Assembly: GCF_057098645.1 (NCBI RefSeq) | Contig: NZ_CM169472.1 | Length of the DNA: 64,000 nt | Strand: one strand, 5' to 3' | Shown here: in pieces, positions 1-64,000 of the stretch | Position numbering within the stretch: the first letter of the stretch is position 1 | Layout of the letters: each line of letters opens with the position of its first letter | The notes under the pieces: model-generated | Seen by the model: the letters and a program-made list of their open reading frames with translations, nothing else | Databases searched by the model: none | Told to the model about the DNA's origin: nothing | Position numbers and translations under genes: made by a program

Positions 1-1331
1 AGCTGGAACGCAATCATCCCAACGATGGCACCGACAGTGCCGAGGATGGTTTCCATCATGGTCCAGGTTTTCAGCGTTTCGGCTTCGGTCGCGCCGGTAA
101 ATTTACCGAACAACCAGAAACCAGCGTCGTTAACGTGGCTGACAACAATCGAACCACCGGCGATACAAATCGACAGCGCCGCCATTTGCGCACCGGAGTA
201 GTTCAGTTGTTCAATGACTGGCATCACCAGTCCCACCGCCGTTAAACAGGCAACGGTGGCAGAACCCTGAATGATGCGCACTGCAGCGGCCAGCACGAAG
301 CAGGTGATAGCAATCGGCAGGCCCATGCCGGTTAACGCTTCGCCCAGTGCCGGACCTACGCCAGAGTCAACCAGCACCTGTTTGAACACGCCGCCCGCAC
401 CAATCACCAGCAGAATGATCCCCGCCGGTTGCAGCGCGTGACCGCAAATCTCCATCACTTTGTCTTTTGGCATGCCCTGACGCATTGCCAGGCCATAAAT
501 CGCTACCAGACAAGCAACCAGAATTGCGGTAAACGGATGACCAATAAACTCGAACCATTCGTAAGCGGTAGAGCCTTCTGGCACAAAACGCGCGGCAATG
601 GTTTTCAGCCCCACCAGCACCAGCGGCAGCAGGATCAGCGACAGGCTGAATCCGAAGGACGGCATTTTGCCTTCGCCGAGATGCGGCTCGCTGATGTCGT
701 CAGGAATATGCAACTCCACGTAGCGGCTGATGAAGTTACCCCACAGCGGCCCGGCAATAATCATTCCCGGAATTGCCGCACACAGGCCAATCAGGATCAT
801 CCAGCCAAAATCGGCGTTCATCTGCGATGCCAGCAGCATTGGCGCTGGCCCTGGCACCAGGAACGCCGCCGCTGCCGCCACGCCTGCGAATAATGGGATT
901 ACCAGCTTCACCAGGTTCGTACCGGTGTGGCGCGCCATTGAGAAAGCAACGCTAATCAGCAGAACAATCGCCACTTCAAAGAACAGCGGTAGCGCACAGA
1001 CCAGCCCCGCAAGGCCGATGGCATAATGCGCGCGGCTGTGACCGAAGGATTTAAGCATTTTGACGGCAATCTGATCGACTGCGCCGGTTTCATGTAAGAT
1101 CTTGCCAAACATAGCTCCCAGGGCGACAACCACCGCCAGGAAGCCGAGGGTGCCTCCCATCCCTTTTTCCATCGTCGCTGCGATTTTATCGAGCGGCATA
1201 CCGGAAAAAAGGCCAGCCCCCATGGACACCACCATTAAAGCCAGGAAAGCGTGCATACGCGCCTTCATGACTAAAAACAGCAGCAGTAAAACAGACCCTA
1301 CTGCTGTTAAAACAAGCGTTAATGTAGTCAC
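1..1331 (-). CDS. gntU: Gluconate:H+ symporter (GntP family), 5' portion; gene continues beyond window start
   Basis: Reverse-strand translation from GTG at 1331 gives MTTLTLVLTAVGSVLLLLFLVMKARMHAFLALMVV... with no stop to position 1; sits 4 nt downstream of the gntK stop, as in the gntRKU operon. Confidence 0.85.
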   Translation of the reverse strand, partial: MTTLTLVLTAVGSVLLLLFLVMKARMHAFLALMVVSMGAGLFSGMPLDKIAATMEKGMGGTLGFLAVVVALGAMFGKILHETGAVDQIAVKMLKSFGHSRAHYAIGLAGLVCALPLFFEVAIVLLISVAFSMARHTGTNLVKLVIPLFAGVAAAAAFLVPGPAPMLLASQMNADFGWMILIGLCAAIPGMIIAGPLWGNFISRYVELHIPDDISEPHLGEGKMPSFGFSLSLILLPLVLVGLKTIAARFVPEGSTAYEWFEFIGHPFTAILVACLVAIYGLAMRQGMPKDKVMEICGHALQPAGIILLVIGAGGVFKQVLVDSGVGPALGEALTGMGLPIAITCFVLAAAVRIIQGSATVACLTAVGLVMPVIEQLNYSGAQMAALSICIAGGSIVVSHVNDAGFWLFGKFTGATEAETLKTWTMMETILGTVGAIVGMIAFQ

Positions 1332-1334
1332 TAC

Positions 1335-1862
1335 TTATTTGCCTTTTTTAATAACCTCAATGGTGCTTGCCACAACACCTTCCAGCGGTTGATCGATATC
1401 CACCACCAGTACATCGGTTTCGTCCGCACCCGGCTCCTGCAGCGTTTCAAACTGCGTCACCAACATTTGGGTTTTAAAGAAATGGCCTTTGCGCGCTTTC
1501 AGGCGGCTTTCAATCACATCAAAATCGCCTTTCAGGTAGATGAAAGAGAGATTCGGATTACCTTCACGCAGCAAGTCGCGATAGTGTTTTTTCAATGCAG
1601 AACAGACGATCAGTGACACTTTATTAGTGCGCTGCATAGCAAACGCGGCGTCGTTCAGCGCCTGCAACCACGGTTTGCGATCATCGTCATTCAGCGGTTC
1701 GCCAGACGCCATTTTTTCGATATTGCGCCGTGGATGGAGGAAATCGCCATCAAGAAACGCGGCATGAAGTTGATGCGCCACTTCACTTGCGACCGCAGAT
1801 TTGCCGCTGCCCGATACGCCCATCAAGACGTAAATGTGGTGATCATGGTTAGTCGTGCTCAA
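1335..1862 (-). CDS. gntK: Gluconokinase (175 aa)
   Basis: ORF track 1335..1883; Walker A GVSGSGKS; start moved to the TTG giving MSTTNHDHH; lies between gntR and gntU. Confidence 0.9.
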   Translation of the reverse strand: MSTTNHDHHIYVLMGVSGSGKSAVASEVAHQLHAAFLDGDFLHPRRNIEKMASGEPLNDDDRKPWLQALNDAAFAMQRTNKVSLIVCSALKKHYRDLLREGNPNLSFIYLKGDFDVIESRLKARKGHFFKTQMLVTQFETLQEPGADETDVLVVDIDQPLEGVVASTIEVIKKGK

Positions 1863-1892
1863 AGTGGTGCCCCCACAATACAAGAATTAAAA

Positions 1893-1921
1893 ATGTTACG
1901 GGTAACTGTTATCGGTAACAT
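1893..1921 (-). promoter_or_regulatory. GntR operator palindrome in the gntK promoter region
   Basis: Near-perfect palindrome ATGTTACGGGTAACTGTTATCGGTAACAT between gntR stop and gntK start. Confidence 0.55.
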
Positions 1922-2000
1922 TGTCCAGCCGGACATTATCAGAAGCAATATCCATCCGTGCCTTAAGTGTATAAGTGTGAGCTACTTCAAATTTGTGGGC

Positions 2001-2996
2001 TTAAATAGATCCGCCCGGTGACAAGGTGAAACCTAAATCTAACATTTTCGGTGTCACAGATTCGCCACGAATACGCGCCAGCAGGCGTTCAGCGCCAATA
2101 CTGCCCATCCGCTCACGCGGCGTCAGCACGCTCGCAAGTCGTGGCTCCATCACCTGACCAATGTCATGACCGTGGAAACCGGCAATCGCCATATCGTCAG
2201 GAACTTTTAACCCCAGACGCTGACATTCAAACGCCGCGCCGACCGCCAGGTCATCATTAGTACAGAACACGCCATCCAGCTGCGGATATTCTCGCCGCGC
2301 CTGGCGAATCAGTTCAATACCGGAAGAGTAAGAAGAAGATTGCTCAACCATCACGCTATACGGCACCAGGCCTGCATCCAGCATCGCCTGTTCGTATCCC
2401 TTCTGTTTGATGATAGTACGTTCGTCGAGACGTGCGCCGAGATAGGCAATGTGGCGATGGCCGCGAGCAATAATGGCGGCGGTCATCTGGCGTGCCGCTT
2501 CAAAGTTATCAAAACCGACGGCGATATCGAGGCACGGCGACTTGCTGTCCATCAGTTCCACCACGGGAATACCCGCCACTTCAATCATCTTTAAGGTGCG
2601 CGGCGTGTGGGTACGTTCGGTGAGGATAAGTCCGTCGATATTCCATGAGAGCATTGATTCGAGACGTTCTTGCTCCATTTCCGGTTTATAACCGTAGTGC
2701 GCCAGCATGGTCTGATAACCGTGCGCGTCGGTGACACTTTCGATTCCGCGTAATACTTCCGCGAAAACCTGGTTGGTGAGAGAAGGTAACAGGACGCCAA
2801 TCGCCCGGCTGGTGGCGTTAGAGAGGATATCGGGCGCACGATTGGGAATATAGCCCAGTTCATCAAGAGCCGCGGCAATCTTGCCGCGTAGAGCGACGGA
2901 AACCTGCTCCGGGTTGCGTAAAAAACGGCTGACCGTCATTTTGGTCACGCCTACACGGTCAGCCACATCCTGAAGTACGGGTCTTTTCTTTTTCAT
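2001..2996 (-). CDS. gntR: LacI-family gluconate repressor
   Basis: 331 aa ORF; N-terminal HTH (VTKMTVSRFL) and periplasmic-binding-protein-like sugar domain; position upstream of gntK. Confidence 0.9.
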   Translation of the reverse strand: MKKKRPVLQDVADRVGVTKMTVSRFLRNPEQVSVALRGKIAAALDELGYIPNRAPDILSNATSRAIGVLLPSLTNQVFAEVLRGIESVTDAHGYQTMLAHYGYKPEMEQERLESMLSWNIDGLILTERTHTPRTLKMIEVAGIPVVELMDSKSPCLDIAVGFDNFEAARQMTAAIIARGHRHIAYLGARLDERTIIKQKGYEQAMLDAGLVPYSVMVEQSSSYSSGIELIRQARREYPQLDGVFCTNDDLAVGAAFECQRLGLKVPDDMAIAGFHGHDIGQVMEPRLASVLTPRERMGSIGAERLLARIRGESVTPKMLDLGFTLSPGGSI

Positions 2997-3219
2997 CGTC
3001 CTGAAGGTACAAAAGAGATAGATTCTCTTAGTTTAACACGGACGCATCAGAACCTTCCCGGGGAAAACAGTGCTTGTTTACAATTATTAGATATACACTA
3101 AATCAATTGCATCGCATTGTGCTAACGACGCGGCAAAACCCCGGAAGCGTACATCAGCACGCGACCGGAGCGAGCGAGGAAGCCTGCAAAAAGGCAGGCT
3201 TCAAAGATGCCGTTGAGCT

Positions 3220-3915
3220 TTAAACCGGCGGCAGATCGAACAGTAACACTTCGCTGTCGCTATCCGCATGGATGGAGATTGCCTGCTCATCCCAGATTGC
3301 CAGACCATCGCTGGTCGAGGCTTTCACGCCGTTAATGGTGACATTGCCTTTCACCACCTGGATCCAGACGCGGCGTTCAGCGGCAATCTGATGCACCGAC
3401 TGCTCATCTTTCAGCAACGCCCAGCGGTACAGTTCCATATCCTGATGCACTTTCAATGAACCATCTCGCGCATCTGGCGAAAGCACCAGTTGTTTGCCCT
3501 GTACAGCATCGAAGCGACGCTGTTCATAACGCGGCGTAATACCATTTTCTTCAGGCATGATCCAGATCTGATACAGATGCAGACGCTCGGTGCTGCTTGG
3601 GTTGTACTCTGAGTGACGAATACCCGTACCCGCACTCATAATCTGGAACTCGCCCGCCGGAACCTGCTCTTTATTGCCCATGCTGTCCTGGTGCTCAACA
3701 GTACCTTCCAGCACGTAGGTCAAAATTTCCATATCTTTATGCGGGTGAGTGCCGAAGCCCTGCCCTGCTTCAATCACGTCGTCGTTAATCACGCGCAGCG
3801 CGGAGAAGCCCATAAAGTTCGGATCGTAATAGTTGGCAAAAGAGAAAGTATGCCAGGAGTCCAGCCAGCCATGATTTGCATGACCACGTTCATTTGCTTT
3901 GCGTAAGTAGATCAT
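3220..3915 (-). CDS. yhhW: Pirin-like cupin protein (quercetin 2,3-dioxygenase family)
   Basis: 231 aa ORF with cupin His motifs (HPHKDMEILTYVLEG); conserved position after gntR. Confidence 0.8.
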   Translation of the reverse strand: MIYLRKANERGHANHGWLDSWHTFSFANYYDPNFMGFSALRVINDDVIEAGQGFGTHPHKDMEILTYVLEGTVEHQDSMGNKEQVPAGEFQIMSAGTGIRHSEYNPSSTERLHLYQIWIMPEENGITPRYEQRRFDAVQGKQLVLSPDARDGSLKVHQDMELYRWALLKDEQSVHQIAAERRVWIQVVKGNVTINGVKASTSDGLAIWDEQAISIHADSDSEVLLFDLPPV

Positions 3916-4037
3916 TTGTATTCGCCCCCTGAATGATTTCGATGGGCTTAGTGTGGACCCGATCTGCCTGGGATGATAGAGGGTGAAAATTGACCCCTCT
4001 GTTCAAAAAAATTGAACTATTCGAGGGGCCATCAAAC

Positions 4038-5075
4038 TTACTTCGCGAGAGTCACTGTGGAGGGAGAGGCTTGCTCGAATCCGCGTTCAAGGATTTCCAG
4101 ATTCGTAAGAACTTCAGATTCCTTGACGTAATTTGGCGCACCGTGGGTGATGGTTTGATACAACGCATCATAAACGCGCCCGTAATCGCCCATCTCCGGC
4201 TTCATCTCTTCTCTGACCGTCACGCCCTCGTCATTGACATACTCCAGCACACCGACCGAATCATCCGCTGCGAATCCCGGTTCGCCCGGCATAATATTAG
4301 CCTTCAGGCTGGTTTCCTGCTGGTCGATACCGTATTTAATAAACGAACCTTTCTTACCGTGAACGATAAATTTCGGATAATCGATTTTCACCAGATGGCT
4401 GGTTTTGACGATGGCTTTCAGGTCGCCATAAAACAGTTGCGCTTCAAAGGTGTCGTCAGGATTGGCTTTATTACGCAGGCTGCGGATGTCATAAGCGACG
4501 TGATCCGGGCGACCGAACAGAGAAATAATCTGGTCCATCGTATGCACACCAAGGCCATAGAACGCGCCATCCTGCGGCAGCCCAGGTTTGGTTTCTGCCA
4601 CCGGGCGGTAATAGTCAAAATGGCTTTCCACTTCAACAATCTCTCCCAGCTTACCGCTTTCAATCGCTTTTTTCGCCGTCAGGAAGCAGGAATCAAAGCG
4701 ACGATTCTGATACGGCGTGACGGTCAGCCCTTTGCTTTTCGCCAGTGCAAACAGCTCCTTCGCCTGGGCAAGCGTCGGGGTGAACGGTTTTTCGACCAGC
4801 ACATTTTTCCCGGCTTCCAGCGCGCGTTTCGCGTACTCGAAATGGCTGTCCGCGTGGGTGCAGACAACAACCAGCTTAACATCGGGATCGTTTAGCACTT
4901 CGTCGAGATCGCTGGTGAAATGGATATGAGAGTAAATGGGAGCCTGTTCTTCCGGCTTCGCATGGCGACGAAAAATATGCGCGACATGCCAGCTATCCTT
5001 GCGGTTAAGTACATACGGCAGATGGTAACGGGTGGTGCTTTTGCCGAAGCCAATAAAGGCGCAGTTGATGACCAT
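4038..5075 (-). CDS. yhhX: Gfo/Idh/MocA-family NAD(P)-dependent oxidoreductase
   Basis: 345 aa ORF; N-terminal Rossmann motif (INCAFIGFGKST). Confidence 0.8.
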   Translation of the reverse strand: MVINCAFIGFGKSTTRYHLPYVLNRKDSWHVAHIFRRHAKPEEQAPIYSHIHFTSDLDEVLNDPDVKLVVVCTHADSHFEYAKRALEAGKNVLVEKPFTPTLAQAKELFALAKSKGLTVTPYQNRRFDSCFLTAKKAIESGKLGEIVEVESHFDYYRPVAETKPGLPQDGAFYGLGVHTMDQIISLFGRPDHVAYDIRSLRNKANPDDTFEAQLFYGDLKAIVKTSHLVKIDYPKFIVHGKKGSFIKYGIDQQETSLKANIMPGEPGFAADDSVGVLEYVNDEGVTVREEMKPEMGDYGRVYDALYQTITHGAPNYVKESEVLTNLEILERGFEQASPSTVTLAK

Positions 5076-5196
5076 GATTTCGTCCTTTTTAAGGTGGTTA
5101 TTTACACCTTAGCGCAAAGCGGACGTGGTTCCTACTGGAGTGCGCATAACGAACACAAGCCCCCCCGTGGATAAATTGAGAACGAAAGATCAAAAA

Positions 5197-5286
5197 AAAA
5201 GCCAGCACCCGGCTGGCTAAGTAATACTGGAAGCAATGTGAGCAATGTCGTGCTTTCAGGTTCTCCGCGAGGGTCTTCCTGATCGC
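5197..5286 (-). ncRNA. ryhB: RyhB iron-responsive small RNA
   Basis: Reverse complement reads GCGATCAGGAAGACCCTCGCGGAGAACCTGAAAGCACGACATTGCTCACATTGCTTCCAGTATTACTTAGCCAGCCGGGTGCTGGCTTTT, ending in a GC-rich hairpin plus U-run; located between yhhX and yhhY. Confidence 0.85.
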
Positions 5287-5325
5287 GAGACAATAATAAT
5301 CATTCTCATTCGCACTTGTCCAACA
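5287..5325 (-). promoter_or_regulatory. ryhB promoter with Fur box
   Basis: Directly upstream of the RyhB 5' end on the minus strand: GAATGAGAATGATTATTATTGTCTC resembles the Fur consensus GATAATGATAATCATTATC. Confidence 0.55.
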
Positions 5326-5407
5326 CTTTTTGCAAAAAAATGCATTTGACTCGCATTTGAAAGTCAATGATGTTGAAAGGGACATTTACCCCAAAGAGGA
5401 CAAAGGA

Positions 5408-5896
5408 ATGAGTGAGATAGTAATACGCCACGCAGAAACACGGGATTACGAGGCCATTCGGCAGATTCACGCCCAGCCAGAGGTGTATTACAACACGCTA
5501 CAGGTGCCTCATCCTTCCGATCATATGTGGCAGGAGCGACTCGCCGATCGTCCCGGCATCAAACAGTTAGTTGCCTGTATTGATGGAACCGTCGTGGGTC
5601 ACCTCACCATTGACGTGCAACAGCGCCCACGCCGCAGTCATGTTGCCGATTTTGGTATCTGTGTCGACTCCCGTTGGAAGAATCGCGGCGTCGCCAGCGC
5701 CCTTATGCGAGAGATGATTGAAATGTGCGACAACTGGTTGCGGGTAGATCGTATCGAGCTAACGGTGTTCGTCGATAACGCGCCAGCAATTAAGGTCTAT
5801 AAAAAATACGGCTTTGAAATTGAAGGGACTGGTAAGAAGTACGCATTGCGTAATGGTGAATATGTCGATGCGTATTATATGGCGCGGGTGAAGTAA
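5408..5896 (+). CDS. yhhY: GNAT-family N-acetyltransferase (162 aa)
   Basis: ORF track 5330..5896; start moved to ATG giving MSEIVIRHAETRDYEAI; acetyl-CoA motif region RGVASALMREMIE. Confidence 0.8.
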   Translation: MSEIVIRHAETRDYEAIRQIHAQPEVYYNTLQVPHPSDHMWQERLADRPGIKQLVACIDGTVVGHLTIDVQQRPRRSHVADFGICVDSRWKNRGVASALMREMIEMCDNWLRVDRIELTVFVDNAPAIKVYKKYGFEIEGTGKKYALRNGEYVDAYYMARVK

Positions 5897-6132
5897 GATA
5901 GTGCCCTTTTTCTGAGATGGAAAAAGGGTGTCATTCAAAATCGGCATACCTTCCTTTAATGTATTTATTTTCCCAATAAATATATTGAGATTTACCTCAT
6001 AATTACTTCCTAAAGTGTAATATTTTATTTTTTAATATATACGCCTACAATTTCCTGGAGTAAATAAATAAAAATTAACAAGCATAATAGTGCCATTGAT
6101 AAAATAGCATGCCATAAAAGGACTTTTCAGGG

Positions 6133-6878
6133 ATGAGTAATATTGTTTATCTGACAGTAACGGGAGAACAACAAGGAAGCATCTCCGCAGGTTGTGGGAC
6201 TACTTAATCTATAGGTAATCGCTGGCAGAGCGGGCATGAGAATGAAATATTTACATTCTCACTCGCAAATAGCATTACTAATACGGGGCTTGGTTCACAG
6301 TTACAGGGTATAACATTTTGTAAATTAATTGATAAAAGCACTCCATTACTTATTAATTCCATTAACAATAATGAGCAATTATTTATGGAATTTGACTTTT
6401 ATAGAATCAATAGATTTGGCAGATGGGAAAAGTATTATTATATACAACTAAGAGGCGCTTTTTTATCGGCTATTCATCATCAGATCATTGAAAATCAACT
6501 GGATACAGAAACAATAACTGTTAGTTATGAATTTATCCTCTGTCAACATCTTATCGCAAATACCGAGTTCAGCTATTTGGTTGGCACTCCCTGAAAATTA
6601 TAACCGTTTGTTTTTACCAAATTCAAAAAACCAAACAAATAATGGTTTCAAAACGTTAAACAGCAAAGCTGTTGGCAGGCTACTTGCTGCTGGTGGCGTA
6701 TACAATGGGAACATTGAAGGTTTCAGAGATACTGCGGAAAAACTGGGTGGAGATGCAATCAAAGGCTATGATCAAATACTAAATGAAAAAACAGCGGGCA
6801 TAGCGATAGCAACAGCATCTATTCTTTTAACAAAGCGTTCTAAAGTTGATACATATACAGAAATAAATAGTTACTTAG
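6133..6878 (+). pseudogene. yhhZ: Hcp-domain-fused toxin gene, 5' part (Hcp-ET type T6SS effector); in-frame TAA at 6205-6207 and a frameshift in the 6527-6594 overlap
   Basis: ATG 6133 encodes MSNIVYLTVTGEQQGSISAGCGTT then stop; same frame reopens 6208..6594 (SIGNRWQSGHENEIFTFSLANSITNTGLGSQLQGITFCKLIDK...), then shifts to the 6527..6925 frame and runs into the IS5 end; AT-rich; positional equivalent of K-12 yhhZ (symbol assigned by position, from memory). Confidence 0.6.
6875..6878. repeat. Target-site duplication TTAG (left copy) of the IS5 insertion
   Basis: TTAG immediately precedes the IS left terminus GGAAGGTGCGAATAAGC at 6879; identical TTAG follows the right terminus at 8075. Confidence 0.7.
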
Positions 6879-8074
<1,196 letters not shown>

Positions 8075-8078
8075 TTAG
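8075..8078. repeat. Target-site duplication TTAG (right copy)
   Basis: See left copy at 6875-6878. Confidence 0.7.
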
Positions 8079-8515
8079 GCAAACTTAGAGGTCAACAAAA
8101 ACTTCTTGATGGCATAGACATAATAGAAATAAAATACATTAAGAGACCTTCAAAAGACTTAGCTAACTTACGAAAGGAGTTTAACAAAACTGTAAGAAAA
8201 AATTTTCTTATCAAACTTGCAAAAACCTCCGAAGCATCTGGAAGATTCAACGCCGAAGACCTTTTAAGAATGAGAAAGGGCTATGTTCCTCTAAATTATA
8301 ATGTTCACCATAAACTATCTCTAGATGATGGTGGTACTAATGATTTCGAAAATTTAGTATTAATCGAAAACGAACCATATCATAAAGTTTTTACTAACAT
8401 GCAATCACGAATAGCTAAGGGAATATTAGTAGGTGAAAGCAAAATCACTCCCTGGGCCATTCCATCTGGCTCAATTTATCCTCCCATGAAAAATATTATG
8501 GAACCCACAAAATGA
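8075..8515 (+). pseudogene. yhhZ: Hcp-ET toxin gene, 3' part encoding an HNH-type nuclease domain
   Basis: Removing the IS and one TTAG copy joins ...SYL to GKLRGQQKLLDGIDIIEIKY... in frame; C-terminal motif NVHHKLSLDDGGTNDFENLVLIENEPYH is HNH-like; stop TGA 8513-8515 overlaps the next ATG. Confidence 0.65.
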
Positions 8516-9006
8516 TGACTAAAACCCAAATAAACAAATTAATAAAAATGATGAATGATTTAGACTATCCATTTGAAGCACCGCTCAAGGAATCATTTAT
8601 TGAAAGTATAATCCAAATAGAATTTAATTCTAATTCAACTAATTGCCTGGAGAAGTTATGTAATGAAGTTAGTATTCTTTTTAAGAATCAACCTGATTAT
8701 CTTACTTTTTTAAGAGCAATGGATGGATTCGAAGTTAATGGATTGCGATTATTTAGCCTCTCGATTCCAGAACCTTCAGTTAAAAACCTTTTTGCCGTAA
8801 ATGAATTTTATAGAAATAATGATGATTTCATAAACCCTGATCTACAAGAACGGTTAGTGATCGGGGATGATAGCATTTCAATATTTACTTATGACATTAA
8901 AAGTAACTTTTTTGAAATTAGAGATAATATTGGCACAGAAAATATATTCAGTTCGTTTAGTGATTTCTCTTCATTCTTAAACGAAATCATGGACAGTTGT
9001 TCATAA
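8512..9006 (+). CDS. Putative cognate immunity protein of the HNH toxin (164 aa, acidic)
   Basis: ATG overlaps the toxin stop (ATGA); intact ORF MMTKTQINKLIKMMNDLDYPFEAPLKESF...; AT-rich; immediately downstream and co-directional with the toxin; positional equivalent of K-12 yrhA. Confidence 0.55.
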   Translation: MMTKTQINKLIKMMNDLDYPFEAPLKESFIESIIQIEFNSNSTNCLEKLCNEVSILFKNQPDYLTFLRAMDGFEVNGLRLFSLSIPEPSVKNLFAVNEFYRNNDDFINPDLQERLVIGDDSISIFTYDIKSNFFEIRDNIGTENIFSSFSDFSSFLNEIMDSCS

Positions 9007-9455
9007 TAATCAAAAGGAAACAAAAATCATTGTAAACCATGCCATCTTTTTAGAGATTACCACCAGAAAATTCCTTGTTCGAAATTTAGCAATGCAAGCT
9101 ATGGAAAAACTTACAACGGAACTACACTCCTTAAGTGAGATGGACCGAAGACATGTAGTCTCTATTTTAGCCGAAATAGCTAATGGCTATGATGATTTTA
9201 GTGACATGTTGATTTATTTAGAATTTTACCCAAATCATAAGATTCTGATATCTTAAATAAGAAAATCCCGTTCGAAGTTCTGAAAAAGAAATCACAAAAT
9301 ATTAGCAGATACTTATTTCGTGACTATATCTTATCCGATGAACTTTTTTCAAAACCAGCATTTAATAATATCTTTGACGAAGATGAATGCACCTTTGCTC
9401 AATGTATCACACAGGAATAATAATATAACACTCAACAATAATATTTATTATAATT

Positions 9456-9794
9456 ATGATTACTTATCACGACGCATTCGCGAAAGCGAACCATTACCTT
9501 GATGATGCAGATCTCCCGGTCGTCATTACTCTACATGGACGCTTTAGCCAGGGCTGGTATTTCTGTTTCGAAGCACGAGAATTTCTCGAAACTGGAGATG
9601 AGGCCGCGCGCTTAGCTGGTAACGCACCTTTTATTATTGATAAAGACAGTGGTGAAATTCATTCTCTGGGAACGGCAAAGCCGCTGGAAGAATATCTACA
9701 GGATTACGAAAAAAAAAGGCTACCTTCGGCTTGCCCTGACAAAATAGCCCTCTTCCCACGAAGAGGGCCGCTAACCTTAATACCCCGCAGTTAA
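9456..9794 (+). CDS. yrhB: YrhB-like small protein; as read, 112 aa with a C-terminal extension caused by a 1-nt difference in an A9 tract
   Basis: MITYHDAFAKANHYLDDADLPVVITLHGRFSQGWYFCFEAREFLETGDEAARLAGNAPFIIDKDSGEIHSLGTAKPLEEYLQDYE...; A9 run at 9709-9717; with one extra A the frame ends ...KKKATFGLP at TGA 9735-9737 (94 aa). Confidence 0.7.
   Translation: MITYHDAFAKANHYLDDADLPVVITLHGRFSQGWYFCFEAREFLETGDEAARLAGNAPFIIDKDSGEIHSLGTAKPLEEYLQDYEKKRLPSACPDKIALFPRRGPLTLIPRS
9738..9768 (-). terminator. Rho-independent terminator downstream of ggt
   Basis: Stem GCCCTCTTC / GAAGAGGGC (9747-9755 and 9760-9768) followed on the minus strand by a T-rich run (plus-strand AAAAT 9741-9745). Confidence 0.6.
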
Positions 9795-11510
9795 ATCATC
9801 CACCGAGCGCGGGTCGGATGCACCATACAGCTCACCGTCCGGCCCAACCATAATGCTTTGTGTACTGCCCATCGCCTCTTTCAGCGCCACTTTCTGACCT
9901 TTTGCTTCCAGCAGCTTGAGCGTATCCGGGCTAAACCCTTTTTCGACACGCAGCTCGTCCGGCAACCACTGATGGTGGAAACGCGGCGCATTGGTCGCTT
10001 CGGCGACGTTCATGCCATAATCGATGCTATTCACCACCATTTGAAGCACTGTAGTGATGATCCGGCTCCCGCCAGGGCTACCGGTGACCAGCCAGGTTTT
10101 ACCGTCTTTCACCACAATGGTGGGTGACATCGATGACAGCGGGCGTTTGTTCGGCCCGACGGCGTTGGCATCACCGCCCACCAGCCCGTAAACGTTCGGT
10201 ACGCCCGGTTTGGCGGAGAAATCATCCATCTGGTTATTAAGCAGAATACCGCTCTCGCCCGCGACAATGCCCGTACCGAAGGTGGTGTTCAGCGTATAGG
10301 TCACCGCCACCGCGTTACCATCTTTATCCACCACTGAGTAATGGGTAGTTTGATTACTCTCATAAGGCGCAAGCTTGCCAGGGCGAATCTCGCTGGACGG
10401 TTTCGCTTTATTGATATCGATTTGCTCGGCAATAGATTTGGCATAGGCTTTATTGGTCAGCGCCTGCCACGGGACTTTCACAAAATCCGGGTCGCCAAGA
10501 TATTCCGAGCGGTCAGCGTAGGCATATTTCTCCGCTTCTGCCATGATCTGCATCGCGTCGGCGCTGCCAAAACCGTATTTCTTCATATCGAAGTTTTCCA
10601 GAATATTGAGGATTTGTACGATATGGATCCCGCCGGAGGATGGCGGTGGCATGGAGTAAACCTGATACCCGCGATAATCGCCGCTTATCGGTGTGCGTTC
10701 GACCGCTTTATACGCCGCTAAATCTTCTTTAGTGATCAGGCCACCGTTTTTCTGCATCTCCTGGGCAATCTGTTCCGCTATCGTGCCTTTGTAGAATTCG
10801 TCCGGGCCGTTTTCGGCAATCATCTCCAGGCTCTTTGCCAGGTTCGCCTGCACCAGCTTGTCGCCCTTTTTCAGCGGCTCGCCCTCTTTCCAGAAGATAG
10901 CCTTGCTGTTTTCGTGATTCGGCAGCACTTCGCTCCCGTAGGTTTTGAGATCGTCAGCCAGCGCGTCGTTAACGATAAAACCATCGCGTGCCAGTTTAAA
11001 CGCTGGCTGCACCACTTTGTTCAACGGCATTGTGCCGTATTTATCCAACGCCAGCGAGAAACCAGCGACCGTACCGGGCGTGCCGGAAGCCAGATGCGAA
11101 GTGAGTGATTTTTTGCTGTCCGGGTTGCCCTGGTCATCAAGGAACATATCGCGGGTCGCTTTGGCGGGTGCCATTTCGCGGAAATCGATAGCGGTGGTAT
11201 TGCCATTTTTCGAGCGGATCAGCATAAAACCACCACCGCCCAGATTCCCTGCCTGCGGATGCGTTACCGCCAGCGCGTAGCCCACAGCCACGGCGGCATC
11301 AACGGCATTCCCGCCCTCCTTGAGGATATCCACCCCCACCTGAGTGGCAGTAGCATCTACAGATGCCACCATCCCCTGTTTCGCGCGTACCGGATGGAAG
11401 ACATCTTCCTCCACGCCGTAAGAAACAGGAGGCGCGGCGGCGGCGCTAAAACAACTTCCTGAGAGCAGAGCAGCAATAGCCACCCGGCGTAAAAACGTCG
11501 GTTTTATCAT
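9777..11510 (-). CDS. ggt: Gamma-glutamyltranspeptidase (periplasmic, signal peptide)
   Basis: ORF track 9777..11537; start moved to MIKPTFLRRVAIAALLSGSCFSAAAA; conserved GGT motifs including the autoprocessing threonine region (NQTTHYSVVD). Confidence 0.9.
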   Translation of the reverse strand: MIKPTFLRRVAIAALLSGSCFSAAAAPPVSYGVEEDVFHPVRAKQGMVASVDATATQVGVDILKEGGNAVDAAVAVGYALAVTHPQAGNLGGGGFMLIRSKNGNTTAIDFREMAPAKATRDMFLDDQGNPDSKKSLTSHLASGTPGTVAGFSLALDKYGTMPLNKVVQPAFKLARDGFIVNDALADDLKTYGSEVLPNHENSKAIFWKEGEPLKKGDKLVQANLAKSLEMIAENGPDEFYKGTIAEQIAQEMQKNGGLITKEDLAAYKAVERTPISGDYRGYQVYSMPPPSSGGIHIVQILNILENFDMKKYGFGSADAMQIMAEAEKYAYADRSEYLGDPDFVKVPWQALTNKAYAKSIAEQIDINKAKPSSEIRPGKLAPYESNQTTHYSVVDKDGNAVAVTYTLNTTFGTGIVAGESGILLNNQMDDFSAKPGVPNVYGLVGGDANAVGPNKRPLSSMSPTIVVKDGKTWLVTGSPGGSRIITTVLQMVVNSIDYGMNVAEATNAPRFHHQWLPDELRVEKGFSPDTLKLLEAKGQKVALKEAMGSTQSIMVGPDGELYGASDPRSVDDLTAGY

Positions 11511-11629
11511 CGTTATTCTCCAGAGATTAAGGGGCAACCCCAGCTAAGCCTGGTATATAACTCTGAATTAATCCTGATGATTGCAGGAAAGGAGTAAACT
11601 TAAAGAATATCTTCAGAGGAGGATACGCG

Positions 11630-12070
11630 ATGAAACGACTTCTGATTCTTACGGCACTCCTGCCGTTTGTCGGCTTTGCACAGCCCATTAATACTCTGAA
11701 CAACCCTAACCAGCCGGGGTATCAGATCCCCAGTCAGCAGCGGATGCAAACCCAGATGCAGACTCAGCAAATCCAGCAAAAAGGGATGCTGAATCAGCAA
11801 CTGAAAACGCAAACTCAGTTGCAACAACAGCATTTAGAAAACCAGATAAACAATAATTCTCAGCGGGTGTTGCAGTCACAGCCGGGGGAGCGAAATCCCG
11901 CCCGGCAGCAAATGCTGCCCAACACCAATGGCGGGATGTTAAACAGCAACCGTAATCCGGATAGTTCGTTGAATCAGCAGCATATGTTGCCGGAGAGGAG
12001 AAACGGCGACATGCTGAATCAGCCCGGCACGCCGCAGCCTGATATACCGTTGAAAACTATTGGGCCGTAA
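11630..12070 (+). CDS. yhhA: Secreted Q/N-rich protein of unknown function (DUF2756-like)
   Basis: 146 aa ORF with signal peptide [17 protein letters not shown] and glutamine-rich low-complexity body; divergent from ggt. Confidence 0.75.
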
Positions 12071-12800
12071 AGTTCGGACCAATCACATCAATCGCATCGG
12101 TACAGATGCAATCCACGCCCCAGCGCAGCAACTCTGCCGCGCGCTGGGGTTTATTGACGGTATAAACCAGAATCCGCAGTCCAGCATCTTTCAACTGCAT
12201 TACTCGCGCTTTATCAAGCAACTTATGATTGAGATGAATAGAGACGCAGCCCAGCCGCGTAGTCAGTTCGCGCCAGTCGTCGCGCCATTCATCCAGCAAC
12301 AAACCGCGCGGCAGTTCTGGTACTGCCTGTTGTGCGGCTTCTAAAGCATCAATTTCGAACGATGACAGCAGCGGCGGCGTCATACCGCCCCACAGCTCGC
12401 GTGCCGCCAGCGCCACCATTTTGCCCGTTAATGGCCCGGTGCCAGTGGTGGGTTTGATTTCGATATTCGCCATCATCCCATGTTCGCGACAGCGTTCCGC
12501 CACCTGCGAAAGCAACGGCAGCGGCTCACCTTTAAACGCTTTGCCGTACCAACTGCCTGCATCCACACGTAGTAAATCCTGCCAGTTCAGTTCACCCGCG
12601 ACGCCCCAGCCGTTGCTGGTACGTTCGAGATTGTCGTCATGGAGCAGGAAGATTTCGCCATCTTTCGACAACTTCGCGTCAAATTCGATCATCTTATGAC
12701 CGTATTTTGCCCCGACGTCGATTGCCGCCAGGGTGTTTTCCGGGGCCAGCTTACCGCCGCCACGATGAGCGACGATGCGGGGATAAGGCCAGTTACTCAT
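12057..12800 (-). CDS. ugpQ: Glycerophosphodiester phosphodiesterase, cytoplasmic
   Basis: 247 aa ORF; GDPD motifs ([12 protein letters not shown]); last gene of the ugp operon. Confidence 0.9.
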
Positions 12801-13867
12801 ACTCGTTGTCCTGTTTCACCATCAAAAAGATGCAGCTGATTTTCCGCCAGATGCAGCCACAGCGTGCTGCCTGCCGTCGGGCGCTCCTGATGCGCCAGTC
12901 GCACCACCAGCTTCTGTTCGCCCCAGCGTCCGTGCGCCAGGTTATCTGCGCCGAGGATCTCCAGCGTGTCCATCACCAGCGGAACGCCACCTTCTGCCTG
13001 CGAGCTTAGCGCAATATGTTCCGGGCGAATGCCGAGAGTCATTTTACGCCCGGCATACTGACGGTAGCCACCGTTTAGCGGCAGCACAATACCGCCGTCC
13101 AGTTCGAAATGCGTGCCTTCGGTATTCACGCGGCCTGTCAGCAGGTTCATCGCCGGGCTGCCGATAAAACTCGCCACAAACAGGCTGGCGGGCTTTTCGT
13201 AGACTTCAACTGGCGTGCCAATCTGTTCGGCAACGCCGCCGTTCATCACCATTACTCGCTGGGCGAGGGTCATCGCCTCAACCTGATCGTGAGTAACGTA
13301 GAGTGAAGTCGTTTTCAGGCGACGGTGCAGCTGTTGCAGTTCAAGACGCATCTGTACGCGCAGCTTGGCATCGAGGTTAGAGAGTGGCTCATCAAACAGG
13401 AACACCGCCGGATCGCGCACAATCGCGCGGCCCATCGCCACACGCTGACGCTGACCGCCGGAAAGCTCGCGCGGGCGGCGCTTAAGCAGACCGTCCAGTT
13501 CCAGAATGCGCGCCGCTTCTTTAACGCGCTCGGCAATTTGCTGCTTGCCCATGCCGCGAATTTTCAGCCCCCACGCCATGTTTTCTTCAACACTCATATG
13601 CGGATAAAGCGCGTAGTTCTGGAACACCATCGCAATCCCGCGATCTTTCGGCTCCATTTCGGTCACCCGCTGGTCGTTGATCCAGATATCGCCTTCCGTC
13701 ACCCGCTCCAGCCCGGCAACCATGCGCAGCAGCGTCGATTTCCCGCAGCCTGACGGCCCGACCATCACGATAAATTCGCCATCCGCCACATCAAGGGTCA
13801 GCGGTTTAATCACCTGGGTTTTGCCATCCCAGCTTTTGGTTACTGCCTGTAATTTCAGTCCTGCCAT
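12797..13867 (-). CDS. ugpC: sn-glycerol-3-phosphate ABC transporter ATP-binding protein
   Basis: ORF track 12797..13906; start moved to MAGLKLQAV; Walker [13 protein letters not shown] signature LSGGQRQR. Confidence 0.9.
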
Positions 13868-13868
13868 C

Positions 13869-14714
13869 TTATTTCTCACTATCGACCAGGCCGCGCACGA
13901 AGGCACGCTGCATCACTAAAACAATCACTACTGGTGGGATCAGGGTTAACAACATCGCCGCCATCACTGAGTTCCATTCTGTGGTGCCTTCGCCAGTGGC
14001 GATCATCCCTTTGATCCCTGCCACGGTGGTGCCGAGATCCACGTCGGTAATAATCAACAACGGCCACAAATACTGGTTCCAGCCGTAAATAAAGGTGATC
14101 ACAAACAACGCCGCCAGATTAGTTTTGGACAACGGAAAAACGATGTCGCAAAAGAAGCGCATTGGCGATGCGCCGTCGATCCGCGCGGCTTCCACCAGTT
14201 CATCCGGTAGGGTCATAAAGAACTGGCGGAAAAGAAACGTCGCGGTCGCCGAGGCCATCAGCGGCAGCGTTAAACCTGCGTAGCTGTCGAGCATCTTCAG
14301 GTTGGCGATGACTTCCACCGTCGGGAAGATACGTACTTCAACCGGCAACATCAGGGTGATAAAAATCATCCAGAAAAAGAGGTTACGCAGCGGAAAACGA
14401 AACCAGACAATGGCGAATGCCGAGAGCATCGAGACGGTAATTTTGCCGAGCGTAATGCTGAACGCCATCACGAAGCTGTTAAGCAACATCCGCCAGAACG
14501 GCGCACTATTTGTGCCTACCCCGTTTACCCAGATGTTGTGGATGTTTTCCAGCAGATGCGTGCCGGGGATTAGCGTCATCGGCGCGGCGTAGACGGCTTG
14601 TTTATCCAGCGTCGCCGCGACAAACGCCACGTACAGCGGGAAGAGGATCACCGCGATCCCGAGGATCAGCATGGTATGGCTGAATATCGTCAGCCACGGA
14701 CGGTTCTCAATCAT
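13869..14714 (-). CDS. ugpE: sn-glycerol-3-phosphate ABC transporter permease
   Basis: 281 aa polytopic membrane ORF in the ugp operon. Confidence 0.9.
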
Positions 14715-15598
14715 TGGTAACGCACCTTGCTTTCAACATAGCGGAACTGCACCACCGTCAGCACGATGACGAGGAACATCAACACCACCGACTGTGCGGC
14801 AGACGAAGCCAGATCCAGTCCGGTAAAGCCTTCGCGGTAGATCTTATAAATCAGCGTCGTGGTGGCCTGAACCGGCCCGCCGGACGTGGCGGCGTCGATC
14901 ACCGGGAAGGTGTCGAAGAAGGCATACACCAGGTTCACTACCAGCAGGAAGAAACTCACTGGGGCGATAAGCGGCAGCGCAATCTTAAAGAAGCGGCGAA
15001 TCGGCCCTGCACCGTCGATGGCTGCGGCTTCGATCAACGAACGGGGAATGGATTGCAGCGCGGCATAGAAGAACAGGAAGTTGTAGCTGATTTGCTTCCA
15101 TACTGAGGCAAACACCACCAGAAACATCGCCTGACCGCTATTTTGCGCGTGGTTCCAGTCGTAGCCGAACTCAGCGAGAAAATAGGTGATCAGCCCGCGA
15201 CCGGGGTTAAACAGGAAGATCCACAATACGGCGGCAACGGCGGGAGCCACGGCATACGGCAGCAGCATCAAGGTTTGATAGAAACGACTGCCGCGCACGA
15301 TGTACTCCACCAGCGCCGCAAAGAACAGCGATACCAGCAAACCGCTGACGGTGACAAAGGTGCTGAATTTTATCGTCGTCCAGAAGGAGTCGAGATAGTA
15401 GCTGTCATGAAACAGCGCGACGAAGTTATCCAGGCCGACAAACTGGCTGGAGAAACCAAACGGATCGACGCTTTGCAGCGAGTACCACAACGCTTCGCCC
15501 GCAGGCCAGATAAAAAAGATAACGGTGATGATGAGCTGCGGCGCGACCAGCAGATAAGGCAGCCAGCGCGCGCGGAACACCGGACGGGATGATGACAT
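14711..15598 (-). CDS. ugpA: sn-glycerol-3-phosphate ABC transporter permease
   Basis: 295 aa polytopic membrane ORF in the ugp operon. Confidence 0.9.
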
Positions 15599-15617
15599 TA
15601 CGGTTAATTCCTGAACT

Positions 15618-15690
15618 GTGCCGGATGCGCTTCGCTTATCCGGCCTACACGCGATGCCAGGTCAGATAAGCGAAACGCATCCGACATTAC
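15618..15690. repeat. REP / BIME-type extragenic palindromic repeats between ugpA and ugpB
   Basis: GCCGGATGCGCTTCGCTTATCCGGCCTAC and an inverted partner GATAAGCGAAACGCATCCGAC in the ugpB-ugpA intergenic spacer. Confidence 0.6.
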
Positions 15691-15695
15691 ACTGA

Positions 15696-17012
15696 TTAAG
15701 ACTTCGTCGATTTCTCAAAGCGGCGCAGTAACTGGTTCCCACGCTCAACGGCGGTATCCAGTGCCTGCTGCGGTGTCTTCTTACCGGTCCACACGCTCTC
15801 CAGCTCTTCATCCACAATCACGCGGATCTGCGGCATGTTGCCCAGACGCAGCCCTTTGGTGAACGGCAACGGCGGCTTGTTCAGCATCTGACGCGTCGCG
15901 GTATCCGCCCCTGGGTTTTTCTCATAAAAGCCCTGCTCACGGGTCAGGTCATACGCTGCTTTGGTGATTGGCAGATAACCGGTTTTCTGATGCCACTCGG
16001 CAGCGTTTTCTGGCTTCGCGAGGAAGTCGAGGAACTTCGCCACGCCGGTATACGTTTCTTTATCTTTGCCCTGCATCACCCACAGGCTGGCCCCGCCGAT
16101 AATGGCGTTTTGCGGTGCATCTTTCGCATCGGCGTCGTAAGGCATCATGCCTACGCCATAGTTAAATTTGGCGTACTCACGAATATTAGCGAGAGAACCG
16201 GAAGAGGCGGTGGTCATCGCGCAATCACCGTTATAGAACTTCTCGGTGGATTCATCCTTACGCCCGACGTAGCTGAAATCGCCCTTCTTGTTCATCTCTT
16301 CGAGCATGGCGATGTGTTTCACCTGCTCCGGCTTGTTGAACTCCAGCACCGCATCCGTGCCGTCAAAGCCGTTGTTTTTGCTGGCAAACGGCAGACCGTT
16401 CCAGGCGCTAAAGTTTTCCAGTTGGATCCAGCCCTGCCAGCCGCTGGCGTAGCCGCACTTCATTCCGGAGGCTTTCAGTTTTGCAGAATAGTCCGCCAGA
16501 TCCTGCCAGGTTTTCGGCGGCTGTTCCGGGTCTAATCCTGCTTTCTTGAAGGCGTCTTTGTTGTAATAGAGAACGGGGGTCGAGCTGTTGAATGGCTGGG
16601 AGAGTAAGTGGCCCGTTTTGCTGTCGGAGTAGTAACCGGAAACCGTCGGCACAAACTGCGACTCATCGAATTGAATCCCCGCCTCTTTAAACACGTCATA
16701 TACCGGTTTAATGGCTTTCGACGCCATCATGGTGGCGGTGCCAACTTCATAAACCTGCAAAATAGCCGGAGCATTGCCGGTACGAAATGCGGCAATCCCC
16801 GCGCTTAAATTCTGTTCGTAGTTGCCTTTATAGGTCGGTACAATTTTGTAATCCGGGTTTTCGGCGTTAAAACGTTGGGCCAGAGAATCCACCTCTTTAC
16901 CCAGTTCCCCTTCCATAGAATGCCAGAACGGAATGGTCGTCACTGCCTGTGCATTCCCCATTAACGCCAGTCCGAGCGCCAGTGCTGAAGCTGTATAATG
17001 TAACGGTTTCAT
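15696..17012 (-). CDS. ugpB: Periplasmic sn-glycerol-3-phosphate-binding protein
   Basis: 438 aa ORF with signal peptide [23 protein letters not shown]; first gene of the ugp operon. Confidence 0.9.
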
Positions 17013-17039
17013 CGTTTATCTCTCTTGTTGTACCGAATG

Positions 17040-17150
17040 CGCGAATTCACGCGTTTTATGCTCGCGGGGTAACATGACATGCTCGAATTACAGAAAAATA
17101 ACTTTTTTGTTACATTTGTAAGATAGTAAGGTGTCAGAAAGATGACAAGG
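17040..17150 (-). promoter_or_regulatory. ugpB promoter region with Pho-box-like repeats
   Basis: Minus-strand reading contains CTGTCATCTTTCTGACAC and further TGTAAC/TGTCAT repeats upstream of ugpB, consistent with PhoB control. Confidence 0.5.
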
Positions 17151-17205
17151 CGGTGACGGTACGGGTGAGGGAAAATGGGAGATGGGGCACGGATATCCCG
17201 AGAAT

Positions 17206-17242
17206 GCACTGAAAAGAGGCGATTAACGGCCAGCTAATCGCC
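17206..17242 (-). terminator. Intrinsic terminator downstream of the 249-codon ORF
   Basis: Minus-strand hairpin GGCGATTA-(loop)-TAATCGCC followed by TCTTTTCAG. Confidence 0.5.
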
Positions 17243-17371
17243 AGAACTCCTTACCATGAAGAGCAAAAATGGCAGCAAATTCTGCGTCCAGTTTTGCTGC
17301 CCGATGAGAGCTACATTTTTCAATTTTAACAAAAGATTGCCGCGACACTGGTCTAACGGCAAAGAAGATTT

Positions 17372-18121
17372 TCATTGCACCACACTCTGCTTCAACCGTT
17401 CATTGGCGGTCTTAATCCATTCCCGGTGGTGTTTTCTATAATGAGGTCTTGAGCGTTTAGCCGTATCAACTACAGCAACATACTGCTCGTTGGCTTCACG
17501 TAACCGACTCATTTTCGCCAACATTTCCGCATAGTAAATACGCGCCTGCGGGCCGGGGTAATAAGAAATCAATACTTCAAACTCGCTTTCCGCATCAGCG
17601 TATTTTTCTTGTGCGGCTAACGTTCTGGCAAATAACAAATGCCCGTCTGCCGACTGAAAATCAGGGTTATAACGCATCACATCTTCCAGCGTCTGCTGAC
17701 AGGCGGCGAACTCCTGAATAGCAAACTGTGCCTGCGCCAGGCTTAGCATCATTGCCGCCGCTTCATGGGCGAATATCCCGCTTAACGCCTGCTGATAATG
17801 GGGAACGGCTTCGTGGTAACGCTCCAGACGCGCCAGCTCGTTGGCAAGTTGATAGTGGTTTTGATTGGTCTCGGCAATCGCCAGCTCTTCGGTTAATTTG
17901 CGCAGGTGACGTTCCGGATTGATTTTGTCCTGCAGGCGCATCAGAAAGGTACGCCCGTGACGGTCAGCGCCCGTTTCTGGCAGCATCACCATGACAAAAT
18001 ACGCCACGCAACCAATCACCGGAAAACAGAAGATGATAAAAAACCAATATCGCTCTTGTCCGGTACGGTAAGCGTGGATACAGCAAAGCATTTCAAGCAT
18101 GGCGACAACGGCATAATGCAT
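17372..18121 (-). CDS. Hypothetical inner-membrane protein: N-terminal PLD-nuclease-N-like transmembrane hairpin plus cytoplasmic helical-repeat (TPR-like) domain
   Basis: 249 aa ORF; GGAAAGG Shine-Dalgarno about 9 nt before the ATG; hydrophobic segment YWFFIIFCFPVIGCVAYFVMVML; helical repeat body; own terminator; E. coli-like composition. Confidence 0.55.
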   Translation of the reverse strand: MHYAVVAMLEMLCCIHAYRTGQERYWFFIIFCFPVIGCVAYFVMVMLPETGADRHGRTFLMRLQDKINPERHLRKLTEELAIAETNQNHYQLANELARLERYHEAVPHYQQALSGIFAHEAAAMMLSLAQAQFAIQEFAACQQTLEDVMRYNPDFQSADGHLLFARTLAAQEKYADAESEFEVLISYYPGPQARIYYAEMLAKMSRLREANEQYVAVVDTAKRSRPHYRKHHREWIKTANERLKQSVVQ

Positions 18122-18239
18122 GGGAGGGAACCTTTCCGTGGCAAATAAGTGGTCTGGTTTTAATCCTCCCGGTCAGTTGAAACAAGTCTGTATACGGACG
18201 AAGAGCCCGGCAGAACGTGGCTGCCGGGTATTCGATAAT

Positions 18240-18953
18240 TTACCCGCCTAAATACGCACTTCTCACCGCTTCGTTCGCCAGTAGTGCATCACCAGTATCG
18301 GAGAGCACCACATGGCCGTTTTCCAGCACGTAGCCGCGATCCGCCAGCTTTAGCGCCTGGTTGGCGTTCTGCTCGACGAGGAAGATAGTCATCCCCTGCT
18401 CGCGCAGCTGCTCGATGGTGTCGAAAATTTGCTGGATGATAATCGGCGCAAGACCGAGAGATGGCTCATCAAGCAACAACAAACGCGGGTTGCTCATCAG
18501 CGCGCGACCAATCGCCAGCATCTGCTGTTCACCGCCGGACATGGTGCCCGCCCGCTGAACACGACGCTCATGAAGACGTGGAAACAGCTCATACACCCAC
18601 TTTATGCGCTCCTGAAACTGATCACGTTCGGCAAAAAAGCCGCCCATCGCCAGGTTCTCTTCCACCGTCATCCGCGAGAAGACGCGACGCCCTTCCGGGA
18701 CAATCGCTACCGCTTCGCGCATGATTTTCGCCGTCTGCCAGTCGGTAATGTCTTTATCATCAAACACAATTCGCCCGCTGGTGGCGCGCGGATCGCCGCA
18801 TAACGTGCCGAGCAAGGTGGTTTTCCCCGCCCCGTTCGCGCCAATCAGCGTGACAATCTCGCCCTGATTGATATGCAGGCTCACCTCATGCAGCGCCTGG
18901 ATTTTGCCGTAGTGGGCGCTGACTTTGTCAAAGGACAACATGACTTTTTCCAT
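18240..18953 (-). CDS. livF: Branched-chain amino acid ABC transporter ATP-binding protein
   Basis: ORF track 18240..18965; start moved to MEKVMLSF; Walker A GANGAGKTT. Confidence 0.9.
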   Translation of the reverse strand: MEKVMLSFDKVSAHYGKIQALHEVSLHINQGEIVTLIGANGAGKTTLLGTLCGDPRATSGRIVFDDKDITDWQTAKIMREAVAIVPEGRRVFSRMTVEENLAMGGFFAERDQFQERIKWVYELFPRLHERRVQRAGTMSGGEQQMLAIGRALMSNPRLLLLDEPSLGLAPIIIQQIFDTIEQLREQGMTIFLVEQNANQALKLADRGYVLENGHVVLSDTGDALLANEAVRSAYLGG

Positions 18954-18954
18954 C

Positions 18955-19722
18955 TTATGCCTCACCTAAATAGGCACGGATCACGTCCGGGTTATTACGG
19001 ATTTGCTCCGGCGTACCGTTTGCCAGCGGCGTCCCCTGATTGACCACGTAAATTCGGTCCGAAATTCCCATCACCAGCTTCATATCGTGTTCAATCAACA
19101 AGATAGTGGTGTTGTGATGATTGCGCAGTTCGGCAATCAGCTCATCCAGCTCTTTCGTTTCTTTCGGGTTAAGACCTGCCGCAGGTTCGTCGAGCATTAA
19201 AATCTCCGGCTGCGTCACCATGCAGCGGGCGATCTCCAGACGGCGCTGGTCACCGTAGGCCAGGTTGCTCGCCTGGCGGTTGGCGTGTTCCAGCAAACCA
19301 ATGCGCTCAAGCCAGATGGCGGCGCGGTCGAGCGCTTCGCTCTGGGCGCGACGGAAAGAAGGCGTTTTCAACAGGCCAGAGAACAGCCCGGTTTTCAGTT
19401 GCTGATGCTGCGCCACCAGCAGGTTTTCAATTACCGTCATTTCACGGAACAGACGCACATGCTGGAAGGTGCGCACCACGCCCATGCGGGCGATTTGCTG
19501 CCCCGGCAAACCCTCCAGATGCTGATCGCGCAGTAAAATAGTGCCGCCGGTGGGTTTGTAGAATCCGGTCAGGCAGTTAAAGACCGTGGTTTTTCCGGCA
19601 CCGTTAGGACCGATTAACGAGACGATCTCCTGCGGGTACAGTTCAAGATTGACGTTGTTCACTGCCAGCAGGCCGCCGAAGCGCATCATCAGGCCGTTAA
19701 CAGATAATAATGGCTGACTCAT
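18955..19722 (-). CDS. livG: Branched-chain amino acid ABC transporter ATP-binding protein
   Basis: 255 aa; Walker [10 protein letters not shown]. Confidence 0.9.
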
Positions 19723-20996
19723 GCCTGCTCTCCTTTCGCTGCGCCGTTTTTCAGCTTGAGTTGCGGGCGCGTCATGGGCAGCAAGCCCTGCGGACGCCAG
19801 ATCATCATCAGCACCATCAAACCACCGAGCATTAACATGCTGTATTCGTTGAAATCACGCATCAACTCGCGCGACACCACCAGCAAAATTGCCGCCAGAA
19901 TCACCGCAAATTGCGAGCCCATACCGCCGAGCACCACTATCGCCAGTACAAAGGCTGATTCAGCAAAGGTGAAGGATTCCGGGCTGACAAAGCCCTGACG
20001 CGCCGCAAACAGCGTTCCGGCAAAACCCGCAAACGCGGCGCTGATGGTAAAGGCGGTCAGCTTGATACGACGCGGGCTTAAGCCCAGCGAACGGCAGGCG
20101 ATTTCGTCTTCACGCAACGCTTCCCAGGCGCGACCCAGCGGCATCCGCAGCAGGCGGTTAATGACAAACAGGCTTAATACCACCAGCAGCAACGCCACCA
20201 GGTAGAGGAAGATAACGCGATCGGAGGGATCGTATTTCAGGCCAAAGAAATTACTGAACGTGTCCCAGCCGCCTTCACGGGCGGTACGGCTGAACTCGAG
20301 GCCGAAGAAAGTCGGTTTCGGGATCTGACTGATACCATTCGGGCCGCCGGTAATTTCGGTGTTATTGAGCAGCAATATGCGCACAATTTCGCCGAAACCG
20401 AGGGTAACGATCGCCAGATAGTCGCCGCGCAGGCGCAGCACCGGAAAACCGAGCAGGAAGCCCGCCGCCGCTGCCATTAACCCGGCAATCGGCAGACAGG
20501 TCCAGAAGCCCAGGCCGTAATAGTGATTGAGCAGCGCAAAGGTGTAAGCGCCGATGGCGTAAAAGCCGCCGTAACCCAGCACCAGCAGGCCAGAAAGCCC
20601 TACCACCACGTTCAGCCCGAGGCCGAGGATAATGTAGATCATGGTCAAGGTGGCGATATCCACCGTCCCGCGTGAAACCATAAACGGCCACGCCACCGCA
20701 AGCACCAGCAGCGCCACGAGAAACAGCTTTTGCTTCACCGTGGAGCCATCAATCGCGGGCAGAATAAACTTCGGTCCGGAAACGCTTTTCAACCCTTTCT
20801 GGAAAGCCGGTCGCAAAAGCTGGAAGAAAAAGACCACCGCCGTGCCGATAAACACCCACTGCCAACGGACATCCGAAGCGCTATCGACCACCAGTTTGGT
20901 GCCATCCAGCTCCAGTTGCACGCCCATAAAGACGCCCGCCAGCACAAAGAACATCGCGGCAGAGAGCAGCGCCATTGCAATATGCATCGGTTTCAT
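19719..20996 (-). CDS. livM: Branched-chain amino acid ABC transporter permease
   Basis: 425 aa polytopic membrane ORF in the liv operon. Confidence 0.9.
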
Positions 20997-21919
20997 ACTT
21001 TCTCTACCTCCGGGCGCCCCAGAATACCGGTCGGCATCACCAGCAGCACCAGAATCAGCAGGGCGAATGAGACCACATCTTTATATTCCGTACTCAGATA
21101 GGCAGAAGAGAGCGCCTCCGCAATCCCCAGAATCAGCCCGCCAATCATCGCTCCCGGAATGCTGCCAATCCCACCGAGCACCGCAGCGGTAAAGGCTTTC
21201 ATCCCGGCCATAAAGCCGATGTAGGGGTTAATGACGCCGTAGAACTGACCGAGCAGTACGCCCGCCACCGCCGCCATTGCCGCGCCAATCACAAAGGTCA
21301 GCGCAATCACCCGGTCGGTGTTAATGCCAAGCAGGCTCGCCATTTTCAGATCTTCGGCGCAGGCACGGCAGGCGCGCCCCATACGGGAATAACGAATGAA
21401 AATCGTCAGCGCCAGCATGGCGAGGAAAGTAACAATCCAGATCACCGCCTGCATGGTAGTAATAGAGGCAGAGAAGTTTTCGCTATGGCCCACCACCCAC
21501 TGACCGTTAAACAGGCTCGGCAGCGCCACGTCGCGCGAACCTTCGGTCAGGCTGACGTAGTTTTGCAGGAAGATGGACATACCGATTGCCGAGATGAGTG
21601 CAATCAGGCGCTTAGAGTTACGCACCGGGCGGTAAGCCACCCGTTCGATACTCCAGCCGTAGGCGCTGGCAATGACGATTGCGCCAACGAATCCCGCCGC
21701 CACCAGCAGCCAGCCGGTATCAATGCCCAGCATCATCAGCGCGGAGATGATCATAAAGGAGACATAGCTACCAATCATATAAACCTCGCCGTGGGCGAAG
21801 TTGATCATGCCGATAATGCCGTAAACCATGGTGTAGCCGATGGCTATCAGCGCGTAGGTACTGCCCAGCGTGACGCCGTTAAACATCTGCTGCAAGAAAT
21901 ATAAAAACTGCTCAGACAT
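20993..21919 (-). CDS. livH: Branched-chain amino acid ABC transporter permease
   Basis: 308 aa polytopic membrane ORF in the liv operon. Confidence 0.9.
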
Positions 21920-21966
21920 AAGGTAACCTTTCTAAACCCGCCCGCATTTCACGGGCGGTGGGATTT

Positions 21967-23076
21967 TCACTTGGCTGCCGTGGATGAACCGTCGGCGTGC
22001 CACTGGAAGACACCAAAATCAAATCCCTTAAGATCGCCTTTTTCATCCCAGTTCAGCGGCCCAATCACGGTGTTTGCACCGTTAGCTTTTAAATCTTTCA
22101 CCAGCGCCAGCGGCTCATCGCTGCCGGTACGCTCAAGGGCAGTTGCCAGAGATTGCACCGCCGCGTAGGTGATCCAGACATAAGGCCCGGACGGATCTTT
22201 CTTGTCTGCTTTCAGCGCATCAACGATGCCCTGGTTTGCCGGGTCCTGGTCATAGCGTTTTGGCATAGTGACCAACATGCCTTCGGCGGCTTCGCCAGCA
22301 ATGTTCGACAGCGACGCATTACCCACACCTTCCGGCCCCATAAACTGGGTTTTCAGGCCAACGGAACGGGCCTGGCGCAGCATCTGCCCCATTTCCGGGT
22401 AGTAACCGCCGTAGTAAACGAAGTCGATGTTTTCTTTTTTCAGGCGTGCGATCAGCGCGGAGAAATCTTTCTCGCCAGCGGTAATGCCGTCGAAGAAGAC
22501 GACATTGGCGTTAGCCGCTTTCAGCCCGTCCTGCACCGAACGCGCCAGCCCTTCGCCATACTGTTGTTTGTCGTGAATGATGGCGATGCGCTGGGGCTTC
22601 ACCGTCTCAAGAATGTATTTTGCCGCCGTTGGCCCCTGGGAAGAGTCCAGCCCGGCAGTACGCATAATGTGTTGATAACCGCGTTGGGTCAGCTCCGGGT
22701 TGGTCGCTCCCGGCGAGATCATCAGAATACCTTCGTCTTCATAGATATCTGACGCAGGCTGGGTAGAAGAAGAACACAGATGACCAATAACGTATTTAAT
22801 GCCGTCATTAACGATTTTGTTGGCGACCGCAACGGCTTGTTTCGGGTCGCAGGCGTCGTCATATTCCACGCCAACCAGCTTATCGCCTTTAATTCCCCCT
22901 TTGGCATTAATGTCTTTAATCGCCTGACGCGCGCCGTTAAATTCCATATCGCCCCACTGGGCAATCGGGCCGGACATCGCGCCGACAACGGCAACTTTAA
23001 TATCGTCGGCTAAAGCGGTGTGTGAAATTGCCAGTGCAATCATCCCTGCGATGATAGTTTTCGCATTCCGTTTCAT
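21967..23076 (-). CDS. livK: Leucine-specific periplasmic binding protein
   Basis: ORF track 21967..23130; start moved to [23 protein letters not shown] (signal peptide); paralogous to the livJ product at 24831. Confidence 0.9.
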
Positions 23077-23500
23077 AGTCAAAAATCCCCATTCGTGATG
23101 TTGTGTTGCTTTGTTTTTATGTGTTAACAAATCAGACTGTTCTTTTTTTATACTGCACTGTTTTTGCCTGTCTGATTAAGGGTTTAGCGCAGTATTTTGT
23201 GATAATAGCGATTAAAGTCCCTATTTTTCAGTCGATTAAGAACAGATAATATTCTGAATTTATTGATAGATAAACAGAAAAAAGTGCCTTTGTCAGCATA
23301 AAATAACGGCATAAAGGGCGGAATAATTCACTACCATTCAGGGGATTATGCTGGACATTTTTCATTCTCTAATGTTTTAACTTTGTAATTATTGCTGAAA
23401 AAAAAATTAATCACCTGCCAAAAGAAATAAAAAAGAGAAAGCCTCCGATTAAATTATTTCGTTACACTGGTTCCACTTTTGTGATTTACACGGGTTCCCC

Positions 23501-23884
23501 ATGAAGCTGACCATCATTCGATTAGAAAACTTTAGCGACCAGGACCGGATTGACCTGCAAAAGATCTGGCCGGAGTATTCCCCTTCCTCTTTACAGGTTG
23601 ACGATAACCACCGCATCTACGCCGCGCGTTTTAACGAGCGCCTGCTCGCTGCCGTACGGGTAACCTTAAGCGGCACCGAGGGAGCACTGGATTCCCTGCG
23701 CGTGCGGGAAGTCACTCGACGTCGCGGTGTGGGGCAATATCTGCTGGAAGAGGTTTTGCGTAACAATCCTGGCGTTTCATGCTGGTGGATGGCGGATGCA
23801 GGCGTGGAAGATCGCGGTGTGATGACGGCGTTTATGCAGGCGCTGGGGTTTACGGCACAGCAGGGCGGCTGGGAGAAGCGTTAA
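23501..23884 (+). CDS. panM: PanD maturation/regulatory factor (GNAT-like, 127 aa)
   Basis: MKLTIIRLENFSDQDRIDLQKIWPEYSPSSLQVDDNHRIYAARFNERLLAAVRV...; conserved position between livK and livJ. Confidence 0.85.
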   Translation: MKLTIIRLENFSDQDRIDLQKIWPEYSPSSLQVDDNHRIYAARFNERLLAAVRVTLSGTEGALDSLRVREVTRRRGVGQYLLEEVLRNNPGVSCWWMADAGVEDRGVMTAFMQALGFTAQQGGWEKR

Positions 23885-24408
23885 TCGCTCTGTGTAAAAA
23901 GCAGTTCAATGGATTTGGTTGGGAAAAATAACGCATTTTCGTTTTCCCCGACCAACGGGATAAAGCCCAGCGATTTATAAAACGTATGGGCTTTTTCATT
24001 CAGCGCCTCTACAAAAAGACCGTGAATACCTACTGCTAAAGAGGCTGACCAGACGACTTTCATGGCATGAGCAACCAGTGTTGCTCCCCATCCCTGCCCC
24101 TGTATTGAATGATCAATTGCCAGACGCCCAAGAGTGACGCTGGGAATATTTTTGTAGGGAATTTTTTTCTGTTTCGATTTCGAGGGCAATGCGGCTCGTT
24201 CAAAACAACTGCCGCATAATGTGTAATATCCCAGCACCTGACGTTCTGGAGTGTTGCGACAAAGGATATACGCTCGCAGAATTTTGTTGCGATGTTGACG
24301 AACGAGATGTGTCGTCAGAAAGAGATTTAACGCTTCCTCGCCGCAGTCGAATCGCTGTAGATCATAATCTGCATCATCGGTCAGAATCTCTATCGTCAGA
24401 TCATCCAT
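23881..24408 (-). CDS. GNAT-family toxin of a type II TA system (AtaT/TacT/ItaT-like aminoacyl-tRNA acetyltransferase)
   Basis: 175 aa; acetyl-CoA motif QGQGWGATLVAHAM; immediately downstream of, and 7 nt from, an RHH/DUF1778-like ORF; stop overlaps the panM stop convergently. Confidence 0.8.
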   Translation of the reverse strand: MDDLTIEILTDDADYDLQRFDCGEEALNLFLTTHLVRQHRNKILRAYILCRNTPERQVLGYYTLCGSCFERAALPSKSKQKKIPYKNIPSVTLGRLAIDHSIQGQGWGATLVAHAMKVVWSASLAVGIHGLFVEALNEKAHTFYKSLGFIPLVGENENALFFPTKSIELLFTQSD

Positions 24409-24414
24409 AAATTA

Positions 24415-24681
24415 TTACATTCCCTGAAGACGTTTTACCGCACGTTTTAGCTTTTCACCTGGTGACGGTGGATTACTCAGCGCATCCATCACCCGCGTCC
24501 AGGATTCCTCATTGAGGATCACCCGCCGATGCTGTTCAATCACTTCCGCAGCCCGCTGCGAAGCGCTGTTCAACATAAATTGGCTGACGGACTGATTAGA
24601 TATCGCTGCCGCTTCCTCAATCATACTTTTGTCATCGTCAGTTAAACGCAGATCGATACGCTGCTTTTTAACAGCAGACAT
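24415..24681 (-). CDS. DUF1778/RHH-type antitoxin (AtaR/TacA-like)
   Basis: 88 aa; typical antitoxin N-terminus (KKQRIDLRLTDDDKSMIEEAAAISNQSVSQFMLNSA); GGAGAG SD; first gene of the two-gene operon. Confidence 0.8.
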   Translation of the reverse strand: MSAVKKQRIDLRLTDDDKSMIEEAAAISNQSVSQFMLNSASQRAAEVIEQHRRVILNEESWTRVMDALSNPPSPGEKLKRAVKRLQGM

Positions 24682-24694
24682 GTGAACTCTCCTG

Positions 24695-24730
24695 CTCCGT
24701 ATAATATGTACGGCACATCACCGTACAATA
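24695..24730 (-). promoter_or_regulatory. Putative TA promoter with overlapping inverted repeats (candidate autoregulatory operator)
   Basis: Minus strand: TTGTAC - 16 nt - TATTAT with inverted repeats GTACGG...CCGTAC spanning the spacer, then the GGAGAG SD. Confidence 0.4.
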
Positions 24731-24773
24731 AGCATATCCTGGATTGTTTAATCTTTCTACAACCATTTCGACA

Positions 24774-24810
24774 AACATAAAAAAACCCGATGGACGTTAA
24801 GCGCATCGGG
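24774..24810 (-). terminator. Rho-independent terminator of livJ
   Basis: Minus-strand hairpin CCCGATG-(loop)-CATCGGG followed by TTTTTTT. Confidence 0.6.
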
Positions 24811-24830
24811 CATTTTCATTTATCTATCCG

Positions 24831-25934
24831 TTACTTCGCATCGGTCGCCGTGCCGTTGGCGTGCCAGTCAAACACACCGAACTCAAAGCCTTTCAGATCG
24901 CCTTTCTCATCCCAGGTCAGCGGTCCCATTACGGTATCCACGGAGTTCGCTTTCAGGTATTTGGCGATTTCAGCCGGATCGTCAGACTGATTCAGGCCCG
25001 CCTGCAAAGATTGCAGCGCGGCGTAGGTGGTCCAAACGAATGCGCCGCTTGGGTCCTGTTTTTTCGCTTTGATCGCATCAACAATGGGTTTGTTTGCCGG
25101 AACCTGATCGTAGTTCTTCGGCTTGGTCACCAGCAGCCCTTCCGCTGACTCGCCCGCAATGTTAGACAGCGAGACGTTAGCCACGCCTTCCGGCCCCATA
25201 AACTGAGTTTTCAACCCTGCCGCGCGTGCCTGACGCAGGATTTGCCCCATTTCCGGGTGATAACCGCCGTAGTAAACGAAGTCGATATTCTCTTTTTTCA
25301 GACGCGCCACCAGCGTTGAGAAATCTTTTTCCCCGGCGGTGATGCCATCAAAGAACACCACGTTAGCATTGCCTTTCTTCAGGCCGTCCTGCACCGCACG
25401 CGCCAGACCTTCGCCGTATTGCTGTTTGTCGTGAACGATAGCAATACGCTGCGGTTTCACTTTCTCAAGAATATATTTCGCCGCCGTCGGCCCCTGGTCG
25501 GAGTCCAGGCCGGTGGTGCGCAGGATCAGCTGATAGCCACGGGCGGTCAGCTCCGGCGCGGTTGCCGCTGGGGTGATCATTAAAATGCCTTCGTCTTCGT
25601 AGATGTCAGACGCAGGCTGCGTTGATGAAGAACAGAGGTGACCAATCACATATTTAATGCCGTCGTTAACGACTTTGTTCGCCACCGCAACCGCCTGTTT
25701 CGGGTCACAGGCATCGTCATATTTTACGATTTGCAGTTTGTTGCCTTTAATGCCGCCTTTAGCGTTGATATCCGCAACCGCCTGCTCTGCGCCGGTAAAC
25801 TCCTGGTCACCGTACTGCGCAACCGGACCGGACATTGCGCCCACGACCGCGACTTTAATATCTTCTGCCAGAGCCATATTGCTGAATGCCAGCGCGATAC
25901 ATCCTGCCAGTAACGCTTTACCCTTTATGTTCAT
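24831..25934 (-). CDS. livJ: Leu/Ile/Val-binding periplasmic protein
   Basis: ORF track 24831..25991; start moved to [23 protein letters not shown]. Confidence 0.9.
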
Positions 25935-26149
25935 CCTGAGAATCCCCATTCTTCTGGTTATTACGTGTGTTGTGATGTTGTTGTTCAGCACTTTATTTCG
26001 TTTTATGCATGACTACCCGTGCTTTAGCAGCATACTCTGCTAAAACATACCCGATTTTTATGATATTGGAATAGCTATTTTGACAGTTTATTAACAATCT
26101 GCGTGGGGATTGGCGTTTTGCCGGAGGGGAAATTGATTATTGTAGAGGC

Positions 26150-26190
26150 CCAAAAAACAAAAACCCCGGACTCGCATCCAGGGTTCTCTG
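26150..26190 (-). terminator. Rho-independent terminator of rpoH
   Basis: Minus-strand RNA GAACCCUGG-AUGCGAGU-CCGGGGUU followed by UUUUUGUUUUUU. Confidence 0.65.
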
Positions 26191-26204
26191 CTTTATAGCG
26201 GAAA

Positions 26205-27059
26205 TTACGCTTCTATAGCAGCGCGCAGTTTTTTCATCGCGTTCTTTTCCAGCTGGCGTACACGTTCAGCGGAAACACCGTAACGGTCAGCCAGTTCCTG
26301 CAACGTGGACTTGTTGTCTTCGTCCAGCCAGCGCGCGCGGATGATGTCCTGGCTGCGTTCGTCCAGCCCCTGCATCGCGTCGGTCAGACGGTTTGCTGCC
26401 TGCTCTTCCCAGTTATCATCTTCAATGCCGTCGGCAAAGTTAGATGATTTATCCTGCAGATAGAGCACCGGTGCCATCGGTTGGCTATCGGAATCGTCGT
26501 CGGAAGACAGGTCAAAGGTCATGTCCTGTGCCGCCATACGTGATTCCATCTCACGTACGTCTTTGCTGGTTACGCCCAGTTCACGGGCCACCATTTCGAC
26601 TTCATCCTGGTTAAACCAGCCCAGACGCTGCTTGGTTTTACGCAGGTTGAAGAACAGTTTGCGCTGCGCTTTGGTGGTCGCAACTTTGACGATACGCCAG
26701 TTACGCAGAACGTATTCGTGGATCTCTGCTTTGATCCAGTGAACGGCGAAGGAGACCAGGCGCACACCCACTTCCGGGTTGAAACGGCGCACTGCTTTCA
26801 TCAGGCCGATGTTACCTTCCTGAATCAAATCCGCCTGTGGCAGGCCATAGCCCGCATAATTACGAGCAATATGAACAACAAACCGCAGGTGAGACAGGAT
26901 CAGCGTTTTAGCTGCTTCCAGATCGCCATGGTAATGCAGCTTTTCAGCCAGCGCCCGCTCCTCGTCAGCCGACAACATCGGCCACGCGTTAGCTGCCCGG
27001 ATGTAGGAATCCAGGTTGCCAACTGGGGCTAAAGCTAAACTTTGCATTTTGTCAGTCAT
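26205..27059 (-). CDS. rpoH: RNA polymerase sigma-32 (heat-shock sigma factor)
   Basis: 284 aa; [93 protein letters not shown]... sigma-70 family regions 2-4. Confidence 0.95.
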
Positions 27060-27300
27060 TCAAATCCTCTCAATCGATATCTTCTGGCGCTTCAGTGGTA
27101 GCAACAACTGTGCCAGAGCTTAAGAGCAACGAGGTTATCATTCACTGTTTTATCAGACCGTGATTTTATCCACAAGTTCAATGCAAGCTTGTGAATAAAT
27201 TACGCACAAAATGTGACATAGAGATGAAATACCGGGAAGAGACAACGGGGTCTCTCTCCCTGCTACGGAACCCATTGCAGGGAAAGAGTATAACACGCTT
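27060..27300 (-). promoter_or_regulatory. rpoH multi-promoter leader region
   Basis: Non-coding spacer between ftsX stop and rpoH start; rpoH is known to have several tandem promoters here (established knowledge, individual elements not mapped). Confidence 0.4.
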
Positions 27301-27303
27301 TTA

Positions 27304-28362
27304 TTATTCAGGCGTAAAGTGGCGTAAATGTTGTACAGTGGCAAGCCACGCTGCCACCCAGCCAATCATCGAGCATACCAGCAGCAATAGCAGGCATTCA
27401 TCGAACGATAAGCCATTGATATCAAACTTCGTTCCGAAAACCTGTGCCACTTCCGCAACCGCCGATGACAATCGCAGTACCAGAATTTCTGACAAAATTA
27501 GTGACAACAATGCGCCAGAAAACCCCAGCAATGCGCCACCGTACAGGAACGGGCGCAGGATGAAACCATCCGTTGCACCAATCAGTTTCTGCACGTTAAT
27601 GGAGTCACGACGAGCAAAGATACTCAGACGGACACTGTTACCGATGACGAGGAACACTGCCGCCACCATCAACACGCCGATCACCGCCGAAACGCGCCCG
27701 ACCAGCCCGGTCAACGCCGCCAGACGGGCAAACCAGCTGTCATCCATCCGCACTTCGTCAATGCCGTTAATCTGCGTGATACGATCACGCAGCGTATTGA
27801 GTGATTCCGTACCCTGGAAATCGAGTTTCGGGATCACCACCGCCACTGCCGGAAGCGGGTTTTCTTCCAGCATATCCAGCGCACCACCAAAACCAGACCA
27901 GTTACGGAACTCGCCCAGTGCGTCTTCACGAGAAAGATAGTTCACTTTCTCCACGCCTTGCTCGGCCTGCAACTGTGCCACCACGCCCGCAGCGGCGTCA
28001 TCGTCCAGCGTTTTTTGCAGATAAACAGTGATTTGCGGTGACGGATAATACTGCGTCGCCGCCTGGTTAACGTTTTTGTACACCATATAACAGACACTGG
28101 GCAGCGTCAGGGAGATGGCGATAACCATCACCGTTAAAAACGTGGCGAACGGTTTGCTTTTCAGATCCTGCAATGCGCCGTGGAAGGCATAGCGCACCTG
28201 TTCGTTGAAAACGTTGGTTTTGCGATTTACCGGTTTTGGCGAGGATTTCGCGCGTTTCGGTGCGTTACGACCGCCGTCGCCTGAGCCGCCGACCGATTTA
28301 CGGAAGCGATCAAGACGCCCGCCAAACTGCCGAATATGATTGATTGCATCGCGCTTATTCAT
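27304..28362 (-). CDS. ftsX: Cell-division ABC-transporter-like permease
   Basis: ORF track 27304..28389; start moved to [15 protein letters not shown]; 4-TM FtsX fold. Confidence 0.9.
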
Positions 28363-29023
28363 GGCCCACGCCTCCATGCAAGTGACCATCGCTCAGGGTG
28401 AGCATGCGATAGGAACGCCGTGAAATCAGGTTGATGTCGTGCGTTGCCATCAATACGGTTACCCCAACGCGGTTAAACTCTTCAAACAGACGTAGAATCC
28501 CTTCCGACAACGCGTCGTCCAGGTTACCAGTCGGTTCGTCCGCCAGCAGTACCGCGGGCTTATTCACCACCGCGCGGGCAATGCCAACACGCTGTTGTTC
28601 ACCGCCCGAAAGCTGAATAGGGAAGTTCTTCGCTTTGTCCAGTAGCCCGACTTTATCCAGTGCCGCCGACACCCGGCGACGAATATCGTCACCGCTGGCA
28701 CCGGCGATAATCAGCGGGATCGCCACGTTATCGTAGACAGTACGGTCCATCAGTAGATGGTGATCCTGGAAAATCATGCCAATCTGGCGGCGCAGAAACG
28801 GAACTTCACGGTTTTTCAGACGCGTGATGTCATGGCCGCTAAACCAGATTTTCCCGGCGCTGGGCCGCTCAATCCCACAGATCAGCTTCAGGAGGGTACT
28901 TTTCCCTGCGCCGGAATGACCGGTCAGAAACGCCATCTCACCCGGCTGCATATGGAACGTAACGCCCTGCAGCGCCTGTCTCCCACCGAGATAAGCCTTG
29001 CTGACATGTTCAAAGCGAATCAT
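28355..29023 (-). CDS. ftsE: Cell-division ATP-binding protein
   Basis: 222 aa; Walker [10 protein letters not shown], signature LSGGEQQR. Confidence 0.9.
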
Positions 29024-29025
29024 TG

Positions 29026-30522
29026 TTAATCCTCTCGGGCAAAAAGTGCCTCTATAAAGTCGTCCGCCTTAAACGGACGCAAATCCTCAATACGTTCGCC
29101 GACACCAATGTAGCGGATAGGGATACCAAACTGGTCAGCCACCGAGAAAATTACCCCGCCTTTCGCCGTGCCGTCCAGTTTCGTTAGCGTGATGCCGGTT
29201 AAGCCAACAGCTTCGTGGAACAGTTTGGCCTGGCTTACCGCGTTCTGCCCGGTGCTGGCATCAATAGTCAGCATAACTTCATGCGGCGCTTCAACGTCGA
29301 GTTTCTTCATCACGCGGACGATTTTCTTCAACTCTTCCATCAGATGCGATTTGTTCTGCAGACGTCCGGCGGTATCGGCAATCAGGACGTCGATATTACG
29401 CGCTTTAGCTGCCTGAATGGCGTCGAAGATAACAGAGGCGGAATCCGCACCGGTATGCTGGGCAATCACCGGAATATTGTTGCGCTGACCCCAGACCTGA
29501 AGCTGTTCAACCGCTGCTGCACGGAAAGTATCGCCCGCCGCCAGCATCACCGATTTACCCTGCTGCTCAAACTGACGTGCCAGCTTACCAATCGTCGTGG
29601 TTTTACCCACACCGTTGACGCCCACCATCAGGATCACGAACGGCGTTTTACCTTCAACATTCAGCGGCTCATCGACTTTCGCCAGAATCTCGCCCATCTC
29701 TTCTTTCAGCAGGCCATAGAGCGCCTCGGCATCACGAAGCTGCTTGCGGGATGCGCCTTCCGTCAGATTGGTGATAATTTTACGTGTAGTTTCCACGCCC
29801 ACATCGGCGATCAACAACTGTTCTTCCAGCTCTTCAAACAGATCATCGTCGATTTTTTTACCGCGGAACAGGCTGATAAATCCGGAACCGAGATTTTCTT
29901 TGGTTTTTAACAGGCTGCGTTTCAGGCGCGCGAAAAAACCTTCTTTGGTCGGTTTTTCCTGCTCCTGAGCGATTTCTTCCACCGGCTGCTCTTCTTCTGC
30001 CGGAGGAACCACCATCACCGCCTCTTCTGCCGCTTCGGCAGCCAGCGCCTGTGTTTCCAGCTCTTCGTCGGTAATTTCTTCTTTAGCCGCTTCTTCTTCC
30101 GCCGCTTCGACAATCTCTACGGTTTCCGCTTCAGCCTGCCACTCTTCTGGCGAAACCTCTTCGGCGTTGACGTCTTCCGGCAACGGCAGCTCTTCACGCT
30201 CGATAGCCACTGGCTCCGGCATTTCTTCTACGACCGGTTCCGGCTGTGCAACGACTTCCGCTTCAGGCTGCGCTTTTTCACTTTCAGCTACCTGTTCAGT
30301 GACTTCCACAACTTCGGCAGCAAAAGTTTCCGCCTCGGCTTCAGTATGCGCCTGCGGCTGCTCTTCAACGGCTTGTTCAGAAGCCTTCACAGGCTCTTGC
30401 GCCTGAACGATTTCTTCTACAACCGGTTGTTCATTCTGAACTTCTGTCTCTTTTTCCGGGGTCTGCTCTTTTTGACCAAAGCCCAGCCAGGAAAAAAAGC
30501 CACGTTTTTTTTCTTTCGCCAT
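29026..30522 (-). CDS. ftsY: Signal recognition particle receptor
   Basis: 498 aa; acidic E/A-rich N-terminal domain, NG domain with GVNGVGKTT and DTAGR motifs. Confidence 0.9.
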   Translation of the reverse strand: MAKEKKRGFFSWLGFGQKEQTPEKETEVQNEQPVVEEIVQAQEPVKASEQAVEEQPQAHTEAEAETFAAEVVEVTEQVAESEKAQPEAEVVAQPEPVVEEMPEPVAIEREELPLPEDVNAEEVSPEEWQAEAETVEIVEAAEEEAAKEEITDEELETQALAAEAAEEAVMVVPPAEEEQPVEEIAQEQEKPTKEGFFARLKRSLLKTKENLGSGFISLFRGKKIDDDLFEELEEQLLIADVGVETTRKIITNLTEGASRKQLRDAEALYGLLKEEMGEILAKVDEPLNVEGKTPFVILMVGVNGVGKTTTIGKLARQFEQQGKSVMLAAGDTFRAAAVEQLQVWGQRNNIPVIAQHTGADSASVIFDAIQAAKARNIDVLIADTAGRLQNKSHLMEELKKIVRVMKKLDVEAPHEVMLTIDASTGQNAVSQAKLFHEAVGLTGITLTKLDGTAKGGVIFSVADQFGIPIRYIGVGERIEDLRPFKADDFIEALFARED

Positions 30523-30671
30523 TTGCGACTACACTCCTCGCTGTTGCTTCATGGCACAGCGTTAACGCTATGTACATAGCAGCTAAAAAAATGATGAAAT
30601 AGTCTATCACTTAACTTAATTCACATCACCGCCTGCAAGTATGTGTTATCTGGCGGATTGAGCAATTTATC

Positions 30672-31268
30672 ATGAAAAAACCGAATCATTCCGGCAGCGG
30701 CCAAATCCGCATTATTGGCGGGCAGTGGCGAGGCCGTAAACTACCGGTTCCTGATAGCCCAGGTCTGCGCCCCACCACCGACCGCGTACGCGAAACGTTG
30801 TTTAACTGGCTGGCTCCGGTCATTGTTGACGCCCAATGTCTGGATTGCTTCGCCGGGAGCGGCGCGCTGGGGCTGGAAGCGTTATCGCGCTATGCTGCGG
30901 GGGCCACGTTGATTGAGATGGATCGCGCGGTTTCTCAGCAGTTAATTAAGAATCTGGCGACACTAAAAGCAGGCAATGCACGCGTGGTGAACAGCAACGC
31001 GATGTCATTCCTGGCGCAAAAAGGCACACCGCATAATATCGTGTTTGTCGATCCACCGTTCCGCCGTGGCTTGTTAGAAGAGACGATAAATTTACTGGAA
31101 GATAACGGCTGGCTGGCTGACGAATCCCTGATTTATGTCGAAAGCGAAGTCGAAAACGGTCTGCCCACCGTTCCGGCAAACTGGTCATTGCATCGGGAAA
31201 AAGTGGCGGGTCAGGTGGCTTATCGGCTGTATCAACGCGAAGCACAAGGAGAAAGTGATGCTGATTAA
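30672..31268 (+). CDS. rsmD: 16S rRNA (guanine966-N2)-methyltransferase
   Basis: 198 aa; SAM motif region (LDCFAGSGALGLEALSRYA) and DPPF motif. Confidence 0.85.
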   Translation: MKKPNHSGSGQIRIIGGQWRGRKLPVPDSPGLRPTTDRVRETLFNWLAPVIVDAQCLDCFAGSGALGLEALSRYAAGATLIEMDRAVSQQLIKNLATLKAGNARVVNSNAMSFLAQKGTPHNIVFVDPPFRRGLLEETINLLEDNGWLADESLIYVESEVENGLPTVPANWSLHREKVAGQVAYRLYQREAQGESDAD

Positions 31269-31527
31269 TATTGGACGTTTGTTAATGCTCTGCGTTTGGG
31301 GATTTTTAATCCTCAACCTGGTGCATCCCTTCCCGCGCCCGCTGAATATTTTCGTTAACGTGGCGCTGATTTTTACCGTGCTGATGCATGGTATGCAGCT
31401 GGCGCTATTGAAATCCACTTTACCGAAAGATGGCCCGCAGATGACCACCGCCGAAAAGGTGCGGATTTTCCTTTTCGGCGTGTTTGAACTGCTGGTCTGG
31501 CAGAAGAAATTTAAAGTTAAAAAATAA
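31258..31527 (+). CDS. yhhL: Small inner-membrane protein (DUF1145, 89 aa)
   Basis: ATG 31258 overlapping the rsmD stop; MLINIGRLLMLCVWGFLILNLVHPF... Confidence 0.7.
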   Translation: MLINIGRLLMLCVWGFLILNLVHPFPRPLNIFVNVALIFTVLMHGMQLALLKSTLPKDGPQMTTAEKVRIFLFGVFELLVWQKKFKVKK

Positions 31528-31529
31528 CC

Positions 31530-31889
31530 TTATTGTTCGCCAACAAAGCTAACAAAGCGCGTTCCTTTATAGCTCAGCGTACCTTTATCGCCCACTGTCA
31601 GGGCGTGGTACTGCTGGGCGTCGAGGCGAAACGTCTGCTCCATTCCTCCGCTTTGCGGTTTGAAGCTTGCCTCATAGCGCATACTGGTGCCTGCCGGAGT
31701 CACTTCCTGCTGACGCGAACGGCGATCGTTAATCGGTTTTTCCCGCTTGTTGCTCACCACCACCAGCTTTTGCTGGAGCGGTGCCATATCATTATCAGCT
31801 TTTTCCCGTCGCTGTTGCATAAAACGAAACGATGCGGCGACGATGATTAAGCCAATGATAACAATAAAGAAAAGAGGTGGTTTGCTCAT
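31530..31889 (-). CDS. yhhM: DUF2500 membrane-anchored protein
   Basis: 119 aa ORF with N-terminal TM segment MSKPPLFFIVIIGLIIVAASF. Confidence 0.75.
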   Translation of the reverse strand: MSKPPLFFIVIIGLIIVAASFRFMQQRREKADNDMAPLQQKLVVVSNKREKPINDRRSRQQEVTPAGTSMRYEASFKPQSGGMEQTFRLDAQQYHALTVGDKGTLSYKGTRFVSFVGEQ

Positions 31890-32029
31890 CTTTATCCCTC
31901 ATCGGAAAATGCGGAATTAAGCATACCCTGCCAGTTATGGTGTTGTCATCCGTCCACCCTCGCCACTAAACTGGAAGCAAGACCGTAGGCATTCCGCCTA
32001 CGAAAAAATAACGAATTCAAGGAACTAAG

Positions 32030-32656
32030 ATGCTTTGGTCGTTTATCGCTGTCTGTCTTTCCGCATGGCTATCTGTGGATGCATCGTATCGTGGGCCAAC
32101 CTGGCAACGCTGGGTGTTTAAACCGTTAACCCTTCTTCTCCTGTTGTTACTGGCCTGGCAAGCGCCGATGTTCGACGCCATTAGCTATCTGGTGCTGGCG
32201 GGGCTGTGCGCCTCACTGCTGGGCGATGCGCTAACCCTGTTGCCACGTCAACGTCTGATGTACGCCATCGGCGCGTTTTTCCTCTCGCACCTGCTGTACA
32301 CCATCTATTTCGCCAGTCAGATGACGCTCTCTTTCTTCTGGCCTCTGCCACTGGTGTTGCTGGTTCTGGGCGCGCTGTTACTGGCGATTATCTGGACGCG
32401 GCTGGAAGAGTATCGTTGGCCCATCTGCACGTTTATCGGCATGACGCTGGTGATGGTGTGGCTGGCAGGTGAACTGTGGTTCTTCCGTCCGACCGCTCCG
32501 GCACTCTCTGCGTTTGTCGGCGCTTCGTTGCTGTTTATCAGTAACTTTGTCTGGCTGGGTAGCCACTATCGCCGACGCTTCCGTGCGGATAACGCGATTA
32601 CTGCGGCCTGCTACTTTGCCGGTCACTTCCTCATCGTCCGCTCGCTGTATCTCTGA
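32030..32656 (+). CDS. yhhN: YhhN-family integral membrane protein (putative lysoplasmalogenase-like)
   Basis: 208 aa polytopic membrane ORF. Confidence 0.75.
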
Positions 32657-32662
32657 TAAAAC

Positions 32663-32695
32663 TTGACTCTGGAGTCGACTCCAGAGTGTATCCTT
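32663..32695 (+). promoter_or_regulatory. zntA promoter with ZntR (MerR-type) operator
   Basis: TTGACT then the palindrome ACTCTGGAGTCGACTCCAGAGT inside a long (about 20 bp) spacer, typical of MerR-family promoters. Confidence 0.55.
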
Positions 32696-32729
32696 CGGTT
32701 AATGAGAAAAAACTTAACCGGAGGATGCC

Positions 32730-34928
32730 ATGTCGACTCCTGACAATCACGGCAAGAAAGCCCCTCAATTTGCTGCGTTCAAACCGCTAACCACGGTACA
32801 GAACGCCAACGACTGTTGCTGCGACGGCGCATGTTCCAGCACGCCAACGCTCTCTGAAAACGTCTCCGGCACCCGCTATAGCTGGAAAGTCAGCGGCATG
32901 GACTGCGCCGCCTGTGCGCGCAAGGTAGAAAATGCCGTGCGCCAGCTTGCAGGCGTGAATCAGGTGCAGGTACTGTTCGCCACCGAAAAACTGGTGGTTG
33001 ATGCCGACAATGACATCCGTGCCCAGGTTGAATCTGCGGTGCAAAAAGCGGGCTATTCCCTGCGCGATGAGCAGGCCGCCGACGAGCCACAAGCATCGCG
33101 CCTGAAAGAGAATCTGCCGCTGATTACGCTAATCGTGATGATGGCAATCAGCTGGGGTCTGGAGCAGTTCAATCATCCGTTCGGGCAACTGGCGTTTATC
33201 GCGACCACGCTGGTTGGGCTGTACCCGATTGCTCGTCAGGCATTACGGCTGATCAAATCCGGCAGCTACTTCGCCATTGAAACCTTAATGAGCGTAGCTG
33301 CTATTGGTGCGCTGTTTATTGGCGCAACGGCTGAAGCTGCGATGGTGTTGCTGCTGTTTTTGATTGGTGAACGACTGGAAGGCTGGGCCGCCAGCCGCGC
33401 GCGTCAGGGCGTTAGCGCGTTAATGGCGCTGAAACCAGAAACCGCCACGCGCCTGCGTAACGGTGAGCGGGAAGAGGTGGCGATTCACAGCCTGCGCCCT
33501 GGCGATGTGATTGAAGTTGCGGCGGGCGGGCGTTTGCCTGCCGACGGTAAACTGCTCTCGCCCTTTGCCAGTTTTGATGAAAGCGCCCTGACCGGCGAAT
33601 CCATTCCGGTGGAGCGCGCAACGGGCGATAAAGTTCCTGCAGGAGCCACCAGCGTAGACCGTCTGGTAACGCTGGAAGTGCTGTCAGAACCGGGTGCCAG
33701 CACCATTGACCGGATTCTGAAACTGATCGAAGAAGCCGAAGAGCGCCGTGCCCCCATTGAGCGGTTTATCGACCGTTTCAGCCGTATTTATACGCCAGCA
33801 ATTATGGCCGTCGCCCTGCTGGTAACGCTGGTGCCGCCGCTGCTGTTTGCCGCCAGCTGGCAAGAGTGGATTTATAAAGGGCTGACGCTGCTGCTGATTG
33901 GCTGCCCGTGTGCGTTAGTTATCTCCACGCCCGCGGCGATTACCTCCGGGCTGGCAGCAGCGGCACGTCGTGGGGCGTTAATTAAAGGCGGTGCGGCGCT
34001 GGAGCAGCTAGGTCGTGTTACCCAGGTGGCGTTTGATAAAACCGGTACGCTGACCGTCGGTAAACCGCGCGTTACCGCGATTCATCCGGCAACGGGTATT
34101 AGTGAATCTGAACTGCTGACACTGGCGGCGGCGGTCGAGCAAGGCGCGACGCATCCACTGGCGCAGGCCATCGTGCGCGAAGCACAGGTTGCTGCACTCG
34201 CCATTCCCGCCGCCGAATCACAGCGGGCGCTGGTCGGGTCTGGCATTGAAGCGCAGGTTAACGGTGAGCGCGTATTGATTTGCGCTGCCGGGAAACATCC
34301 CGCTGATGCATTTGCTGGTTTAATTAACGAACTGGAAAGCGCCGGGCAAACGGTAGTGCTGGTAGTACGTAACGATGACGTGCTTGGTGTCATTGCGTTA
34401 CAGGATACCCTGCGCGCCGATGCTGCAACTGCCATCAGTGAACTGAACGCGCTGGGCGTCAAAGGGGTGATCCTCACCGGCGATAATCCACGCGCAGCGG
34501 CGGCAATTGCCGGGGAGCTGGGGCTGGAGTTTAAAGCGGGCCTGTTGCCGGAAGATAAAGTCAAAGCGGTGACCGAGCTGAATCAACATGCGCCGCTGGC
34601 GATGGTCGGTGACGGTATTAACGACGCGCCAGCGATGAAAGCTGCCGCCATCGGGATTGCAATGGGCAGCGGCACAGACGTGGCGCTGGAAACCGCCGAC
34701 GCAGCATTAACCCATAACCACCTGCGCGGTCTGGTGCAAATGATTGAACTGGCACGCGCCACTCACGCCAATATCCGCCAGAACATCACTATTGCGCTGG
34801 GGCTGAAAGGGATCTTCCTCGTCACCACGCTGTTAGGAATGACCGGACTATGGCTGGCGGTGCTGGCAGATACGGGTGCGACGGTGCTGGTAACGGCGAA
34901 TGCGTTAAGGTTGTTGCGCAGGAAATAA
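32730..34928 (+). CDS. zntA: Zn(II)/Cd(II)/Pb(II)-translocating P-type ATPase
   Basis: 732 aa; N-terminal metal-binding GMDCAAC, CPC motif (IGCPCALVIS), DKTGT phosphorylation site. Confidence 0.95.
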   Translation: MSTPDNHGKKAPQFAAFKPLTTVQNANDCCCDGACSSTPTLSENVSGTRYSWKVSGMDCAACARKVENAVRQLAGVNQVQVLFATEKLVVDADNDIRAQVESAVQKAGYSLRDEQAADEPQASRLKENLPLITLIVMMAISWGLEQFNHPFGQLAFIATTLVGLYPIARQALRLIKSGSYFAIETLMSVAAIGALFIGATAEAAMVLLLFLIGERLEGWAASRARQGVSALMALKPETATRLRNGEREEVAIHSLRPGDVIEVAAGGRLPADGKLLSPFASFDESALTGESIPVERATGDKVPAGATSVDRLVTLEVLSEPGASTIDRILKLIEEAEERRAPIERFIDRFSRIYTPAIMAVALLVTLVPPLLFAASWQEWIYKGLTLLLIGCPCALVISTPAAITSGLAAAARRGALIKGGAALEQLGRVTQVAFDKTGTLTVGKPRVTAIHPATGISESELLTLAAAVEQGATHPLAQAIVREAQVAALAIPAAESQRALVGSGIEAQVNGERVLICAAGKHPADAFAGLINELESAGQTVVLVVRNDDVLGVIALQDTLRADAATAISELNALGVKGVILTGDNPRAAAAIAGELGLEFKAGLLPEDKVKAVTELNQHAPLAMVGDGINDAPAMKAAAIGIAMGSGTDVALETADAALTHNHLRGLVQMIELARATHANIRQNITIALGLKGIFLVTTLLGMTGLWLAVLADTGATVLVTANALRLLRRK

Positions 34929-34936
34929 AGGTGTTG

Positions 34937-34959
34937 CCTGATAGCCTCTGGCTATCAGG
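34937..34959. terminator. Hairpin between convergent zntA and the small minus-strand ORF (possible bidirectional terminator)
   Basis: CCTGATAGC-CTCTG-GCTATCAGG perfect 9 bp stem; U-tract is weak on both strands. Confidence 0.35.
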
Positions 34960-34960
34960 G

Positions 34961-35278
34961 TTAGTGCTGGGCCGGGAACGGTGGCATGGTCAGGAAAGTG
35001 TAATATAGCGCTAACATCAGAATGACGGAGATAACACAACATGTAGCAACCAGGCGGGACGTGAATGATGGCCTTTTGAACATCAACCACAGGGCATAAG
35101 CAAGCCCGACGCCGTTAAGTAAAGGTAAAAAAATCATTAGCCAGAGCCAACCACAGGCAAGTACCCCCAGCCATCCCCCCACGGCGATTAAAACAGGCAT
35201 CAGCCAATTGGGGGCGAACATCGCGAACAATCCCAGCAATCCCAGCAATCCCAGGCAAACAGGAATTAAATAATCCAT
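34961..35278 (-). CDS. Hypothetical small membrane protein (105 aa) with an internal 3x9-bp tandem repeat
   Basis: Three predicted TM segments; repeat CAATCCCAG x3 (plus strand 35223-35249) encodes LGLLGLLGL; weak SD. Confidence 0.35.
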   Translation of the reverse strand: MDYLIPVCLGLLGLLGLFAMFAPNWLMPVLIAVGGWLGVLACGWLWLMIFLPLLNGVGLAYALWLMFKRPSFTSRLVATCCVISVILMLALYYTFLTMPPFPAQH

Positions 35279-35298
35279 TTGTGTATTCCATTACACTT

Positions 35299-35337
35299 GC
35301 TTGCCGGATGCGGCGTGAACGCCTTATCCGTCCTACG
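35299..35337. repeat. REP element
   Basis: GCCGGATGCGGCGTGAACGCCTTATCCGTCCTAC matches the REP consensus; a second palindrome CCCCTCGCCCCTCAGGGGAGAGGG lies at about 35376-35400. Confidence 0.5.
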
Positions 35338-35422
35338 TACCGGTTTCAAGCAGCAACATTGAGTGCGATCGGTCCCCTCGCCCCTCAGGGGAGAGGGTTA
35401 GGGTAACAGTCCGTGATCCACC

Positions 35423-35668
35423 TTAACCACCTTTACGAATCAAATAGCGATAAGGCAGTCCATCCGTCTCTTTGGCAACCAGTTCGTGTTCCATAAAGGT
35501 ACAAAACCCAGGGATATCGCGGGTCGTCGCCGGATCGTCAGCAATAATCAGCAACGTTTCACCTGGCTGCATATTGCGCACTGTTTTGCGCACCATCATT
35601 ACGGGTTCCGGGCAGCGCAGGCCAAGTGCGTCGAGTGTGTGGTCAGGGCTGGAAAAGAGATCGGTCAT
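35423..35668 (-). CDS. tusA: Sulfur carrier protein TusA
   Basis: 81 aa; conserved [17 protein letters not shown] Cys-Pro-x-Pro motif. Confidence 0.9.
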
Positions 35669-35887
35669 TTTCTTCTCATCACATAAAAAACGGCGCTAGT
35701 TTACGCCCTGTGAGTCCGTAAGCAAACCAGGTTAACGATTGCGTGAAAATTAACCATTGCATTGTCAACGTAAAGCAGTATCATGCGGCGGCTCGAAAAA
35801 AGGGTAAGCACGTTATTATGTTAAGGTAACAGACGTGTCGTACGTATTGGGTTCCCTCACCCCAATGGTTAATCAAAAAGGTACAAT

Positions 35888-36553
35888 ATGAACGTTTTCT
35901 CGCAAACTCAACGCTATAAGGCGTTGTTCTGGTTATCGTTATTTCATCTGCTGGTGATCACCTCCAGTAACTATCTGGTTCAGCTTCCCGTCTCCATTTT
36001 TGGTTTCCATACCACCTGGGGCGCGTTTAGCTTCCCGTTTATTTTCCTTGCTACCGACCTGACCGTGCGTATTTTTGGCGCACCGCTGGCCCGTCGTATC
36101 ATCTTTGCGGTGATGATCCCCGCTTTGCTGATCTCCTACGTCATCTCGTCGCTATTCTATATGGGTTCCTGGCAGGGATTCGGCGCACTCGCCCACTTCA
36201 ACCTGTTTGTCGCCCGTATCGCCACCGCCAGTTTCATGGCCTACGCGCTGGGGCAGATCCTCGACGTGCACGTTTTTAACCGCCTGCGTCAGAGTCGCCG
36301 CTGGTGGCTGGCACCGACAGCGTCCACACTGTTCGGTAACGTCAGCGACACGCTGGCCTTTTTCTTCATTGCCTTCTGGCGTAGCCCGGATGCCTTTATG
36401 GCTGAACACTGGATGGAAATCGCGCTGGTCGATTACTGTTTCAAAGTGTTAATCAGTATCGTTTTCTTCCTGCCAATGTATGGCGTATTACTCAATATGC
36501 TGTTGAAAAGACTGGCAGATAAATCCGAAATCAACGCTTTGCAGGCGAGTTAA
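35888..36553 (+). CDS. yhhQ: Queuosine-precursor transporter family membrane protein
   Basis: 221 aa polytopic membrane ORF. Confidence 0.8.
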   Translation: MNVFSQTQRYKALFWLSLFHLLVITSSNYLVQLPVSIFGFHTTWGAFSFPFIFLATDLTVRIFGAPLARRIIFAVMIPALLISYVISSLFYMGSWQGFGALAHFNLFVARIATASFMAYALGQILDVHVFNRLRQSRRWWLAPTASTLFGNVSDTLAFFFIAFWRSPDAFMAEHWMEIALVDYCFKVLISIVFFLPMYGVLLNMLLKRLADKSEINALQAS

Positions 36554-36625
36554 AGGTTCGTTATCAGAGTTGTGATAAGATGGATGAATGAGCCGTTATG
36601 GCCGTTTATCGAAAGGAAGAAGTCA

Positions 36626-37183
36626 ATGCGCAATCTGGTTAAATATGTCGGAATTGGCCTGCTGGTTATGGGGCTTGCGGCCTGTGATGATAAAGACACT
36701 AACGCTACGGCGCAGGGTTCGGTCGCGGAAAGTAACGCTACCGGGAATCCCGTCAACCTGCTTGATGGCAAGTTAAGTTTCTCGCTGCCAGCGGATATGA
36801 CCGACCAGAGCGGTAAGCTGGGAACGCAGGCCAATAACATGCATGTCTGGTCCGACGCCACCGGGCAGAAAGCAGTCATCGTCATCATGGGCGATGATCC
36901 GAAAGAAGATCTGGCGGTGCTGGCGAAGCGTCTGGAAGATCAGCAACGTAGCCGCGATCCGCAGCTGCAAGTGGTAACCAATAAAGCCATTGAGCTGAAA
37001 GGTCACAAAATGCAGCAGTTAGACAGTATTATCTCCGCGAAAGGCCAGACGGCGTACTCTTCCGTTATTCTGGGTAACGTGGGTAATCAACTGCTGACCA
37101 TGCAAATTACTCTGCCAGCTGACAATCAGCAAAAAGCGCAGACCACCGCAGAAAACATCATTAATACGCTGGTTATTCAGTAA
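36626..37183 (+). CDS. dcrB: Periplasmic lipoprotein DcrB
   Basis: ORF track 36572..37183; start moved to [22 protein letters not shown] (lipobox). Confidence 0.85.
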
Positions 37184-37186
37184 GTT

Positions 37187-38404
37187 TTAAGATGATGAGG
37201 CGGCCTCAGGGACGTGTTCCAGAGGCCGTTTTTTTAATCGCCACGTCAGTAATAACGCGATTGCGACCAGTCCCGCCGCTGCCAGATAAATCACCGGTAC
37301 GCCCGCCCAGCTCATCACCAGCCCAGCCAGTGGTCCAGTCACGCCAAGCGATAAATCCATAAATACGGTGTAAGTTGCCAGCGCCGCCCCCTGATTTTGC
37401 TGCGGAACCGCTTTTACCGCCACTACACCCAATGCCGGGAACACCAGCGAAAACCCGGCCCCCGCCAGTAAGACGCCGATTTTCGCCATCCACGGCATAG
37501 TCGCCACGCCAACCAGTAGCAGGCCGATTATCTCAACGCTAAAGCAAATCATCGCCACGTTTAAGCCGCCGATACGGTTAATGCCGTTAGGGAATAATAA
37601 ACGCGTACCGACAAACGCACAGCTAAACAGCGTCAGCGCGAAAGCCGCACCGTCCCAACCTTTAGCGTCATAAAACAGCGTGATAAAGGTGGCGATGACG
37701 CCAAATCCGGCGGAAGCCAGTGCCAGCGCCATACCGTACAGCCAGACGCGCCCAAGCACTGCGCGAAACGGCAGCGGTTTGCCTTTACTGGCTTTTACCG
37801 TCGGACGCGGGATCGCCAACAAAATGGCCACCAGCGCCACGCCCATAATGATTAACGCTAACGCCTGCAAGCCGCCCCAGTGATAAAACACGACGCCTAA
37901 CGGCGCACCCATCGCCATCGCCCCGTAAGTGACAATGCCGTTCCACGAAATCACCCGCCCGATATGCAGCGAGCCAACCACGCCAACGCCCCACAGGGTC
38001 GATCCCGTTCCGGCAAAACTTTGCCCAATCCCAAGGATCACGCGCCCCAGGCAAAGTAATAACAGGCTGATGACAGGCAGACTGGCGGTTAATCCTGCCG
38101 TCAGATATCCCAGACCGCTCAAAAAGCAGCCGCATAAACCGAAGACGACAATCTTTTTGGGGCCCAGCAAATCGGCGTAACGTCCGGCATGAGGACGGCT
38201 CAGCAAGGTGGCAAAATATTGCAGGCTGATAACCAATCCTGCCCAGAAAGCGCTAAAGCCCATCACATCATGGACATAGCCCGGTAATACAGCGAGCGGC
38301 AACCCGATGGTGAGGTAGCTGGCGAAGTTAAACATGACAATGGAGACAATGCGCAAATTCAGGCGCAATCCGTTTAGCGCGGGTTCGGCTACGGGTTCGG
38401 GCAT
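37187..38404 (-). CDS. yhhS: MFS transporter
   Basis: ORF track 37187..38446; start moved to MPEPVAEPALNGLRLNLRIV; 12-TM MFS-like hydropathy. Confidence 0.8.
   Translation of the reverse strand: MPEPVAEPALNGLRLNLRIVSIVMFNFASYLTIGLPLAVLPGYVHDVMGFSAFWAGLVISLQYFATLLSRPHAGRYADLLGPKKIVVFGLCGCFLSGLGYLTAGLTASLPVISLLLLCLGRVILGIGQSFAGTGSTLWGVGVVGSLHIGRVISWNGIVTYGAMAMGAPLGVVFYHWGGLQALALIIMGVALVAILLAIPRPTVKASKGKPLPFRAVLGRVWLYGMALALASAGFGVIATFITLFYDAKGWDGAAFALTLFSCAFVGTRLLFPNGINRIGGLNVAMICFSVEIIGLLLVGVATMPWMAKIGVLLAGAGFSLVFPALGVVAVKAVPQQNQGAALATYTVFMDLSLGVTGPLAGLVMSWAGVPVIYLAAAGLVAIALLLTWRLKKRPLEHVPEAASSS
37201..37236 (+). terminator. Rho-independent terminator of dcrB, embedded in the 3' coding end of convergent yhhS
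   Basis: CGGCCTC-(loop)-GAGGCCG followed by TTTTTTT on the plus strand. Confidence 0.55.
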
Positions 38405-38535
38405 GAGGATCACCACATTTTTACAACAGTGTTTCATTTTTACCACGTGCTGACGTGAAAATCAGCAGTAAGAATCAGAATATTGCTGGCGTGACTCCCG
38501 CTACACTTAATACAAAAAGTCACAAGGAAGCCCCA

Positions 38536-39585
38536 ATGGAAACCCCTCAACCCGATAAAACGGGCATGCACATTCTGCTCAAGCTGGCCTCGCTGGTAGT
38601 GATCCTCGCGGGCATTCACGCAGCGGCAGATATCATTGTGCAGCTGTTACTGGCGCTGTTTTTTGCCATCGTCCTCAACCCGCTCGTCACCTGGTTTATT
38701 CGTCGGGGAGTACAACGCCCCGTTGCCATTACGATTGTAGTGGTGGTGATGCTGATCGCACTAACCGCGCTGGTCGGCGTACTGGCGGCATCGTTTAACG
38801 AATTTATCTCTATGCTGCCGAAGTTTAATAAGGAGCTGACGCGCAAACTTTTTAAATTGCAGGAGATGTTGCCTTTTCTTAATTTGCATATGTCGCCGGA
38901 GCGAATGCTGCAGCGGATGGACTCGGAAAAAGTGGTTACCTTCACCACAGCGCTAATGACCGGGCTTTCCGGGGCAATGGCGAGCGTGCTTTTGCTGGTG
39001 ATGACCGTAGTTTTTATGCTGTTTGAAGTGCGCCACGTCCCTTACAAAATGCGTTTTGCGCTGAATAACCCACAGATTCACATCGCAGGATTACACCGCG
39101 CACTTAAAGGCGTTTCGCATTATCTGGCGTTAAAGACGCTACTCAGTTTATGGACAGGTGTCATCGTCTGGCTGGGGCTGGAGCTGATGGGGGTGCAGTT
39201 TGCGCTGATGTGGGCAGTACTGGCGTTTTTGCTCAACTACGTGCCCAATATCGGCGCGGTAATTTCCGCCGTACCGCCAATGATTCAGGTGCTGCTGTTT
39301 AATGGTGTTTACGAATGTATTCTGGTCGGCGCATTGTTTTTAGTGGTCCATATGGTCATCGGCAATATTTTAGAACCACGGATGATGGGCCATCGCCTGG
39401 GGATGTCCACCATGGTGGTATTTCTTTCATTGTTAATCTGGGGATGGCTGCTCGGCCCGGTAGGGATGCTACTTTCGGTGCCATTAACCAGCGTGTGTAA
39501 AATCTGGATGGAAACGACGAAAGGTGGCAGCAAACTGGCGATTTTACTGGGGCCGGGCAGACCGAAAAGTCGGTTACCGGGTTAA
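38536..39585 (+). CDS. yhhT: AI-2E (PerM) family transporter
   Basis: ORF track 38455..39585; start moved to METPQPDKTGMHILLK. Confidence 0.8.
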   Translation: METPQPDKTGMHILLKLASLVVILAGIHAAADIIVQLLLALFFAIVLNPLVTWFIRRGVQRPVAITIVVVVMLIALTALVGVLAASFNEFISMLPKFNKELTRKLFKLQEMLPFLNLHMSPERMLQRMDSEKVVTFTTALMTGLSGAMASVLLLVMTVVFMLFEVRHVPYKMRFALNNPQIHIAGLHRALKGVSHYLALKTLLSLWTGVIVWLGLELMGVQFALMWAVLAFLLNYVPNIGAVISAVPPMIQVLLFNGVYECILVGALFLVVHMVIGNILEPRMMGHRLGMSTMVVFLSLLIWGWLLGPVGMLLSVPLTSVCKIWMETTKGGSKLAILLGPGRPKSRLPG

Positions 39586-39604
39586 TAGCACCTCCTGAAC
39601 AGGC

Positions 39605-39645
39605 AATGGCCACCGTTTATCTAACAGTGGCCATTTGATTTGAGG
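39605..39645 (+). terminator. Putative terminator after yhhT
   Basis: Perfect 9 bp inverted repeat AATGGCCAC / GTGGCCATT followed by TTGATTTG. Confidence 0.4.
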
Positions 39646-39964
39646 AAATGATGAAACATTATTCAGAAAATTAATTTAAAAAAACCATTCCTTAAGTCAA
39701 ATATATATAAACGCCGAATAGCGATTAAATCCTTCTCAAAGAATGCACTGATAACATTGTGTTATTTTTATTGCCTCATTTTTCTCACTCACTTATAGTT
39801 GGTCCCTGCTGGCAGTAATTTAGTCATTTCAGAGATTTTTACTCTGATGTGCACTTACTGACTTATCTCACAAGTAATTTTTTCTCTAAATAAAGAATAG
39901 TGATGCCAGCAATTACAGTTAAAACTTGCTTTACTCGTAAAAACAATACTTTAATGGGGTTCTA

Positions 39965-40354
39965 ATGAGACATTACATGAAATGGTTTGCGGCTATTGCT
40001 GTTGTGGGTGCTTTAGCGGGTTGCGCGCGTACTGCGCCAATTGTTCAGGTTCACTCAACCGTCAGCGCTGGTCATACCCAGGAACAAGTGAAAAAAGCGA
40101 TTCTGAAAGCTGGCGTTGAACGCAAATGGATTATGTCCGAAGCCGGACAAGGCATAATTAAAGCACGTCAACAGTCACGCGATCATTCAGCGGAAATACG
40201 CATTAACTACACGGCATCCAGCTACGATATCAATTATGAAAATAGCCAGAACCTACAAGCGTCAGGCGGACAAATTCATAAAAACTACAATCGCTGGGTC
40301 CGCAATCTCGACAAAGATATTCAACTGAATTTGTCAGCGGGCGCAGATTTATAA
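39965..40354 (+). CDS. Small lipoprotein, first gene of the APE-like cluster
   Basis: 129 aa; signal peptide with lipobox (VVGALAGCA); preceded by about 380 bp of AT-rich leader. Confidence 0.55.
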   Translation: MRHYMKWFAAIAVVGALAGCARTAPIVQVHSTVSAGHTQEQVKKAILKAGVERKWIMSEAGQGIIKARQQSRDHSAEIRINYTASSYDINYENSQNLQASGGQIHKNYNRWVRNLDKDIQLNLSAGADL

Positions 40355-40413
40355 TTCTTCCTAAAGTCGGGCCGTTGCGGTCCGATAATAATTTAATTCC
40401 CTCTTAACAGGTT

Positions 40414-41481
40414 GTGCCCAACATGTACGAACAGGATTCTCTTAGCGCACTGGATGCGATTACCGAAGCTCAACGCATTGCCTTTGCCCCTATGCTTTTT
40501 CAAACAGCACTCTGCCTACGTAATGCGGGTGTACTTTCATATCTGGATCGGCAAGGCAAACATGGCGCAACGCTGGCTGATATCACCGAACATAGCCATA
40601 TCAACGAATATGCTGCCAGCGTTCTGTTAGATATGGGCTTAAGCGGGCGAATTATTACCTGTAAAGAGGGAATTTATTACCTGGCGAAAATCGGTCATTA
40701 CCTCCTGCATGACACTATGACTCGCGTGAATATGGATTTCACCCAGGATGTCTGTTACCAGGGGCTCTTCTTCCTCGCCGATTCACTCAATGAAGGAAAA
40801 CCTTCCGGGTTAAAAGTATTTGGCGACTGGTCGACGATATATCCGGCACTTTCGCAATTACCAGACGCCGCTCGTGAAAGCTGGTTTGCGTTTGATCATT
40901 ACTATTCAGATGGCGCATTTAACGCCGCACTGCCTTATGTATTCGCCAACAACCCCACAACATTGTACGATGTAGGCGGCAATACGGGTAAGTGGGCTTT
41001 GCGTTGCTGCAAATACAATGAAAACATCGCCGTGACGTTATTAGATCTGCCACAACAAATCGTACTAGCGAAAGAAAATATCGCGAATGCAGGTTTTTCT
41101 GATCGCATAGATTTCCATGCGGTGGATATGCTAAGCGATGCCCCATTACCGGGCGAGGCTGATATCTGGTGGATGAGCCAATTTTTAGACTGTTTTTCAC
41201 CCGAACAAATAATTAGCATACTCAGCAAAATCGCCAGCGTAATGAAGCCTGGCGCAAAAGTTTGCATCATGGAGTTGTTCTGGGATGCGCAGCGGTTTGA
41301 AGCAGCATCATTTAGCCTGAACGCGTCCTCACTTTATTTTACCTGCATGGCAAACGGTAACAGCCGTTTCTATAGTGCAGAGAAATTTTACGACTATCTG
41401 AATAAAGCAGGATTCCAGGTAGCAGAGCGCCACGATAATTTAGGCGTTGGGCATACACTTTTGATATGCCAAAAGAAATAA
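40414..41481 (+). CDS. Class I SAM-dependent O-methyltransferase
   Basis: 355 aa; N-terminal dimerisation-like region and Rossmann fold DVGGNTGKWA; track start is GTG 40414, an ATG lies at 40423. Confidence 0.7.
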   Translation: MPNMYEQDSLSALDAITEAQRIAFAPMLFQTALCLRNAGVLSYLDRQGKHGATLADITEHSHINEYAASVLLDMGLSGRIITCKEGIYYLAKIGHYLLHDTMTRVNMDFTQDVCYQGLFFLADSLNEGKPSGLKVFGDWSTIYPALSQLPDAARESWFAFDHYYSDGAFNAALPYVFANNPTTLYDVGGNTGKWALRCCKYNENIAVTLLDLPQQIVLAKENIANAGFSDRIDFHAVDMLSDAPLPGEADIWWMSQFLDCFSPEQIISILSKIASVMKPGAKVCIMELFWDAQRFEAASFSLNASSLYFTCMANGNSRFYSAEKFYDYLNKAGFQVAERHDNLGVGHTLLICQKK

Positions 41482-41521
41482 TCGTCACTTAATAATTTTG
41501 GTTTACCGCGGGCGCGCGTTG

Positions 41522-42244
41522 ATGAAATTTACATTAAATATTACCGACTGGCAGGCACTGGCGCCTGGACTTAGCGAAGCGCAGCAATGGCAAGCATGGT
41601 CGCGCCAGCCGTGGGCGATTGACCCTGCCGCGCCGTTGGCAAAATTAAGTGAACTGCCAATGATGACCGCCCGCCGCCTCAGTTCAGGCAGCAAACTGGC
41701 TGTTGAATGCGGTCTGGCAATGCTACGCCGCCATCAGCCAGACGCCGTTTTGTATACCAGTCGTCATGGCGAACTGGAGCGCAATTACCGCATTGTTCAT
41801 GCACTGGCAACCGAACAGGCGCTTTCTCCGACCGACTTTGCACTTTCAGTACACAACTCTTCCGTGGGTAACCTGACCATTGCGGCCAAACAGCCGATCG
41901 TTTCGTCATCGCTTTCTGCTGGTCGCGACACTTTCCAGCAAGGTTTGTGTGAAGTGCTTAGCCTGTTACAAGCGGGATACCAGCGCGTGCTGATGGTCGA
42001 TTTTGACGGTTTCCTGCCCGAGTTTTATCACCCACAACTGCCATCAGAAATGCCGACCTGGCCGTACGCCGTCGCGCTGGTGATTGAAGCTGGCGATGAC
42101 TGGCAATGTGAAACGCAGTCAGCCATTGCGGGCAATGAAACAACACTGCCGCAAAGCATGTTGTTTTTACAGCACTATTTACAAAATGTAGACACATTTT
42201 CACTGCCTGGCGAGCGCGTGCAATGGCGCTGGAGCCACAGATGA
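41522..42244 (+). CDS. Ketosynthase-like protein lacking the active-site Cys (chain-length-factor-like partner)
   Basis: ORF track 41498..42244; start moved to ATG giving MKFTLNITDWQ; thiolase-fold-like N-terminal half, no Cys-His-His triad. Confidence 0.6.
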   Translation: MKFTLNITDWQALAPGLSEAQQWQAWSRQPWAIDPAAPLAKLSELPMMTARRLSSGSKLAVECGLAMLRRHQPDAVLYTSRHGELERNYRIVHALATEQALSPTDFALSVHNSSVGNLTIAAKQPIVSSSLSAGRDTFQQGLCEVLSLLQAGYQRVLMVDFDGFLPEFYHPQLPSEMPTWPYAVALVIEAGDDWQCETQSAIAGNETTLPQSMLFLQHYLQNVDTFSLPGERVQWRWSHR

Positions 42245-43062
42245 GTAAGCTGATGTCACGTCTGGAGTGGACCTGGCGACTGGTCATGACCGGGTTATGT
42301 TTTGCCCTGTTTGGTCTCGGCGGCCTGCTGCTTTCTGTCGTGTGGTTTAACATATTGTTAGTTTTGGTGTGGGATACTTCCCGCCGCCGTCGTTTGGCGC
42401 GTCGCAGCATTGCCGCCAGTTTTCGCCTGTTTTTAACTGTCGCGAAAGGGCTTGGCGTGCTGGATTATCGTATTGATGGCGCTGAAATTTTACGTCAGGA
42501 ACGCGGTTGCCTCGTCGTAGCCAATCATCCCACGCTGATCGATTACGTGCTGCTGGCGTCAGTCATGCCAGAAACTGACTGCCTGGTGAAAAGCGCGCTG
42601 TTAAAAAATCCTTTTCTTGGCGGCGTCGTGCGGGCGGCAGATTATTTAATCAACAGCGAAGCTGAAACCCTGTTACCCCGCTGCCAACAGCGACTGGCAC
42701 AGGGTGACACTATCCTGATTTTCCCCGAAGGCACGCGAACGAAGCCCGGTGAAAAAATGACGCTGCAGCGCGGGGCGGCGAATATTGCCGTGCGCTGTGC
42801 CAGCGATTTACGCATCGTGACGATCGGCTGTAGCGAGCATCTGCTGGATAAACAAAGTAAATGGTATGACGTTCCACCTGACCGGCCGTTTTTTACGGTT
42901 GCAGTCCATGGTCGGGTTGAAATCAATAAATTTTACGATGCAACTTCACAAGAACCGGCGCTGGCAGCAAGGCAGTTAAACCGGCATCTTTTGCTTCAAT
43001 TACAACAAGGTTGTTTACCTCTCTCAGGAATAAATAATGCAAGCGCTTTATCTGGAAATTAA
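42241..43062 (+). CDS. Lysophospholipid (1-acyl-glycerol-3-phosphate-type) acyltransferase
   Basis: HX4D motif NHPTLID and FPEGTR motif; ATG overlaps previous stop (ATGA). Confidence 0.75.
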   Translation: MSKLMSRLEWTWRLVMTGLCFALFGLGGLLLSVVWFNILLVLVWDTSRRRRLARRSIAASFRLFLTVAKGLGVLDYRIDGAEILRQERGCLVVANHPTLIDYVLLASVMPETDCLVKSALLKNPFLGGVVRAADYLINSEAETLLPRCQQRLAQGDTILIFPEGTRTKPGEKMTLQRGAANIAVRCASDLRIVTIGCSEHLLDKQSKWYDVPPDRPFFTVAVHGRVEINKFYDATSQEPALAARQLNRHLLLQLQQGCLPLSGINNASALSGN

Positions 43063-43294
43063 AAACCTCATCATCAGCACCCTCAATCTGGACGAGTTGA
43101 CGCCTGATGATATCGATACCGACGCGCCGCTGTTTGGCGACGGTTTAGGGCTGGACTCTATCGATGCCCTGGAACTGGGACTGGCAGTAAAAAATGAGTA
43201 CGGCATCGTGCTCTCTGCGGAAAGCGAAGAGATGCGTCAGCACTTTTTCTCCGTCGCCACTCTGGCCTCTTTCATTGCTGCGCAACGTGCCTGA
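43037..43294 (+). CDS. Acyl carrier protein 1
   Basis: 85 aa; phosphopantetheine attachment motif GLDSIDALEL. Confidence 0.8.
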   Translation: MQALYLEIKNLIISTLNLDELTPDDIDTDAPLFGDGLGLDSIDALELGLAVKNEYGIVLSAESEEMRQHFFSVATLASFIAAQRA

Positions 43295-43305
43295 GGAAAG
43301 CCATC

Positions 43306-43557
43306 ATGACAGAACAACAAACCGTCTATCAGGAAGTCTCAGCCCTGCTGGTTAAGCTGTTTGAAATCGATCCGCAGGACATCAAACCTGAAGCGCGCCT
43401 GTACGAAGATCTGGAACTGGACAGCATCGACGCCGTTGACATGATTGTGCACCTGCAAAAGAAAACCGGTAAGAAAATCAAGCCGGAAGAGTTTAAAGCC
43501 GTGCGTACAGTCCAGGATGTCGTCGAGGCTGTAGAACGCCTGCTACAAGAAGCCTGA
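43306..43557 (+). CDS. Acyl carrier protein 2
   Basis: 83 aa; motif LELDSIDAVDM. Confidence 0.8.
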   Translation: MTEQQTVYQEVSALLVKLFEIDPQDIKPEARLYEDLELDSIDAVDMIVHLQKKTGKKIKPEEFKAVRTVQDVVEAVERLLQEA

Positions 43558-43561
43558 TCTG

Positions 43562-44143
43562 ATGTCGGGCATTCGCTCGCTACCGATGATTAAGCTGCTG
43601 ACTGGATTATTGCTGCTCGCCTGGCCGTTTGTGATTTGGTTTGGCTTAGCGCATAACGGCCTGCACTGGCTGTTACCGCTAATGGCGTTGCTGCTTTTGT
43701 TGCGTCTGCGCCAGACCCGTCGCCAGGCGGGGCCTTTACAAGCCGTCACGCAACTCGTCGCTGTCGTGGGCATCGCATTATGTGTCGCCAGCTTTATGTT
43801 GAAAACGCACCAGCTACTGCTGTTTTACCCGGTAGTGGTTAACGCGGTCATGCTGGCGGTTTTTGGCGGTTCGCTGTGGTCGGCAATGCCGATAGTTGAG
43901 CGGCTGGCGCGGTTGCAGGAGCCAGACCTCCCGGAAAAGGGCGTGCGCTATACCCGCCACGTCACGCAAATCTGGTGCGGCTTTTTCATCATTAACGGTG
44001 GAATTGCCCTCTTTACCGCGCTTTATGCCGATATGTCGTTATGGACCGCCTGGAACGGCATGATTGCTTATTTGTTGATGGGGACGTTAATGGCTGGTGA
44101 ATGGCTGCTGCGCCGTCAGGTGATGAAAAGAGATCGCGCATGA
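43562..44143 (+). CDS. Polytopic membrane protein of unknown function
   Basis: 193 aa with several hydrophobic helices; conserved position after the ACP pair. Confidence 0.55.
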   Translation: MSGIRSLPMIKLLTGLLLLAWPFVIWFGLAHNGLHWLLPLMALLLLLRLRQTRRQAGPLQAVTQLVAVVGIALCVASFMLKTHQLLLFYPVVVNAVMLAVFGGSLWSAMPIVERLARLQEPDLPEKGVRYTRHVTQIWCGFFIINGGIALFTALYADMSLWTAWNGMIAYLLMGTLMAGEWLLRRQVMKRDRA

Positions 44144-45501
44144 AGCAGACCTTACCGCTTGCACGCTGGCTGACTGCGCCACGCCCTGATGACACACCCA
44201 TTGCGTGGCTGGACGAAAGCTTCTGGACGCTGGGCGATTTGCGTCACGATGTCGCGCAACTTATCTGCCGCTTGCAGCAACAGCCGGGTGAACGCTGGGC
44301 GCTGTGCTTTGAGAACAGCTATCTGTTTATCGTTGCCCTGCTCGCCACGCTACACGCCGGAAAAACGCCGGTGCTTCCGGGGCATAACCGTGTTATCCAG
44401 CTTAACGAGCAACGTGAACTTTTTGATGGTGTGCTTAGCGACAGCGAACTTAACTGGCAAGGTTCATTGCTGTTGGTAGCAAGTTCTCCACAAATCGCGA
44501 CACAATCCTTCACCTTTTCCGCTATAGCGCCAGAGGCTTTTATCGAGCTGTTTACCTCTGGTTCCACGGGACAGCCGAAGCGGGTGATTAAACCTGTTCA
44601 TTTGCTGGACCGTGAAGCAGAACTGCTGGCTGAACGATTAGGCGCACGTCTGGCGGGTTGTCGTGTCGTCGGTTCCGTATTGCCGCAGCATTTGTACGGC
44701 CTGACTTTTCGCGTTTTCCTGCCAATGGCGCTGGGATTACCCCTACATGCCGCCATGCTCTGGTATGTCGAACAGTTTGCCGCGTTGAGTCATCAGCATC
44801 GCTATATCTTCATCAGCAGCCCGGCATTTTTGAAGCGTCTGGATACACAGATTTCCCCGCCCCCCGTTCAGGTGCTTCTCTCTGCTGGCGGTGAGCTACC
44901 GTGGCAGGACGTACAACACACCGCGAACTGGCTGCGCGTCTGGCCTGATGAAATCTACGGCAGCACGGAAACCGGCGTCATTGCCTGGCGTTACCGCGAT
45001 CAGGAGCAACGCCGCTGGCAGCCCTTCCCCGGTATGCAGTTCCGGGCCGAAGGGAATGCATTTCGTCTCTTTTCCCCGCTGATGACGGAAGATAACGGCC
45101 TGTTACTCGACGATATCTTACAGTTTAGCGAAGATGGTCAGTTCCATCTGATGGGGCGTCGCGGACGCATCGTTAAGATTGAAGAAAAACGTATTTCGTT
45201 GCAGGAAGTGGAACAACGTCTGCTGGCACTGGACGGTATTCGCGAGGCGGCGGCAGTTCCTGTTACGCGCGGCGGGCGTCAGAGCATAGGCGTTTTGCTG
45301 GTGCTGGATGACGAAGCTCGTCTGCAATGGCAGAACGGCGGCGGGCATAGCCAGGAAATGACCTGGCGGCGATTACTACGCCCGACGCTGGAGCCTGTTG
45401 CCATTCCGCGTTACTGGCGCGTTATTGATGAAATGCCAGTAAACAGTATGAACAAGCGTGTCTATGCGCAATTACAGGAGTTATTTCATGAAGCCCCATG
45501 A
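44140..45501 (+). CDS. AMP-dependent synthetase/ligase (acyl/aryl-adenylating enzyme)
   Basis: AMP-binding motif TSGSTGQPK; ATG 44140 overlaps previous stop (ATGA). Confidence 0.8.
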   Translation: MKQTLPLARWLTAPRPDDTPIAWLDESFWTLGDLRHDVAQLICRLQQQPGERWALCFENSYLFIVALLATLHAGKTPVLPGHNRVIQLNEQRELFDGVLSDSELNWQGSLLLVASSPQIATQSFTFSAIAPEAFIELFTSGSTGQPKRVIKPVHLLDREAELLAERLGARLAGCRVVGSVLPQHLYGLTFRVFLPMALGLPLHAAMLWYVEQFAALSHQHRYIFISSPAFLKRLDTQISPPPVQVLLSAGGELPWQDVQHTANWLRVWPDEIYGSTETGVIAWRYRDQEQRRWQPFPGMQFRAEGNAFRLFSPLMTEDNGLLLDDILQFSEDGQFHLMGRRGRIVKIEEKRISLQEVEQRLLALDGIREAAAVPVTRGGRQSIGVLLVLDDEARLQWQNGGGHSQEMTWRRLLRPTLEPVAIPRYWRVIDEMPVNSMNKRVYAQLQELFHEAP

Positions 45502-45841
45502 AATCGAGCGCCATCAGGCACAAGCGAATCACCTTGAGATTGTTTTGCATCTCAGGGCAGATCTGTTCTGGTTTCGCGGCCATTTTGCCGTGCAACCATT
45601 ACTCCCTGGCGTGGCACAAATCGACTGGGCAATGAGTTACGCGCTTGCCCTGCTCGCGCCTGGCTGGCGTTTTCACTCCATTCAGAACATAAAATTTCAG
45701 TCTCCGTTGCTGCCGGAAAACCGCGTCACGCTCACGCTTAACTGGCAGGAAGATCGCCAGATTCTGAGCTTTAGCTATCAGCGTCACGACGGTGACGCCC
45801 GCCACACCGCCAGTAGCGGGAAGATCCGCCTATGTCGGTAA
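45488..45841 (+). CDS. Hotdog-fold 3-hydroxyacyl-ACP dehydratase-like protein
   Basis: 117 aa from ATG 45488 (MKPHEIERHQ...); overlaps the ligase stop. Confidence 0.5.
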   Translation: MKPHEIERHQAQANHLEIVLHLRADLFWFRGHFAVQPLLPGVAQIDWAMSYALALLAPGWRFHSIQNIKFQSPLLPENRVTLTLNWQEDRQILSFSYQRHDGDARHTASSGKIRLCR

Positions 45842-47508
45842 ACTTTTCGCCCTGCGTGTTGATCCCCTGCTACAACCACGGCGCGATGATGCCGGGCGTG
45901 CTGGCGCGTCTTAAGCCATTTAATCTGCCCTGTATTGTGGTGGACGACGGCAGCGATGCCGCCACGCAACAGCAACTGGACAGTCTGCTTGCCGAGCAGC
46001 CTGGCGTGACTTTAATTCGCCTGGCAGAAAACGCAGGCAAAGGCGCGGCGGTGATGTACGGCTTACAGGCGGCGAAAGACGCGGGCTTCAGCCATGCGGT
46101 GCAGGTGGATGCTGACGGTCAACATGCGATTGAAGATATCCCCAAACTGCTGGCAGTCGCTGAACAACACCCTGCGGCGCTGATCTCCGGCCAGCCAATT
46201 TACGATGACTCCATCCCCCGCTCACGGCTTTACGGGCGCTGGGTCACCCACGTCTGGGTATGGATCGAAACGCTCTCCCTGCAACTGAAAGACAGCATGT
46301 GCGGTTTTCGCGTTTATCCGGTTGCGCCGACGCTGCAACTGGCAAAACACGCCACCATCGGCAAGCGGATGGATTTCGACACTGAAGTGATGGTGCGCCT
46401 CTACTGGCAGGGAAACACCAGCTATTTCGTGCCGACCCGCGTCACCTATCCACTGGACGGGCTTTCACATTTTGATGCCCTGAAAGATAACGTCCGCATC
46501 TCGCTCATGCACACGCGTCTGTTTTTCGGCATGTTGCCGCGTATTCCTTCACTGCTGATGCGCCGCTCTTCCAGCCACTGGGCGCGGCAGAGTGAAGTGA
46601 AAGGATTATGGGGAATGCGCCTGATGCTGCTGGTCTGGCGTCTGCTGGGAAGAACGGCGTTTAGCGCGCTGCTTTACCCGGTGGTGGGCGTCTACTGGCT
46701 CACTGCTTCTCGTGCGCGCAAAGCGTCGCAAGACTGGCTCGCCCGTGTACGACAGCATCAACCACAGGCGGCAAAACTCAACAGCTATCAGCACTTTCTA
46801 CGTTTCGGTAATGCCATGCTCGACAAAATCGCCAGCTGGCGCGGCGAGCTACAACTGGGGCGTGATGTGCTGTTTGCGCCAGGCGCAGAAGCGGCGCTTG
46901 ACGTCCGCGATCCGCGCGGCAAATTGCTGCTGGCCTCGCATCTTGGCGATGTGGAAGTGTGCCGGGCGCTGGCAAAAATTCAGGGCTACAAAACCATTAA
47001 CGCGCTGGTGTTTAGCGAAAACGCCCAACGCTTTAAACAGATAATGCAGGAGATGGCCCCGCAGGCTGGTATCAACCTGATGCCGGTAACAGATATCGGC
47101 CCGGAAACCGCCATCCTGCTAAAAGATAAGCTGGATAACGGCGAATGGGTGGCGATTGTCGGCGACCGCATCGCCGTCAACCCGCAACGCGGCGGCGACT
47201 GGCGCGTCTGCTGGAGTCCGTTTATGGGCCAGCCTGCGCCTTTCCCACAGGGGCCATTTATTCTCGCGTCTATTTTGCGCTGCCCGGTGAATCTGATTTT
47301 CGCCCTACGCCAGCACGGCAAGCTGCATATTCACTGCGAAACCTTTGCCGACCCGCTGCTGTTGCCGCGTGGCGAACGCCAACAGGCGCTGCAAAACGCT
47401 ATCGACCACTACGCCGCGCGTCTGGAACATTACGCGCTCCAGTCGCCCCTCGACTGGTTTAATTTTTTCGATTTCTGGCAACTGCCGGAAATTCAGGACA
47501 AGGAGTAA
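45832..47508 (+). CDS. Fusion protein: family-2 glycosyltransferase N-domain plus lipid-A-type (LpxL/HtrB-like) acyltransferase C-domain
   Basis: 558 aa; N-terminus CVLIPCYNHG...VVDDGSDA (GT2 signature); C-terminal half resembles lauroyl/myristoyl acyltransferases. Confidence 0.65.
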   Translation: MSVNFSPCVLIPCYNHGAMMPGVLARLKPFNLPCIVVDDGSDAATQQQLDSLLAEQPGVTLIRLAENAGKGAAVMYGLQAAKDAGFSHAVQVDADGQHAIEDIPKLLAVAEQHPAALISGQPIYDDSIPRSRLYGRWVTHVWVWIETLSLQLKDSMCGFRVYPVAPTLQLAKHATIGKRMDFDTEVMVRLYWQGNTSYFVPTRVTYPLDGLSHFDALKDNVRISLMHTRLFFGMLPRIPSLLMRRSSSHWARQSEVKGLWGMRLMLLVWRLLGRTAFSALLYPVVGVYWLTASRARKASQDWLARVRQHQPQAAKLNSYQHFLRFGNAMLDKIASWRGELQLGRDVLFAPGAEAALDVRDPRGKLLLASHLGDVEVCRALAKIQGYKTINALVFSENAQRFKQIMQEMAPQAGINLMPVTDIGPETAILLKDKLDNGEWVAIVGDRIAVNPQRGGDWRVCWSPFMGQPAPFPQGPFILASILRCPVNLIFALRQHGKLHIHCETFADPLLLPRGERQQALQNAIDHYAARLEHYALQSPLDWFNFFDFWQLPEIQDKE

Positions 47509-47511
47509 AGG

Positions 47512-47934
47512 GTGCTTAACGATCCCCGATTTACCGCTGAAGTCGAGCTGACCATTCCCTTTCACGACGTCGATATGATGGGCGTGGCCTGGCACGGTAA
47601 CTATTTTCGCTACTTTGAAGTGGCCCGCGAGGCGCTGCTCAACCAGTTCAATTACGGCTATCGGCAGATGAAAGAGTCCGGTTATTTGTGGCCAGTGGTC
47701 GATGCGCGGGTGAAATATCGCCACGCCCTCACCTTTGAGCAACGCATCCGCGTGCGTGCGCATATCGAAGAGTTCGAAAACCGTCTGCGGATTGGCTATC
47801 AGATTTTCGATGCCGAAACGGGCAAACGCGCCACCACCGGATACACCATTCAGGTCGCGGTCGACGAGCAAAGTCGCGAACTGTGCTTTGTCAGCCCCGA
47901 TATTCTGTTTGAACGCATGGGAGTCAAATCATGA
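47512..47934 (+). CDS. Hotdog-fold acyl-CoA/ACP thioesterase (4HBT/YbgC-like)
   Basis: 140 aa; motif HDVDMMGVAWHGNYFRYFE. Confidence 0.7.
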   Translation: MLNDPRFTAEVELTIPFHDVDMMGVAWHGNYFRYFEVAREALLNQFNYGYRQMKESGYLWPVVDARVKYRHALTFEQRIRVRAHIEEFENRLRIGYQIFDAETGKRATTGYTIQVAVDEQSRELCFVSPDILFERMGVKS

Positions 47935-48536
47935 AATTTTTACCGCTGCTGGCGCTGCTGATTAGCCCGTTTGTGAGCGCCCTGAGCCTGGACGATCTTC
48001 AGCAACGCTTTACCGAACAGCCGGTGATCCGCGCCCATTTCGATCAAACCCGGACGATTAAAGATCTGCCGCAGCCGCTGCGATCTCAGGGCCAGATGTT
48101 GATCACCCGCGACCAGGGGCTGTTGTGGGATCAAACCTCACCGTTCCCCATGCAACTATTACTGGACGATAAACGCATGGCGCAGGTGATCAACGGTCAG
48201 CCGCCGCAAATCATCACGGCAGAAAATAACCCGCAGATGTTCCAGTTTAACCACCTGCTGCGCGCGCTGTTCCAGGCCGATCGCAAAGTGCTGGAACAAA
48301 ACTTCCGCGTCGAATTTGCCGACAAAGGCGAAGGCCGCTGGACGCTGCGCCTGACGCCGACCACCACGCCACTGGATAAAATTTTCAACACCATCGATCT
48401 CGCCGGGCAAACCTATCTGGAGAGCATTCAGCTTAATGATAAACAGGGCGATCGCACCGATATTGCTCTTACCCAACATCAACTGACACCAGCGCAACTG
48501 ACCGATGACGAACGCCAACGTTTTGCCGCCCAGTAA
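47931..48536 (+). CDS. LolA-like outer-membrane lipoprotein carrier protein
   Basis: 201 aa; signal peptide MKFLPLLALLISPFVSA; size and pattern of LolA/LolB-fold proteins. Confidence 0.55.
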   Translation: MKFLPLLALLISPFVSALSLDDLQQRFTEQPVIRAHFDQTRTIKDLPQPLRSQGQMLITRDQGLLWDQTSPFPMQLLLDDKRMAQVINGQPPQIITAENNPQMFQFNHLLRALFQADRKVLEQNFRVEFADKGEGRWTLRLTPTTTPLDKIFNTIDLAGQTYLESIQLNDKQGDRTDIALTQHQLTPAQLTDDERQRFAAQ

Positions 48537-50823
48537 ACGCCCCGCGCTGTTATGGGGGCTAGTCTGCCTGGTCATGGCGGCGGCGTTGCTGATCCTGCTG
48601 CCGCAATCACGGCTGAACAGTAGCGTGCTGGCTATGTTACCCAAACAGGCGATGGGCGATATTCCCCCAGCGCTGAATGACGGCTTTATGCAGCGTCTGG
48701 ACCGCCAACTGGTGTGGCTGGTCAGCCCCGGTAAAGAGGCTAATCCCAGGGTCGCTCAGGAGTGGCTGACGCAGCTGCAAAAATCCGCTGCGCTTGGCGA
48801 CATTAAAGGGCCAATGGATGCCGCCAGCCAGCAGGCGTGGGGAGCGTTTTTCTGGCAGCACCGCAACGGCCTGATTGACCACGACACCCGCGCCCGCCTG
48901 CAAAACGGCGGCGAAGCGCAGGCGCAGTGGATCCTCTCCCAGCTTTATTCTGCATTCTCCGGGGTAAGCGGCAAGGAGCTGCAAAACGATCCGCTGATGT
49001 TAATGCGCGGCTCGCAGCTGGCGATGGCAAAAAATGGCCAGCGTTTGCGGCTGATGGACGGCTGGCTGGTGACGCAGGATCCCCAGGGCAACTACTGGTA
49101 TCTGCTGCACGGCGAACTGGCGGGATCGTCGTTTGATATGCAGCAAACCCACCAGCTCATCACGACCCTGAATACGCTGGAAAAGGATCTGAAAACGCGT
49201 TACCCACAGGCGCAGTTGCTCTCGCGCGGCACGGTATTTTACAGCGATTACGCCAGTCAACAGGCGAAGCAGGATATCTCAACCCTGGGCGTGGCAACGC
49301 TGCTGGGGGTGATATTGCTGATTGTGGCGGTGTTCCGCTCTTTGCGTCCGTTGCTGCTTTGCATGATTTCCATCGGCATCGGCGCGCTGGCGGGAACGGT
49401 CGCCACATTGTTGATTTTCGGTGAATTACACCTGATGACGCTGGTGATGAGCATGAGCGTTATCGGCATTTCCGCTGACTACACACTCTATTATCTCACC
49501 GAGCGGATGGTGCACGGCAACGACGTTTCGCCGTGGCAAAGCCTGGCGAAAGTACGCAATGCCTTGCTACTGGCGCTGCTCACCACCGTGGCGGCATATC
49601 TGATTATGATGCTCGCCCCCTTCCCCGGTATCCGCCAGATGGCGATTTTTGCCGCCATCGGGTTGAGCGCCTCTTGTCTGACCGTCCTGTTCTGGCATCC
49701 GTGGCTGTGCCGTGGCCTGCCGGTGCGCCCGGTTCCGGCGATGGCGCTGATGCTACGCTGGCTGGCAGCGTGGCGGCGCAATAAAAAACTGTCGCTGGGT
49801 CTGCCCGTCGCGCTGGCGCTGTTTTCGCTGGCGGGGATGTCAATGCTGCGCGTCGATGACGATATCTCGCAGTTACAGGCGCTGCCGCAGCATATTCTGG
49901 CGCAGGAGAAAGCCATTACCGCCCTGACCGGACAAAGCGTCGATCAAAAATGGTTTGTAGTTTACGGCGACTTCCCACAGCAAACATTGCGGCGGCTGGA
50001 GACATTTACCACCTCACTGGAGAAAGCGAAAAAAGACGGCCTTATCAGCAACTACCGCACCATTCCGCTGAACTCCCTGGCGCGGCAGGAGGAAGATTTA
50101 GACCTGCTGAAAACGGCGGCCCCGACAGTAACAAAAGCGCTGCAAAATGCCGGGCTGACGGCAGTGAACCCGGATCTCAACGCCATGCCAGTGAACGTTG
50201 ATGAATGGCTGGCAAGCCCCGCCAGTGAAGGCTGGCGTCTGCTGTGGCTGACGCTGGAAAACGGCGAAAGCGGCGTACTGGTGCCGGTTGAAGGGGTTAA
50301 AAGTAGCGCGTTGATGCAGGAAATCGCCACATATTACCCTTGCGGCATTGCCTGGGTTGATCGCAAAAGCACCTTTGATGAATTGTTCGCACTTTACCGC
50401 TACGTCTTAACCGGCTTGTTGCTGGTGGCGCTGGCAGTGATTGCCTGCGGCGCAGTGGCCCGTCTCGGCTGGCGCAAAGGGCTTATCAGCCTGGTGCCTT
50501 CGGTGCTTTCGCTGGGCTGTGGTCTGGCGGTGCTGGCGATGAGCGGGCAGGCGGTGAATCTCTTTTCGCTGCTGGCGCTGGTGCTGGTGCTTGGCATCGG
50601 TATCAACTACACGCTGTTTTTCAGTAATCCGCGCGGTACACCGTTAACTTCGCTACTGGCGATCGCGCTGGCAATGCTCACCACCTTGCTGACGCTGGGA
50701 ATGTTGGTATTCAGCGCCACCCAGGCCATCAGCAGTTTTGGCATTGTGCTGGTGAGCGGTATTTTCACCGCCTTCCTGCTTTCGCCGCTGGCTATGCCCG
50801 ATAAAAAGAGAACAAAAAAATGA
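48505..50823 (+). CDS. MMPL/RND-superfamily exporter
   Basis: 772 aa; two blocks of TM helices separated by soluble loops; exact start uncertain (overlaps previous gene by 32 nt). Confidence 0.7.
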   Translation: MTNANVLPPSKRPALLWGLVCLVMAAALLILLPQSRLNSSVLAMLPKQAMGDIPPALNDGFMQRLDRQLVWLVSPGKEANPRVAQEWLTQLQKSAALGDIKGPMDAASQQAWGAFFWQHRNGLIDHDTRARLQNGGEAQAQWILSQLYSAFSGVSGKELQNDPLMLMRGSQLAMAKNGQRLRLMDGWLVTQDPQGNYWYLLHGELAGSSFDMQQTHQLITTLNTLEKDLKTRYPQAQLLSRGTVFYSDYASQQAKQDISTLGVATLLGVILLIVAVFRSLRPLLLCMISIGIGALAGTVATLLIFGELHLMTLVMSMSVIGISADYTLYYLTERMVHGNDVSPWQSLAKVRNALLLALLTTVAAYLIMMLAPFPGIRQMAIFAAIGLSASCLTVLFWHPWLCRGLPVRPVPAMALMLRWLAAWRRNKKLSLGLPVALALFSLAGMSMLRVDDDISQLQALPQHILAQEKAITALTGQSVDQKWFVVYGDFPQQTLRRLETFTTSLEKAKKDGLISNYRTIPLNSLARQEEDLDLLKTAAPTVTKALQNAGLTAVNPDLNAMPVNVDEWLASPASEGWRLLWLTLENGESGVLVPVEGVKSSALMQEIATYYPCGIAWVDRKSTFDELFALYRYVLTGLLLVALAVIACGAVARLGWRKGLISLVPSVLSLGCGLAVLAMSGQAVNLFSLLALVLVLGIGINYTLFFSNPRGTPLTSLLAIALAMLTTLLTLGMLVFSATQAISSFGIVLVSGIFTAFLLSPLAMPDKKRTKK

Positions 50824-51404
50824 TCAAACCCACATTCTGGCGAGCGTTTGCCCTGACCGCTACGCTTATCCTCACCGGCTGTAGCCACTCGCAACCAGAA
50901 CAGGAAGGCCGCCCGCAAGCGTGGCTGCAACCTGGCTCGCGCATCACGCTGCCTGCGCCGGGGATTTCACCCGCCGTCAATTCCCAGCAACTGTTGACCG
51001 GCAGCTTCAACGGCAACACCCAGTCGCTGCTAGTGATGCTTAACGCCGACGACCAGAAAATCACCCTTGCCGGACTGTCGTCGGTCGGCATTCGCCTGTT
51101 TCTGGTGACCTACGATGCGCAAGGGCTACGCGCCGAGCAATCCATCGTCGTCCCACAGTTACCGCCCGCAAGTCAGGTACTGGCTGACGTGATGCTCAGC
51201 CACTGGCCGATTAGCGCCTGGCAACCGCAACTTCCCGCAGGATGGACACTTCGCGACAACGGTGACAAACGCGAGCTGCGTAACGCCAGCGGCAAACTGG
51301 TCACGGAAATAACCTATCTGAATCGCAAGGGCAAACGCGTGCCAATCAGCATTGAGCAGCATGTCTTTAAATACCACATCACCATTCAATACTTAGGTGA
51401 CTGA
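50820..51404 (+). CDS. Lipoprotein of unknown function (DUF3261-like)
   Basis: 194 aa; lipobox LTGCSHS. Confidence 0.55.
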   Translation: MIKPTFWRAFALTATLILTGCSHSQPEQEGRPQAWLQPGSRITLPAPGISPAVNSQQLLTGSFNGNTQSLLVMLNADDQKITLAGLSSVGIRLFLVTYDAQGLRAEQSIVVPQLPPASQVLADVMLSHWPISAWQPQLPAGWTLRDNGDKRELRNASGKLVTEITYLNRKGKRVPISIEQHVFKYHITIQYLGD

Positions 51405-51405
51405 T

Positions 51406-52575
51406 ATGATTTATATTTCCGCCGTCGGCATGATCAACGCCCTGGGAAATAACCTTGACGATATCGCAGCCAACCTGACTCGCGGTGTCGCCCCCGGAAT
51501 GCGCCCACGCGCAGGCTGGTTGCAGGGGCATCCGCAGGCGGTCCTGGCTGGCGTGGATGGCGAGCTTCCGCTTATCCCGGAAAAATTCGCTGCGCATCGC
51601 TCGCGCAACAATCAGATCCTGCTGGCGGCGCTGGCGCAGCTCCAGCCGCAGGTTGATGACGCTATCGCGAAATATGGTCGCCAGCGCATCGCGATTGTAC
51701 TTGGCACCAGCACCTCCGGCCTGCATGAAGGCGACACGCACGTTAACCTGCGCACCCACGGGCAGCCGAGCACCACATGGCACTACGCGCAACAGGAACT
51801 CGGCGATCCGTCGCGTTTTCTCAGCCACTGGCTGGCGCTCGACGGCCCGGCCTATACCCTTTCAACCGCCTGCTCTTCCAGCGCCAGAGCGATAATCAGC
51901 GGGCGCAGGCTTATCGAAGCGGGGCTGGTCGATGCCGCCATTGTGGGTGGCGCAGACACCCTGAGCCGGATGCCGATTAACGGTTTTCACAGCCTCGAAT
52001 CGCTGTCGCCAACCTTATGTCAGCCGTTTGGTCGTGACCGCGCAGGTATCACCATTGGTGAAGGGGCGGGGCTAATGCTGCTGACCCGGGAACCGCAGCC
52101 CATCGCGTTGCTGGGCGTTGGTGAATCGAGCGACGCTTACCATATTTCAGCCCCGCATCCGCAGGGCGAAGGAGCGATCCGCGCTATTAATCAGGCGCTG
52201 ACCGATGCGCAGCTTACGCCAGATGACGTCGGCTATATCAACCTGCACGGCACCGCCACACAACTCAACGATCAGATTGAATCAATGGTGGTTAACGCCC
52301 TGTTTGGCGAACGCGTACCGTGCAGCTCCACCAAACATTTGACCGGACACACGCTGGGCGCAGCGGGCATTACCGAGGCGGCAATTAGTATGTTGATTTT
52401 ACAGCGTGATTTACCGCTGCCCGCTCAGGACTTCAGCCTGTCGCCGCGCGATCCCACGCTGCCACCGTGTGGCATTATCGAAAAACCGCAGCCGCTGGCA
52501 CGTCCGGTGATCCTGTCCAATTCCTTCGCCTTTGGCGGCAATAACGCCAGCATTCTGCTCGGGAGGGTTTCGTGA
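51406..52575 (+). CDS. Beta-ketoacyl-ACP synthase (active KS)
   Basis: ORF track 51397..52575; start moved to ATG giving MIYISAVGMINALGN; active-site Cys in TACSSS, His motifs HGTATQ and GHTLGAAG. Confidence 0.8.
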   Translation: MIYISAVGMINALGNNLDDIAANLTRGVAPGMRPRAGWLQGHPQAVLAGVDGELPLIPEKFAAHRSRNNQILLAALAQLQPQVDDAIAKYGRQRIAIVLGTSTSGLHEGDTHVNLRTHGQPSTTWHYAQQELGDPSRFLSHWLALDGPAYTLSTACSSSARAIISGRRLIEAGLVDAAIVGGADTLSRMPINGFHSLESLSPTLCQPFGRDRAGITIGEGAGLMLLTREPQPIALLGVGESSDAYHISAPHPQGEGAIRAINQALTDAQLTPDDVGYINLHGTATQLNDQIESMVVNALFGERVPCSSTKHLTGHTLGAAGITEAAISMLILQRDLPLPAQDFSLSPRDPTLPPCGIIEKPQPLARPVILSNSFAFGGNNASILLGRVS

Positions 52576-53036
52576 GCCACTATTTATCCCCCGGCGCTTA
52601 TCTGCCCCACGACGCGCCCATGTTACTGCTGGAAGACGTGGTGAGCGTCAGCGATGACAGCGCGGTGTGCCGCGTAACGGTCTCGCCCAGCGGCGTACTG
52701 GCACCGTTCCTCGACCCGGACGGCAATCTACCCGGCTGGTTTGCCCTTGAACTGATGGCGCAAACCGTCGGTGTCTGGTCTGGCTGGCATCGCCGCCAGC
52801 AGGGCAAAAACAGTATTGAGTTAGGGATGATACTGGGCGCGCGTGAATTGCTTTGCACCACTGGCATTCTGCCCGCAGGCCAGACGCTGACCATTACCGT
52901 CAAACTGCTGATGCAAGACGATCGCTTCGGCAGTTTTGAGTGCAGCATCAACGACGGCGAGGCGACGGGCCGCATTAACACCTTCCAGCCGACCGCGGAA
53001 GAACTTACCACCCTGTTTCAACAAGGAGCGTCCTGA
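52572..53036 (+). CDS. Hotdog-fold dehydratase
   Basis: 154 aa; GTG start overlapping the KS stop. Confidence 0.55.
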   Translation: MSHYLSPGAYLPHDAPMLLLEDVVSVSDDSAVCRVTVSPSGVLAPFLDPDGNLPGWFALELMAQTVGVWSGWHRRQQGKNSIELGMILGARELLCTTGILPAGQTLTITVKLLMQDDRFGSFECSINDGEATGRINTFQPTAEELTTLFQQGAS

Positions 53037-53767
53037 TGAGTCGTTCAGTTCTGGTTACTGGTGCCAGCAAAGGCATTGGTCGCGCCATCGCCTGCCAACT
53101 GGCGGCAGACGGCTTTAACATTGGCGTTCACTATCACCGTGACGCCACAGGCGCTCAGGAAACGCTGAATGCCATTGTCGCCAACGGGGGTAACGGGCGT
53201 TTGCTCAGTTTCGACGTCGCAAACCGCGAACAGTGTCGGGAAGTGCTGGAGCATGAGATCGCGCAACACGGTGCCTGGTACGGCGTGGTCAGTAACGCCG
53301 GGATCGCCCGCGATGCCGCTTTTCCGGCTTTAAGCGATGACGACTGGGATGCGGTGATCCACACCAACCTCGACAGTTTCTACAACGTCATTCAGCCGTG
53401 CATTATGCCGATGATCGGCGCACGCCAGGGTGGGCGCATCATCACGCTATCCTCGGTTTCCGGCGTAATGGGCAATCGCGGCCAGGTGAATTACAGCGCT
53501 GCCAAAGCCGGAATTATCGGCGCAACAAAAGCGCTGGCTATCGAACTCGCGAAGCGCAAAATCACCGTCAACTGCATCGCGCCGGGGCTTATTGATACCG
53601 GGATGATCGAAATGGAAGAGAGCGCTCTGAAAGAGGCAATGTCGATGATCCCCATGAAACGTATGGGCCAGGCGGAAGAAGTTGCCGGGCTTGCCAGTTA
53701 TTTAATGTCTGATATTGCGGGTTACGTCACCCGCCAGGTTATTTCCATCAACGGAGGGATGTTATGA
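53036..53767 (+). CDS. 3-oxoacyl-ACP reductase (FabG-like SDR)
   Basis: TGASKGIGRAIA Rossmann motif and YSAAKAG catalytic motif. Confidence 0.85.
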   Translation: MSRSVLVTGASKGIGRAIACQLAADGFNIGVHYHRDATGAQETLNAIVANGGNGRLLSFDVANREQCREVLEHEIAQHGAWYGVVSNAGIARDAAFPALSDDDWDAVIHTNLDSFYNVIQPCIMPMIGARQGGRIITLSSVSGVMGNRGQVNYSAAKAGIIGATKALAIELAKRKITVNCIAPGLIDTGMIEMEESALKEAMSMIPMKRMGQAEEVAGLASYLMSDIAGYVTRQVISINGGML

Positions 53768-54993
53768 CACGTCGCGTAGTGATTACAGGAATGGGCGGCG
53801 TGACTGCCTTTGGTGAAAACTGGCAGGACGTTTCTGCACGCTTACTGGCGTATGAAAATGCGGTGCGCAAAATGCCGGAGTGGCAGGTCTACGATGGCCT
53901 GCACACCCTGCTTGGCGCGCCTGTTGATGATTTCACGCTACCGGAGCACTACACCCGCAAGCGTATCCGTGCGATGGGCCGCGTGTCGCAAATGTCGACC
54001 CGTGCCAGCGAGCTGGCGTTAGAGCAGGCAGGGTTGATTGGCGATCCGATATTAACCAGCGGCGAAACGGGCATTGCGTACGGTTCATCGACCGGCAGTA
54101 CCGGCCCGGTAAGCGAGTTCGCCACCATGCTGACGGAAAAGCACACCAATAACATCACTGGCACCACCTATGTGCAGATGATGCCGCACACCACCGCCGT
54201 TAATACTGGCCTCTTTTTCGGCCTGCGCGGGCGGGTGATCCCAACCTCCAGCGCCTGTACTTCCGGCAGCCAGGCAATCGGTTATGCGTGGGAAGCCATT
54301 CGCCACGGTTATCAAACGGTGATGGTTGCTGGTGGTGCCGAAGAGTTATGTCCTTCAGAAGCAGCGGTATTTGATACGCTTTTCGCCACCAGCCAGCACA
54401 ATGATGCGCCGAAAACCACACCTTCACCGTTCGATGAAAACCGCGACGGGCTGGTGATTGGTGAAGGCGCAGGTACGCTCATTCTCGAAGAACTGGAGCA
54501 CGCCAAAGCGCGCGGCGCGACCATTTACGGTGAAATCGTCGGCTTTGCGACGAACTGCGACGCGGCACATATTACCCAGCCGCAGCGCGAAACCATGCAG
54601 TATTGTATGGAGCAATCGCTGAAAATCGCCGGGTTAAGCGCACAAGATATCGGCTATATTTCAGCGCATGGTACGGCGACCGATCGCGGTGATATGGCAG
54701 AAAGTCTGGCGACAGCAACCATTTACGGTGATAATGTGCCGCTCTCCTCGCTGAAAAGTTATTTTGGTCATACGCTTGGTGCCTGTGGCGCGCTCGAAGC
54801 CTGGATGAGTCTGCAAATGATGCGCGAAGGTTGGTTTGCGCCTACGCTAAACCTGAATAAACCAGACCCGAATTGTGGCGCGCTGGATTACATCATGCAT
54901 GAAGCCCGCAAGGTTGATTGTGAGTTTTTGCAGAGTAACAACTTTGCCTTTGGCGGCATTAATACATCCATCATCATTAAACGTTGGCCCTGA
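53764..54993 (+). CDS. Beta-ketoacyl-ACP synthase II-like (FabF-like)
   Basis: 409 aa; Cys in SSACTSGS, His motifs HGTATD and GHTLGACGA. Confidence 0.85.
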   Translation: MTRRVVITGMGGVTAFGENWQDVSARLLAYENAVRKMPEWQVYDGLHTLLGAPVDDFTLPEHYTRKRIRAMGRVSQMSTRASELALEQAGLIGDPILTSGETGIAYGSSTGSTGPVSEFATMLTEKHTNNITGTTYVQMMPHTTAVNTGLFFGLRGRVIPTSSACTSGSQAIGYAWEAIRHGYQTVMVAGGAEELCPSEAAVFDTLFATSQHNDAPKTTPSPFDENRDGLVIGEGAGTLILEELEHAKARGATIYGEIVGFATNCDAAHITQPQRETMQYCMEQSLKIAGLSAQDIGYISAHGTATDRGDMAESLATATIYGDNVPLSSLKSYFGHTLGACGALEAWMSLQMMREGWFAPTLNLNKPDPNCGALDYIMHEARKVDCEFLQSNNFAFGGINTSIIIKRWP

Positions 54994-54994
54994 T

Positions 54995-55582
54995 ATGTAT
55001 CGGATAGTTCTGGGGAAAGTTTCGACCTTAAGCGCAGCTCCACTGCCACCGGGTTTACGCGAGCAAGCACCGCAAGGTCCACGACGCGAACGCTGGCTGG
55101 CGGGGCGTGCATTGCTTTCGCACACGCTTTCCCCGCTACCGGAGATCATCTATGGCGAACAAGGCAAACCTGCATTTGCGCCGGAAACGCCGCTATGGTT
55201 CAACTTAAGCCATAGCGGTGACGATATCGCTCTGCTGTTGAGTGATGAAGGCGAAGTCGGCTGCGATATCGAAGTGATTCGCCCGCGCGCCAACTGGCGC
55301 TGGCTGGCGAACGCCGTATTCAGCCTCGGGGAACACGCTGAGATGGACGCCGTGCATCCTGATCAGCAACTGGAAATGTTCTGGCGCATCTGGACGCGCA
55401 AAGAAGCCATCGTTAAACAGCGTGGTGGCAGCGCCTGGCAAATCGTCAGCGTAGACAGCACCTATCACTCCTCGCTGTCAGTCAGCCATTGTCAGCTAGA
55501 AAATTTAAGCCTGGCGATCTGCACCCCCACCCCCTTTACGCTCACCGCCGACAGTGTGCAATGGATCGATTCAGTTAACTGA
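54995..55582 (+). CDS. acpT: 4'-phosphopantetheinyl transferase (holo-ACP synthase AcpT)
   Basis: ORF track 54875..55582; start moved to MYRIVLGKVSTLSAAPLPPGL; PPTase motifs (FNLSHSGD, WTRKEAIVK). Confidence 0.85.
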   Translation: MYRIVLGKVSTLSAAPLPPGLREQAPQGPRRERWLAGRALLSHTLSPLPEIIYGEQGKPAFAPETPLWFNLSHSGDDIALLLSDEGEVGCDIEVIRPRANWRWLANAVFSLGEHAEMDAVHPDQQLEMFWRIWTRKEAIVKQRGGSAWQIVSVDSTYHSSLSVSHCQLENLSLAICTPTPFTLTADSVQWIDSVN

Positions 55583-55627
55583 TCCGCCCACCCGACTGCC
55601 CATCTATTGATCCAGAACAGGTAATCA

Positions 55628-55655
55628 GTATGACGAATACTTAAAATCGTCATAC
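55628..55655 (+). promoter_or_regulatory. NikR operator in the nikA promoter
   Basis: GTATGA-N16-TCATAC dyad (GTATGACGAATACTTAAAATCGTCATAC) 38 nt upstream of nikA. Confidence 0.7.
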
Positions 55656-55692
55656 TTATTTCCGCCATCTATTTTAATCCATTGGGGTTACC

Positions 55693-57267
55693 ATGCTCTC
55701 CACACTCCGCCGCACTCTATTTGCGCTGCTGGCTTGTGCGTCTTTTATCGTCCATGCCGCTGCGCCAGATGAAATTACCACCGCCTGGCCGGTGAATGTC
55801 GGGCCACTAAACCCGCACCTTTACACGCCTAACCAGATGTTCGCCCAGAGCATGGTTTATGAACCGCTGGTGAAATATCAGGCTGATGGTTCGGTGATCC
55901 CGTGGCTGGCAAAAAGCTGGACTCATTCAGAAGATGGTAAAACCTGGACCTTCACCCTGCGTGATGACGTGAAATTCTCCAACGGCGAACCGTTTGATGC
56001 AGAGGCAGCGGCAGAAAACTTCCGCGCAGTGCTCGATAACCGTCAACGTCACGCCTGGCTGGAGCTGGCAAACCAGATTGTTGATGTCAAAGCACTCAGT
56101 AAAACAGAGCTGCAAATCACCCTGAAAAGCGCCTACTATCCTTTCCTGCAAGAACTGGCCCTGCCGCGCCCTTTCCGCTTTATCGCCCCCTCGCAGTTTA
56201 AAAACCATGAAACCATGAACGGAATTAAAGCGCCGATTGGCACCGGGCCGTGGGTTTTGCAGGAATCGAAACTGAATCAGTACGATGTCTTCGTCCGTAA
56301 CGAAAACTACTGGGGCGAAAAGCCGGCGATTAAGAAGATCACTTTTAACGTCATCCCGGACCCGACGACCCGCGCGGTAGCGTTTGAAACTGGCGATATC
56401 GACCTGCTGTACGGAAACGAAGGGTTATTACCGCTCGATACCTTCGCCCGCTTTAGCCAGAACCCGGCTTACCATACCCAACTGTCACAGCCGATCGAAA
56501 CCGTGATGTTGGCGCTTAATACCGCCAAAGCCCCCACCAATGAGCTGGCAGTACGTGAAGCTCTTAATTACGCGGTAAACAAAAAATCGCTGATTGATAA
56601 CGCGTTGTATGGCACCCAGCAGGTCGCCGACACCCTGTTTGCCCCTTCTGTGCCCTACGCCAACCTCGGCCTGAAACCGCGCCAGTACGATCCGCAGAAA
56701 GCGAAAGCGTTGCTGGAAAAAGCCGGTTGGACGCTGCCTGCGGGCAAAGACATCCGCGAGAAAAATGGTCAGCCGCTGCACATTGAACTTTCGTTCATCG
56801 GCACCGATGCGTTAAGTAAATCGATGGCGGAAATCATTCAGGCTGATATGCGCCAGATTGGCGCAGATGTCTCGCTGATTGGCGAAGAAGAGAGCAGTAT
56901 CTATGCGCGTCAGCGCGACGGTCGTTTTGGCATGATTTTCCACCGCACCTGGGGCGCGCCATACGACCCACACGCCTTCCTGAGTTCAATGCGCGTACCG
57001 TCGCACGCTGACTTCCAGGCACAGCAAGGATTAGCCGACAAGCCGCTGATTGATAAAGAGATCGGCGAAGTGCTGGCGACACATGACGAAACGCAACGTC
57101 AGGCGCTGTATCGCGACATTCTGACCCGTCTGCATGACGAGGCGGTTTATCTGCCTATCAGTTACATCTCAATGATGGTGGTATCAAAACCGGAGCTGGG
57201 TAACATCCCCTACGCGCCGATCGCCACCGAAATTCCGTTCGAACAGATTAAACCGGTGAAACCTTAA
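55693..57267 (+). CDS. nikA: Nickel ABC transporter periplasmic binding protein
   Basis: 524 aa with signal peptide; first gene of nikABCDER. Confidence 0.9.
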
Positions 57268-58207
57268 TGTTGCGTTACGTATTACGCCGCTTTCTGCTGC
57301 TGATCCCGATGGTGCTCGCCGCCTCGGTGATCATTTTTCTGATGCTGCGCCTCGGTACCGGCGACCCGGCGCTCGATTATTTGCGTCTGTCTAACCTGCC
57401 GCCGACGCCGGAGATGCTGGCCTCTACCCGCACCATGCTCGGACTGGATCAGCCGCTGTACGTCCAGTACGGTACCTGGTTGTGGAAGGCGCTGCATCTT
57501 GACTTTGGTATCTCATTCGCCAGCCAACGCCCAGTGCTGGACGATATGCTGAACTTCCTGCCTGCTACGCTGGAACTGGCGGGTGCGGCGCTGGTATTAA
57601 TTCTGCTCACTTCCGTACCGCTCGGTATCTGGGCGGCGCGCCATCGTGACCGTCTGCCGGATTTCGCCGTACGTTTCATCGCGTTTCTTGGCGTGTCGAT
57701 GCCTAACTTCTGGCTGGCGTTTTTACTGGTGATGGCGTTTTCGGTGTATCTGCAATGGCTACCCGCGATGGGTTACGGCGGCTGGCAGCACATCATTTTG
57801 CCTGCGGTTTCCATTGCCTTTATGTCGCTGGCGATTAACGCGCGTTTACTGCGCGCCAGTATGTTGGACGTCGCCGGTCAGCGTCACGTCACCTGGGCGC
57901 GTCTGCGCGGCCTGAACGACAAACAGACCGAACGTCGCCACATCCTGCGCAATGCCTCGCTGCCGATGATCACCGCCGTGGGGATGCACATCGGCGAACT
58001 GATTGGCGGGACGATGATTATCGAAAACATCTTTGCCTGGCCGGGCGTCGGGCGCTATGCGGTGTCGGCGATTTTTAACCGTGACTATCCGGTGATCCAG
58101 TGCTTTACGCTGATGATGGTGGTGGTTTTTGTGGTCTGTAATTTGATTGTCGATTTGCTCAACGCCGCGCTGGACCCGCGCATTCGTCGTCATGAAGGAG
58201 CGCACGC

Positions 58208-58211
<4 letters not shown>
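57267..58211 (+). CDS. nikB: Nickel ABC transporter permease
   Basis: 314 aa membrane ORF. Confidence 0.9.
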
Positions 58212-61015
<2,804 letters not shown>

Positions 61016-61212
61016 CACCTCCCAACGCGCCGTTATTTCCTCACGGCGCAGTAAATTCCTGCCAAACTTCGACTTCCATCACATTTTTTTGATCACGATT
61101 TGGTCCCTCAAAATGTGAGACGCTTCGATCCTCTTTTTCGCCTGTTCACCTACTATACGCTGAAGTTGTCCATGATTGTCCATAGACAACTGTAAATGTT
61201 CAGGTGCGCGCC

Positions 61213-61959
61213 ATGAAATCATTAAGTAAGTCGTCACAAATACCGCTCTATCAACAAGTGGTGGAGTGGATAAGAGAAAGTATTTATACCGGAGATCTGG
61301 TGGAAGACGATCGCATCCCTTCGGAATACCAGATTATGGATATGCTGGAAGTCAGTCGGGGAACCGTTAAAAAAGCGGTCGCCCAACTGGTAAAAGAAGG
61401 CGTGTTGATTCAGGTCCAGGGCAAGGGAACATTTGTCAAAAAAGAGAACGTGGCCTATCCGTTAGGTGAAGGATTATTGTCATTCGCGGAATCGCTGGAA
61501 AGCCAGAAAATACATTTTACCACTGAAGTTATTACGTCACGGATTGAACCGGCTAATCGTTATGTGGCAGAGAAATTAAGAATAACGCCCGGTCAGGATA
61601 TTCTTTACCTTGAACGCTTACGCTCAATTGGTGATGAAAAAGCGATGCTGATAGAGAACCGTATCAATATTGAGCTATGCCCCGGTATTGCGGAAATCGA
61701 TTTTAATCAACACAATTTATTTCCAACAATAGAAAGTTTGTCGCAAAGAAAAATTCGTTACTCGGAAAGTCGCTATGCCGCGCGATTAATTGGTAATGAA
61801 CGTGGTCATTTTTTAGATATCAGTGAAGACGCACCCGTTTTGCATCTGGAGCAGTTAGTCTTTTTCTCCCGAGGATTACCCATTGAGTTTGGCAACGTCT
61901 GGTTAAAAGGAAATAAATATTATCTTGGCACCGTACTGCAACGGCGGGAAGTGAGTTAA
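61213..61959 (+). CDS. GntR-family (HutC/UTRA subfamily) transcriptional regulator
   Basis: ORF track 61204..61959; N-terminal winged HTH (PSEYQIMDMLEVSRGTVKKAVAQLVKEGVL) plus C-terminal effector domain. Confidence 0.75.
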   Translation: MKSLSKSSQIPLYQQVVEWIRESIYTGDLVEDDRIPSEYQIMDMLEVSRGTVKKAVAQLVKEGVLIQVQGKGTFVKKENVAYPLGEGLLSFAESLESQKIHFTTEVITSRIEPANRYVAEKLRITPGQDILYLERLRSIGDEKAMLIENRINIELCPGIAEIDFNQHNLFPTIESLSQRKIRYSESRYAARLIGNERGHFLDISEDAPVLHLEQLVFFSRGLPIEFGNVWLKGNKYYLGTVLQRREVS

Positions 61960-61983
61960 GTACACTTTTTTAAGAGGAATAAA

Positions 61984-62457
61984 ATGCAAGGCATACACTT
62001 TCAGGAAAATTATATTCAACGACTTCCGGCAGGGTTAAGCGTTGAACAGATCATCCGTCAGTTAGCGCAACCGTTGGTTGCCGCCGAGCTGGTCGTCCCT
62101 GATTTTGCCGATCACGTACTGAAACGTGAGGCGACGTACCCAACGGGGCTGCCTACCGAACCACCGTGCGTCGCTATTCCGCACACGGACCATAAACATG
62201 TCAGGCACAATGCAATTGCCGTCGGCATCCTGCCGGAACCGGTAGAGTTTGCCGATATGGGCGGCGATCCTGACCCCGTACCTGTCAGGGTGATTTTTTT
62301 GCTCGCCTTAAGCGAAAGTAATAAACAATTAAATGCCCTGGGCTGGATTATGGAAATGATTCAGGATACGCCCTTTATGCAAGCCCTGCTTGCGATGGAA
62401 ACAACAGAAATACACACAGTAATCTTAAACAAAATGAAAGAACGAGGTGAAATATGA
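61984..62457 (+). CDS. PTS EIIA component, mannitol/fructose (type 2) class, galactitol-like
   Basis: 157 aa; phosphorylatable His in AIPHTDHKH. Confidence 0.7.
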   Translation: MQGIHFQENYIQRLPAGLSVEQIIRQLAQPLVAAELVVPDFADHVLKREATYPTGLPTEPPCVAIPHTDHKHVRHNAIAVGILPEPVEFADMGGDPDPVPVRVIFLLALSESNKQLNALGWIMEMIQDTPFMQALLAMETTEIHTVILNKMKERGEI

Positions 62458-62735
62458 GTCAAACCATTTTATTTGTCTGCGCCACGGGTATTGCCACATC
62501 CACGGCGGTAACAGAAAAAGTCATGGAATATTGTAAAGAGCACGCTCTTAACGTCAATTATTCCCAAACCAACGTTGCCTCTTTACCTGGAAATACTGAT
62601 GGCGTAGCACTGGTAGTCTCAACGACTAAAGTGCCTTATGAACTCGACGTCCCGGTAGTTAACGGCTTGCCGATTATTACCGGTATTGGCGAAGAGAAAG
62701 TACTGGCGCAAATTGTTTCGATCCTTAAAAATTAA
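62454..62735 (+). CDS. PTS EIIB component, galactitol-type
   Basis: 93 aa; N-terminal phosphocysteine motif ILFVCATGIATS. Confidence 0.75.
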   Translation: MSQTILFVCATGIATSTAVTEKVMEYCKEHALNVNYSQTNVASLPGNTDGVALVVSTTKVPYELDVPVVNGLPIITGIGEEKVLAQIVSILKN

Positions 62736-62811
62736 TTAATAATAATTAATTTCAACCCACTCCATCAGGCGCTAACGCGAGGTGCGCTCTCGCCTGAAAA
62801 AGAGGTTTATT

Positions 62812-64000
62812 ATGAACGATATCGCGCATACCCTCTATAATATTGTGCAATATATATTGGGATTTGGGCCGACGGTAATGTTGCCGTTGGTGTTATTTAT
62901 TCTTGCTCTCTGTTTTAAAGTAAAACCCGCTAAAGCCTTACGTTCGTCATTAACAGTCGGCATTGGTTTTGTCGGTATTTATGCCATTTTCGATATTCTG
63001 ACCAGCAATGTCGGGCCAGCGGCCCAGGCGATGGTTGAACGCACCGGAATTAATTTACCGGTGGTAGATTTAGGCTGGCCGCCGCTTTCCGCTATTACAT
63101 GGGGTTCGCCAATTGCCCCGTTTGTTATTCCCCTGACCATTCTGATTAACGTGGCGATGCTGGCGTTAAATAAAACCCGTACCGTTGACGTAGATATGTG
63201 GAACTACTGGCATTTTGCCCTTGCTGGTACGTTGGTTTATTACAGCACCGGCAGCCTGTTCTTTGGTTTGCTGGCGGCGGCGATTGCTGCGGTGGTAGTA
63301 CTTAAACTCGCCGACTGGTCTGCGCCACTGGTACAAAAATACTTTGGACTGGAAGGGATCTCATTGCCGACGCTCTCTTCGGTGGTGTTCTTCCCGGTCG
63401 GTCTGCTGGTCGACAAAATCATCGACCATATCCCCGGCCTCAATCGTATTCATATCGACCCGGAAACCGTACAGAAAAAGTTTGGCATCTTCGGCGAACC
63501 GATGATGGTTGGCACTATTCTGGGCATACTGCTCGGCGTGATTGCAGGATACGATTTCAAAAAAGTGTTGCTGCTTGGCATCAGCATTGGCGGTGTGATG
63601 TTCATCCTGCCACGCATGGTTCGCATCCTGATGGAAGGTTTATTACCGCTGTCTGAAGCCATTAAAAAGTATCTCAATGCCAAATACCCTGACCGTGACG
63701 ATCTCTATATCGGACTGGATATCGCCGTTGCCGTAGGTAATCCGGCGATTATCTCCACCGCCCTGCTGCTAACGCCAATCTCGGTCTTTATCGCGTTTGT
63801 CCTCCCAGGTAATGAAGTCCTGCCGCTTGGCGACCTTGCCAACCTGGCGGTAATGGCGTCGATGATTGCTTTAGCCAGCCGTGGCAATATTTTCCGCACC
63901 GTTCTGGCGGCGATCCCGGTGATTATTGCCGACCTGTGGATTGCGACTAAAATCGCACCGTTTATTACCGGCATGGCGAAAGACGTTAACTTCAAATTTG
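62812..64000 (+). CDS. PTS EIIC permease, galactitol family (5' part; continues beyond window end)
   Basis: My own translation from ATG 62812 is open to position 64000 (MNDIAHTLYNIVQYILGFGPTVMLPLVLFILALCFKV...); not in the ORF track because no stop lies inside the window. Confidence 0.75.
   Translation, partial: MNDIAHTLYNIVQYILGFGPTVMLPLVLFILALCFKVKPAKALRSSLTVGIGFVGIYAIFDILTSNVGPAAQAMVERTGINLPVVDLGWPPLSAITWGSPIAPFVIPLTILINVAMLALNKTRTVDVDMWNYWHFALAGTLVYYSTGSLFFGLLAAAIAAVVVLKLADWSAPLVQKYFGLEGISLPTLSSVVFFPVGLLVDKIIDHIPGLNRIHIDPETVQKKFGIFGEPMMVGTILGILLGVIAGYDFKKVLLLGISIGGVMFILPRMVRILMEGLLPLSEAIKKYLNAKYPDRDDLYIGLDIAVAVGNPAIISTALLLTPISVFIAFVLPGNEVLPLGDLANLAVMASMIALASRGNIFRTVLAAIPVIIADLWIATKIAPFITGMAKDVNFKF

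Follow-up and report, generated by a model that had tools for sequence, protein, structure and literature searches.

O-island 138 of enterohaemorrhagic Escherichia coli as a probable acpT-coupled aryl-polyene operon, and its mosaic relationship to the CFT073 copy

The region between yhhT and nikA in the window (the whole stretch of 64,000 nucleotides that was analysed) was identified with high confidence as O-island 138, the aryl-polyene (APE) operon apeA-apeR of enterohaemorrhagic Escherichia coli (EHEC) lineage I, located in its native place on the chromosome and with acpT as a translationally coupled nineteenth gene. An aryl-polyene is a yellow membrane pigment-lipid. The locus is already known, the same APE cluster having been published as O-island 138, and the novelty is modest and lies only in the present copy being a mosaic relative to that of strain CFT073. 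The ORF listing and the RefSeq annotation of NZ_CP007136.1, a 100% identical record in which all 18 genes are annotated, agree on 18 tightly packed genes at 39965-54993 on the plus strand (as are all features given below), and O145:H28 genomes including RM12581 are likewise 100% identical to the window. Intergenic gaps among the 18 genes range from -32 to +68 nt with overlaps at 11 of the 17 junctions, and the eighteenth gene is followed by acpT (54995-55582) and then nikA. This gene set is real gene content and not a chance pattern. The gene order is that of c1204-c1186 in CFT073, the E. coli APE producer that has been characterised by experiment, and 14 of the 18 proteins are 94-99.8% identical to their counterparts there. 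An earlier interpretation made from the letters alone (the sequence-only reading) had proposed a packed same-strand operon of 18 genes ending at acpT and belonging to the APE family; both points hold, family membership being borne out by the CFT073 gene order and by matches to PDB 6QSP and 6QSR and to the Pfam families ApeI-like, ApeP-like and DUF3261.

Two acyl carrier proteins are encoded, ApeE (43037-43294; NF006617 at 90.8 bits, over the cut-off) with Ser41 within an LDSID motif, and ApeF (43306-43557; NF003757 at 146 bits, over the cut-off) with Ser40 as the DSI serine. The elongating ketosynthase ApeO (51406-52575; PDB 6QSP chain A at 6e-175, NF006618 at 555 bits, over the cut-off) and the ketosynthase ApeR (53764-54993; NF006587 at 778 bits, over the cut-off), which is the initiation ketosynthase in the Xenorhabdus system, both have the Cys-His-His triad in place when aligned to FabF. 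The partner of ApeO is the chain-length factor ApeC (41522-42244), a truncated ketosynthase-like protein of 240 aa with its C-terminal half missing that matches PDB 6QSP chain B at 7e-92 and Pfam Ketoacyl-synt_2 at 1e-66; no Cys, His and His were found at its triad positions relative to FabF, in a part where the alignment is unreliable. ApeQ (53036-53767) is a FabG2-type ketoreductase that scores 476 bits with TIGR01831, exceeding its curated cut-off, and matches PDB 4IIU at 1e-154, and the partner hotdog dehydratase subunits ApeI (45488-45841) and ApeP (52572-53036) match PDB 6QSR chains A (1e-38) and B (7e-48) and Pfam ApeI-like (1.7e-39) and ApeP-like (2.4e-41), respectively. All of these components, including the Cys-less ketosynthase partner, had been recognised in the sequence-only reading, as had the adenylating enzyme, thioesterase and acyltransferase described below.

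Single enzymes of this set also match the FabF, FabG and FabZ families, as would be expected of ordinary fatty-acid-synthesis paralogues making no pigment or special lipid. The top matches are nevertheless the APE-specific ones, the cluster also has a chain-length factor, a methyltransferase, an adenylating enzyme of the aryl-acid type and export genes of its own, and the near-identical CFT073 cluster yields pigment on heterologous expression in a K-12 host. The paralogue explanation is effectively refuted already, with next to no probability left to it.

The APE operon identified here further includes apeH (44140-45501), encoding an adenylating enzyme predicted to load the acyl carrier protein with 4-hydroxybenzoate as the aromatic starter (AMP-binding and 4-coumarate-ligase-like matches in Pfam and NCBIfam). 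No ammonia-lyase was found in the cluster in the ORF listing, the annotation or the profile searches, and the earlier suggestion that the starter is made elsewhere agrees with these results and with published work. ApeB (40423-41481; 94% identical to CFT073), a SAM-dependent aryl-ring methyltransferase, matches Pfam Methyltransf_2 at 1.2e-17 and the NCBIfam FlxJ-family methyltransferase at 474 bits, under the cut-off of 560. It had been called an O-methyltransferase, which is right as the name of the Pfam family; however, the heads of the known APE products are phenyl rings with a 4-hydroxy-3-methyl or 3,5-dimethyl pattern, and their methyls are therefore on ring carbons (C-methylation). Deletion of apeB in Xenorhabdus gave desmethyl products. 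ApeD (42241-43062) is a lysophospholipid (PlsC-type) acyltransferase (TIGR00530 at 3e-15; Pfam Acyltransferase at 2e-19) with a role known from the Xenorhabdus pathway, and ApeK (47512-47934) is a hotdog thioesterase (YbgC/FadM family at 1.3e-16; Pfam 4HBT_2 at 1.3e-16).

ApeJ (45832-47508) was read as a two-part fusion protein, with a GT2 glycosyltransferase at residues ~1-235 and an acyltransferase of the PatA/LpxL type at ~330-540; the long helices that connect them (~257-336) may be membrane-spanning. Pfam GT2 was matched at 1.4e-20 and the top NCBIfam model was the polyprenyl-phospho-GalNAc synthase PpgS (1.4e-14); a Foldseek search with an AF2 model of moderate confidence (pLDDT 71.7) returned GtrB/ArnC at 6e-11 and PatA at 3e-8 with TM ~0.6, and H370 and E375 (HX4E) are invariant. 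The GT2/lipid-A-acyltransferase fusion proposed earlier is recognisable at the fold level only. Fold matches to a lipid-phosphate GT2 and to the 6-O-acyltransferase PatA fit the glycerol-phosphate-GalNAc-6-O-APE linkage of APE lipids.

The proposed export set was also recovered, with two lipoproteins. ApeL (47931-48536) is a LolA-like periplasmic carrier (TIGR00547 at 4e-16; flexirubin LolA2 at 1e-14; Pfam LolA and LolA_3), ApeM (48505-50823) an RND/MMPL-type exporter (HAE3, HpnN-like and Pfam MMPL matches) and ApeN (50820-51404) a DUF3261 lipoprotein (Pfam at 6.6e-39; lipobox LTGC) that has been described as LolB-like. ApeA (39965-40354; RefSeq start 39977) is a small lipoprotein with lipobox LAGC and no family match in Pfam or NCBIfam, and deletion of apeA from the CFT073 cluster left the pigment unaffected. 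Pfam and NCBIfam searches likewise gave nothing for ApeG (43562-44143), a hydrophobic protein of 193 aa whose RefSeq orthologue is named 'COG4648 family protein' and which the literature calls a COG4648 membrane protein.

If the proteins act as their orthologues in CFT073 and Xenorhabdus doucetiae do, apo-ApeE and apo-ApeF would be converted to the holo forms by AcpT, and 4-hydroxybenzoate supplied from primary metabolism by UbiC would be adenylated by ApeH and loaded directly onto ApeE. ApeR would carry out the first condensation, after which ApeO:ApeC, ApeQ and ApeI:ApeP would iterate with malonyl units to give a conjugated hexaene, with ring C-methylation by ApeB. ApeF would probably carry the assembly of another conjugated fatty acyl chain, which ApeD would transfer to a lysophospholipid. 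The GT2 half of ApeJ would then add GalNAc to the lipid phosphate and its PatA-like half would esterify the APE onto the sugar, with release assisted by ApeK, and the pigment lipid would reach the outer membrane via ApeM, ApeL, ApeN and possibly ApeG. The outer-membrane APE lipid reportedly protects against oxidative stress and promotes biofilm formation, and APE clusters reportedly show weak expression or none in the laboratory.

The start of acpT, an Sfp-type 4'-phosphopantetheinyl transferase gene (NF007676 at 396 bits), lies 1 nt past the apeR stop codon, and acpT would functionally be gene 19 of the ape operon. The earlier proposal that AcpT activates both carrier proteins agrees with its reported in vitro modification of the O157 ApeE and ApeF homologues. 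Among 80 Enterobacterales loci examined, which included Citrobacter, Klebsiella, Enterobacter, Raoultella, Kosakonia and others, apeR and acpT were adjacent in 61, and of the 61 loci with an AcpT homologue 60 have its start 1-3 nt past the end of apeR; Escherichia sp. E1V33 has the order apeR-acpT-nikA, as here. In K-12, yhhT lies 54 nt from acpT without the cluster, whose absence there had been stated in the sequence-only reading, and positions 35-54 of that spacer are identical (20/20 nt) to 54975-54994, which comprises the final 19 nt of apeR and one further nucleotide, so that an apeR tail including the stop codon abuts acpT. This segment marks the right-hand deletion edge. Since the apeR tail remains and apeR-acpT adjacency is widespread, the K-12 state is best read as a deletion leaving 19 nt of apeR, and the cluster with acpT as the ancestral arrangement. 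The claim that the cluster had been inserted between yhhT and acpT therefore had the direction wrong.

That the cluster is instead a horizontally acquired island inserted at this position in the EHEC lineage would fit its absence from K-12 and from the 4856 of 5426 complete genomes with a K-12-type junction, its GC content (55.4% versus 52.8% for the window), the AT-rich leader and the published name 'O-island'. It is hard to reconcile with the retained apeR tail, the conserved spacing before acpT and the E1V33 gene order; moreover, the RefSeq annotation shows neither an integrase nor a tRNA nor direct repeats on either side of the present cluster, whereas the CFT073 copy sits in an integrase-bearing island adjoining dgcT/pga with no acpT beside it. 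We consider such an insertion very improbable and deletion in K-12 the preferred account.

The operon leader (39586-39964) is intergenic and AT-rich (33% GC). A hairpin at ~39600-39642 followed by UUUGAUUUG (fold -17.5 kcal/mol, z -3.0) is probably the yhhT terminator. One promoter-like site was found at 39771-39799, a consensus match only, and such matches were not enriched over shuffles. The leader is missing from the K-12 yhhT-acpT interval and could not be aligned with the region upstream of the CFT073 cluster.

Comparison with the CFT073 cluster (apeA-apeR, also in Nissle 1917) gave an identical order of the 18 genes and equal protein lengths except for ApeH (453 versus 452 aa). The resemblance noted earlier thus stands for the order and for 14 of 18 proteins; the locus differs, and ApeA (64% amino acid identity), ApeG (81%), ApeH (66%) and ApeI (72%) are sharply diverged, with the divergence in ApeG concentrated in the 3' part of the gene. 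Nucleotide identity falls, with sharp breakpoints, to 55-77% at 43926-45800 and ~65-70% at 40028-40625; positions 39586-40000 are unalignable and the rest of the cluster is 89-100% identical. In these alignments the present copy is accordingly a mosaic relative to CFT073. Two discrete allele classes were seen across genomes (n = 569 at >=90% identity and n = 256 at 60-80%). The yhhT-acpT interval carried the cluster in 569 genomes, and because this number and the 4856 K-12-type junctions add up to 5425, CFT073-type genomes have the K-12-type junction.

Product identity and regulation are here extrapolated from CFT073, since the starter-loading block is diverged and the promoter region unrelated. 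The breakpoints, the unalignable upstream region, the discrete classes and the low identity of ApeH and ApeI next to that of ApeR (99.8%) could mean that the EHEC-type allele is functionally distinct, with the diverged ApeG-ApeH-ApeI selecting another starter or altering polyene processing and the upstream region changing regulation; several O-island 138 genes were also reported to be higher in an EDL933 rpoS mutant. ApeH evolves fast everywhere, however (60-75% identical between genera where ApeR is 87-95%), and it retains 60 of the 62 positions invariant in 66 orthologues, with two conservative changes (L to F and L to I), while ApeI keeps 19 of 19, which argues for the same chemistry as the CFT073 allele. 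A functionally distinct allele is accordingly possible, although rather unlikely.

Among other known systems, the flexirubin (Bacteroidota) and xanthomonadin (Xanthomonas) clusters share a related type II PKS logic. They differ in that the ammonia-lyase and the DarA/DarB dialkylresorcinol genes are absent here, no spare ORF for a XanB2-type 3-/4-HBA synthase was seen among the ORFs and annotation of the cluster, and all matches to the flexirubin FlxJ methyltransferase, FlxB reductase and LolA2 models were below the curated cut-offs. Xenorhabdus doucetiae, of a different genus, has the same reported gene set apeB-R; its type II PKS was reconstituted in vitro, its APE-lipid structure was solved, and E-values of 1e-38 to 6e-175 were obtained for the orthologous ApeC, ApeO, ApeI and ApeP against the solved complexes 6QSP/6QSR. 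The closest system is O-island 138 of O157:H7 EDL933 (Z4851 onward), equal to S-loop 225 or ECs_4324-ECs_4341 of Sakai, which was called an APE gene cluster by antiSMASH and is reportedly fully conserved in O145:H28. It occupies the same yhhT-acpT locus with the same 18 genes and differs by a few percent only; nucleotide identity to O157:H7 genomes is ~99% for apeO-apeR (51406-54993) and ~96% from the 3' part of apeG through apeI. O-island 138 and the locus described here are one entity in sister lineages.

The window contains 18 consecutive ORFs, apeA to apeR, all on the + strand at 39965-54993, and the RefSeq annotation has the identical 18-gene set between yhhT and acpT in E. coli O145:H28 genomes that match the window at 100% identity over 17.5 kb (e.g. 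RM12581 and RM13514). The intergenic gaps range from -32 to +68 nt, with overlap at 11 of the 17 junctions. The same-strand operon of 18 genes that had been proposed in a sequence-only reading was thus confirmed in full by ORF listing, annotation and gap lengths. The first ape gene is separated from yhhT by 379 nt of AT-rich leader (33% GC), at the start of which a stable hairpin with a U-rich tail (-17.5 kcal/mol, z -3.0) is the probable terminator of yhhT. When the region was scanned for promoters and terminators, sites were no commoner than in shuffled sequence (13 vs 11.2; 22 vs 20.2), and a putative promoter of the ape operon would be a consensus match at most. No RNA family was matched in an Rfam scan of the ape region. 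Long antisense ORFs within the cluster (e.g. 47305-47871, - strand) were regarded as GC-rich artefacts because they are absent from the RefSeq annotation.

Comparisons with NCBIfam, Pfam and the PDB placed 16 of the 18 proteins in a family, and no family was found in these comparisons for ApeA (129 aa) and ApeG (193 aa); a lipobox is present in both ApeA and ApeN. The core gene set that Grammbitter et al. 2020 applied to the aryl-polyene (APE) family is represented by two ketosynthases, a chain-length factor, two ACPs, a dehydratase pair, a ketoreductase and a transporter with its partners. The ketosynthases are ApeO, which matches chain A of the solved Xenorhabdus ApeO:ApeC complex (6QSP_A, 6e-175) with an NCBIfam score exceeding the cut-off, and ApeR (NCBIfam, 778 bits, exceeding the cut-off), and both align with a Cys/His/His triad at E. 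coli FabF Cys163/His303/His340. In the chain-length factor ApeC (240 aa; 6QSP_B, 7e-92, residues 1-238), no Cys or His aligns with the triad positions of FabF, and the C-terminal half is missing. Each of the ACPs, ApeE (NF006617, 90.8 bits) and ApeF (NF003757, 146 bits), exceeds the model cut-off and carries a DSI serine. The hotdog dehydratase subunits ApeI (6QSR_A, 1e-38; Pfam ApeI-like, 1.7e-39) and ApeP (6QSR_B, 7e-48; Pfam ApeP-like, 2.4e-41) correspond to the solved Xenorhabdus ApeI:ApeP complex, and ApeQ is a FabG2-type ketoreductase (TIGR01831, 476 bits vs a cut-off of 339; PDB 4IIU, 1e-154). The MMPL/RND transporter ApeM is accompanied by the LolA-like ApeL and the DUF3261 lipoprotein ApeN, and the set is completed by a PlsC-type acyltransferase (ApeD), a YbgC-type thioesterase (ApeK), a methyltransferase (ApeB, Methyltransf_2/FlxJ-like), ApeJ with a GT2 domain at its N-terminus, and ApeH. 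The last is an AMP-binding enzyme at a conserved cluster position that keeps 60 of 62 invariant positions and is 66% identical to the enzyme of the characterised cluster in uropathogenic E. coli CFT073; it is a predicted aryl-acid adenylating enzyme that would load the starter onto an ACP.

The matches to 6QSP, 6QSR and the ApeI-like and ApeP-like Pfam families showed that the proposed assignment of the operon to the APE family, which had already been published, is correct. By analogy, the operon is predicted to make an aryl-polyene pigment or lipid that stays bound to the cell; such a product has been demonstrated only for the clusters of CFT073 and Xenorhabdus. In line with the sequence-only reading, the cluster encodes no ammonia-lyase, given that 16 of its 18 ORFs belong to other families and ApeA and ApeG are far too short. 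ApeB, described as an O-methyltransferase, is a methyltransferase, but one to which C-methylation should be attributed instead. The earlier interpretation is otherwise supported, the two further corrections concerning the direction of the event at yhhT-acpT and the CFT073 copy, which lies elsewhere and is diverged.

A pathway for the operon can be proposed by orthology to the published systems of CFT073 and Xenorhabdus doucetiae. ApeE and ApeF would be converted to their holo forms by AcpT, and 4-hydroxybenzoate from UbiC would be adenylated by ApeH and loaded on an ACP without a CoA intermediate. After initiation by ApeR, iteration by ApeO:ApeC, ApeQ and ApeI:ApeP would give a hexaene, with ring carbons methylated by ApeB. 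ApeD, ApeJ and ApeK would then build the lipid, in which a glycerol-phosphate-GalNAc backbone carries both the chromophore and another conjugated acyl chain, and this lipid may be exported to the outer membrane via ApeM, ApeL, ApeN and perhaps ApeG.

The C-terminal half of ApeJ had no match in Pfam or PDB sequence searches, and therefore its assignment as an acyltransferase rests on a fold search. An hhalign comparison of its profile with E. coli LpxL was not significant (probability 0.13%), with the HX4E motif nevertheless aligned. In an AlphaFold model built from 31 orthologues (pLDDT 71.7), the N-terminal half resembles GtrB, ArnC and similar polyprenyl-phosphate GT2 enzymes (E 6e-11) and the C-terminal half the mycobacterial 6-O-acyltransferase PatA (E 3e-8, TM about 0.6). 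These fold matches, together with the invariant H370 and E375, support the view that ApeJ is probably a fusion of a GT2 domain and a lipid-A-type acyltransferase, and the modelled fold agrees with the glycerol-phosphate-GalNAc-6-O-APE linkage that has been described in these lipids.

The acpT gene (54995-55582; 396 bits) starts 1 nt past the apeR stop codon. AcpT is reported to modify in vitro the two O157:H7 carrier proteins that are homologues of ApeE and ApeF (De Lay and Cronan 2006, as cited in later work). The idea that AcpT activates the two ACPs therefore agrees with what has already been published for the O157 proteins. For the window, the pairing is supported by the 1-nt coupling and by conserved adjacency, and AcpT is the predicted cognate PPTase of ApeE and ApeF. 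Of the 80 loci compared around ApeR homologues in other species of Enterobacterales, 61 include an AcpT homologue, which in all but one (60/61) starts 1-3 nt past the apeR stop. The order apeR-acpT-nikA of the window is found also in Escherichia sp. E1V33. These arrangements indicate that, throughout the Enterobacteriaceae, acpT acts like a 19th gene of the operon.

The window cluster is flanked by yhhT and acpT, the latter directly 3' of apeR, and 569 complete E. coli genomes share this arrangement. K-12 has yhhT beside acpT without the cluster, as the sequence-only reading stated, and the spacer is 54 nt long. The last 20 nt of this spacer are identical to window 54975-54994, that is, the last 19 nt of apeR including its stop codon and the 1-nt gap. 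For the other 34 nt, its first part (6916-6949 in the K-12 locus record L003), no match was found in the window, in the CFT073-type island or in any of the 80 related loci. Of 5426 complete E. coli genomes, 4856 carry the K-12-type junction at 98% identity or more, and the remaining 569 have the cluster at this position. Given the apeR remnant in the K-12 spacer, the junction counts, the apeR-acpT coupling elsewhere and the gene order in E1V33, the comparison favours the cluster and acpT as an ancestral unit, from which a 15.4-kb segment would have been lost in most E. coli lineages, including K-12. The description of the cluster as inserted between yhhT and acpT therefore has the direction wrong, and is contradicted by the K-12 remnant and the coupling in other genera. 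The title of De Lay and Cronan 2006 fits an ancestral and later lost cluster. What the present comparison offers is a clean demonstration of the K-12 arrangement, common to about 89% of complete E. coli genomes, as a deletion with a recognisable remnant of apeR.

The cluster of CFT073 and Nissle 1917, which have identical WP accessions for all 18 proteins, lies beside dgcT/pga on an island that carries an integrase, and acpT does not adjoin it, unlike the window copy at yhhT-acpT. In the island records of Nissle 1917 and CFT073 (L002 and L087), ShlB/hemagglutinin pseudogenes lie on one flank, and decayed sugar-metabolism genes, IS remnants and a tyrosine integrase by dgcT on the other. The homology of the island copy to the window ends exactly at the apeR stop codon. 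The two copies cannot be aligned from 39586 to about 40000; identity is about 65-70% at 40028-40625 and 91-99% at 40626-43925, drops to 55-77% at 43926-45800 (3' part of apeG, apeH and apeI) and is 89-100% at 45876-54993. At the protein level ApeA (64%), ApeG (81%), ApeH (66%) and ApeI (72%) are diverged and all others are 94-99.8% identical. The proposed match to the CFT073 cluster was right as to family, and needs correcting for the island-borne location of that copy and for the divergence of these four proteins. The allele classes are discrete across genomes, with 569 window-type and 256 CFT073-type among 824 cluster-bearing genomes. Since 4856 genomes with the junction and 569 with the cluster there add up to 5425 of the 5426, by arithmetic this deletion junction is also what genomes of the CFT073 type have at yhhT-acpT. 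On this reading, E. coli has two types of APE operon, a native one at yhhT-acpT and a second one that would have been re-acquired on an integrase-bearing island by strains in which the native copy is deleted. Most of the operon is nearly identical in the two types, which differ at an inter-genus level in the promoter/apeA and the apeG-apeH-apeI starter-loading blocks.

The 80 Enterobacterales loci yielded no donor for the diverged apeH/apeI block, and the window and CFT073 alleles lie at about the same distance from every other genus. Among native-locus clusters, the stretch from the apeG 3' part to apeI is more variable (164 genomes at 90-95% identity and 378 at 95-99%) than apeO-apeR (96% or more in nearly all genomes). 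The apeG-apeH-apeI block may be a hot spot of recombination or diversification. Present knowledge of E. coli APEs rests on the CFT073 product; if the block swap altered starter choice, polyene processing or regulation, the chemistry or expression of the EHEC pigment lipid would differ from that product. We consider it doubtful that the EHEC allele is functionally different from the CFT073 allele. A changed chemistry seems unlikely, because ApeH is generally fast-evolving (60-75% identity between genera with ApeR at 87-95%) and the window proteins keep 60/62 invariant positions in ApeH and 19/19 in ApeI. Different regulation of the two copies is plausible because their upstream regions are unrelated. 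We found no description of this mosaic in the accessible literature, although it may have been described already, and the evidence that the EHEC allele is a mosaic when set against the CFT073 reference is, like the findings on K-12 and acpT, a small addition to what is published.

Elsewhere in the window, the RyhB small RNA at 5193-5257 (-) gave a full-length Rfam match (83 bits, E 3.6e-14), and no other family was above threshold in the Rfam scan of the window. A frameshifted pseudogene of tssD (Hcp, type VI secretion tube protein) followed by yrhA at 7342-9015 (+) looks, from the annotation, like an orphan T6SS remnant. The annotation also places a hypothetical protein of 249 aa at 17381-18130 (-) between ugpB and livF and, at 23890-24690 (-) between panM and livJ, the type II toxin-antitoxin pair ataR-ataT, whose toxin is a GNAT acetyltransferase. 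The zntA-tusA spacer (34938-35422) is 485 nt long with an annotated hypothetical ORF of 102 aa at 34970-35278 (-), as against about 100 nt and no gene in K-12, which suggests a small strain-variable insertion.

Flexirubin clusters have a tyrosine ammonia-lyase for starter supply and the dialkylresorcinol genes DarA/DarB, whereas the window cluster has neither. The sole match to DarB in the window cluster scored 22 bits vs a cut-off of 550, and matches to the flexirubin FlxJ, FlxB and LolA2 models were also under their cut-offs. The xanthomonadin cluster encodes a XanB2-type chorismatase for 3-/4-hydroxybenzoate, for which the window cluster has no candidate: judged by family and size, no unassigned ORF among the 18 is suitable (ApeA 129 aa, ApeG 193 aa). 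APE lipids have been reported to protect Gram-negative bacteria from reactive oxygen species and to promote biofilm, so that carriage of the cluster by EHEC O145:H28 and O157:H7 bears on how these bacteria survive in the host and on produce. The window locus is O-island 138 of O157:H7, apeO-apeR being about 99% identical at the nucleotide level to O157:H7 genomes. This island has been reported as fully conserved in O145:H28, and its Sakai equivalent, ECs_4324-4341, was called an APE BGC by antiSMASH; the cluster, its family, its position beside acpT and the relationship between AcpT and the ACPs are thus those of an already published system.

Follow-up and report, generated by a model that had tools for sequence, protein, structure and literature searches.

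Stop/start overlaps in an Escherichia coli aryl-polyene cluster as probable standard operon junctions that permit translational coupling

Introduction

Do the stop/start overlaps that run through a biosynthetic operon couple the translation of neighbouring genes, and do they set the stoichiometry of proteins that act together? This question is raised by a 64,000-nucleotide stretch of DNA (contig NZ_CM169472.1 of RefSeq assembly GCF_057098645.1; hereafter, the window). An original prediction, made from the letters alone, described ATGA and GTGA overlaps between consecutive genes and took them to imply translational coupling, fitting stoichiometric co-expression of ketosynthase/chain-length factor (KS/CLF)-like, dehydratase, and acyl carrier protein (ACP) partners. 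Termination-reinitiation coupling has been shown for native E. coli gene pairs with spacings of -8 to +10 nt (PMC6728339; PMC10666635) and is strongly dependent on distance (PMC10666635). Of the native overlapping pairs studied, 13 of 14 were strictly coupled, including four of the five from E. coli (PMC6728339). Here we follow up the prediction. The region is in all likelihood an E. coli aryl-polyene (APE) cluster of the O-island 138 type, in which the stop/start overlaps are standard operon junctions that permit translational coupling.

Results

The window matches the chromosome of E. coli O145:H28 with 100% identity, and the RefSeq/PGAP annotation of that genome provided the start sites used here, which agree with a separate start-codon listing. 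Positions 41522 to 55582 hold a co-directional array of APE biosynthetic genes, apeC to apeR plus acpT, on the + strand. The array is located between yhhT and nikA, with its apeC-apeR part between yhhT and acpT, which is the O-island 138 type of arrangement, and it is accessory, being present in 820 of 5,426 complete E. coli genomes. The Pfam profiles matched are the ApeI-like, ApeP-like, Ketoacyl-synt_2, two PP-binding, AMP-binding, and GT2 domains, together with 4HBT, LolA, MMPL, DUF3261, two KS, KR, and ACPS domains. The half-size chain-length factor ApeC (PF13723, E=1e-66; PDB 6qsp_B, E=7e-92) occurs with a ketosynthase, ApeO, that has KS domains, and the ApeI-like (PF22818, E=1.5e-39) and ApeP-like (PF22817, E=2e-41) dehydratase subunits each match a chain of PDB 6QSR (6qsr_A and 6qsr_B, respectively). 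Two adjacent free ACP genes, an adenylating enzyme, a ketoreductase, a second ketosynthase (ApeR), and a thioesterase are also present, and the LolA, MMPL, and DUF3261 export genes occupy their places in the apeC-R order. Of 80 related loci, 79 have a colinear gene order and one, locus L026, was flagged as non-colinear. The order is also exactly that of the apeA-R scheme in PMC8253772.

Two genes precede the array. A small hypothetical lipoprotein-like gene (39977..40354; PGAP), for which a Pfam search gave no match, is found upstream in roughly three quarters of related loci and ends 68 nt before apeB; it is a possible member of the operon. The O-methyltransferase gene apeB (40423..41481; Pfam Methyltransf_2) is followed by a 40-nt gap to apeC and went undetected in roughly half of 78 Enterobacterales loci. 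The array itself begins with apeC (41522..42244), which encodes the chain-length factor partner of ApeO and whose stop codon (42242-44) shares an ATGA with the start of apeD (42241..43062), a gene of the lysophospholipid acyltransferase family. The gene for ACP 1, apeE (43037..43294), starts 26 nt inside apeD and is separated from the gene for ACP 2, apeF (43306..43557), by an 11-nt spacer with the Shine-Dalgarno (SD, ribosome-binding) motif GAGGAA; both products match PP-binding. After a 4-nt gap, apeG (43562..44143; PGAP) encodes a membrane protein without a known domain, and its stop overlaps in ATGA with the start of apeH (44140..45501; PGAP, Pfam), which encodes the AMP-binding adenylating enzyme. 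The gene for the dehydratase subunit ApeI (45488..45841; Pfam ApeI-like, residues 1-117), the partner of ApeP, starts 14 nt inside apeH with a strong SD (AGGAG), and apeJ (45832..47508; PGAP, Pfam), which overlaps the end of apeI by 10 nt, encodes a glycosyltransferase-2 whose C-terminal half is acyltransferase-like.

The thioesterase gene apeK (47512..47934) follows after 3 nt, with a GTG start and a strong SD (AAGGAG), and its stop forms an ATGA with the start of apeL (47931..48536; PGAP, Pfam), encoding a LolA-like carrier. The MMPL-family transporter gene apeM (48505..50823; PGAP, Pfam) starts 32 nt inside apeL and lacks an SD; the N-terminal length of ApeM agrees with that of distant homologues. 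The gene for the DUF3261 lipoprotein, apeN (50820..51404; PGAP, Pfam), overlaps the apeM stop in ATGA, and the gene for the ketosynthase partner of ApeC, apeO (51406..52575; PGAP, Pfam), comes 1 nt later. The dehydratase subunit gene apeP (52572..53036), whose product is the partner of ApeI, has a GTG start that overlaps the apeO stop (GTGA) and a strong SD (GGGAGG). It shares 1 nt (TGATG) with the ketoreductase (FabG2) gene apeQ (53036..53767; PGAP, Pfam), the stop of which overlaps in ATGA with the start of apeR (53764..54993; PGAP, Pfam), encoding a FabB-like ketosynthase. The phosphopantetheinyl transferase gene acpT (54995..55582; PGAP, Pfam), 1 nt past the apeR stop and without an SD, in effect closes the array.

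With these starts, no junction between apeC and acpT is wider than +11 nt, and 11 of the 16 are overlaps. The full series is -4, -26, +11, +4, -4, -14, -10, +3, -4, -32, -4, +1, -4, -1, -4, and +1 nt. The earlier observation of extensive stop/start overlaps is therefore partly confirmed. The overlaps predicted at 42241, 44140, and 52572 span a real stop and a real start, as described. An ATGA string is likewise present at 45488-45491, but its TGA is out of the ligase frame; the apeH stop lies at 45499-45501, and the apeH/apeI junction is a 14-nt overlap rather than an ATGA junction. The estimate of at least four shared stop/start junctions proved low, with six 4-nt overlaps in the array (ATGA at 42241, 44140, 47931, 50820, and 53764; GTGA at 52572) in addition to one 1-nt overlap at 53036. 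The remaining junctions had been described as 0 to 10 nt apart, which holds in part: the real gaps are +11, +4, +3, and +1 nt, but four junctions are longer overlaps. Within the range covered by the prediction, the overlaps at 47931 (apeK/apeL), 50820 (apeM/apeN), and 53036 (apeP/apeQ) had gone unlisted, and just beyond it lie the apeQ/apeR overlap at 53764 and the apeR/acpT gap at 54995.

The bare strings are common, with 69 ATGA and 68 GTGA in the 14 kb, and the informative part is their coincidence with real stops and real starts. Compared with all co-directional pairs elsewhere in the window, overlaps are enriched in the array (11/16 vs 12/39; Fisher p=0.015), and junctions of -8 to +6 nt account for 11/16 here vs 707/2987 in K-12 (binomial p=1.7e-4). 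Compared with operon-internal junctions of the same window (those of 50 nt or less, n=20), neither overlaps (11/16 vs 12/20; Fisher p=0.73) nor the -4 class (6/16 vs 8/20; p=1.0) are enriched. Elsewhere in the window, nik has -1, -4, -1, -4, and +5, ugp has -4, +1, and -4, and liv has -4, -4, and +1. The mix of junction classes in the array matches that of nikABCDE next door and of the K-12 dcw cluster (+1, -4, +15, -14, -4, -7, +2, -1, -4, +53, and -8; PMC10666635 Table S2), from which the APE array differs in being longer, with 16 consecutive tight junctions, and accessory. The overlaps are an ordinary junction type of E. coli operons, not an unusual one.

Across 78 other species of Enterobacterales, geometry is retained at the level of the single junction. 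Seven junctions keep the -4 geometry in 51-74 of about 75 species, among them apeC/apeD (51/73), apeG/apeH (58/74, with -8 in 12/74), apeK/apeL (74/79), apeM/apeN (58/74), apeQ/apeR (70/72), and apeP/apeQ, which is -4 in 67/72 other species vs -1 in E. coli. Other junctions vary. The -14 overlap of apeH/apeI is kept in 67/78 species, apeI/apeJ is at -10 in 62/78 and -7 in 12/78, apeN/apeO is at +1 in 61/74, and apeR/acpT has a 1-3 nt gap in 49/50. The apeD/apeE junction is hypervariable (-137 to +59), and apeE/apeF, with a spacer of 9-23 nt in 74/74 other species, is the sole junction that never overlaps. Clusters more distant still (ApeJ 37-52% identity) are also tightly packed. That -4 junctions persist across species is not proof of selection for coupling, since this arrangement is mutationally sticky.

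The signals for initiation differ from gene to gene. A strong SD precedes eight of 17 downstream genes, making independent initiation possible, and it is conserved for apeD, apeI, apeK, apeL, apeP, apeQ, and apeR. No SD motif precedes apeG, apeH, apeM, apeN, or acpT; the SD energy is -0.8 kcal/mol at apeG and +0.7 kcal/mol at apeM, and an SD is absent in 79% and 95% of species, respectively. Predicted mRNA structure gave no sign of masking of the starts: for most genes, the unpaired probability around the start was no lower than the in-cluster background. This argues against coupling of the unmasking type. None of the junctions from apeC to acpT leaves room for an internal promoter or terminator, and the cluster has no excess of promoter-like (13 vs 11.8 expected) or terminator-like (23 vs 21.9 expected) sites.

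Discussion

The cluster has been described before. The APE(Ec) cluster apeA-R of E. coli CFT073, for which production of a membrane-bound aryl-polyene pigment was demonstrated, has the same gene set and order and near-identical genes, and its authors already noted several overlapping ORFs and a probably polycistronic cluster (Johnston et al, 2021; PMC8253772). It differs in having no dedicated phosphopantetheinyl transferase (PMC8253772), whereas here acpT follows apeR. The apeR primer published for CFT073 matches the window at ~54853-54874 in all but 1 nt. The CFT073 locus tags, c1186-c1204, lead us to assume a copy at another chromosomal site. O-island 138 of E. coli O157:H7 EDL933 is at the same position, between yhhT and acpT, and no differences from it were found in the window, the strain of which is O145:H28. 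Like the window, O-island 138 encodes two carrier proteins; these homologues of ApeE and ApeF are activated through modification by AcpT, according to De Lay and Cronan (2006) as cited in PMC8253772. Its genes are co-regulated, with seven of them changing together in an rpoS mutant (PMC2907692). The APE systems of Xenorhabdus doucetiae and Acinetobacter baumannii match in enzyme families and in their ApeO:ApeC and ApeI:ApeP heteromers (PMC8358021; PMC8041823).

A trivial explanation for the overlaps would be that they are artefacts of annotation, with the true starts further downstream and no real overlap between genes. Alternative in-frame starts do exist for apeD (ATG 42253), apeM (TTG 48523), and apeP (ATG 52620), and the annotated apeM start has no SD. 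However, Pfam profiles begin near the annotated N termini of ApeI (residue 1), ApeP (residue 7), and ApeR (residue 3), the signal peptides of ApeL and ApeN start at the annotated Met, and the next candidate start for apeH, apeL, apeN, and apeQ is 42 to 174 nt downstream, falling within the signal peptide in the case of apeL. Orthologous starts are colinear with the E. coli start in 50-100% of the 78 other species, depending on the gene, and an independent gene caller also gives overlaps in the distant clusters. We consider an artefact very improbable. A reading that takes the overlaps as real but as by-products of packing that regulate nothing, with every gene initiated independently from a ribosome-binding site of its own and overlaps that persist only because any change to ATGA costs a stop or a start, deserves more weight, although we think it unlikely. 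It agrees with the conserved strong SDs inside upstream genes, the starts free of predicted structural masking, the overlap frequency no higher than in neighbouring operons, and the free drift of apeD/apeE. De novo initiation was found for bioBF, one of the five E. coli pairs of Huber et al (PMC6728339), and Saito et al (2020), in a ribosome-recycling study that PMC10666635 discusses, came to the conclusion that coupling in E. coli does not proceed mainly by reinitiation. Against packing alone, strict coupling was seen in four of the five native overlapping pairs from E. coli, the -4 geometry persists at seven junctions while others vary, and tight junctions are maintained at apeM, acpT, and apeG although 79-95% of species have no SD there, so that these genes need another route to initiation.

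The original prediction went further, to a fit with stoichiometric co-expression; on this reading the overlaps enforce 1:1 production of KS/CLF, dehydratase, and ACP proteins that interact physically. Complex subunits are indeed 4.5-fold enriched among tight E. coli pairs (30.4% vs 6.8%), but most tight pairs of K-12 (70%) encode proteins that are not partners in a complex (PMC10666635). The documented heteromers are ApeO:ApeC (PDB 6QSP) and ApeI:ApeP (PDB 6QSR), and no overlap joins either pair of genes: apeC (41522) and apeO (51406) are 9 kb and 11 genes apart, and apeI (45488) and apeP (52572) are 7 kb and six genes apart. At these distances the overlaps do not match the amounts of the partners. 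The two ACP genes, with their SD-bearing spacer, never overlap, and the neighbours that do (CLF/acyltransferase, membrane protein/ligase, thioesterase/LolA, KS/dehydratase, and ketoreductase/KS) have no reported complexes. ApeL, ApeM, and ApeN might work together as a single export machine, which would favour the prediction. The only neighbouring pair for which comparison of lineages supports linked production is apeH/apeI, because other lineages, namely A. baumannii (PMC8041823) and metagenomic loci L087 and L089, have the two as a single fused protein; in E. coli they are instead separate genes that overlap by 14 nt, with an SD of its own for apeI. Enforced 1:1 production is accordingly improbable, and the stoichiometric part of the prediction largely fails, while its structural premise of a co-directional biosynthetic array with stop/start overlaps stands.

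Our preferred reading, standard operon junctions that permit coupling, makes translational coupling in the APE array a reasonable and plausible inference, because 11 of 16 junctions fall in the -8 to +10 nt class. The measured pairs hyfHI, menDH, astDB, and ydbH/ynbE (Huber et al, 2019, 2023) have co-directional -4 or -1 overlaps and often an SD inside the upstream gene, as does the APE array, which is known from sequence and in which five junctions (-26, -14, -10, -32, and +11) are outside the tested efficient range; the four long overlaps are outside the range of efficient reinitiation. With the cluster already described and overlaps of this kind ordinary in E. coli operons, the finding is a routine one. 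The array would be transcribed as a polycistronic mRNA, which might also include apeB and the upstream lipoprotein gene. Stop/start overlaps would arise easily in such an array and be hard to lose, because mutation of an ATGA destroys a stop or a start, and they would permit termination-reinitiation coupling at the 11 junctions in range. The seven genes with a conserved strong SD could also initiate on their own, and the amounts of ApeO:ApeC and ApeI:ApeP would be matched, if at all, through the translation efficiency of each gene on the shared transcript. Coupling most likely matters most for apeG, apeH, apeM, apeN, and acpT, given their conserved lack of an SD.

Identity and content of the aryl-polyene region

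The DNA is 100% identical to the chromosome of E. coli O145:H28, with positions equal to those in NZ_CP007136.1 minus 4,267,461. Between yhhT, which ends at 39585, and nikA, which starts at 55693, lie 19 co-directional genes that are annotated, in order, as a small hypothetical lipoprotein, apeB (methyltransferase; 40423-41481), apeC (chain-length factor), apeD (lysophospholipid acyltransferase), the two carrier proteins apeE and apeF, apeG (membrane protein), apeH (AMP-binding enzyme), apeI (FabZ-family dehydratase), apeJ (glycosyltransferase 2), apeK (thioesterase), apeL (LolA-like protein), apeM (MMPL transporter), apeN (DUF3261 lipoprotein), apeO (ketosynthase), apeP (dehydratase), apeQ (FabG2), apeR (ketosynthase), and acpT (AcpT). 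Pfam identifies the hallmark families ApeI-like (PF22818, in apeI), ApeP-like (PF22817, in apeP), and Ketoacyl-synt_2, along with the remaining families, and the Xenorhabdus doucetiae structures 6QSP and 6QSR contain close homologues of ApeC, ApeI, and ApeP. Therefore, by homology, the region is assigned as an aryl-polyene (APE) cluster, apeB to apeR, with acpT attached.

The same cluster has been described in strain CFT073 (PMC8253772) and, as O-island 138, in O157:H7, and is carried by 820 of 5,426 complete E. coli genomes (about 15%). Publications already cover the cluster, its products and heteromeric enzymes, and the overlap of its open reading frames (ORFs); Johnston et al. (PMC8253772) noted the overlaps and designed their deletions around them. 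Seven genes of O-island 138 (Z4851-Z4861) are 2- to 6-fold up in an EDL933 rpoS mutant (PMC2907692), implying repression that depends on RpoS; the fold-changes are uneven along the array. Scans with Rfam and for tRNAs found no RNA element or tRNA in or beside the cluster. The sole Rfam hit in the window is the sRNA RyhB (5193-5257, minus strand; RF00057, 83 bits), the 5' end of which overlaps the final 11 nt of annotated yhhX. Elsewhere in the window, a low-GC patch at 7342-9748 (37% GC in 8-10 kb) includes a tssD pseudogene (type VI secretion tube protein), followed by yrhA, yrhD, and yrhB; both tssD and yrhB are frameshifted. The toxin-antitoxin pair ataT/ataR (23890-24690, minus strand) is located between panM and livJ and breaks the liv region relative to a simple livJ-livK arrangement.

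Tight junctions, most of them overlaps, extend from apeC to acpT

From apeC to acpT, the distances from stop to start codon are -4, -26, +11, +4, -4, -14, -10, +3, -4, -32, -4, +1, -4, -1, -4, and +1 nt, where negative values are overlaps. These distances use PGAP start sites, with which our own listing of start codons agrees. The original prediction placed ATGA or GTGA overlaps at a minimum of four junctions between 42241 and 53036 and named four positions. The junction sequences bear out ATGA at 42241 and 44140 and GTGA at 52572, but at 45488 the string ATGA occurs by coincidence: the stop codon of the ligase gene is at 45499-45501, giving a 14-nt overlap. Absent from the prediction were three ATGA sites (47931, 50820, and 53764), an overlap of 1 nt at 53036, and a gap of 1 nt ahead of acpT. 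The operon also extends past 53036.

Start codons farther downstream would abolish the overlaps. This alternative was rejected on three lines of evidence: Pfam profiles align from residues 1-7 of ApeI, ApeP, and ApeR; the signal peptides of ApeL and ApeN start at the annotated methionine; and the annotated start positions are found again across species. The next candidate start is 42 to 174 nt downstream for apeH, apeL, apeN, and apeQ. A later start for apeM, which would shorten its 32-nt overlap with apeL, is possible at TTG 48523 but is disfavored by the N-terminal alignment, in which the N-terminal length of ApeM is comparable to that of distant homologues, making ATG 48505 a plausible start.

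Junction geometry is conserved across species

A scan with one genome per species yielded 80 loci, 78 of them from species other than Escherichia, spanning Citrobacter to Pantoea, Yersinia, Dickeya, and Tolumonas, with ApeJ identities of 64-85%. All but one of the 80 loci (79/80) keep a colinear gene order from apeC to apeR; the exception, flagged as non-colinear, is near a contig end in a Tolumonas metagenome-assembled genome. Across these loci, each junction tends to keep its own geometry. A 4-nt overlap is found at apeC/apeD in 51/73 other species, at apeG/apeH in 58/74, at apeK/apeL in 74/79, at apeM/apeN in 58/74, at apeO/apeP in 51/73, and at apeQ/apeR in 70/72, while longer overlaps recur at apeH/apeI (-14 in 67/78), apeI/apeJ (-10 in 62/78), and apeL/apeM (-32 in 52/76). 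The apeE/apeF spacer is 9-23 nt in all other species. Two distances, -1362 at apeG/apeH in locus L024 and -732 at apeP/apeQ in locus L039, were excluded from these counts, and likely reflect a frameshift, pseudogene, or mis-assigned ORF. Loci with all 15 junctions from apeC to apeR have 9-12 overlaps (median 11).

One junction departs from this regularity. At apeD/apeE (43037-43062) the distance drifts across loci L003-L081 (-137, -80, -71, -59, -26, -20, and from +2 to +59) while neighboring junctions are fixed, and the C-terminal tail of ApeD appears unconstrained. At apeP/apeQ (53034-53038), E. coli has a 1-nt overlap, TGATG, versus 4 nt in 67/72 other species, which looks like a lineage-specific switch between two common junction types. 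Upstream of the series, apeB went undetected in about half of 78 Enterobacterales loci, and the small lipoprotein-like gene that precedes it is often kept.

Distant clusters (ApeJ identity 37-52%), in which genes were called independently, also have mostly overlapping junctions, although of different lengths, and one cluster at 35% identity has loose junctions. In four distant clusters, an aromatic ammonia-lyase gene (PF00221) directly follows apeJ (L084, 11709-13253; L087, 6463-7995; L088, 4916-6442; L090, 7752-9284), with apeK following it in L084 and not found there in the other three. The E. coli cluster differs in having no ammonia-lyase gene, which fits with its use of 4-hydroxybenzoate made by UbiC (PMC8253772).

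The conservation of the junctions is compatible with selection. It would also arise in the absence of selection for coupling, since no ATGA can change without loss of a stop or a start codon. The per-junction comparison across 78 species is a small new descriptive result and not a discovery.

The overlaps are typical of E. coli operons

The commonest junctions in prokaryotic operons are overlaps of 4 and 1 nt. As bare strings, ATGA and GTGA are frequent (69 and 68 occurrences in 14 kb), and other gene junctions are therefore the proper reference. Overlaps occur at 11/16 APE junctions versus 12/39 co-directional pairs elsewhere in the window (Fisher p=0.015), and 11/16 APE junctions fall within -8 to +6 nt versus 707/2987 across the K-12 genome, a background taken as a summary figure (PMC10666635; binomial p=1.7e-4). 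However, when compared with operon-internal junctions in the window, defined by a distance of 50 nt or less, there is no excess of overlaps (11/16 versus 12/20, p=0.73) or of the -4 class (6/16 versus 8/20, p=1.0). The adjoining nik operon has distances of -1, -4, -1, -4, and +5, ugp has -4, +1, and -4, and liv has -4, -4, and +1; the K-12 dcw cluster has the same pattern (PMC10666635, supplementary Table S2). The APE pattern is what E. coli operons ordinarily look like, and it is distinguished solely by its long run of 16 tight junctions. The overlaps are real but ordinary and already noted, and coupling at them is a plausible prediction.

Candidate coupled junctions

Among native E. coli gene pairs with -4 or -1 overlaps, 4/5 were strictly coupled, and coupling falls steeply with distance to almost nil by +38 nt (PMC6728339, PMC10666635). 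The distance range competent for coupling includes 11/16 APE junctions. Anti-Shine-Dalgarno hybridization energies across species divide the genes into two conserved classes. A strong Shine-Dalgarno (SD) sequence lies within the upstream gene for apeD, apeI, apeK, apeL, apeP, apeQ, and apeR, reaching -5.4 kcal/mol or lower in 100% of species for apeK and apeR. The SD is weak or absent for apeM (95% of species), acpT (86%), apeG (79%), apeH, and apeC, and E. coli apeN has a weak one (-2.9 kcal/mol). Genes without an SD would probably depend most on ribosomes arriving from upstream, while those with one could also initiate de novo. Coupling could instead act by unmasking RNA structure, but this mechanism is unsupported because predicted accessibility at the starts is not lowered: in partition-function calculations, the unpaired probability around most starts is at or above the in-cluster background. 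Promoter and terminator motif counts equal the shuffled expectation and are uninformative about internal splitting of the array. Coupling at apeF/apeG, apeL/apeM with its 32-nt overlap, and apeR/acpT, where the downstream SD is conservedly absent, could be obligate, although we consider this unlikely.

The original prediction further held that the overlaps suit stoichiometric co-expression of ketosynthase/chain-length factor, dehydratase, and carrier protein partners. The heteromers on record are ApeO:ApeC and ApeI:ApeP, and no overlap joins these partners because their genes are 11 and 6 apart, so coupling between neighbors cannot set their amounts. The junction between the carrier protein genes apeE and apeF is the only one at which a spacer, rather than an overlap, is constant.

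The apeH/apeI boundary offers a different connection. In Acinetobacter baumannii, ApeI is fused to the C terminus of ApeH (PMC8041823), and in two distant metagenomic loci a single ORF (L087, 3296-4813; L089, 2977-4677) matches ApeH over residues ~13-446 and then ApeI over ~410-555. In contrast, E. coli apeI is separate and is read in the +1 frame with respect to apeH, and the 14-nt overlap (45488-45501) therefore marks a split domain boundary. Linked production of ApeH and ApeI in E. coli is plausible, though apeI has its own strong SD. Programmed +1 frameshifting to an ApeH-ApeI fusion was dropped as speculation in view of that SD, and inspection of the overlap by eye found no obvious slippery or prfB-like motif.

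acpT and implications for the cluster

A single nucleotide separates the apeR stop from the start of acpT (TGAtATG), which lacks an SD (54975-54997). In E. coli lacking the cluster, the final 19 nt of apeR, stop codon included, remain directly upstream of acpT, so that 20 identical bases precede the ATG (locus L092, 1467-1523), and the yhhT-acpT spacer is merely 54 nt. This remnant fits with K-12-type lineages having lost the cluster by deletion, the 'orphaned AcpT' of De Lay and Cronan. Where the array is present, acpT acts as its last gene.

With the cluster published and the overlap types ordinary, the junctions have little significance in themselves, but engineering or deletion of genes in the cluster must keep the overlaps intact, together with the ribosome-binding sites embedded there. 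If obligate coupling were true, synthesis of ApeM and AcpT would follow translation of the APE operon at a low ratio, and the near-silence of acpT in K-12-type strains would be explained, because loss of the cluster would have left an SD-less start with no flow of ribosomes from upstream.

Follow-up and report, generated by a model that had tools for sequence, protein, structure and literature searches.

A LolA-like carrier, an RND transporter and a DUF3261 lipoprotein as the probable outer-membrane localisation module of an Escherichia coli aryl polyene cluster

Within the 64,000-nucleotide stretch of DNA analysed here (the window), genes for a LolA-like protein, an MMPL/RND transporter and a lipoprotein are embedded in a type II polyketide synthase (PKS) cluster, which raises the question whether they form a dedicated export route for the lipidic product, and by which steps this product would reach the outer membrane. 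The original prediction had read them as a contiguous export subsystem of Lol-like handoff. Contiguity is borne out, as apeL, apeM and apeN are three overlapping, co-directional genes, and the predicted block is exact to the base, beginning with the apeL start codon and ending with the stop codon of apeN (Table 1). The cluster holds the core set of aryl polyene (APE) biosynthesis, namely KS, CLF, two ACPs, the ApeI and ApeP dehydratases, KR and an aryl-acid AMP ligase. These genes surround the export genes and are recognized by Pfam (ApeI-like, ketoacyl-synt, AMP-binding) and in RefSeq (ApeP family dehydratase, CLF, FabG2).

Table 1. Features of the aryl polyene cluster and its proposed export module, in window coordinates.
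Feature	Coordinates	Strand	Description
apeA-apeR cluster, whole	39977..54993	+	18-gene type II PKS cluster for aryl polyene (APE)
apeA	39977..40354	+	small lipoprotein, lipobox LAG-C, first gene of the cluster
apeD	42241..43062	+	lysophospholipid/glycerol-3-phosphate acyltransferase (LPLAT), H96-x4-D101 motif
apeG	43562..44143	+	small polytopic membrane protein, 193 aa, about 5-6 hydrophobic segments; proposed export accessory
apeJ	45832..47508	+	fusion of N-terminal GT2 glycosyltransferase and predicted C-terminal LpxL-type acyltransferase; anchoring step
apeK	47512..47934	+	4HBT-type thioesterase; Pfam 4HBT_2
apeL	47931..48536	+	periplasmic LolA-fold carrier (predicted), 201 aa, signal peptide MKFLPLLALLISPFVSA ahead of LS
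apeM	48505..50823	+	inner-membrane RND/MMPL transporter, 772 aa
apeN	50820..51404	+	DUF3261 lipoprotein, LolB-like fold, 194 aa, lipobox LTG-C21, Ser at +2

An E. coli O145 chromosome matches the window at 100% identity, and the RefSeq annotation of this chromosome contains the same three CDS. Because of this annotation and of the gene order conserved in Enterobacterales and Francisella, apeL, apeM and apeN are real genes rather than chance open reading frames. The overlaps measure 4 bp (apeK/apeL), 32 bp (apeL/apeM) and 4 bp (apeM/apeN), by which the genes from apeK to apeN are, judging from their sequence, translationally coupled. All junctions from apeC to acpT overlap or span at most 11 bp, and in a sequence scan of the cluster, promoter-like and terminator-like sites did not exceed the shuffled background.

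Orthologues of all three proteins are encoded in the same order and with the same overlaps in APE_Ec of strain CFT073 (c1192/c1191/c1190; PMC8253772), with full-length protein identities of 97.5% for ApeL, 96.6% for ApeM and 95.4% for ApeN. Positions 45387-54993 of the window share 96.2% DNA identity with CFT073; divergence is greater in the 5' third of the cluster, where DNA identity drops to 90% and ApeG and ApeA are 81% and 64% identical. In CFT073, the cluster resides near pgaA on an island rich in integrases and IS elements, whereas here it occupies the site between yhhT and acpT. The order of genes B to R, K-L-M-N included, is kept in at least 73 of 80 Enterobacterales loci, and a search for related loci with a 15-sequence alignment returned Enterobacterales only. 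K-L-M-N also occur together in a GC-rich metagenomic contig, where ApeN is 46% identical, and in Francisella philomiragia, where they are kept despite an inverted O-P-Q-R. In three further distant contigs, the ApeM C-terminus lies directly upstream of a DUF3261 gene, and another distant DUF3261 contig has no adjacent apeM; as the contigs of most distant DUF3261 representatives measure 1-3 kb, synteny is thinly sampled at this range.

This distribution speaks against regarding apeL-apeM-apeN as a system of general efflux or envelope maintenance that happens to adjoin the PKS genes and plays no pigment-specific role. RND transporters are often multidrug pumps and the Pfam MMPL match spans only one half of ApeM, both of which would suit such a system. 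However, the module accompanies the APE core genes in Enterobacterales, Francisella and the GC-rich contig, the export genes are coupled within the operon, membrane-fusion and outer-membrane-factor genes are absent, and each single deletion from apeB to apeR changes the product profile in Xenorhabdus. We consider a general efflux function highly improbable.

ApeM provides the inner-membrane part of the module. It matches Pfam MMPL with 33.1 bits (cut-off 20.5) over residues 252-395 only, and stays below the NCBIfam thresholds for HpnN (47.8 bits, cut-off 751.85), HAE3 (48.9, cut-off 351.9), actII-MMPL (31.1, cut-off 874.7) and BstA (30.6, cut-off 1400). A simple Kyte-Doolittle hydropathy scan yields the RND pattern of 12 TM segments with two large periplasmic loops, in which TM1 is followed by a periplasmic domain (about residues 33-255) and TM2-6, and TM7 by a second periplasmic domain (about 448-625) and TM8-12. 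The best solved sequence relative is the HAE-3 RND protein HpnN (PDB 5khn, 6wu0), with an E-value of only 1e-6 over one TM bundle. Here, D325 in TM4 of ApeM aligns with D344 of HpnN, T726/T727 with the TM11 pair T818/T819, and L734 with L826. D344 is reportedly essential for HpnN function. D325-Y326 is invariant in 81 homologues, and positions 701-702 read N/D-Y. RND pumps are driven by the proton-motive force, and D325 probably represents the acidic TM4 residue required for proton coupling. An assignment of ApeM to a tripartite efflux pump of the AcrAB-TolC type was rejected, as neither the cluster nor its flanks contain an adaptor or outer-membrane-factor gene.

ApeL belongs to the LolA family (Pfam LolA 42.2 bits, cut-off 23.6; LolA_3 41.1 bits). 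With 59.1 bits it falls short of the cut-off of 112 of the NCBIfam LolA equivalog TIGR00547 and is therefore a LolA-family paralogue rather than the housekeeping LolA; it likewise scores below the equivalog cut-off of LolA2_flexi (54 bits, cut-off 125). The structural comparison with LolA that had been proposed along with the original prediction reveals the LolA fold, an unclosed beta-barrel with internal helices. The N-terminus, as judged by eye, is a Sec type I signal peptide that lacks a lipobox. Comparable signal peptides were recognized, again by eye, in the ApeL homologues inspected from 22 Enterobacterales or metagenomic loci and from Francisella, this set being composed of ORFs taken from the related loci. 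The predicted periplasmic rather than cytoplasmic location of ApeL is a small addition of the present analysis. A carrier of the ApeM-ApeL-ApeN type has already been crystallized from F. philomiragia (PDB 8t5j) and is labelled only 'LolA'; a literature search on the PDB codes 8t5j, 9coz and 9cwl returned nothing relevant.

ApeN matches DUF3261 in Pfam with 133.7 bits and finds no LolB sequence family there or any family in NCBIfam. Its N-terminus, MIKPTFWRAFALTATLILTG-C21-S, constitutes a lipobox, the cysteine of which is invariant across 106 sequences in an alignment built from a representative-library search. At +2, where ApeN carries serine, aspartate occurs in 0 of 88 lipobox-bearing members, and ApeN is predicted to sort to the outer membrane. 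By two methods, the best structural match is LolB, a moderate similarity with TM-scores of 0.41-0.48 at 6-14% identity, which agrees with the expected LolB-like fold. E. coli LolB exposes a hydrophobic residue, Leu68, on a protruding loop; the conserved ApeN segment GLSxxGxRLF (residues 85-94) is only a candidate for a loop of this type. A housekeeping identity was rejected for LolB as for LolA, since the equivalog thresholds are not reached.

The cargo of such a route depends on the lipid-anchoring genes. ApeJ carries a GT2 domain at residues 8-131 (Pfam). Its C-terminal half, which contains an H370-x4-E375 motif, finds no direct match in Pfam or PDB. It shares 34% identity (E 1e-61) with a stand-alone protein of Francisella, and this protein scores above the cut-off of Pfam Lip_A_acyltrans. 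By transitive homology, this half is a predicted LpxL-type acyltransferase, likewise a small addition made here. ApeD matches Pfam Acyltransferase (PF01553, 70.8 bits) and carries the same annotation in RefSeq. In Xenorhabdus, an ester bond links the aryl polyene to a GalNAc-phosphate-glycerolipid, and deletion of apeJ leads to build-up of an acyl-glycerophosphate intermediate (Grammbitter 2020). This published chemistry backs the earlier suggestion that the GT2/acyltransferase fusion and the LPLAT first attach the polyketide chain to a lipid anchor. According to the Xenorhabdus structure, ApeJ would link sugar and aryl polyene, and a second conjugated fatty acyl chain would be added by ApeD.

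The export subsystem is probably larger than the three genes, as ApeG is always proposed alongside them. ApeG has no match in Pfam, NCBIfam or PDB, is kept in 76-77 of 80 loci and in Francisella, and owes its role in export to proposals in the literature (Grammbitter 2020; Johnston 2021 PMC8253772). The ATP-driven role suggested there was rejected, because the protein consists almost wholly of hydrophobic segments with a longest loop of about 33 residues and RND pumps use the proton-motive force; by our inference, nothing about ApeG points to an ATPase.

Taken together, we estimate a probability of roughly 60% that, in the E. coli APE cluster, apeL, apeM and apeN form the module that brings the product to the outer membrane, operating as a relay from the RND protein via the LolA-like carrier to the LolB-like lipoprotein. 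In this relay, the type II PKS would build the aryl polyene on ACP, and ApeD together with ApeJ, acting at the inner membrane, would turn it into the APE-lipid, a glycophospholipid with three chains. ApeM, driven by the proton-motive force, would use its two periplasmic domains to pull the APE-lipid out of the inner membrane and would pass it to ApeL, which would shield the acyl chains as a soluble periplasmic carrier. ApeN, anchored in the outer membrane, would finally receive the lipid and insert it. By loading ApeL, ApeM would thus fill the place that LolCDE holds in lipoprotein sorting, and the genomic context points to ApeM rather than LolCDE as the loader. What ApeL and ApeN carry, in which direction and sequence transfer proceeds, and what powers it are our inferences. 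Every part of the predicted handoff that can be checked in silico held, namely the inner-membrane nature of ApeM, the type I signal of ApeL, and the invariant lipobox cysteine and +2 serine of ApeN.

The same handoff, following lipid anchoring by ApeD and ApeJ, has already been proposed (Johnston 2021 PMC8253772; Grammbitter 2020), the latter for ApeL/ApeM/ApeN of Xenorhabdus doucetiae. Since this model is published for apeL-apeM-apeN, our reading is not new, and the value of the present analysis lies in confirming the published annotation with a few refinements rather than in discovery. If the relay is real, the Lol carrier fold has found a second use in moving lipids, and the yellow pigment offers a small, non-essential and easily scored model of periplasmic lipid transfer. 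The APE product protects pathogenic E. coli against oxidative stress and affects biofilm formation.

Published mutants leave room for a second reading, in which ApeM alone carries the APE-lipid over the periplasm in the manner of HpnN or MmpL3, and ApeL and ApeN are chaperones or assembly factors that stabilize the pump or couple biosynthesis to export. Among solved structures, ApeM is indeed closest to the HpnN transporters. To our knowledge, neither LolA- nor LolB-like partners have been described for HpnN, and both HpnN and MmpL3 are thought to act without a LolA-like partner; a carrier step is hence not a necessary consequence of an RND lipid pump. Moreover, the apeM deletion in CFT073 abolishes nearly all pigment instead of mislocalising it, a loss more in keeping with coupling or feedback than with a transport step lying simply downstream, and clean apeL and apeN deletions were not obtained, with polar effects being possible (Johnston 2021 PMC8253772). 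In Lysobacter, pigment is still made after mutation of the LolA-like ORF10, the readout being production and not localisation. However, the LolA and LolB folds, combined with soluble-periplasmic and outer-membrane lipoprotein signals, are what a shuttle requires, and the linkage of apeL, apeM and apeN persists over large phylogenetic distance. We regard transport by ApeM alone as unlikely, at odds of about one in six.

A different cargo was put forward by Johnston et al., who state as an alternative that the cargo of ApeL and ApeN could be one of the cluster's own lipoproteins, either ApeA or ApeN itself, with the aryl polyene perhaps in its lipid anchor (Johnston 2021 PMC8253772). LolA and LolB set the precedent as lipoprotein carriers, and the cluster does encode these two lipoproteins. 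Yet the product isolated from Xenorhabdus is a free glycophospholipid and not a lipopeptide (Grammbitter 2020), the apeA deletion in CFT073 leaves pigmentation at wild-type level (Johnston 2021 PMC8253772), ApeA is poorly conserved (64% to CFT073 versus 95-98% for ApeL, ApeM and ApeN), and the Francisella cluster contains no lipoprotein gene 5' of apeC. We consider a lipoprotein cargo improbable.

The proposed lipid relay resembles LolCDE-LolA-LolB in its soluble periplasmic LolA-fold carrier and its outer-membrane-anchored LolB-fold lipoprotein. The APE-lipid, with three acyl chains, would also resemble the mature lipoprotein anchor. In contrast to the Lol system, the inner-membrane part is an RND/MMPL protein instead of an ABC transporter, and the presumed cargo is a glycolipid instead of a protein. 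Whether ApeM-ApeL-ApeN thereby represents a separate class of lipid transport, that is, a self-contained, proton-driven Lol-like route for a three-chain glycophospholipid in which an RND protein replaces LolCDE, appears evenly balanced to us, and this route is already in print as a hypothesis. In its proposed role, ApeM shares with HpnN the transport of a biosynthetic lipid in the direction of the outer membrane. The mycobacterial MmpL7/LppX (PDIM) and MmpL3 systems belong to another type of envelope; LppX is a lipoprotein itself, and no soluble shuttle is known to act there.

Closer parallels come from other aryl polyene loci. The APPE family (TCDB 2.A.6.8) comprises the RND protein of the Xanthomonas oryzae xanthomonadin locus, on which it is said to have been founded, and which has been linked to the outer-membrane localisation of the pigment. 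A citing paper states that the family of the X. oryzae homologue has been shown to be a pigment exporter; from context and from a statement in the aryl polyene literature, ApeM would belong to the APPE family. The outer-membrane location of xanthomonadin, a related pigment, has been shown by others, and LolA, exporter, glycosyltransferase and acyltransferase genes are conserved in the xanthomonadin, arcuflavin and flexirubin clusters. Likewise, Flavobacterium johnsoniae possesses a LolA-like/LolB-like pair of putative function dedicated to an aryl-polyene-type pigment locus, lolA2 and lolB2, which always occur in flexirubin loci and are dispensable for general lipoprotein functions (PMC11885536).

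The interval 47931-51404 holds three co-directional ORFs, and its limits coincide exactly with the start of the first and the stop of the third. As originally predicted, a LolA-like protein, an MMPL transporter and a lipoprotein are contiguous here, which is confirmed by the ORF bounds, by Pfam matches, and by the same three CDS in RefSeq ("LolA family protein", "MMPL family transporter", and "DUF3261 domain-containing protein"). Surrounding ORFs encode a 4HBT thioesterase, a 558-aa GT2 protein, an ApeI-like dehydratase, an AMP-binding enzyme, ketosynthases, the ApeP dehydratase, a ketoreductase, two ACPs, and an LPLAT. All belong to the aryl polyene (APE) cluster apeA-apeR, where the LolA-like, MMPL and DUF3261 ORFs correspond to apeL, apeM, and apeN. 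Their products are 97.5% (ApeL), 96.6% (ApeM), and 95.4% (ApeN) identical to the orthologues in the experimentally studied cluster of E. coli CFT073, which we located in NC_004431. E. coli O145 chromosomes are 100% identical to the stretch, which finds a match in 825 of 5426 complete E. coli genomes, chromosomal every time.

Coordinates and family matches of the three export genes
Gene	Position	Strand	Product and evidence
apeL	47931-48536	+	201 aa; above Pfam thresholds for LolA and LolA_3
apeM	48505-50823	+	772 aa; above Pfam threshold for MMPL
apeN	50820-51404	+	194 aa; strong DUF3261 match, 133.7 bits (Pfam)

In the model published for the same genes (Johnston et al, 2021, PMC8253772; Grammbitter et al, 2020, preprint), the APE-lipid would be assembled at the inner membrane, from which ApeM would extract it by means of the proton gradient; ApeL would then carry it to ApeN, its receiver in the outer membrane. 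This scheme is the best-supported reading, while the transfer steps themselves are what we infer. The original prediction of a Lol-like handoff with prior anchoring is the same hypothesis and is supported, as fold and sorting signals fit. Against the scheme, the phenotype of CFT073 transport mutants, for which polar effects are possible, is loss of pigment and not its mislocalisation (PMC8253772), and pigment is still produced by a LolA-like mutant of Lysobacter, although the readout was production and not localisation. For apeL, apeM, and apeN, the whole scheme has been published before, and full-text searches turned up no later paper testing the APE transport steps. What the present work contributes is independent support from structure and sorting signals.

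The N-terminus of ApeL, MKFLPLLALLISPFVSA followed by LS, has the typical form of a type I signal peptide and contains no lipobox. A similar N-terminus occurs in the 22 representative Enterobacterales and metagenomic homologues inspected as well as in Francisella, a shared feature that predicts a periplasmic location for ApeL. The description of ApeL as "cytoplasmic" (Grammbitter preprint) finds no support in a sequence with a signal peptide. Moreover, an ApeL orthologue already has a crystal structure. PDB 8t5j, deposited with 9coz and 9cwl as "LolA family protein", derives from Francisella philomiragia, and its gene (locus L088, 10001-10585) lies within the aryl polyene cluster of that species, of which it is the apeL orthologue. 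A literature search on the three entries found no paper tying the structure to aryl polyenes.

The hydropathy profile of ApeM follows the RND layout, with TM1, a periplasmic domain of ~220 residues, TM2-6, TM7, a second periplasmic domain of ~180 residues, and TM8-12. Its closest solved relatives are HpnN hopanoid transporters (E 1e-6 and 6e-5), and the HMMER alignment places D325 on D344, T726/T727 on T818/T819, and L734 on L826 of HpnN. These HpnN residues, D344, T818/T819, and L826, were reportedly found to be functionally important by Kumar and colleagues in 2017. D325-Y326 is invariant in all 81 ApeM homologues covering TM4. In TM10, residue 701, the partner of Tyr702, is Asn in 82 homologues, among them every Enterobacterales one, whereas positions 701-702 are D-Y in three distant homologues (Francisella, the distant contig L082, and the GC-rich metagenomic contig L083), so that the second MmpL-type Asp-Tyr pair has been neutralised in this lineage. 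No membrane-fusion or outer-membrane-factor gene lies near apeM in the cluster and its flanks, so that an AcrAB-TolC-type pump is ruled out. That the three proteins form a distinct RND-driven Lol-like lipid route, a class of its own, is in our estimate an even bet.

ApeN carries the lipobox L-T-G-C21 followed by Ser. Across 106 aligned, diverse DUF3261 proteins (24-61% identity), the lipobox Cys is the sole invariant column. A strict lipobox is present in 88 of 109 full-length DUF3261 representatives, and none has Asp at +2. By the enterobacterial sorting rule a +2 residue other than Asp means outer-membrane targeting, and ApeN is predicted to be sorted accordingly. AlphaFold gives a confident model (pLDDT 93), for which an independent Foldseek ranking places V. 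cholerae LolB first and as the sole match at E ≤ 0.001. Sequence identity to the structural matches is 6-14% and ApeN matches none of the LolB sequence families in Pfam and NCBIfam; the model therefore presents ApeN as LolB-like by fold only, not by sequence family.

It has also been suggested in the literature that ApeG drives transport by hydrolysing ATP or pyrophosphate. Such a motor is without support here, as no domain was detected in Pfam, NCBIfam, or PDB and the hydropathy profile consists almost wholly of hydrophobic segments. ApeG seems more likely to be a small membrane accessory of ApeM.

Of the two putative anchoring enzymes, ApeD belongs to acyltransferase family PF01553 and carries an H96-x4-D motif, and ApeJ begins with a GT2 domain (Pfam). 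The C-terminal 318 residues of ApeJ have no direct match in Pfam or PDB. This part is 34% identical (E 1e-61) to a separate Francisella gene product that exceeds the Pfam Lip_A_acyltrans threshold (26.6 vs 22.3 bits), and an H-x4-[DE] motif is aligned in the C-terminal half (H370...E375); thus, the original reading of a GT2/acyltransferase fusion is verified. In F. philomiragia (L088, 7902-9571), the GT2 and the LpxL-type acyltransferase are two genes, which are fused in E. coli ApeJ. The Xenorhabdus end product is a glycerol-phosphate-GalNAc lipid whose sugar bears the aryl polyene and which also has one conjugated C26:5 and one saturated acyl chain (Grammbitter preprint), and a diacyl-glycerophosphate intermediate builds up in ΔapeJ.

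When ApeN was used to retrieve 80 Enterobacterales loci, 73 of them kept the full order (B)CDEFGHIJKLMNOPQR; apeA and apeB counts are artefactually low here because both lie beyond the 10-kb flank. Of the remaining seven, four end at the sequence limit, two are missing one or two genes, and in the last apeR is out of place. The GC-rich metagenomic contig, with an ApeN that is 46% identical, keeps K-L-M-N-O-P-Q. In Francisella, C-D-E-F-G-H-I-GT2-acyltransferase-K-L-M-N is followed by inverted O-P-Q-R on the other strand, and the export block therefore stays together amid rearrangement. The ApeM C-terminus also lies directly upstream of DUF3261 (25-32% identical) in three short contigs. On the distant contig L084, the upstream gene (3-209, C-terminus ...SILAGYAWDRSNPYVAEPKRRLAVLEEMCAA) does not encode a homologue of ApeM, so M-N adjacency does not hold everywhere. 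A locus assigned to "Chryseobacterium sp. 18061" (CACSKA010000004.1) carries an enterobacterial-type ape cluster with an ApeN 80% identical to that of E. coli, and this assembly is probably mislabelled or contaminated.

From apeC through acpT, each gap is ≤11 bp or an overlap (K/L 4 bp, L/M 32 bp, M/N 4 bp), and a scan across the cluster found promoter-like and terminator-like sites no more frequent than in shuffled sequence, which is consistent with one long operon. The 4'-phosphopantetheinyl transferase gene acpT (54995-55582) begins 1 bp past the apeR stop, like a last operon gene, and the CFT073 island stops at apeR without acpT. K-12 AcpT was reportedly described by De Lay and Cronan in 2006 as an "orphan", with the genes for its cognate carrier proteins located on this O157-type island.

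The cluster lies between yhhT and acpT/nikA in the window (39977-54993), whereas in CFT073 it occupies an integrase- and IS-rich island beside pgaA/dgcT (NC_004431, 1143727-1158748). DNA identity between the two is mosaic, with 96.2% over 45387-54993, 90.2% over 40229-44390, and no blastn match for ~44390-45387, the 5' part of apeH. At the protein level, ApeG (81%) and ApeA (64%) fall below the 95-98% of ApeL, ApeM, and ApeN. Elsewhere in the window, a low-GC patch at 7342-9748 (37% GC in 8001-10000) contains a frameshifted pseudogene of the type VI secretion tube protein gene tssD, yrhA, yrhD, and a frameshifted yrhB, and an AtaT/AtaR acetyltransferase toxin-antitoxin pair (23890-24690) is inserted between panM and livJ.

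Follow-up and report, generated by a model that had tools for sequence, protein, structure and literature searches.

The acpT gene of an O145-type Escherichia coli as the very likely dedicated phosphopantetheinyl transferase of an adjoining aryl-polyene cluster that K-12 has lost

The acpT gene (positions 54995-55582, + strand) very probably encodes the dedicated Sfp-type phosphopantetheinyl transferase (PPTase) of the aryl-polyene (APE) pathway, the 18 genes of which, apeA-apeR, lie just upstream (39977-54993, + strand) in the window, by which we mean the whole 64,000-nucleotide stretch of DNA analyzed. That AcpT is the PPTase of the O-island 138 carrier proteins, and that this island has been lost from K-12, is already known and was published in 2006. 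To this our comparisons add that the linkage of acpT to the cluster appears to be ancestral, that the K-12 state appears to be an old scar common to other species, and that orphan acpT genes appear to be under purifying selection. The practical value of the result is for annotation: O-island 138, described as "fatty-acid-like," ought to be annotated as an aryl-polyene cluster of which acpT is the 19th gene.

The open reading frame at 54995-55582 starts at an ATG and encodes 195 amino acids. We compared the segment from 54500 to 56100 with public genomes and found it to be 100% identical to that of E. coli O145 strain RM9872, in which the RefSeq name for the gene at 54995-55582 is acpT. The protein matched the NCBIfam AcpT equivalog model NF007676 over its full length (model positions 1-195 of 195) with 396 bits, above the curated cut-off of 174, and Pfam PF01648 with 44 bits against a cut-off of 25. 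Both the Mg2+ triad Asp-Xxx-Glu and the W-x-x-K-E-(A/S)-x-x-K motif were present. The first of these, G-C-D-I-E (residues 89-93; 55259-55273, + strand), was aligned by phmmer to the GIDIE of Sfp (1QR0 and 4MRT), which placed AcpT residues D91 and E93 opposite the Sfp Mg2+ ligands D107 and E109. The second, W-T-R-K-E-A-I-V-K (residues 133-141; 55391-55417, + strand), placed E137 and K141 opposite Sfp E151 and K155. A length of 195 amino acids is compatible with the monomers of the Sfp fold, which are two-lobed pseudo-dimers of approximately 200 to 240 amino acids, the sequence alignment itself covering residues 55 to 146 only. No residue differs between AcpT of the window and AcpT of O157:H7 Sakai, and there is a single difference, T65M, from the protein of K-12 MG1655.

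A longer, GTG-initiated reading frame of 235 amino acids (54875-55582) was discarded as an artefact; it overlaps apeR out of frame, and NF007676 and all homologues begin at the ATG at 54995. Downstream of acpT, the sole obvious hairpin was a perfect inverted repeat, GTATGA-N16-TCATAC, at 55628-55655, between acpT and nikA. It corresponds to the NikR operator described for the nik promoter.

The cluster upstream of acpT, equivalent to O-island 138 of O157:H7, was delimited from RefSeq annotation and tblastn colinearity, and we took the ape gene names from PMC8253772. Its 18 genes were colinear by tblastn with the CFT073-type cluster in genome L003. With Pfam and NCBIfam support, they comprised a methyltransferase, a KS/CLF pair, two ACPs, the adenylating enzyme ApeH, two dehydratases, a KR, export genes (LolA/MMPL/DUF3261), and acyl- and glycosyltransferases; the RefSeq names in the cluster include ApeP and ApeI family dehydratases. 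Of the two carrier proteins, ApeE (43037-43294, + strand) has 85 amino acids and matched PF00550 (E = 5.7e-8) and NF006617, while ApeF (43306-43557, + strand), an acyl carrier protein of 83 amino acids, matched PF00550 (E = 2.6e-13) and NF003757 (146 bits). Each has a D-S-I motif with the serine for attachment, Ser41 in ApeE (43157-43159) and Ser40 in ApeF (43423-43425). The last gene of the cluster, apeR (53764-54993, + strand), encodes a beta-ketoacyl-ACP synthase (NF006587, 778 bits; Pfam ketoacyl-synt N- and C-terminal domains). Compared with their O157:H7 Sakai counterparts, ApeE and ApeR show no difference, and ApeF differs in one residue. On the left, annotation and locus comparison identify the flanking gene as yhhT (38536-39585, + strand), which adjoins acpT directly in cluster-less genomes. 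The GC content of the cluster (47 to 60%, with an AT-rich leader of 380 nt) against that of the flanks (52 to 58%) is not diagnostic.

Several existing records bear on how this region is read. An RpoS array paper carries Z4851-Z4861 as genes of O-island 138, and acpT is absent from its list. The legacy names in O157:H7 Sakai (L090 13663-15602; ECs_4330 and ECs_4331) are misleading, since apeG appears there as "DNA gyrase subunit B" and apeH as "surfactin synthetase"; the actual products are a membrane protein (apeG) and the APE-pathway enzyme that adenylates 4-hydroxybenzoate (apeH). Farther to the right, past nikR, the window (61214-64000; L001 23715-29324) carries genes for a GntR regulator, PTS IIA/IIB/IIC, an FGGY kinase, HPr, and a class II aldolase and, after these, hicAB.

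The first-pass annotation had described the PPTase gene as the next gene after an operon with two dedicated ACPs, and this description was accurate. The apeR stop codon (TGA, 54991-54993) and the acpT ATG at 54995 are separated by 1 nt (TGA-t-ATG), and the PF00550 matches lie at 43037-43557. The same annotation placed acpT immediately downstream of its likely ACP substrates, which is right for the operon as a whole but not for the ACP genes themselves, since these are 11.4 kb and 12 genes upstream of acpT. The genes from apeA to acpT, 19 in all, share the + strand and have junctions of -32 to +68 nt. A promoter and terminator scan of 39400-56000 gave counts equal to the shuffled expectation, with none between apeR and acpT, and is uninformative about transcription; no convincing Shine-Dalgarno sequence was seen upstream of the acpT ATG. 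Given the 1-nt spacing and its conservation in other genomes, we infer that acpT would be cotranscribed with the ape genes and is probably translationally coupled to apeR.

We propose that acpT would be expressed as the 19th and final cistron of the apeA-apeR-acpT array and that its product would move the 4'-phosphopantetheine of CoA to Ser41 of ApeE and Ser40 of ApeF, converting both from the apo to the holo form. ApeH would then load 4-hydroxybenzoate on ApeE, and the ketosynthases would extend the polyene. Published evidence that AcpT modifies the ACPs of this island in O157:H7, which the first-pass annotation had mentioned, can be traced to De Lay and Cronan (2006, Mol Microbiol 61:232; pmid 16824108), who, as cited in PMC8253772, reported that AcpT of O157:H7 EDL933 activates the ApeE/ApeF homologues in vitro. 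Phosphopantetheine transfer to apo-ApeE and apo-ApeF would carry over to the window from this literature on EDL933, the window proteins being 0 to 1 amino acid different from those of Sakai. As to the product, a cell-bound aryl polyene pigment has been shown for the CFT073 cluster (PMC8253772); the O157/O145-type cluster is known here from its genes, and its ApeH is 66% identical.

A comparison of the yhhT-acpT junction with that of K-12 had been proposed along with the statement that K-12 acpT was orphaned by deletion of the island, and the comparison agreed with that statement. In MG1655, yhhT and acpT are separated by 54 nt, the final 19 of which, cATTAAACGTTGGCCCTGA, are identical to the apeR 3' terminus at 54975-54993 (+ strand) of the window. 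Junction alignments showed that the 15.4-kb segment at 39586-54974 (+ strand) of the window is replaced in K-12 by the other 35 nt. The megablast breakpoint fell at query position 476 (window position 54975) in all 17 of the cluster-less rows sampled (H3-H19). A B2-type copy of apeR at another chromosomal site has the same terminal codons (ATTAAGCGCTGGCCCTGA) and then runs into unrelated DNA, and since it ends in these codons at an unrelated locus, the 19 nt belong to apeR. Because K-12 keeps this apeR stub, the difference reflects a deletion in K-12 and not an insertion in O157; the title of De Lay and Cronan (2006; pmid 16824108) likewise says deletion.

The resemblance of the K-12 spacer to Citrobacter apeR extends over approximately 33 nt, with one indel. 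The 35 nt that precede the stub, ATGAGGCGACAAGTGATACGATACGCACTTTCATTTTCC, are a K-12-specific filler: they are absent from the window at up to three mismatches, and in blastn-short searches across the loci they matched cluster-less Escherichia only. We considered whether the 5' half of the spacer (C. freundii type) might also be derived from apeR and rejected the idea, as the matches in apeR were 18 to 19 nt with E values of 0.04 to 0.16 and the gapped alignments were unconvincing. Judged by alignment, an apeR origin can safely be assigned to the 3' 19 to 33 nt of the spacers only. At the cluster boundaries, direct repeats of at least 7 nt were absent and the sole inverted match was 8 nt; divergence from MG1655 showed no increase beside the junction, at 1.2% for each of yhhT and acpT.

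The scar extends beyond K-12. It was found in approximately 4,850 of 5,426 complete E. coli genomes (the breakpoint being seen in 17 of 17 sampled rows), the same 54-nt scar was present in E. albertii, E. whittamii, and another Escherichia species, and recognizably homologous spacers of 51 to 54 nt occurred in Salmonella enterica subsp. arizonae/diarizonae and in one Citrobacter group. Since the scar recurs in the Escherichia, Salmonella, and Citrobacter groups just named, loss of the cluster is, on the evidence of these spacers, old and widespread and no K-12-specific event. In K-12 and most other E. coli strains, an old deletion took away the 15.4-kb cluster and left acpT with its 19-nt stub of apeR. 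Both Escherichia and Citrobacter contain cluster-bearing as well as scarred alleles (scar loci L005-L008, L012, L014, L017, L027, and L028). The O157/O145-type cluster may be a retained ancestral allele, that is, a long-lived polymorphism, or may have been regained by recombination.

We scanned one genome per bacterial species for relatives of AcpT and kept 80 loci, all of them from Enterobacteriaceae. apeR was directly upstream of acpT in 52 of the 80 loci, yhhT was directly upstream, with the cluster absent, in 27, and the remaining locus had a partial cluster deletion. The gap between apeR and acpT was 1, 2, or 3 nt in every one of the 52 cluster-bearing loci, which came from at least 12 named genera (Citrobacter, Raoultella, Kosakonia, Klebsiella, Enterobacter, Leclercia, Lelliottia, Silvania, Pluralibacter, Kluyvera, Cedecea, and Superficieibacter, with one Escherichia species). 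Because this gap is 1 to 3 nt in all 52 loci across genera, the apeR-acpT linkage is, as judged from gene order, ancestral in Enterobacteriaceae and tightly conserved, unlike a chance adjacency. The order yhhT-[apeA-R]-acpT would be the ancestral one in this family. One contig, labelled "Chryseobacterium sp. 18061" (L067), carries a typical Enterobacteriaceae ape-acpT locus that is nearly the same as that of "Citrobacter sp. 18056" (L069); either a wrong label or contamination is the probable cause.

Cluster-less loci differed in what was left of apeR. Codons 367 to 408 are left in two Enterobacter loci (L038 and L046) and codons 361 to 409 in a Leclercia locus (L053), while an Enterobacter MAG (L063) has a decayed apeR stub with stop codons, another Enterobacter locus (L044) has approximately 20 nt left, and in a further Enterobacter group the spacer measures 103 nt and contains no stub. 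In E. asburiae INSAq146 (L072, 5655-10000), yhhT is followed by apeA-apeE, then by the second half of apeR (codons 218 to 408) and acpT. This partial deletion runs from apeF to the middle of apeR and captures the cluster in the course of being lost. Counting the Escherichia/Salmonella/Citrobacter type, the remnants indicate that there have been at least six separate deletions of the cluster, with acpT spared each time.

Within E. coli, acpT was present in 5,425 of the 5,426 complete genomes; the cluster was joined to it in 569, and ApeE/ApeF genes were found at any site in 824. Copies with 90 to 95% identity occurred in 255 of the 5,426 genomes, and the one inspected (L003) was at a second site, amid IS, toxin, and pseudogene debris, with no PPTase gene after apeR. 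Orphan acpT was found in approximately 4,600 E. coli genomes without ape ACP genes. Pairwise dN/dS was 0.07 to 0.15 for cluster-less acpT versus 0.10 to 0.19 for cluster-linked acpT, values that are indicative only, given the dependence among pairs and a dS close to saturation. Activation of the cluster ACPs cannot fully explain the persistence of acpT, because the gene is kept in nearly all of these genomes, of which only 824 encode ApeE/ApeF, and because selection on orphan genes is no weaker than on linked ones.

In an Enterobacter clade (sichuanensis, soli, wuhouensis, cloacae, ludwigii, and mori), AcpT has GCS(L/I/V)E instead of GCDIE, i.e., D91S. The variant occurred in approximately 33 of the 120 protein clusters listed, and in many of these the Glu of W-x-x-K-E (E137) has likewise given way to Gly, Lys, or Asp. 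Every locus of this clade that we examined lacked the cluster and had the order yhhT, approximately 104 nt, acpT, and a convergent arn operon (acpT at 10001-~10620 in L076, L078, and L083 and at 4001-4603 in L084-L088; proteins P0001-P0027). The Ser-variant acpT reading frames were intact, with dN/dS of 0.06 to 0.13 over codons 1 to 180 and bootstrap upper bounds of at most 0.22; the 3' ~50 nt of acpT, which overlap the convergent arn gene in Enterobacter, were left out of the calculation. In the group II PPTases tested, residues 1 and 3 of the triad are indispensable (PMC4103896). Judging from these replacements and rates, the Enterobacter Ser variant looks like a catalytically impaired PPTase homologue that is kept by selection.

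Could the adjacency of acpT and the cluster be coincidental, with acpT an old core gene of unrelated role and a mobile 15-kb island that, in the O157/O145 lineage, happened to land between this gene and yhhT? acpT is indeed core in E. coli and the cluster at this site accessory, and the related cluster amid IS remnants at a second site (255 genomes, of which L003 was inspected) implies that the cluster can move. However, the reading is contradicted by the scar: K-12 keeps the last 19 nt of apeR, and the apeR at the other locus has the same end. The spacing of 1 to 3 nt in 52 loci and at least 12 named genera also argues against it, as do the several independent deletions with differing breakpoints, some with apeR stubs of 126 to 147 nt, and the absence of direct repeats at the boundaries, and we regard coincidence as extremely improbable. 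It also seems very unlikely that in the cell AcpS or EntD carries out most of the activation of ApeE and ApeF, leaving AcpT redundant for the pathway. The argument for this comes from the CFT073 cluster, which is without a PPTase gene of its own and of which the 18 genes give pigment in the K-12-derived strain Top10, the pigment being abolished by deletion of apeE (PMC8253772). Since that cluster pigments Top10 and needs apeE to do so, ApeE must be activated by some K-12 PPTase. AcpS or EntD would be compatible with the result, the literature names AcpT "holo-ACP synthase 2" with AcpS-like activity, and we found no report, in those parts of the literature accessible to us, of an acpT knockout in the Top10/CFT073-cluster system. 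On the other hand, acpT is present in all of the E. coli hosts used, and orphan AcpT is the obvious candidate for the activation of ApeE in Top10. Activation of the ApeE/ApeF homologues by AcpT in vitro has been reported (De Lay and Cronan 2006, as cited in PMC8253772), the tight linkage has been kept across genera, and the essential Asp was lost, in our protein search, in one clade only, every examined locus of which is without the cluster at the site.

Our preferred reading thus remains that AcpT is the dedicated PPTase of the APE pathway. It is possible, if on balance doubtful, that selection in the majority of genomes maintains AcpT for a task other than the activation of ApeE/ApeF, either on another substrate or in a noncatalytic LpxC/YejM envelope role, with APE service being one role. 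Retention of orphan acpT in approximately 4,600 E. coli genomes, with a dN/dS no higher than that of linked acpT, is consistent with such a function, and so are the intact D91S genes of Enterobacter, in which E137 has often become Gly, Lys, or Asp at a dN/dS of 0.06 to 0.13, when set beside the essentiality of triad residues 1 and 3 in tested group II PPTases (PMC4103896). In addition, overproduction of AcpT suppresses yejM/lapC mutants independently of catalysis (De Lay and Cronan 2008, as cited in PMC7240159 and PMC10607373). However, this is an overexpression phenotype that may be a titration artefact, an overload of FtsH by AcpT having been suggested (PMC7240159). The pairwise dN/dS values are moreover nonindependent with dS near saturation, orphan status was judged at the acpT locus, with a genome-wide count for E. 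coli only, and the overlap with arn in Enterobacter affects the 3' ~50 nt of acpT, excluded from dN/dS. We therefore suggest only tentatively that AcpT has a second, catalysis-independent function that keeps acpT after its ACP substrates are gone. If it does, this function would tie to the activity-independent suppression of yejM/lapC in the LpxC/LPS control circuit. Purifying selection on orphan acpT despite lost catalytic residues would offer a handle on the retention of acpT in K-12 and on the YejM interaction.

Among known PPTases, the only solved relative of AcpT by sequence was Sfp of Bacillus subtilis (1QR0 and 4MRT), the archetype of the group II PPTases, with E = 6e-9. The motifs FNLSHSG, GCDIE, and WTRKEAIVK of AcpT align with FN(I/L)SHSG, G-x-D-I-E, and W-x-x-K-E-x-x-x-K of Sfp, but the alignment is limited to residues 55 to 146, and AcpT has 195 amino acids, compared with 224 in Sfp. 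The sfp gene adjoins the srf operon that Sfp serves. Sfp is promiscuous; AcpT is reportedly narrow in specificity and a poor modifier of AcpP. EntD, AcpS, and AcpT all transfer phosphopantetheine to carrier proteins, EntD being a group II enzyme that, like AcpT, is linked to its own cluster and AcpS a group I enzyme that serves AcpP. The identity between EntD and AcpT is only 28% (PMC4103896).

The AcpT/O-island 138 system of O157:H7 EDL933 (De Lay and Cronan 2006) is at the same locus as the one described here, flanked in both cases by yhhT (left) and nikA (right). The two show no functional difference, the host here being an O145-type strain. APE_Ec of CFT073 (Cimermancic 2014; Johnston 2021, PMC8253772) has the same 18 genes in the same order, and most of its proteins are 94 to 100% identical. 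When the CFT073-type copy in L003 (12070-27092) was compared with 39977-54993 of the window, identity was lower in ApeA (64%), ApeG (81%), ApeH (66%), and ApeI (71%). This low-identity mosaic is centred on ApeH, which activates the starter, and may reflect either use of another starter unit or recombination of the segment. In strain 25DN, apeP is frameshifted. In CFT073-type strains, the cluster is elsewhere and acpT is at the scarred yhhT-nikA site, where it would have to act in trans, and such strains would depend on its doing so.

Follow-up and report, generated by a model that had tools for sequence, protein, structure and literature searches.

Does the 28-bp dyad in front of nikA still provide nickel-responsive control in an Escherichia coli chromosome in which a large biosynthetic island lies upstream? 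The stretch of DNA analyzed here (64 kb, referred to as the window) is E. coli chromosome whose nearest relatives are O145:H28 strains. Positions 55000-56400 are 100% identical to many of these, and the window is ~99.94% identical overall to strain RM9872, although the two are not collinear, differing by small indels and an extra IS5-like element. The question was addressed by reading the site itself, comparing its surroundings with those of K-12, reconstructing the promoter that it would control, and following the dyad across E. coli and other bacteria.

The dyad upstream of nikA and its K-12 counterpart

Read directly from the window sequence, positions 55628-55655 (GTATGACGAATACTTAAAATCGTCATAC) match GTATGA-N16-TCATAC with 0 mismatches. 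In a pattern scan of the 64-kb window this site was the sole match, even when up to two mismatches were allowed; the exact dyad appeared in 0 of 100 dinucleotide-preserving shuffles, and its analytical chance expectation in the window is ~64000/4^12 = 0.004. The pattern with up to two mismatches is not significant alone (one found versus 1.41 expected in the 64-kb window), so the case for the dyad depends on its being exact and on its context. Each arm of the perfect inverted repeat, GTATGACG-N12-CGTCATAC, is 8 bp long, and the repeat is nested in a 44-bp imperfect palindrome (55620-55663) with 17-nt arms, 55620-55636 and 55647-55663, that are 88% complementary. The 16-bp spacer of the operator (55634-55649) is the same as in K-12 and places the half-site centers 22 bp apart, or about two helical turns. 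The operator lies 37 nt 5′ of the nikA ATG, within the 110-bp gap between acpT and nikA.

The genes and the island around the site are as follows, with identities given at the DNA level unless stated otherwise.

39582-54974, plus strand: aryl-polyene-type biosynthetic island, 15.4 kb, between yhhT and acpT; junctions from BLAST comparison with K-12
54995-55582, plus strand: acpT, the immediate upstream neighbor in the window and in K-12; 98.8% identity to K-12
55693-57267, plus strand: nikA, periplasmic nickel-binding protein; 97.5% identity to K-12
57267-60608, plus strand: nikB, nikC, nikD and nikE, ABC permease and ATPase subunits; 94.9-98.8% identity to K-12, with equal lengths
60614-61015, plus strand: nikR, Ni(II)-responsive ribbon-helix-helix repressor; 133 of 133 residues identical to K-12 NikR

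The identities of NikA, NikR, and AcpT were confirmed by NCBIfam equivalog models, with the nikA product scoring 840 bits against TIGR02294 (cutoff, 393) and NikR scoring 235 bits against its equivalog model (cutoff, 83). Each of nikA-nikE and nikR either matches an equivalog model or carries the corresponding annotation. All of nikABCDE is full-length and 95-99% identical to K-12, and the gene order yhhT-acpT-nikABCDE-nikR is also that of K-12 MG1655. A 201-bp segment running from the end of acpT across the gap into the start of nikA is 100% identical to MG1655. In an ungapped comparison with K-12, the acpT-nikA intergenic region shows 0 of 110 differences, while the genes differ by 1.2-5.1% and the segment from acpT through nikR is 97.4% identical.

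The E. coli K-12 nikABCDE operator, or NikR box, was reportedly defined by Chivers and Sauer in 2000, and a NikR-operator co-crystal (2HZV) is said to have been described by Schreiter and colleagues in 2006. Ni(II)-NikR binds the palindromic GTATGA-N16-TCATAC of the nikABCDE promoter with nanomolar affinity (PMC7055735), and the tetramer places two ribbon-helix-helix domains on the two operator halves in a closed cis conformation (PMC7055735; PMC2875016). The NikR encoded in the window has the same sequence as the proteins in PDB entries 1q5v, 2hza, 2hzv, and 3od2, and residues H76, H87, H89, C95, E30, D34, K64, and R65, whose roles are described elsewhere (PMC7055735; PMC2875016), are all present.

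An earlier note on this DNA had reported a canonical GTATGA-N16-TCATAC dyad upstream of nikA and had proposed a motif scan and a comparison of spacing with K-12 as checks. The reading holds: the dyad is exact at 55628-55655, 37 nt 5′ of nikA; the scan, run as the GTATGA-N16-TCATAC pattern, gives a single exact match in the 64-kb window; and K-12 has the identical 16-bp spacer, half-sites, and complete intergenic region. The window thus shares with K-12 the 28-bp sequence, the 110-bp intergenic region, the 37-nt distance to nikA, acpT upstream, and NikR itself. Nothing differs at the site; the differences are the 15.4-kb island upstream of acpT and the other genes 3′ of nikR. Judged from its sequence, the site is the known NikR operator of K-12, carried without change in an O145:H28-like chromosome. 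The dyad is almost certainly the operator of the nickel-uptake operon nikABCDE, at which bound Ni-NikR would block RNA polymerase from a promoter that FNR would activate.

Divergence from K-12 is uneven within the operon, since nikD (95.7%) and nikE (94.9%), at 59041-60608, are farther from K-12 than nikA, nikB, and nikC (97.5-98.8%); this higher divergence may mark a recombination patch. On the 3′ side, K-12 homology stops 2 bp short of the nikR end (window 61013-64000). K-12 has rhsB there, in place of which 61013-64000 carries genes for a GntR-family regulator and PTS IIA, IIB, and IIC components. Farther 3′ of the PTS genes, RM9872 encodes an FGGY kinase, HPr, a class II aldolase, and a HicAB toxin-antitoxin pair.

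Proposed promoter anatomy and repression

The elements proposed for the nik promoter, together with the parts of the operator, are arranged as follows.

55607-55620, plus strand: FNR box TTGATCCAGAACAG, with 2 mismatches to TTGAT-N4-ATCAA; site for activation of the nik promoter (class II)
55620-55663, no strand: extended imperfect palindrome, 17-nt arms, 88% complementary
55628-55655, no strand: NikR operator, 28 bp; exact dyad, same as K-12, operator sequence published (PMC7055735)
55628-55633, no strand: left half-site GTATGA, about -26 to -21 from the inferred start; unchanged in all E. coli variants sampled
55642-55647, plus strand: inferred -10 hexamer TAAAAT within the operator spacer, at -12 to -7 if the start is 55654
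55650-55655, no strand: right half-site TCATAC, about -4 to +2 from the inferred start; unchanged in all E. coli variants sampled
55654, plus strand: inferred nikA transcription start (FNR box center 55613.5 + 40.5)

The FNR box is invariant across the divergent E. coli sampled, and nikABCDE was found to be directly FNR-activated from a site at -40.5 (Myers et al. 2013; PMC3688515). Combining the position of the box with this published distance puts +1 at ~55654 and TAAAAT at -12 to -7. The operator would then span about -26 to +2, overlapping both the -10 hexamer and the start of the FNR-dependent nik promoter. This placement is consistent with the work of Chivers and Sauer, who are said to have described an operator overlapping the -10/+1 region of the nik promoter. 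A generic sigma-70 scan of 55400-55800 called no promoter; this outcome, to be expected of a class II activator-dependent FNR promoter with no -35 element, does not count against a promoter but lends it no positive support either.

With the operator in this position, the following mechanism may be proposed. Under anaerobic conditions with low nickel, FNR at the box centered near -40.5 would activate the nik promoter. Once the cytoplasm holds enough Ni(II), NikR would fill the four high-affinity sites of its tetramer (His76′, His87, His89, Cys95), and its two ribbon-helix-helix domains would then lie on one face of the DNA, one at each of the GTATGA and TCATAC half-sites. NikR bound to an operator that encloses the -10 element would occlude RNA polymerase and turn nickel import off. 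Nickel regulation in the O145-like strain would be expected to work as it does in K-12.

Nitrate input has also been attributed to this promoter, and repression of nik by nitrate through NarL was reportedly described by Rowe and colleagues in 2005. A perfect match to the NarL heptamer (TACYYMT) is present as TACTTAT at 55653-55659, overlapping the right half-site and the inferred +1, and TACTTAA at 55638-55644 in the operator spacer matches the heptamer at 6 of 7 positions, such matches being common by chance.

The relation of the operator to nikR is less direct. The earlier note took the dyad to indicate intact nickel-responsive autoregulation; the operator, its spacing, the intergenic region, and NikR are indeed those of K-12, but the word autoregulation is loose, as the operator controls nikABCDE. 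The nikR gene starts 5 nt after nikE, and no terminator was predicted between the two in a scan of 60300-61250, which makes read-through from the NikR-controlled promoter plausible. Thus, nikR is probably co-transcribed in part with nikABCDE. In addition, nikR is reported to have its own weak constitutive promoter, a finding ascribed to De Pina and co-workers in 1999. The promoter scan of 60300-61250, upstream of nikR, gave no consensus promoter, and a second nikR promoter was not located there. Autoregulation in the strict sense would accordingly be only partial.

Conservation of the operator within and beyond E. coli

Of 5426 complete E. coli genomes, 5425 have the acpT-nikA intergenic region, which is at least 99% identical in 5198. 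In 5299 of the 5426 genomes, the operator-bearing 30-mer has an uninterrupted identical match of 28 bases or more, and a further 110 genomes carry a single A-to-G change in the spacer, at the counterpart of 55637. The most divergent alleles were drawn from the lowest-ranking matches of a permissive search, the operator alleles of 16 genomes lying outside the inspected set, and among those sampled the single operator difference was the spacer A-to-G change. No change in a half-site, the FNR box, or the spacing, and no spacer-length variant, occurred among the E. coli alleles inspected. Divergent lineages accumulate substitutions 5′ of the FNR box and also differ at a single position separating this box from the operator and at a single leader position. 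The operator is close to invariant in E. coli. Among the inspected alleles, half-sites and spacing are constant and a spacer base is free to vary, a pattern that fits a regulator such as NikR that reads the half-sites and the distance between them.

To follow the dyad beyond E. coli, ~100,000 species-representative genomes were scanned for the 8-bp-arm form GTATGACG-N12-CGTCATAC; the looser 7-bp-arm consensus GTATGAY-N14-RTCATAC was set aside, as thousands of chance matches were expected for it. The 8-bp-arm scan returned 67 loci against ~69 expected by chance, and true sites were sorted by gene context. A NikA or NikR homolog lies within 600 nt of the dyad at 20 of the 67 loci. In five Escherichia species-level genomes (the E. 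coli representative and four others) the dyad lies between acpT and nikA, and in Kosakonia arachidis GTATGACGAATAAATAAAATCGTCATAC precedes the nikA gene of a nikABCDE-nikR cluster by 28 nt. In Alphaproteobacteria, Gemmatimonadota, and others, the dyad is located 20-130 nt 5′ of nikR or 5′ of a gene for a NikA-like binding protein. Further matches precede a CbiM/NikM gene and a gene for a TonB-dependent receptor, and a DUF4198 gene next to nikR flanks the dyad at 2 of the 20 nik-adjacent loci. Beyond E. coli, the 8-bp-arm dyad is strongly linked to nikA, nikR, or further genes for Ni/Co uptake.

Two features that were not imposed by the 8-bp-arm search distinguish the nik-adjacent loci. An A at position 9 or a T at position 20 is present in 24 of 32 nik-adjacent half-sites versus 18 of 94 in the other matches (Fisher p = 2e-8), and the AT content of the spacer is 0.78 in the former and 0.55 in the latter. 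These shared, unimposed features separate real NikR boxes from chance palindromes and place the window site firmly among the real ones.

Comparative genomics of proteobacterial NikR boxes was reportedly carried out by Rodionov and co-workers. Relative to the NikR boxes of other Proteobacteria, the window site has the same inverted-repeat layout and overall length. The enterobacterial consensus is GTATGAT-N13/14-ATCATAC (PMC545781), whereas the Delta-proteobacterial consensus given in the same paper differs, being GTGTTAC-N13/14-GTAACAC. Position with respect to the regulator gene differs as well: in many non-enterics the box lies 5′ of nikR, providing true autoregulation, or 5′ of other transporters, whereas the E. 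coli box stands before nikA, with nikR at the distal end. Helicobacter pylori NikR belongs to the same family of ribbon-helix-helix Ni-sensing tetramers and follows the same two-half-site logic; however, HpNikR is pleiotropic, serving as both activator and repressor with a looser, different consensus at many promoters (PMC7055735; PMC2875016), while the window site is of the strict, single-target E. coli type.

Two of the Escherichia genomes carry insertions in the nikA leader. Escherichia sp. MOD1-EC7003 has an ERIC-like element of ~110 bp just 3′ of the operator, with 149 nt between operator and nikA, and Escherichia sp. E1V33 has ~430 bp of REP/BoxC-like repeats at the corresponding place, with 471 nt between operator and nikA. 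Despite these insertions, the operator and the FNR box are intact in both.

The upstream island and rival readings of the palindrome

By BLAST, the island stands where K-12 has 38 bp of its own sequence separating yhhT from acpT. Its genes encode a methyltransferase, a ketosynthase/chain-length factor, two carrier proteins, an AMP-ligase, dehydratases (including one of the ApeP family), a glycosyltransferase, a LolA-like protein, an MMPL protein, FabG2, and KAS proteins, a content that identifies it as an aryl-polyene-type cluster. In E. coli it reaches at least 80% coverage in 566 of 5426 genomes, among them O157:H7 EDL933, where the similar cluster lies beside acpT. Its distribution in other Escherichia species is patchy: Escherichia sp. 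E1V33 has it, and E. albertii, E. whittamii, and Escherichia sp. MOD1-EC7003, like K-12, lack it. An additional ~260 genomes match only part of the island probe, at ~90% identity and elsewhere in the chromosome; these partial matches are probably a paralogous CFT073-type APE cluster.

The last island gene (KAS) ends 2 nt before the acpT ATG, and the right junction lies 20 bp before that ATG and 654 bp from the operator, leaving the promoter untouched. The statement in the earlier note that the upstream neighbor is now the large biosynthetic island therefore does not hold for the operator, whose neighbor is acpT, as in K-12. The "now" in that statement is itself questionable: according to the account of De Lay & Cronan 2006 contained in PMC8253772, AcpT activates the carrier proteins of the EDL933 cluster, and the K-12 acpT is "orphaned." Activation of the island carrier proteins by AcpT would make acpT functionally the last gene of the island. 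As far as the sequence can tell, the O145:H28-like strain appears to keep the textbook nickel-homeostasis switch unchanged, and the neighboring island does not seem to have disturbed the nik control site.

Of the other explanations considered for the palindrome, the one that survives best is that it is, or also is, an RNA hairpin that terminates or attenuates transcripts from acpT and the island operon. Taken as RNA, 55620-55663 has a predicted fold of -15.6 kcal/mol (z = -5.5), with UUAUUU 3′ of it; no second hairpin or terminator-like structure occurs between the acpT stop and nikA, and the island genes and acpT are co-directional with nikA. The z-score is not independent evidence, however, because any palindromic operator folds, and the predicted hairpin has an AU-rich stem, a 10-12-nt loop, and a short, interrupted U-tract (UUAUUU). 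A search of 55400-55800 for rho-independent terminators, with a G+C-rich stem, a 3-8 nt loop, and a T run, called none, and Rfam covariance models gave no match at E <= 1 in 54900-56100. The occurrence of the same dyad in other taxa directly 5′ of nikR or uptake genes, irrespective of what precedes it, fits a DNA-binding role, and conserved arms with a free spacer sequence are what a protein operator predicts, against a reading as a hairpin only. This explanation is consequently unlikely, and a terminator or hairpin role is possible as a secondary one at most.

In island-bearing strains, the ~15-kb island operon and acpT might form one transcript, with a 3′ end set by the hairpin or by a Ni-NikR roadblock, or leaking into nik. 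This is very unlikely, but, if true, nickel status would be coupled to termination of the island/acpT transcript, or island transcription would leak into nik without FNR.

In island-bearing strains, read-through from the island and acpT could alternatively leave the operator intact while weakening or bypassing nickel control of nik, through transcription that depends on neither FNR nor NikR. The acpT-nikA gap contains no canonical terminator, and acpT is contiguous with the island operon. On the other hand, K-12 has the same acpT-nikA layout and sequence, and NikR/FNR control is well documented there; the island junction leaves acpT and the intergenic region untouched; this region is conserved to the same degree whether or not a genome carries the island; and a bound repressor could itself act as a roadblock. 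Escape from nickel control by this route is very unlikely.

That the dyad is a functionless chance palindrome, for which the lack of enrichment of the pattern with up to two mismatches in the window could be cited, has a probability of essentially nil and was ruled out by the shuffles (no exact match in 100), identity to the experimentally defined operator, near-invariance in 5425 genomes, and strong cross-taxon linkage to nik genes. The preferred reading is thus the NikR operator described above.

Several other features of the window are accessory. A 1.19-kb insertion relative to RM9872, at ~6879-8073, has terminal inverted repeats GGAAGGTGCGAA(T/C)AAG and a 326-aa minus-strand ORF (7026-8006); it looks like IS5 and sits where the RM9872 annotation places a frameshifted tssD pseudogene. 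Between zntA and tusA, an insertion of ~424 bp relative to K-12 (34929-35352) contains a 105-aa hypothetical ORF on the minus strand (34961-35278). Based on the RM9872 annotation, an AtaT/AtaR toxin-antitoxin pair lies between panM and livJ at ~23880-24690 (RM9872 annotation coordinates, within about 9 nt) and ugpB and livF are separated by a hypothetical gene, the pair and this gene being accessory insertions relative to the core layout.
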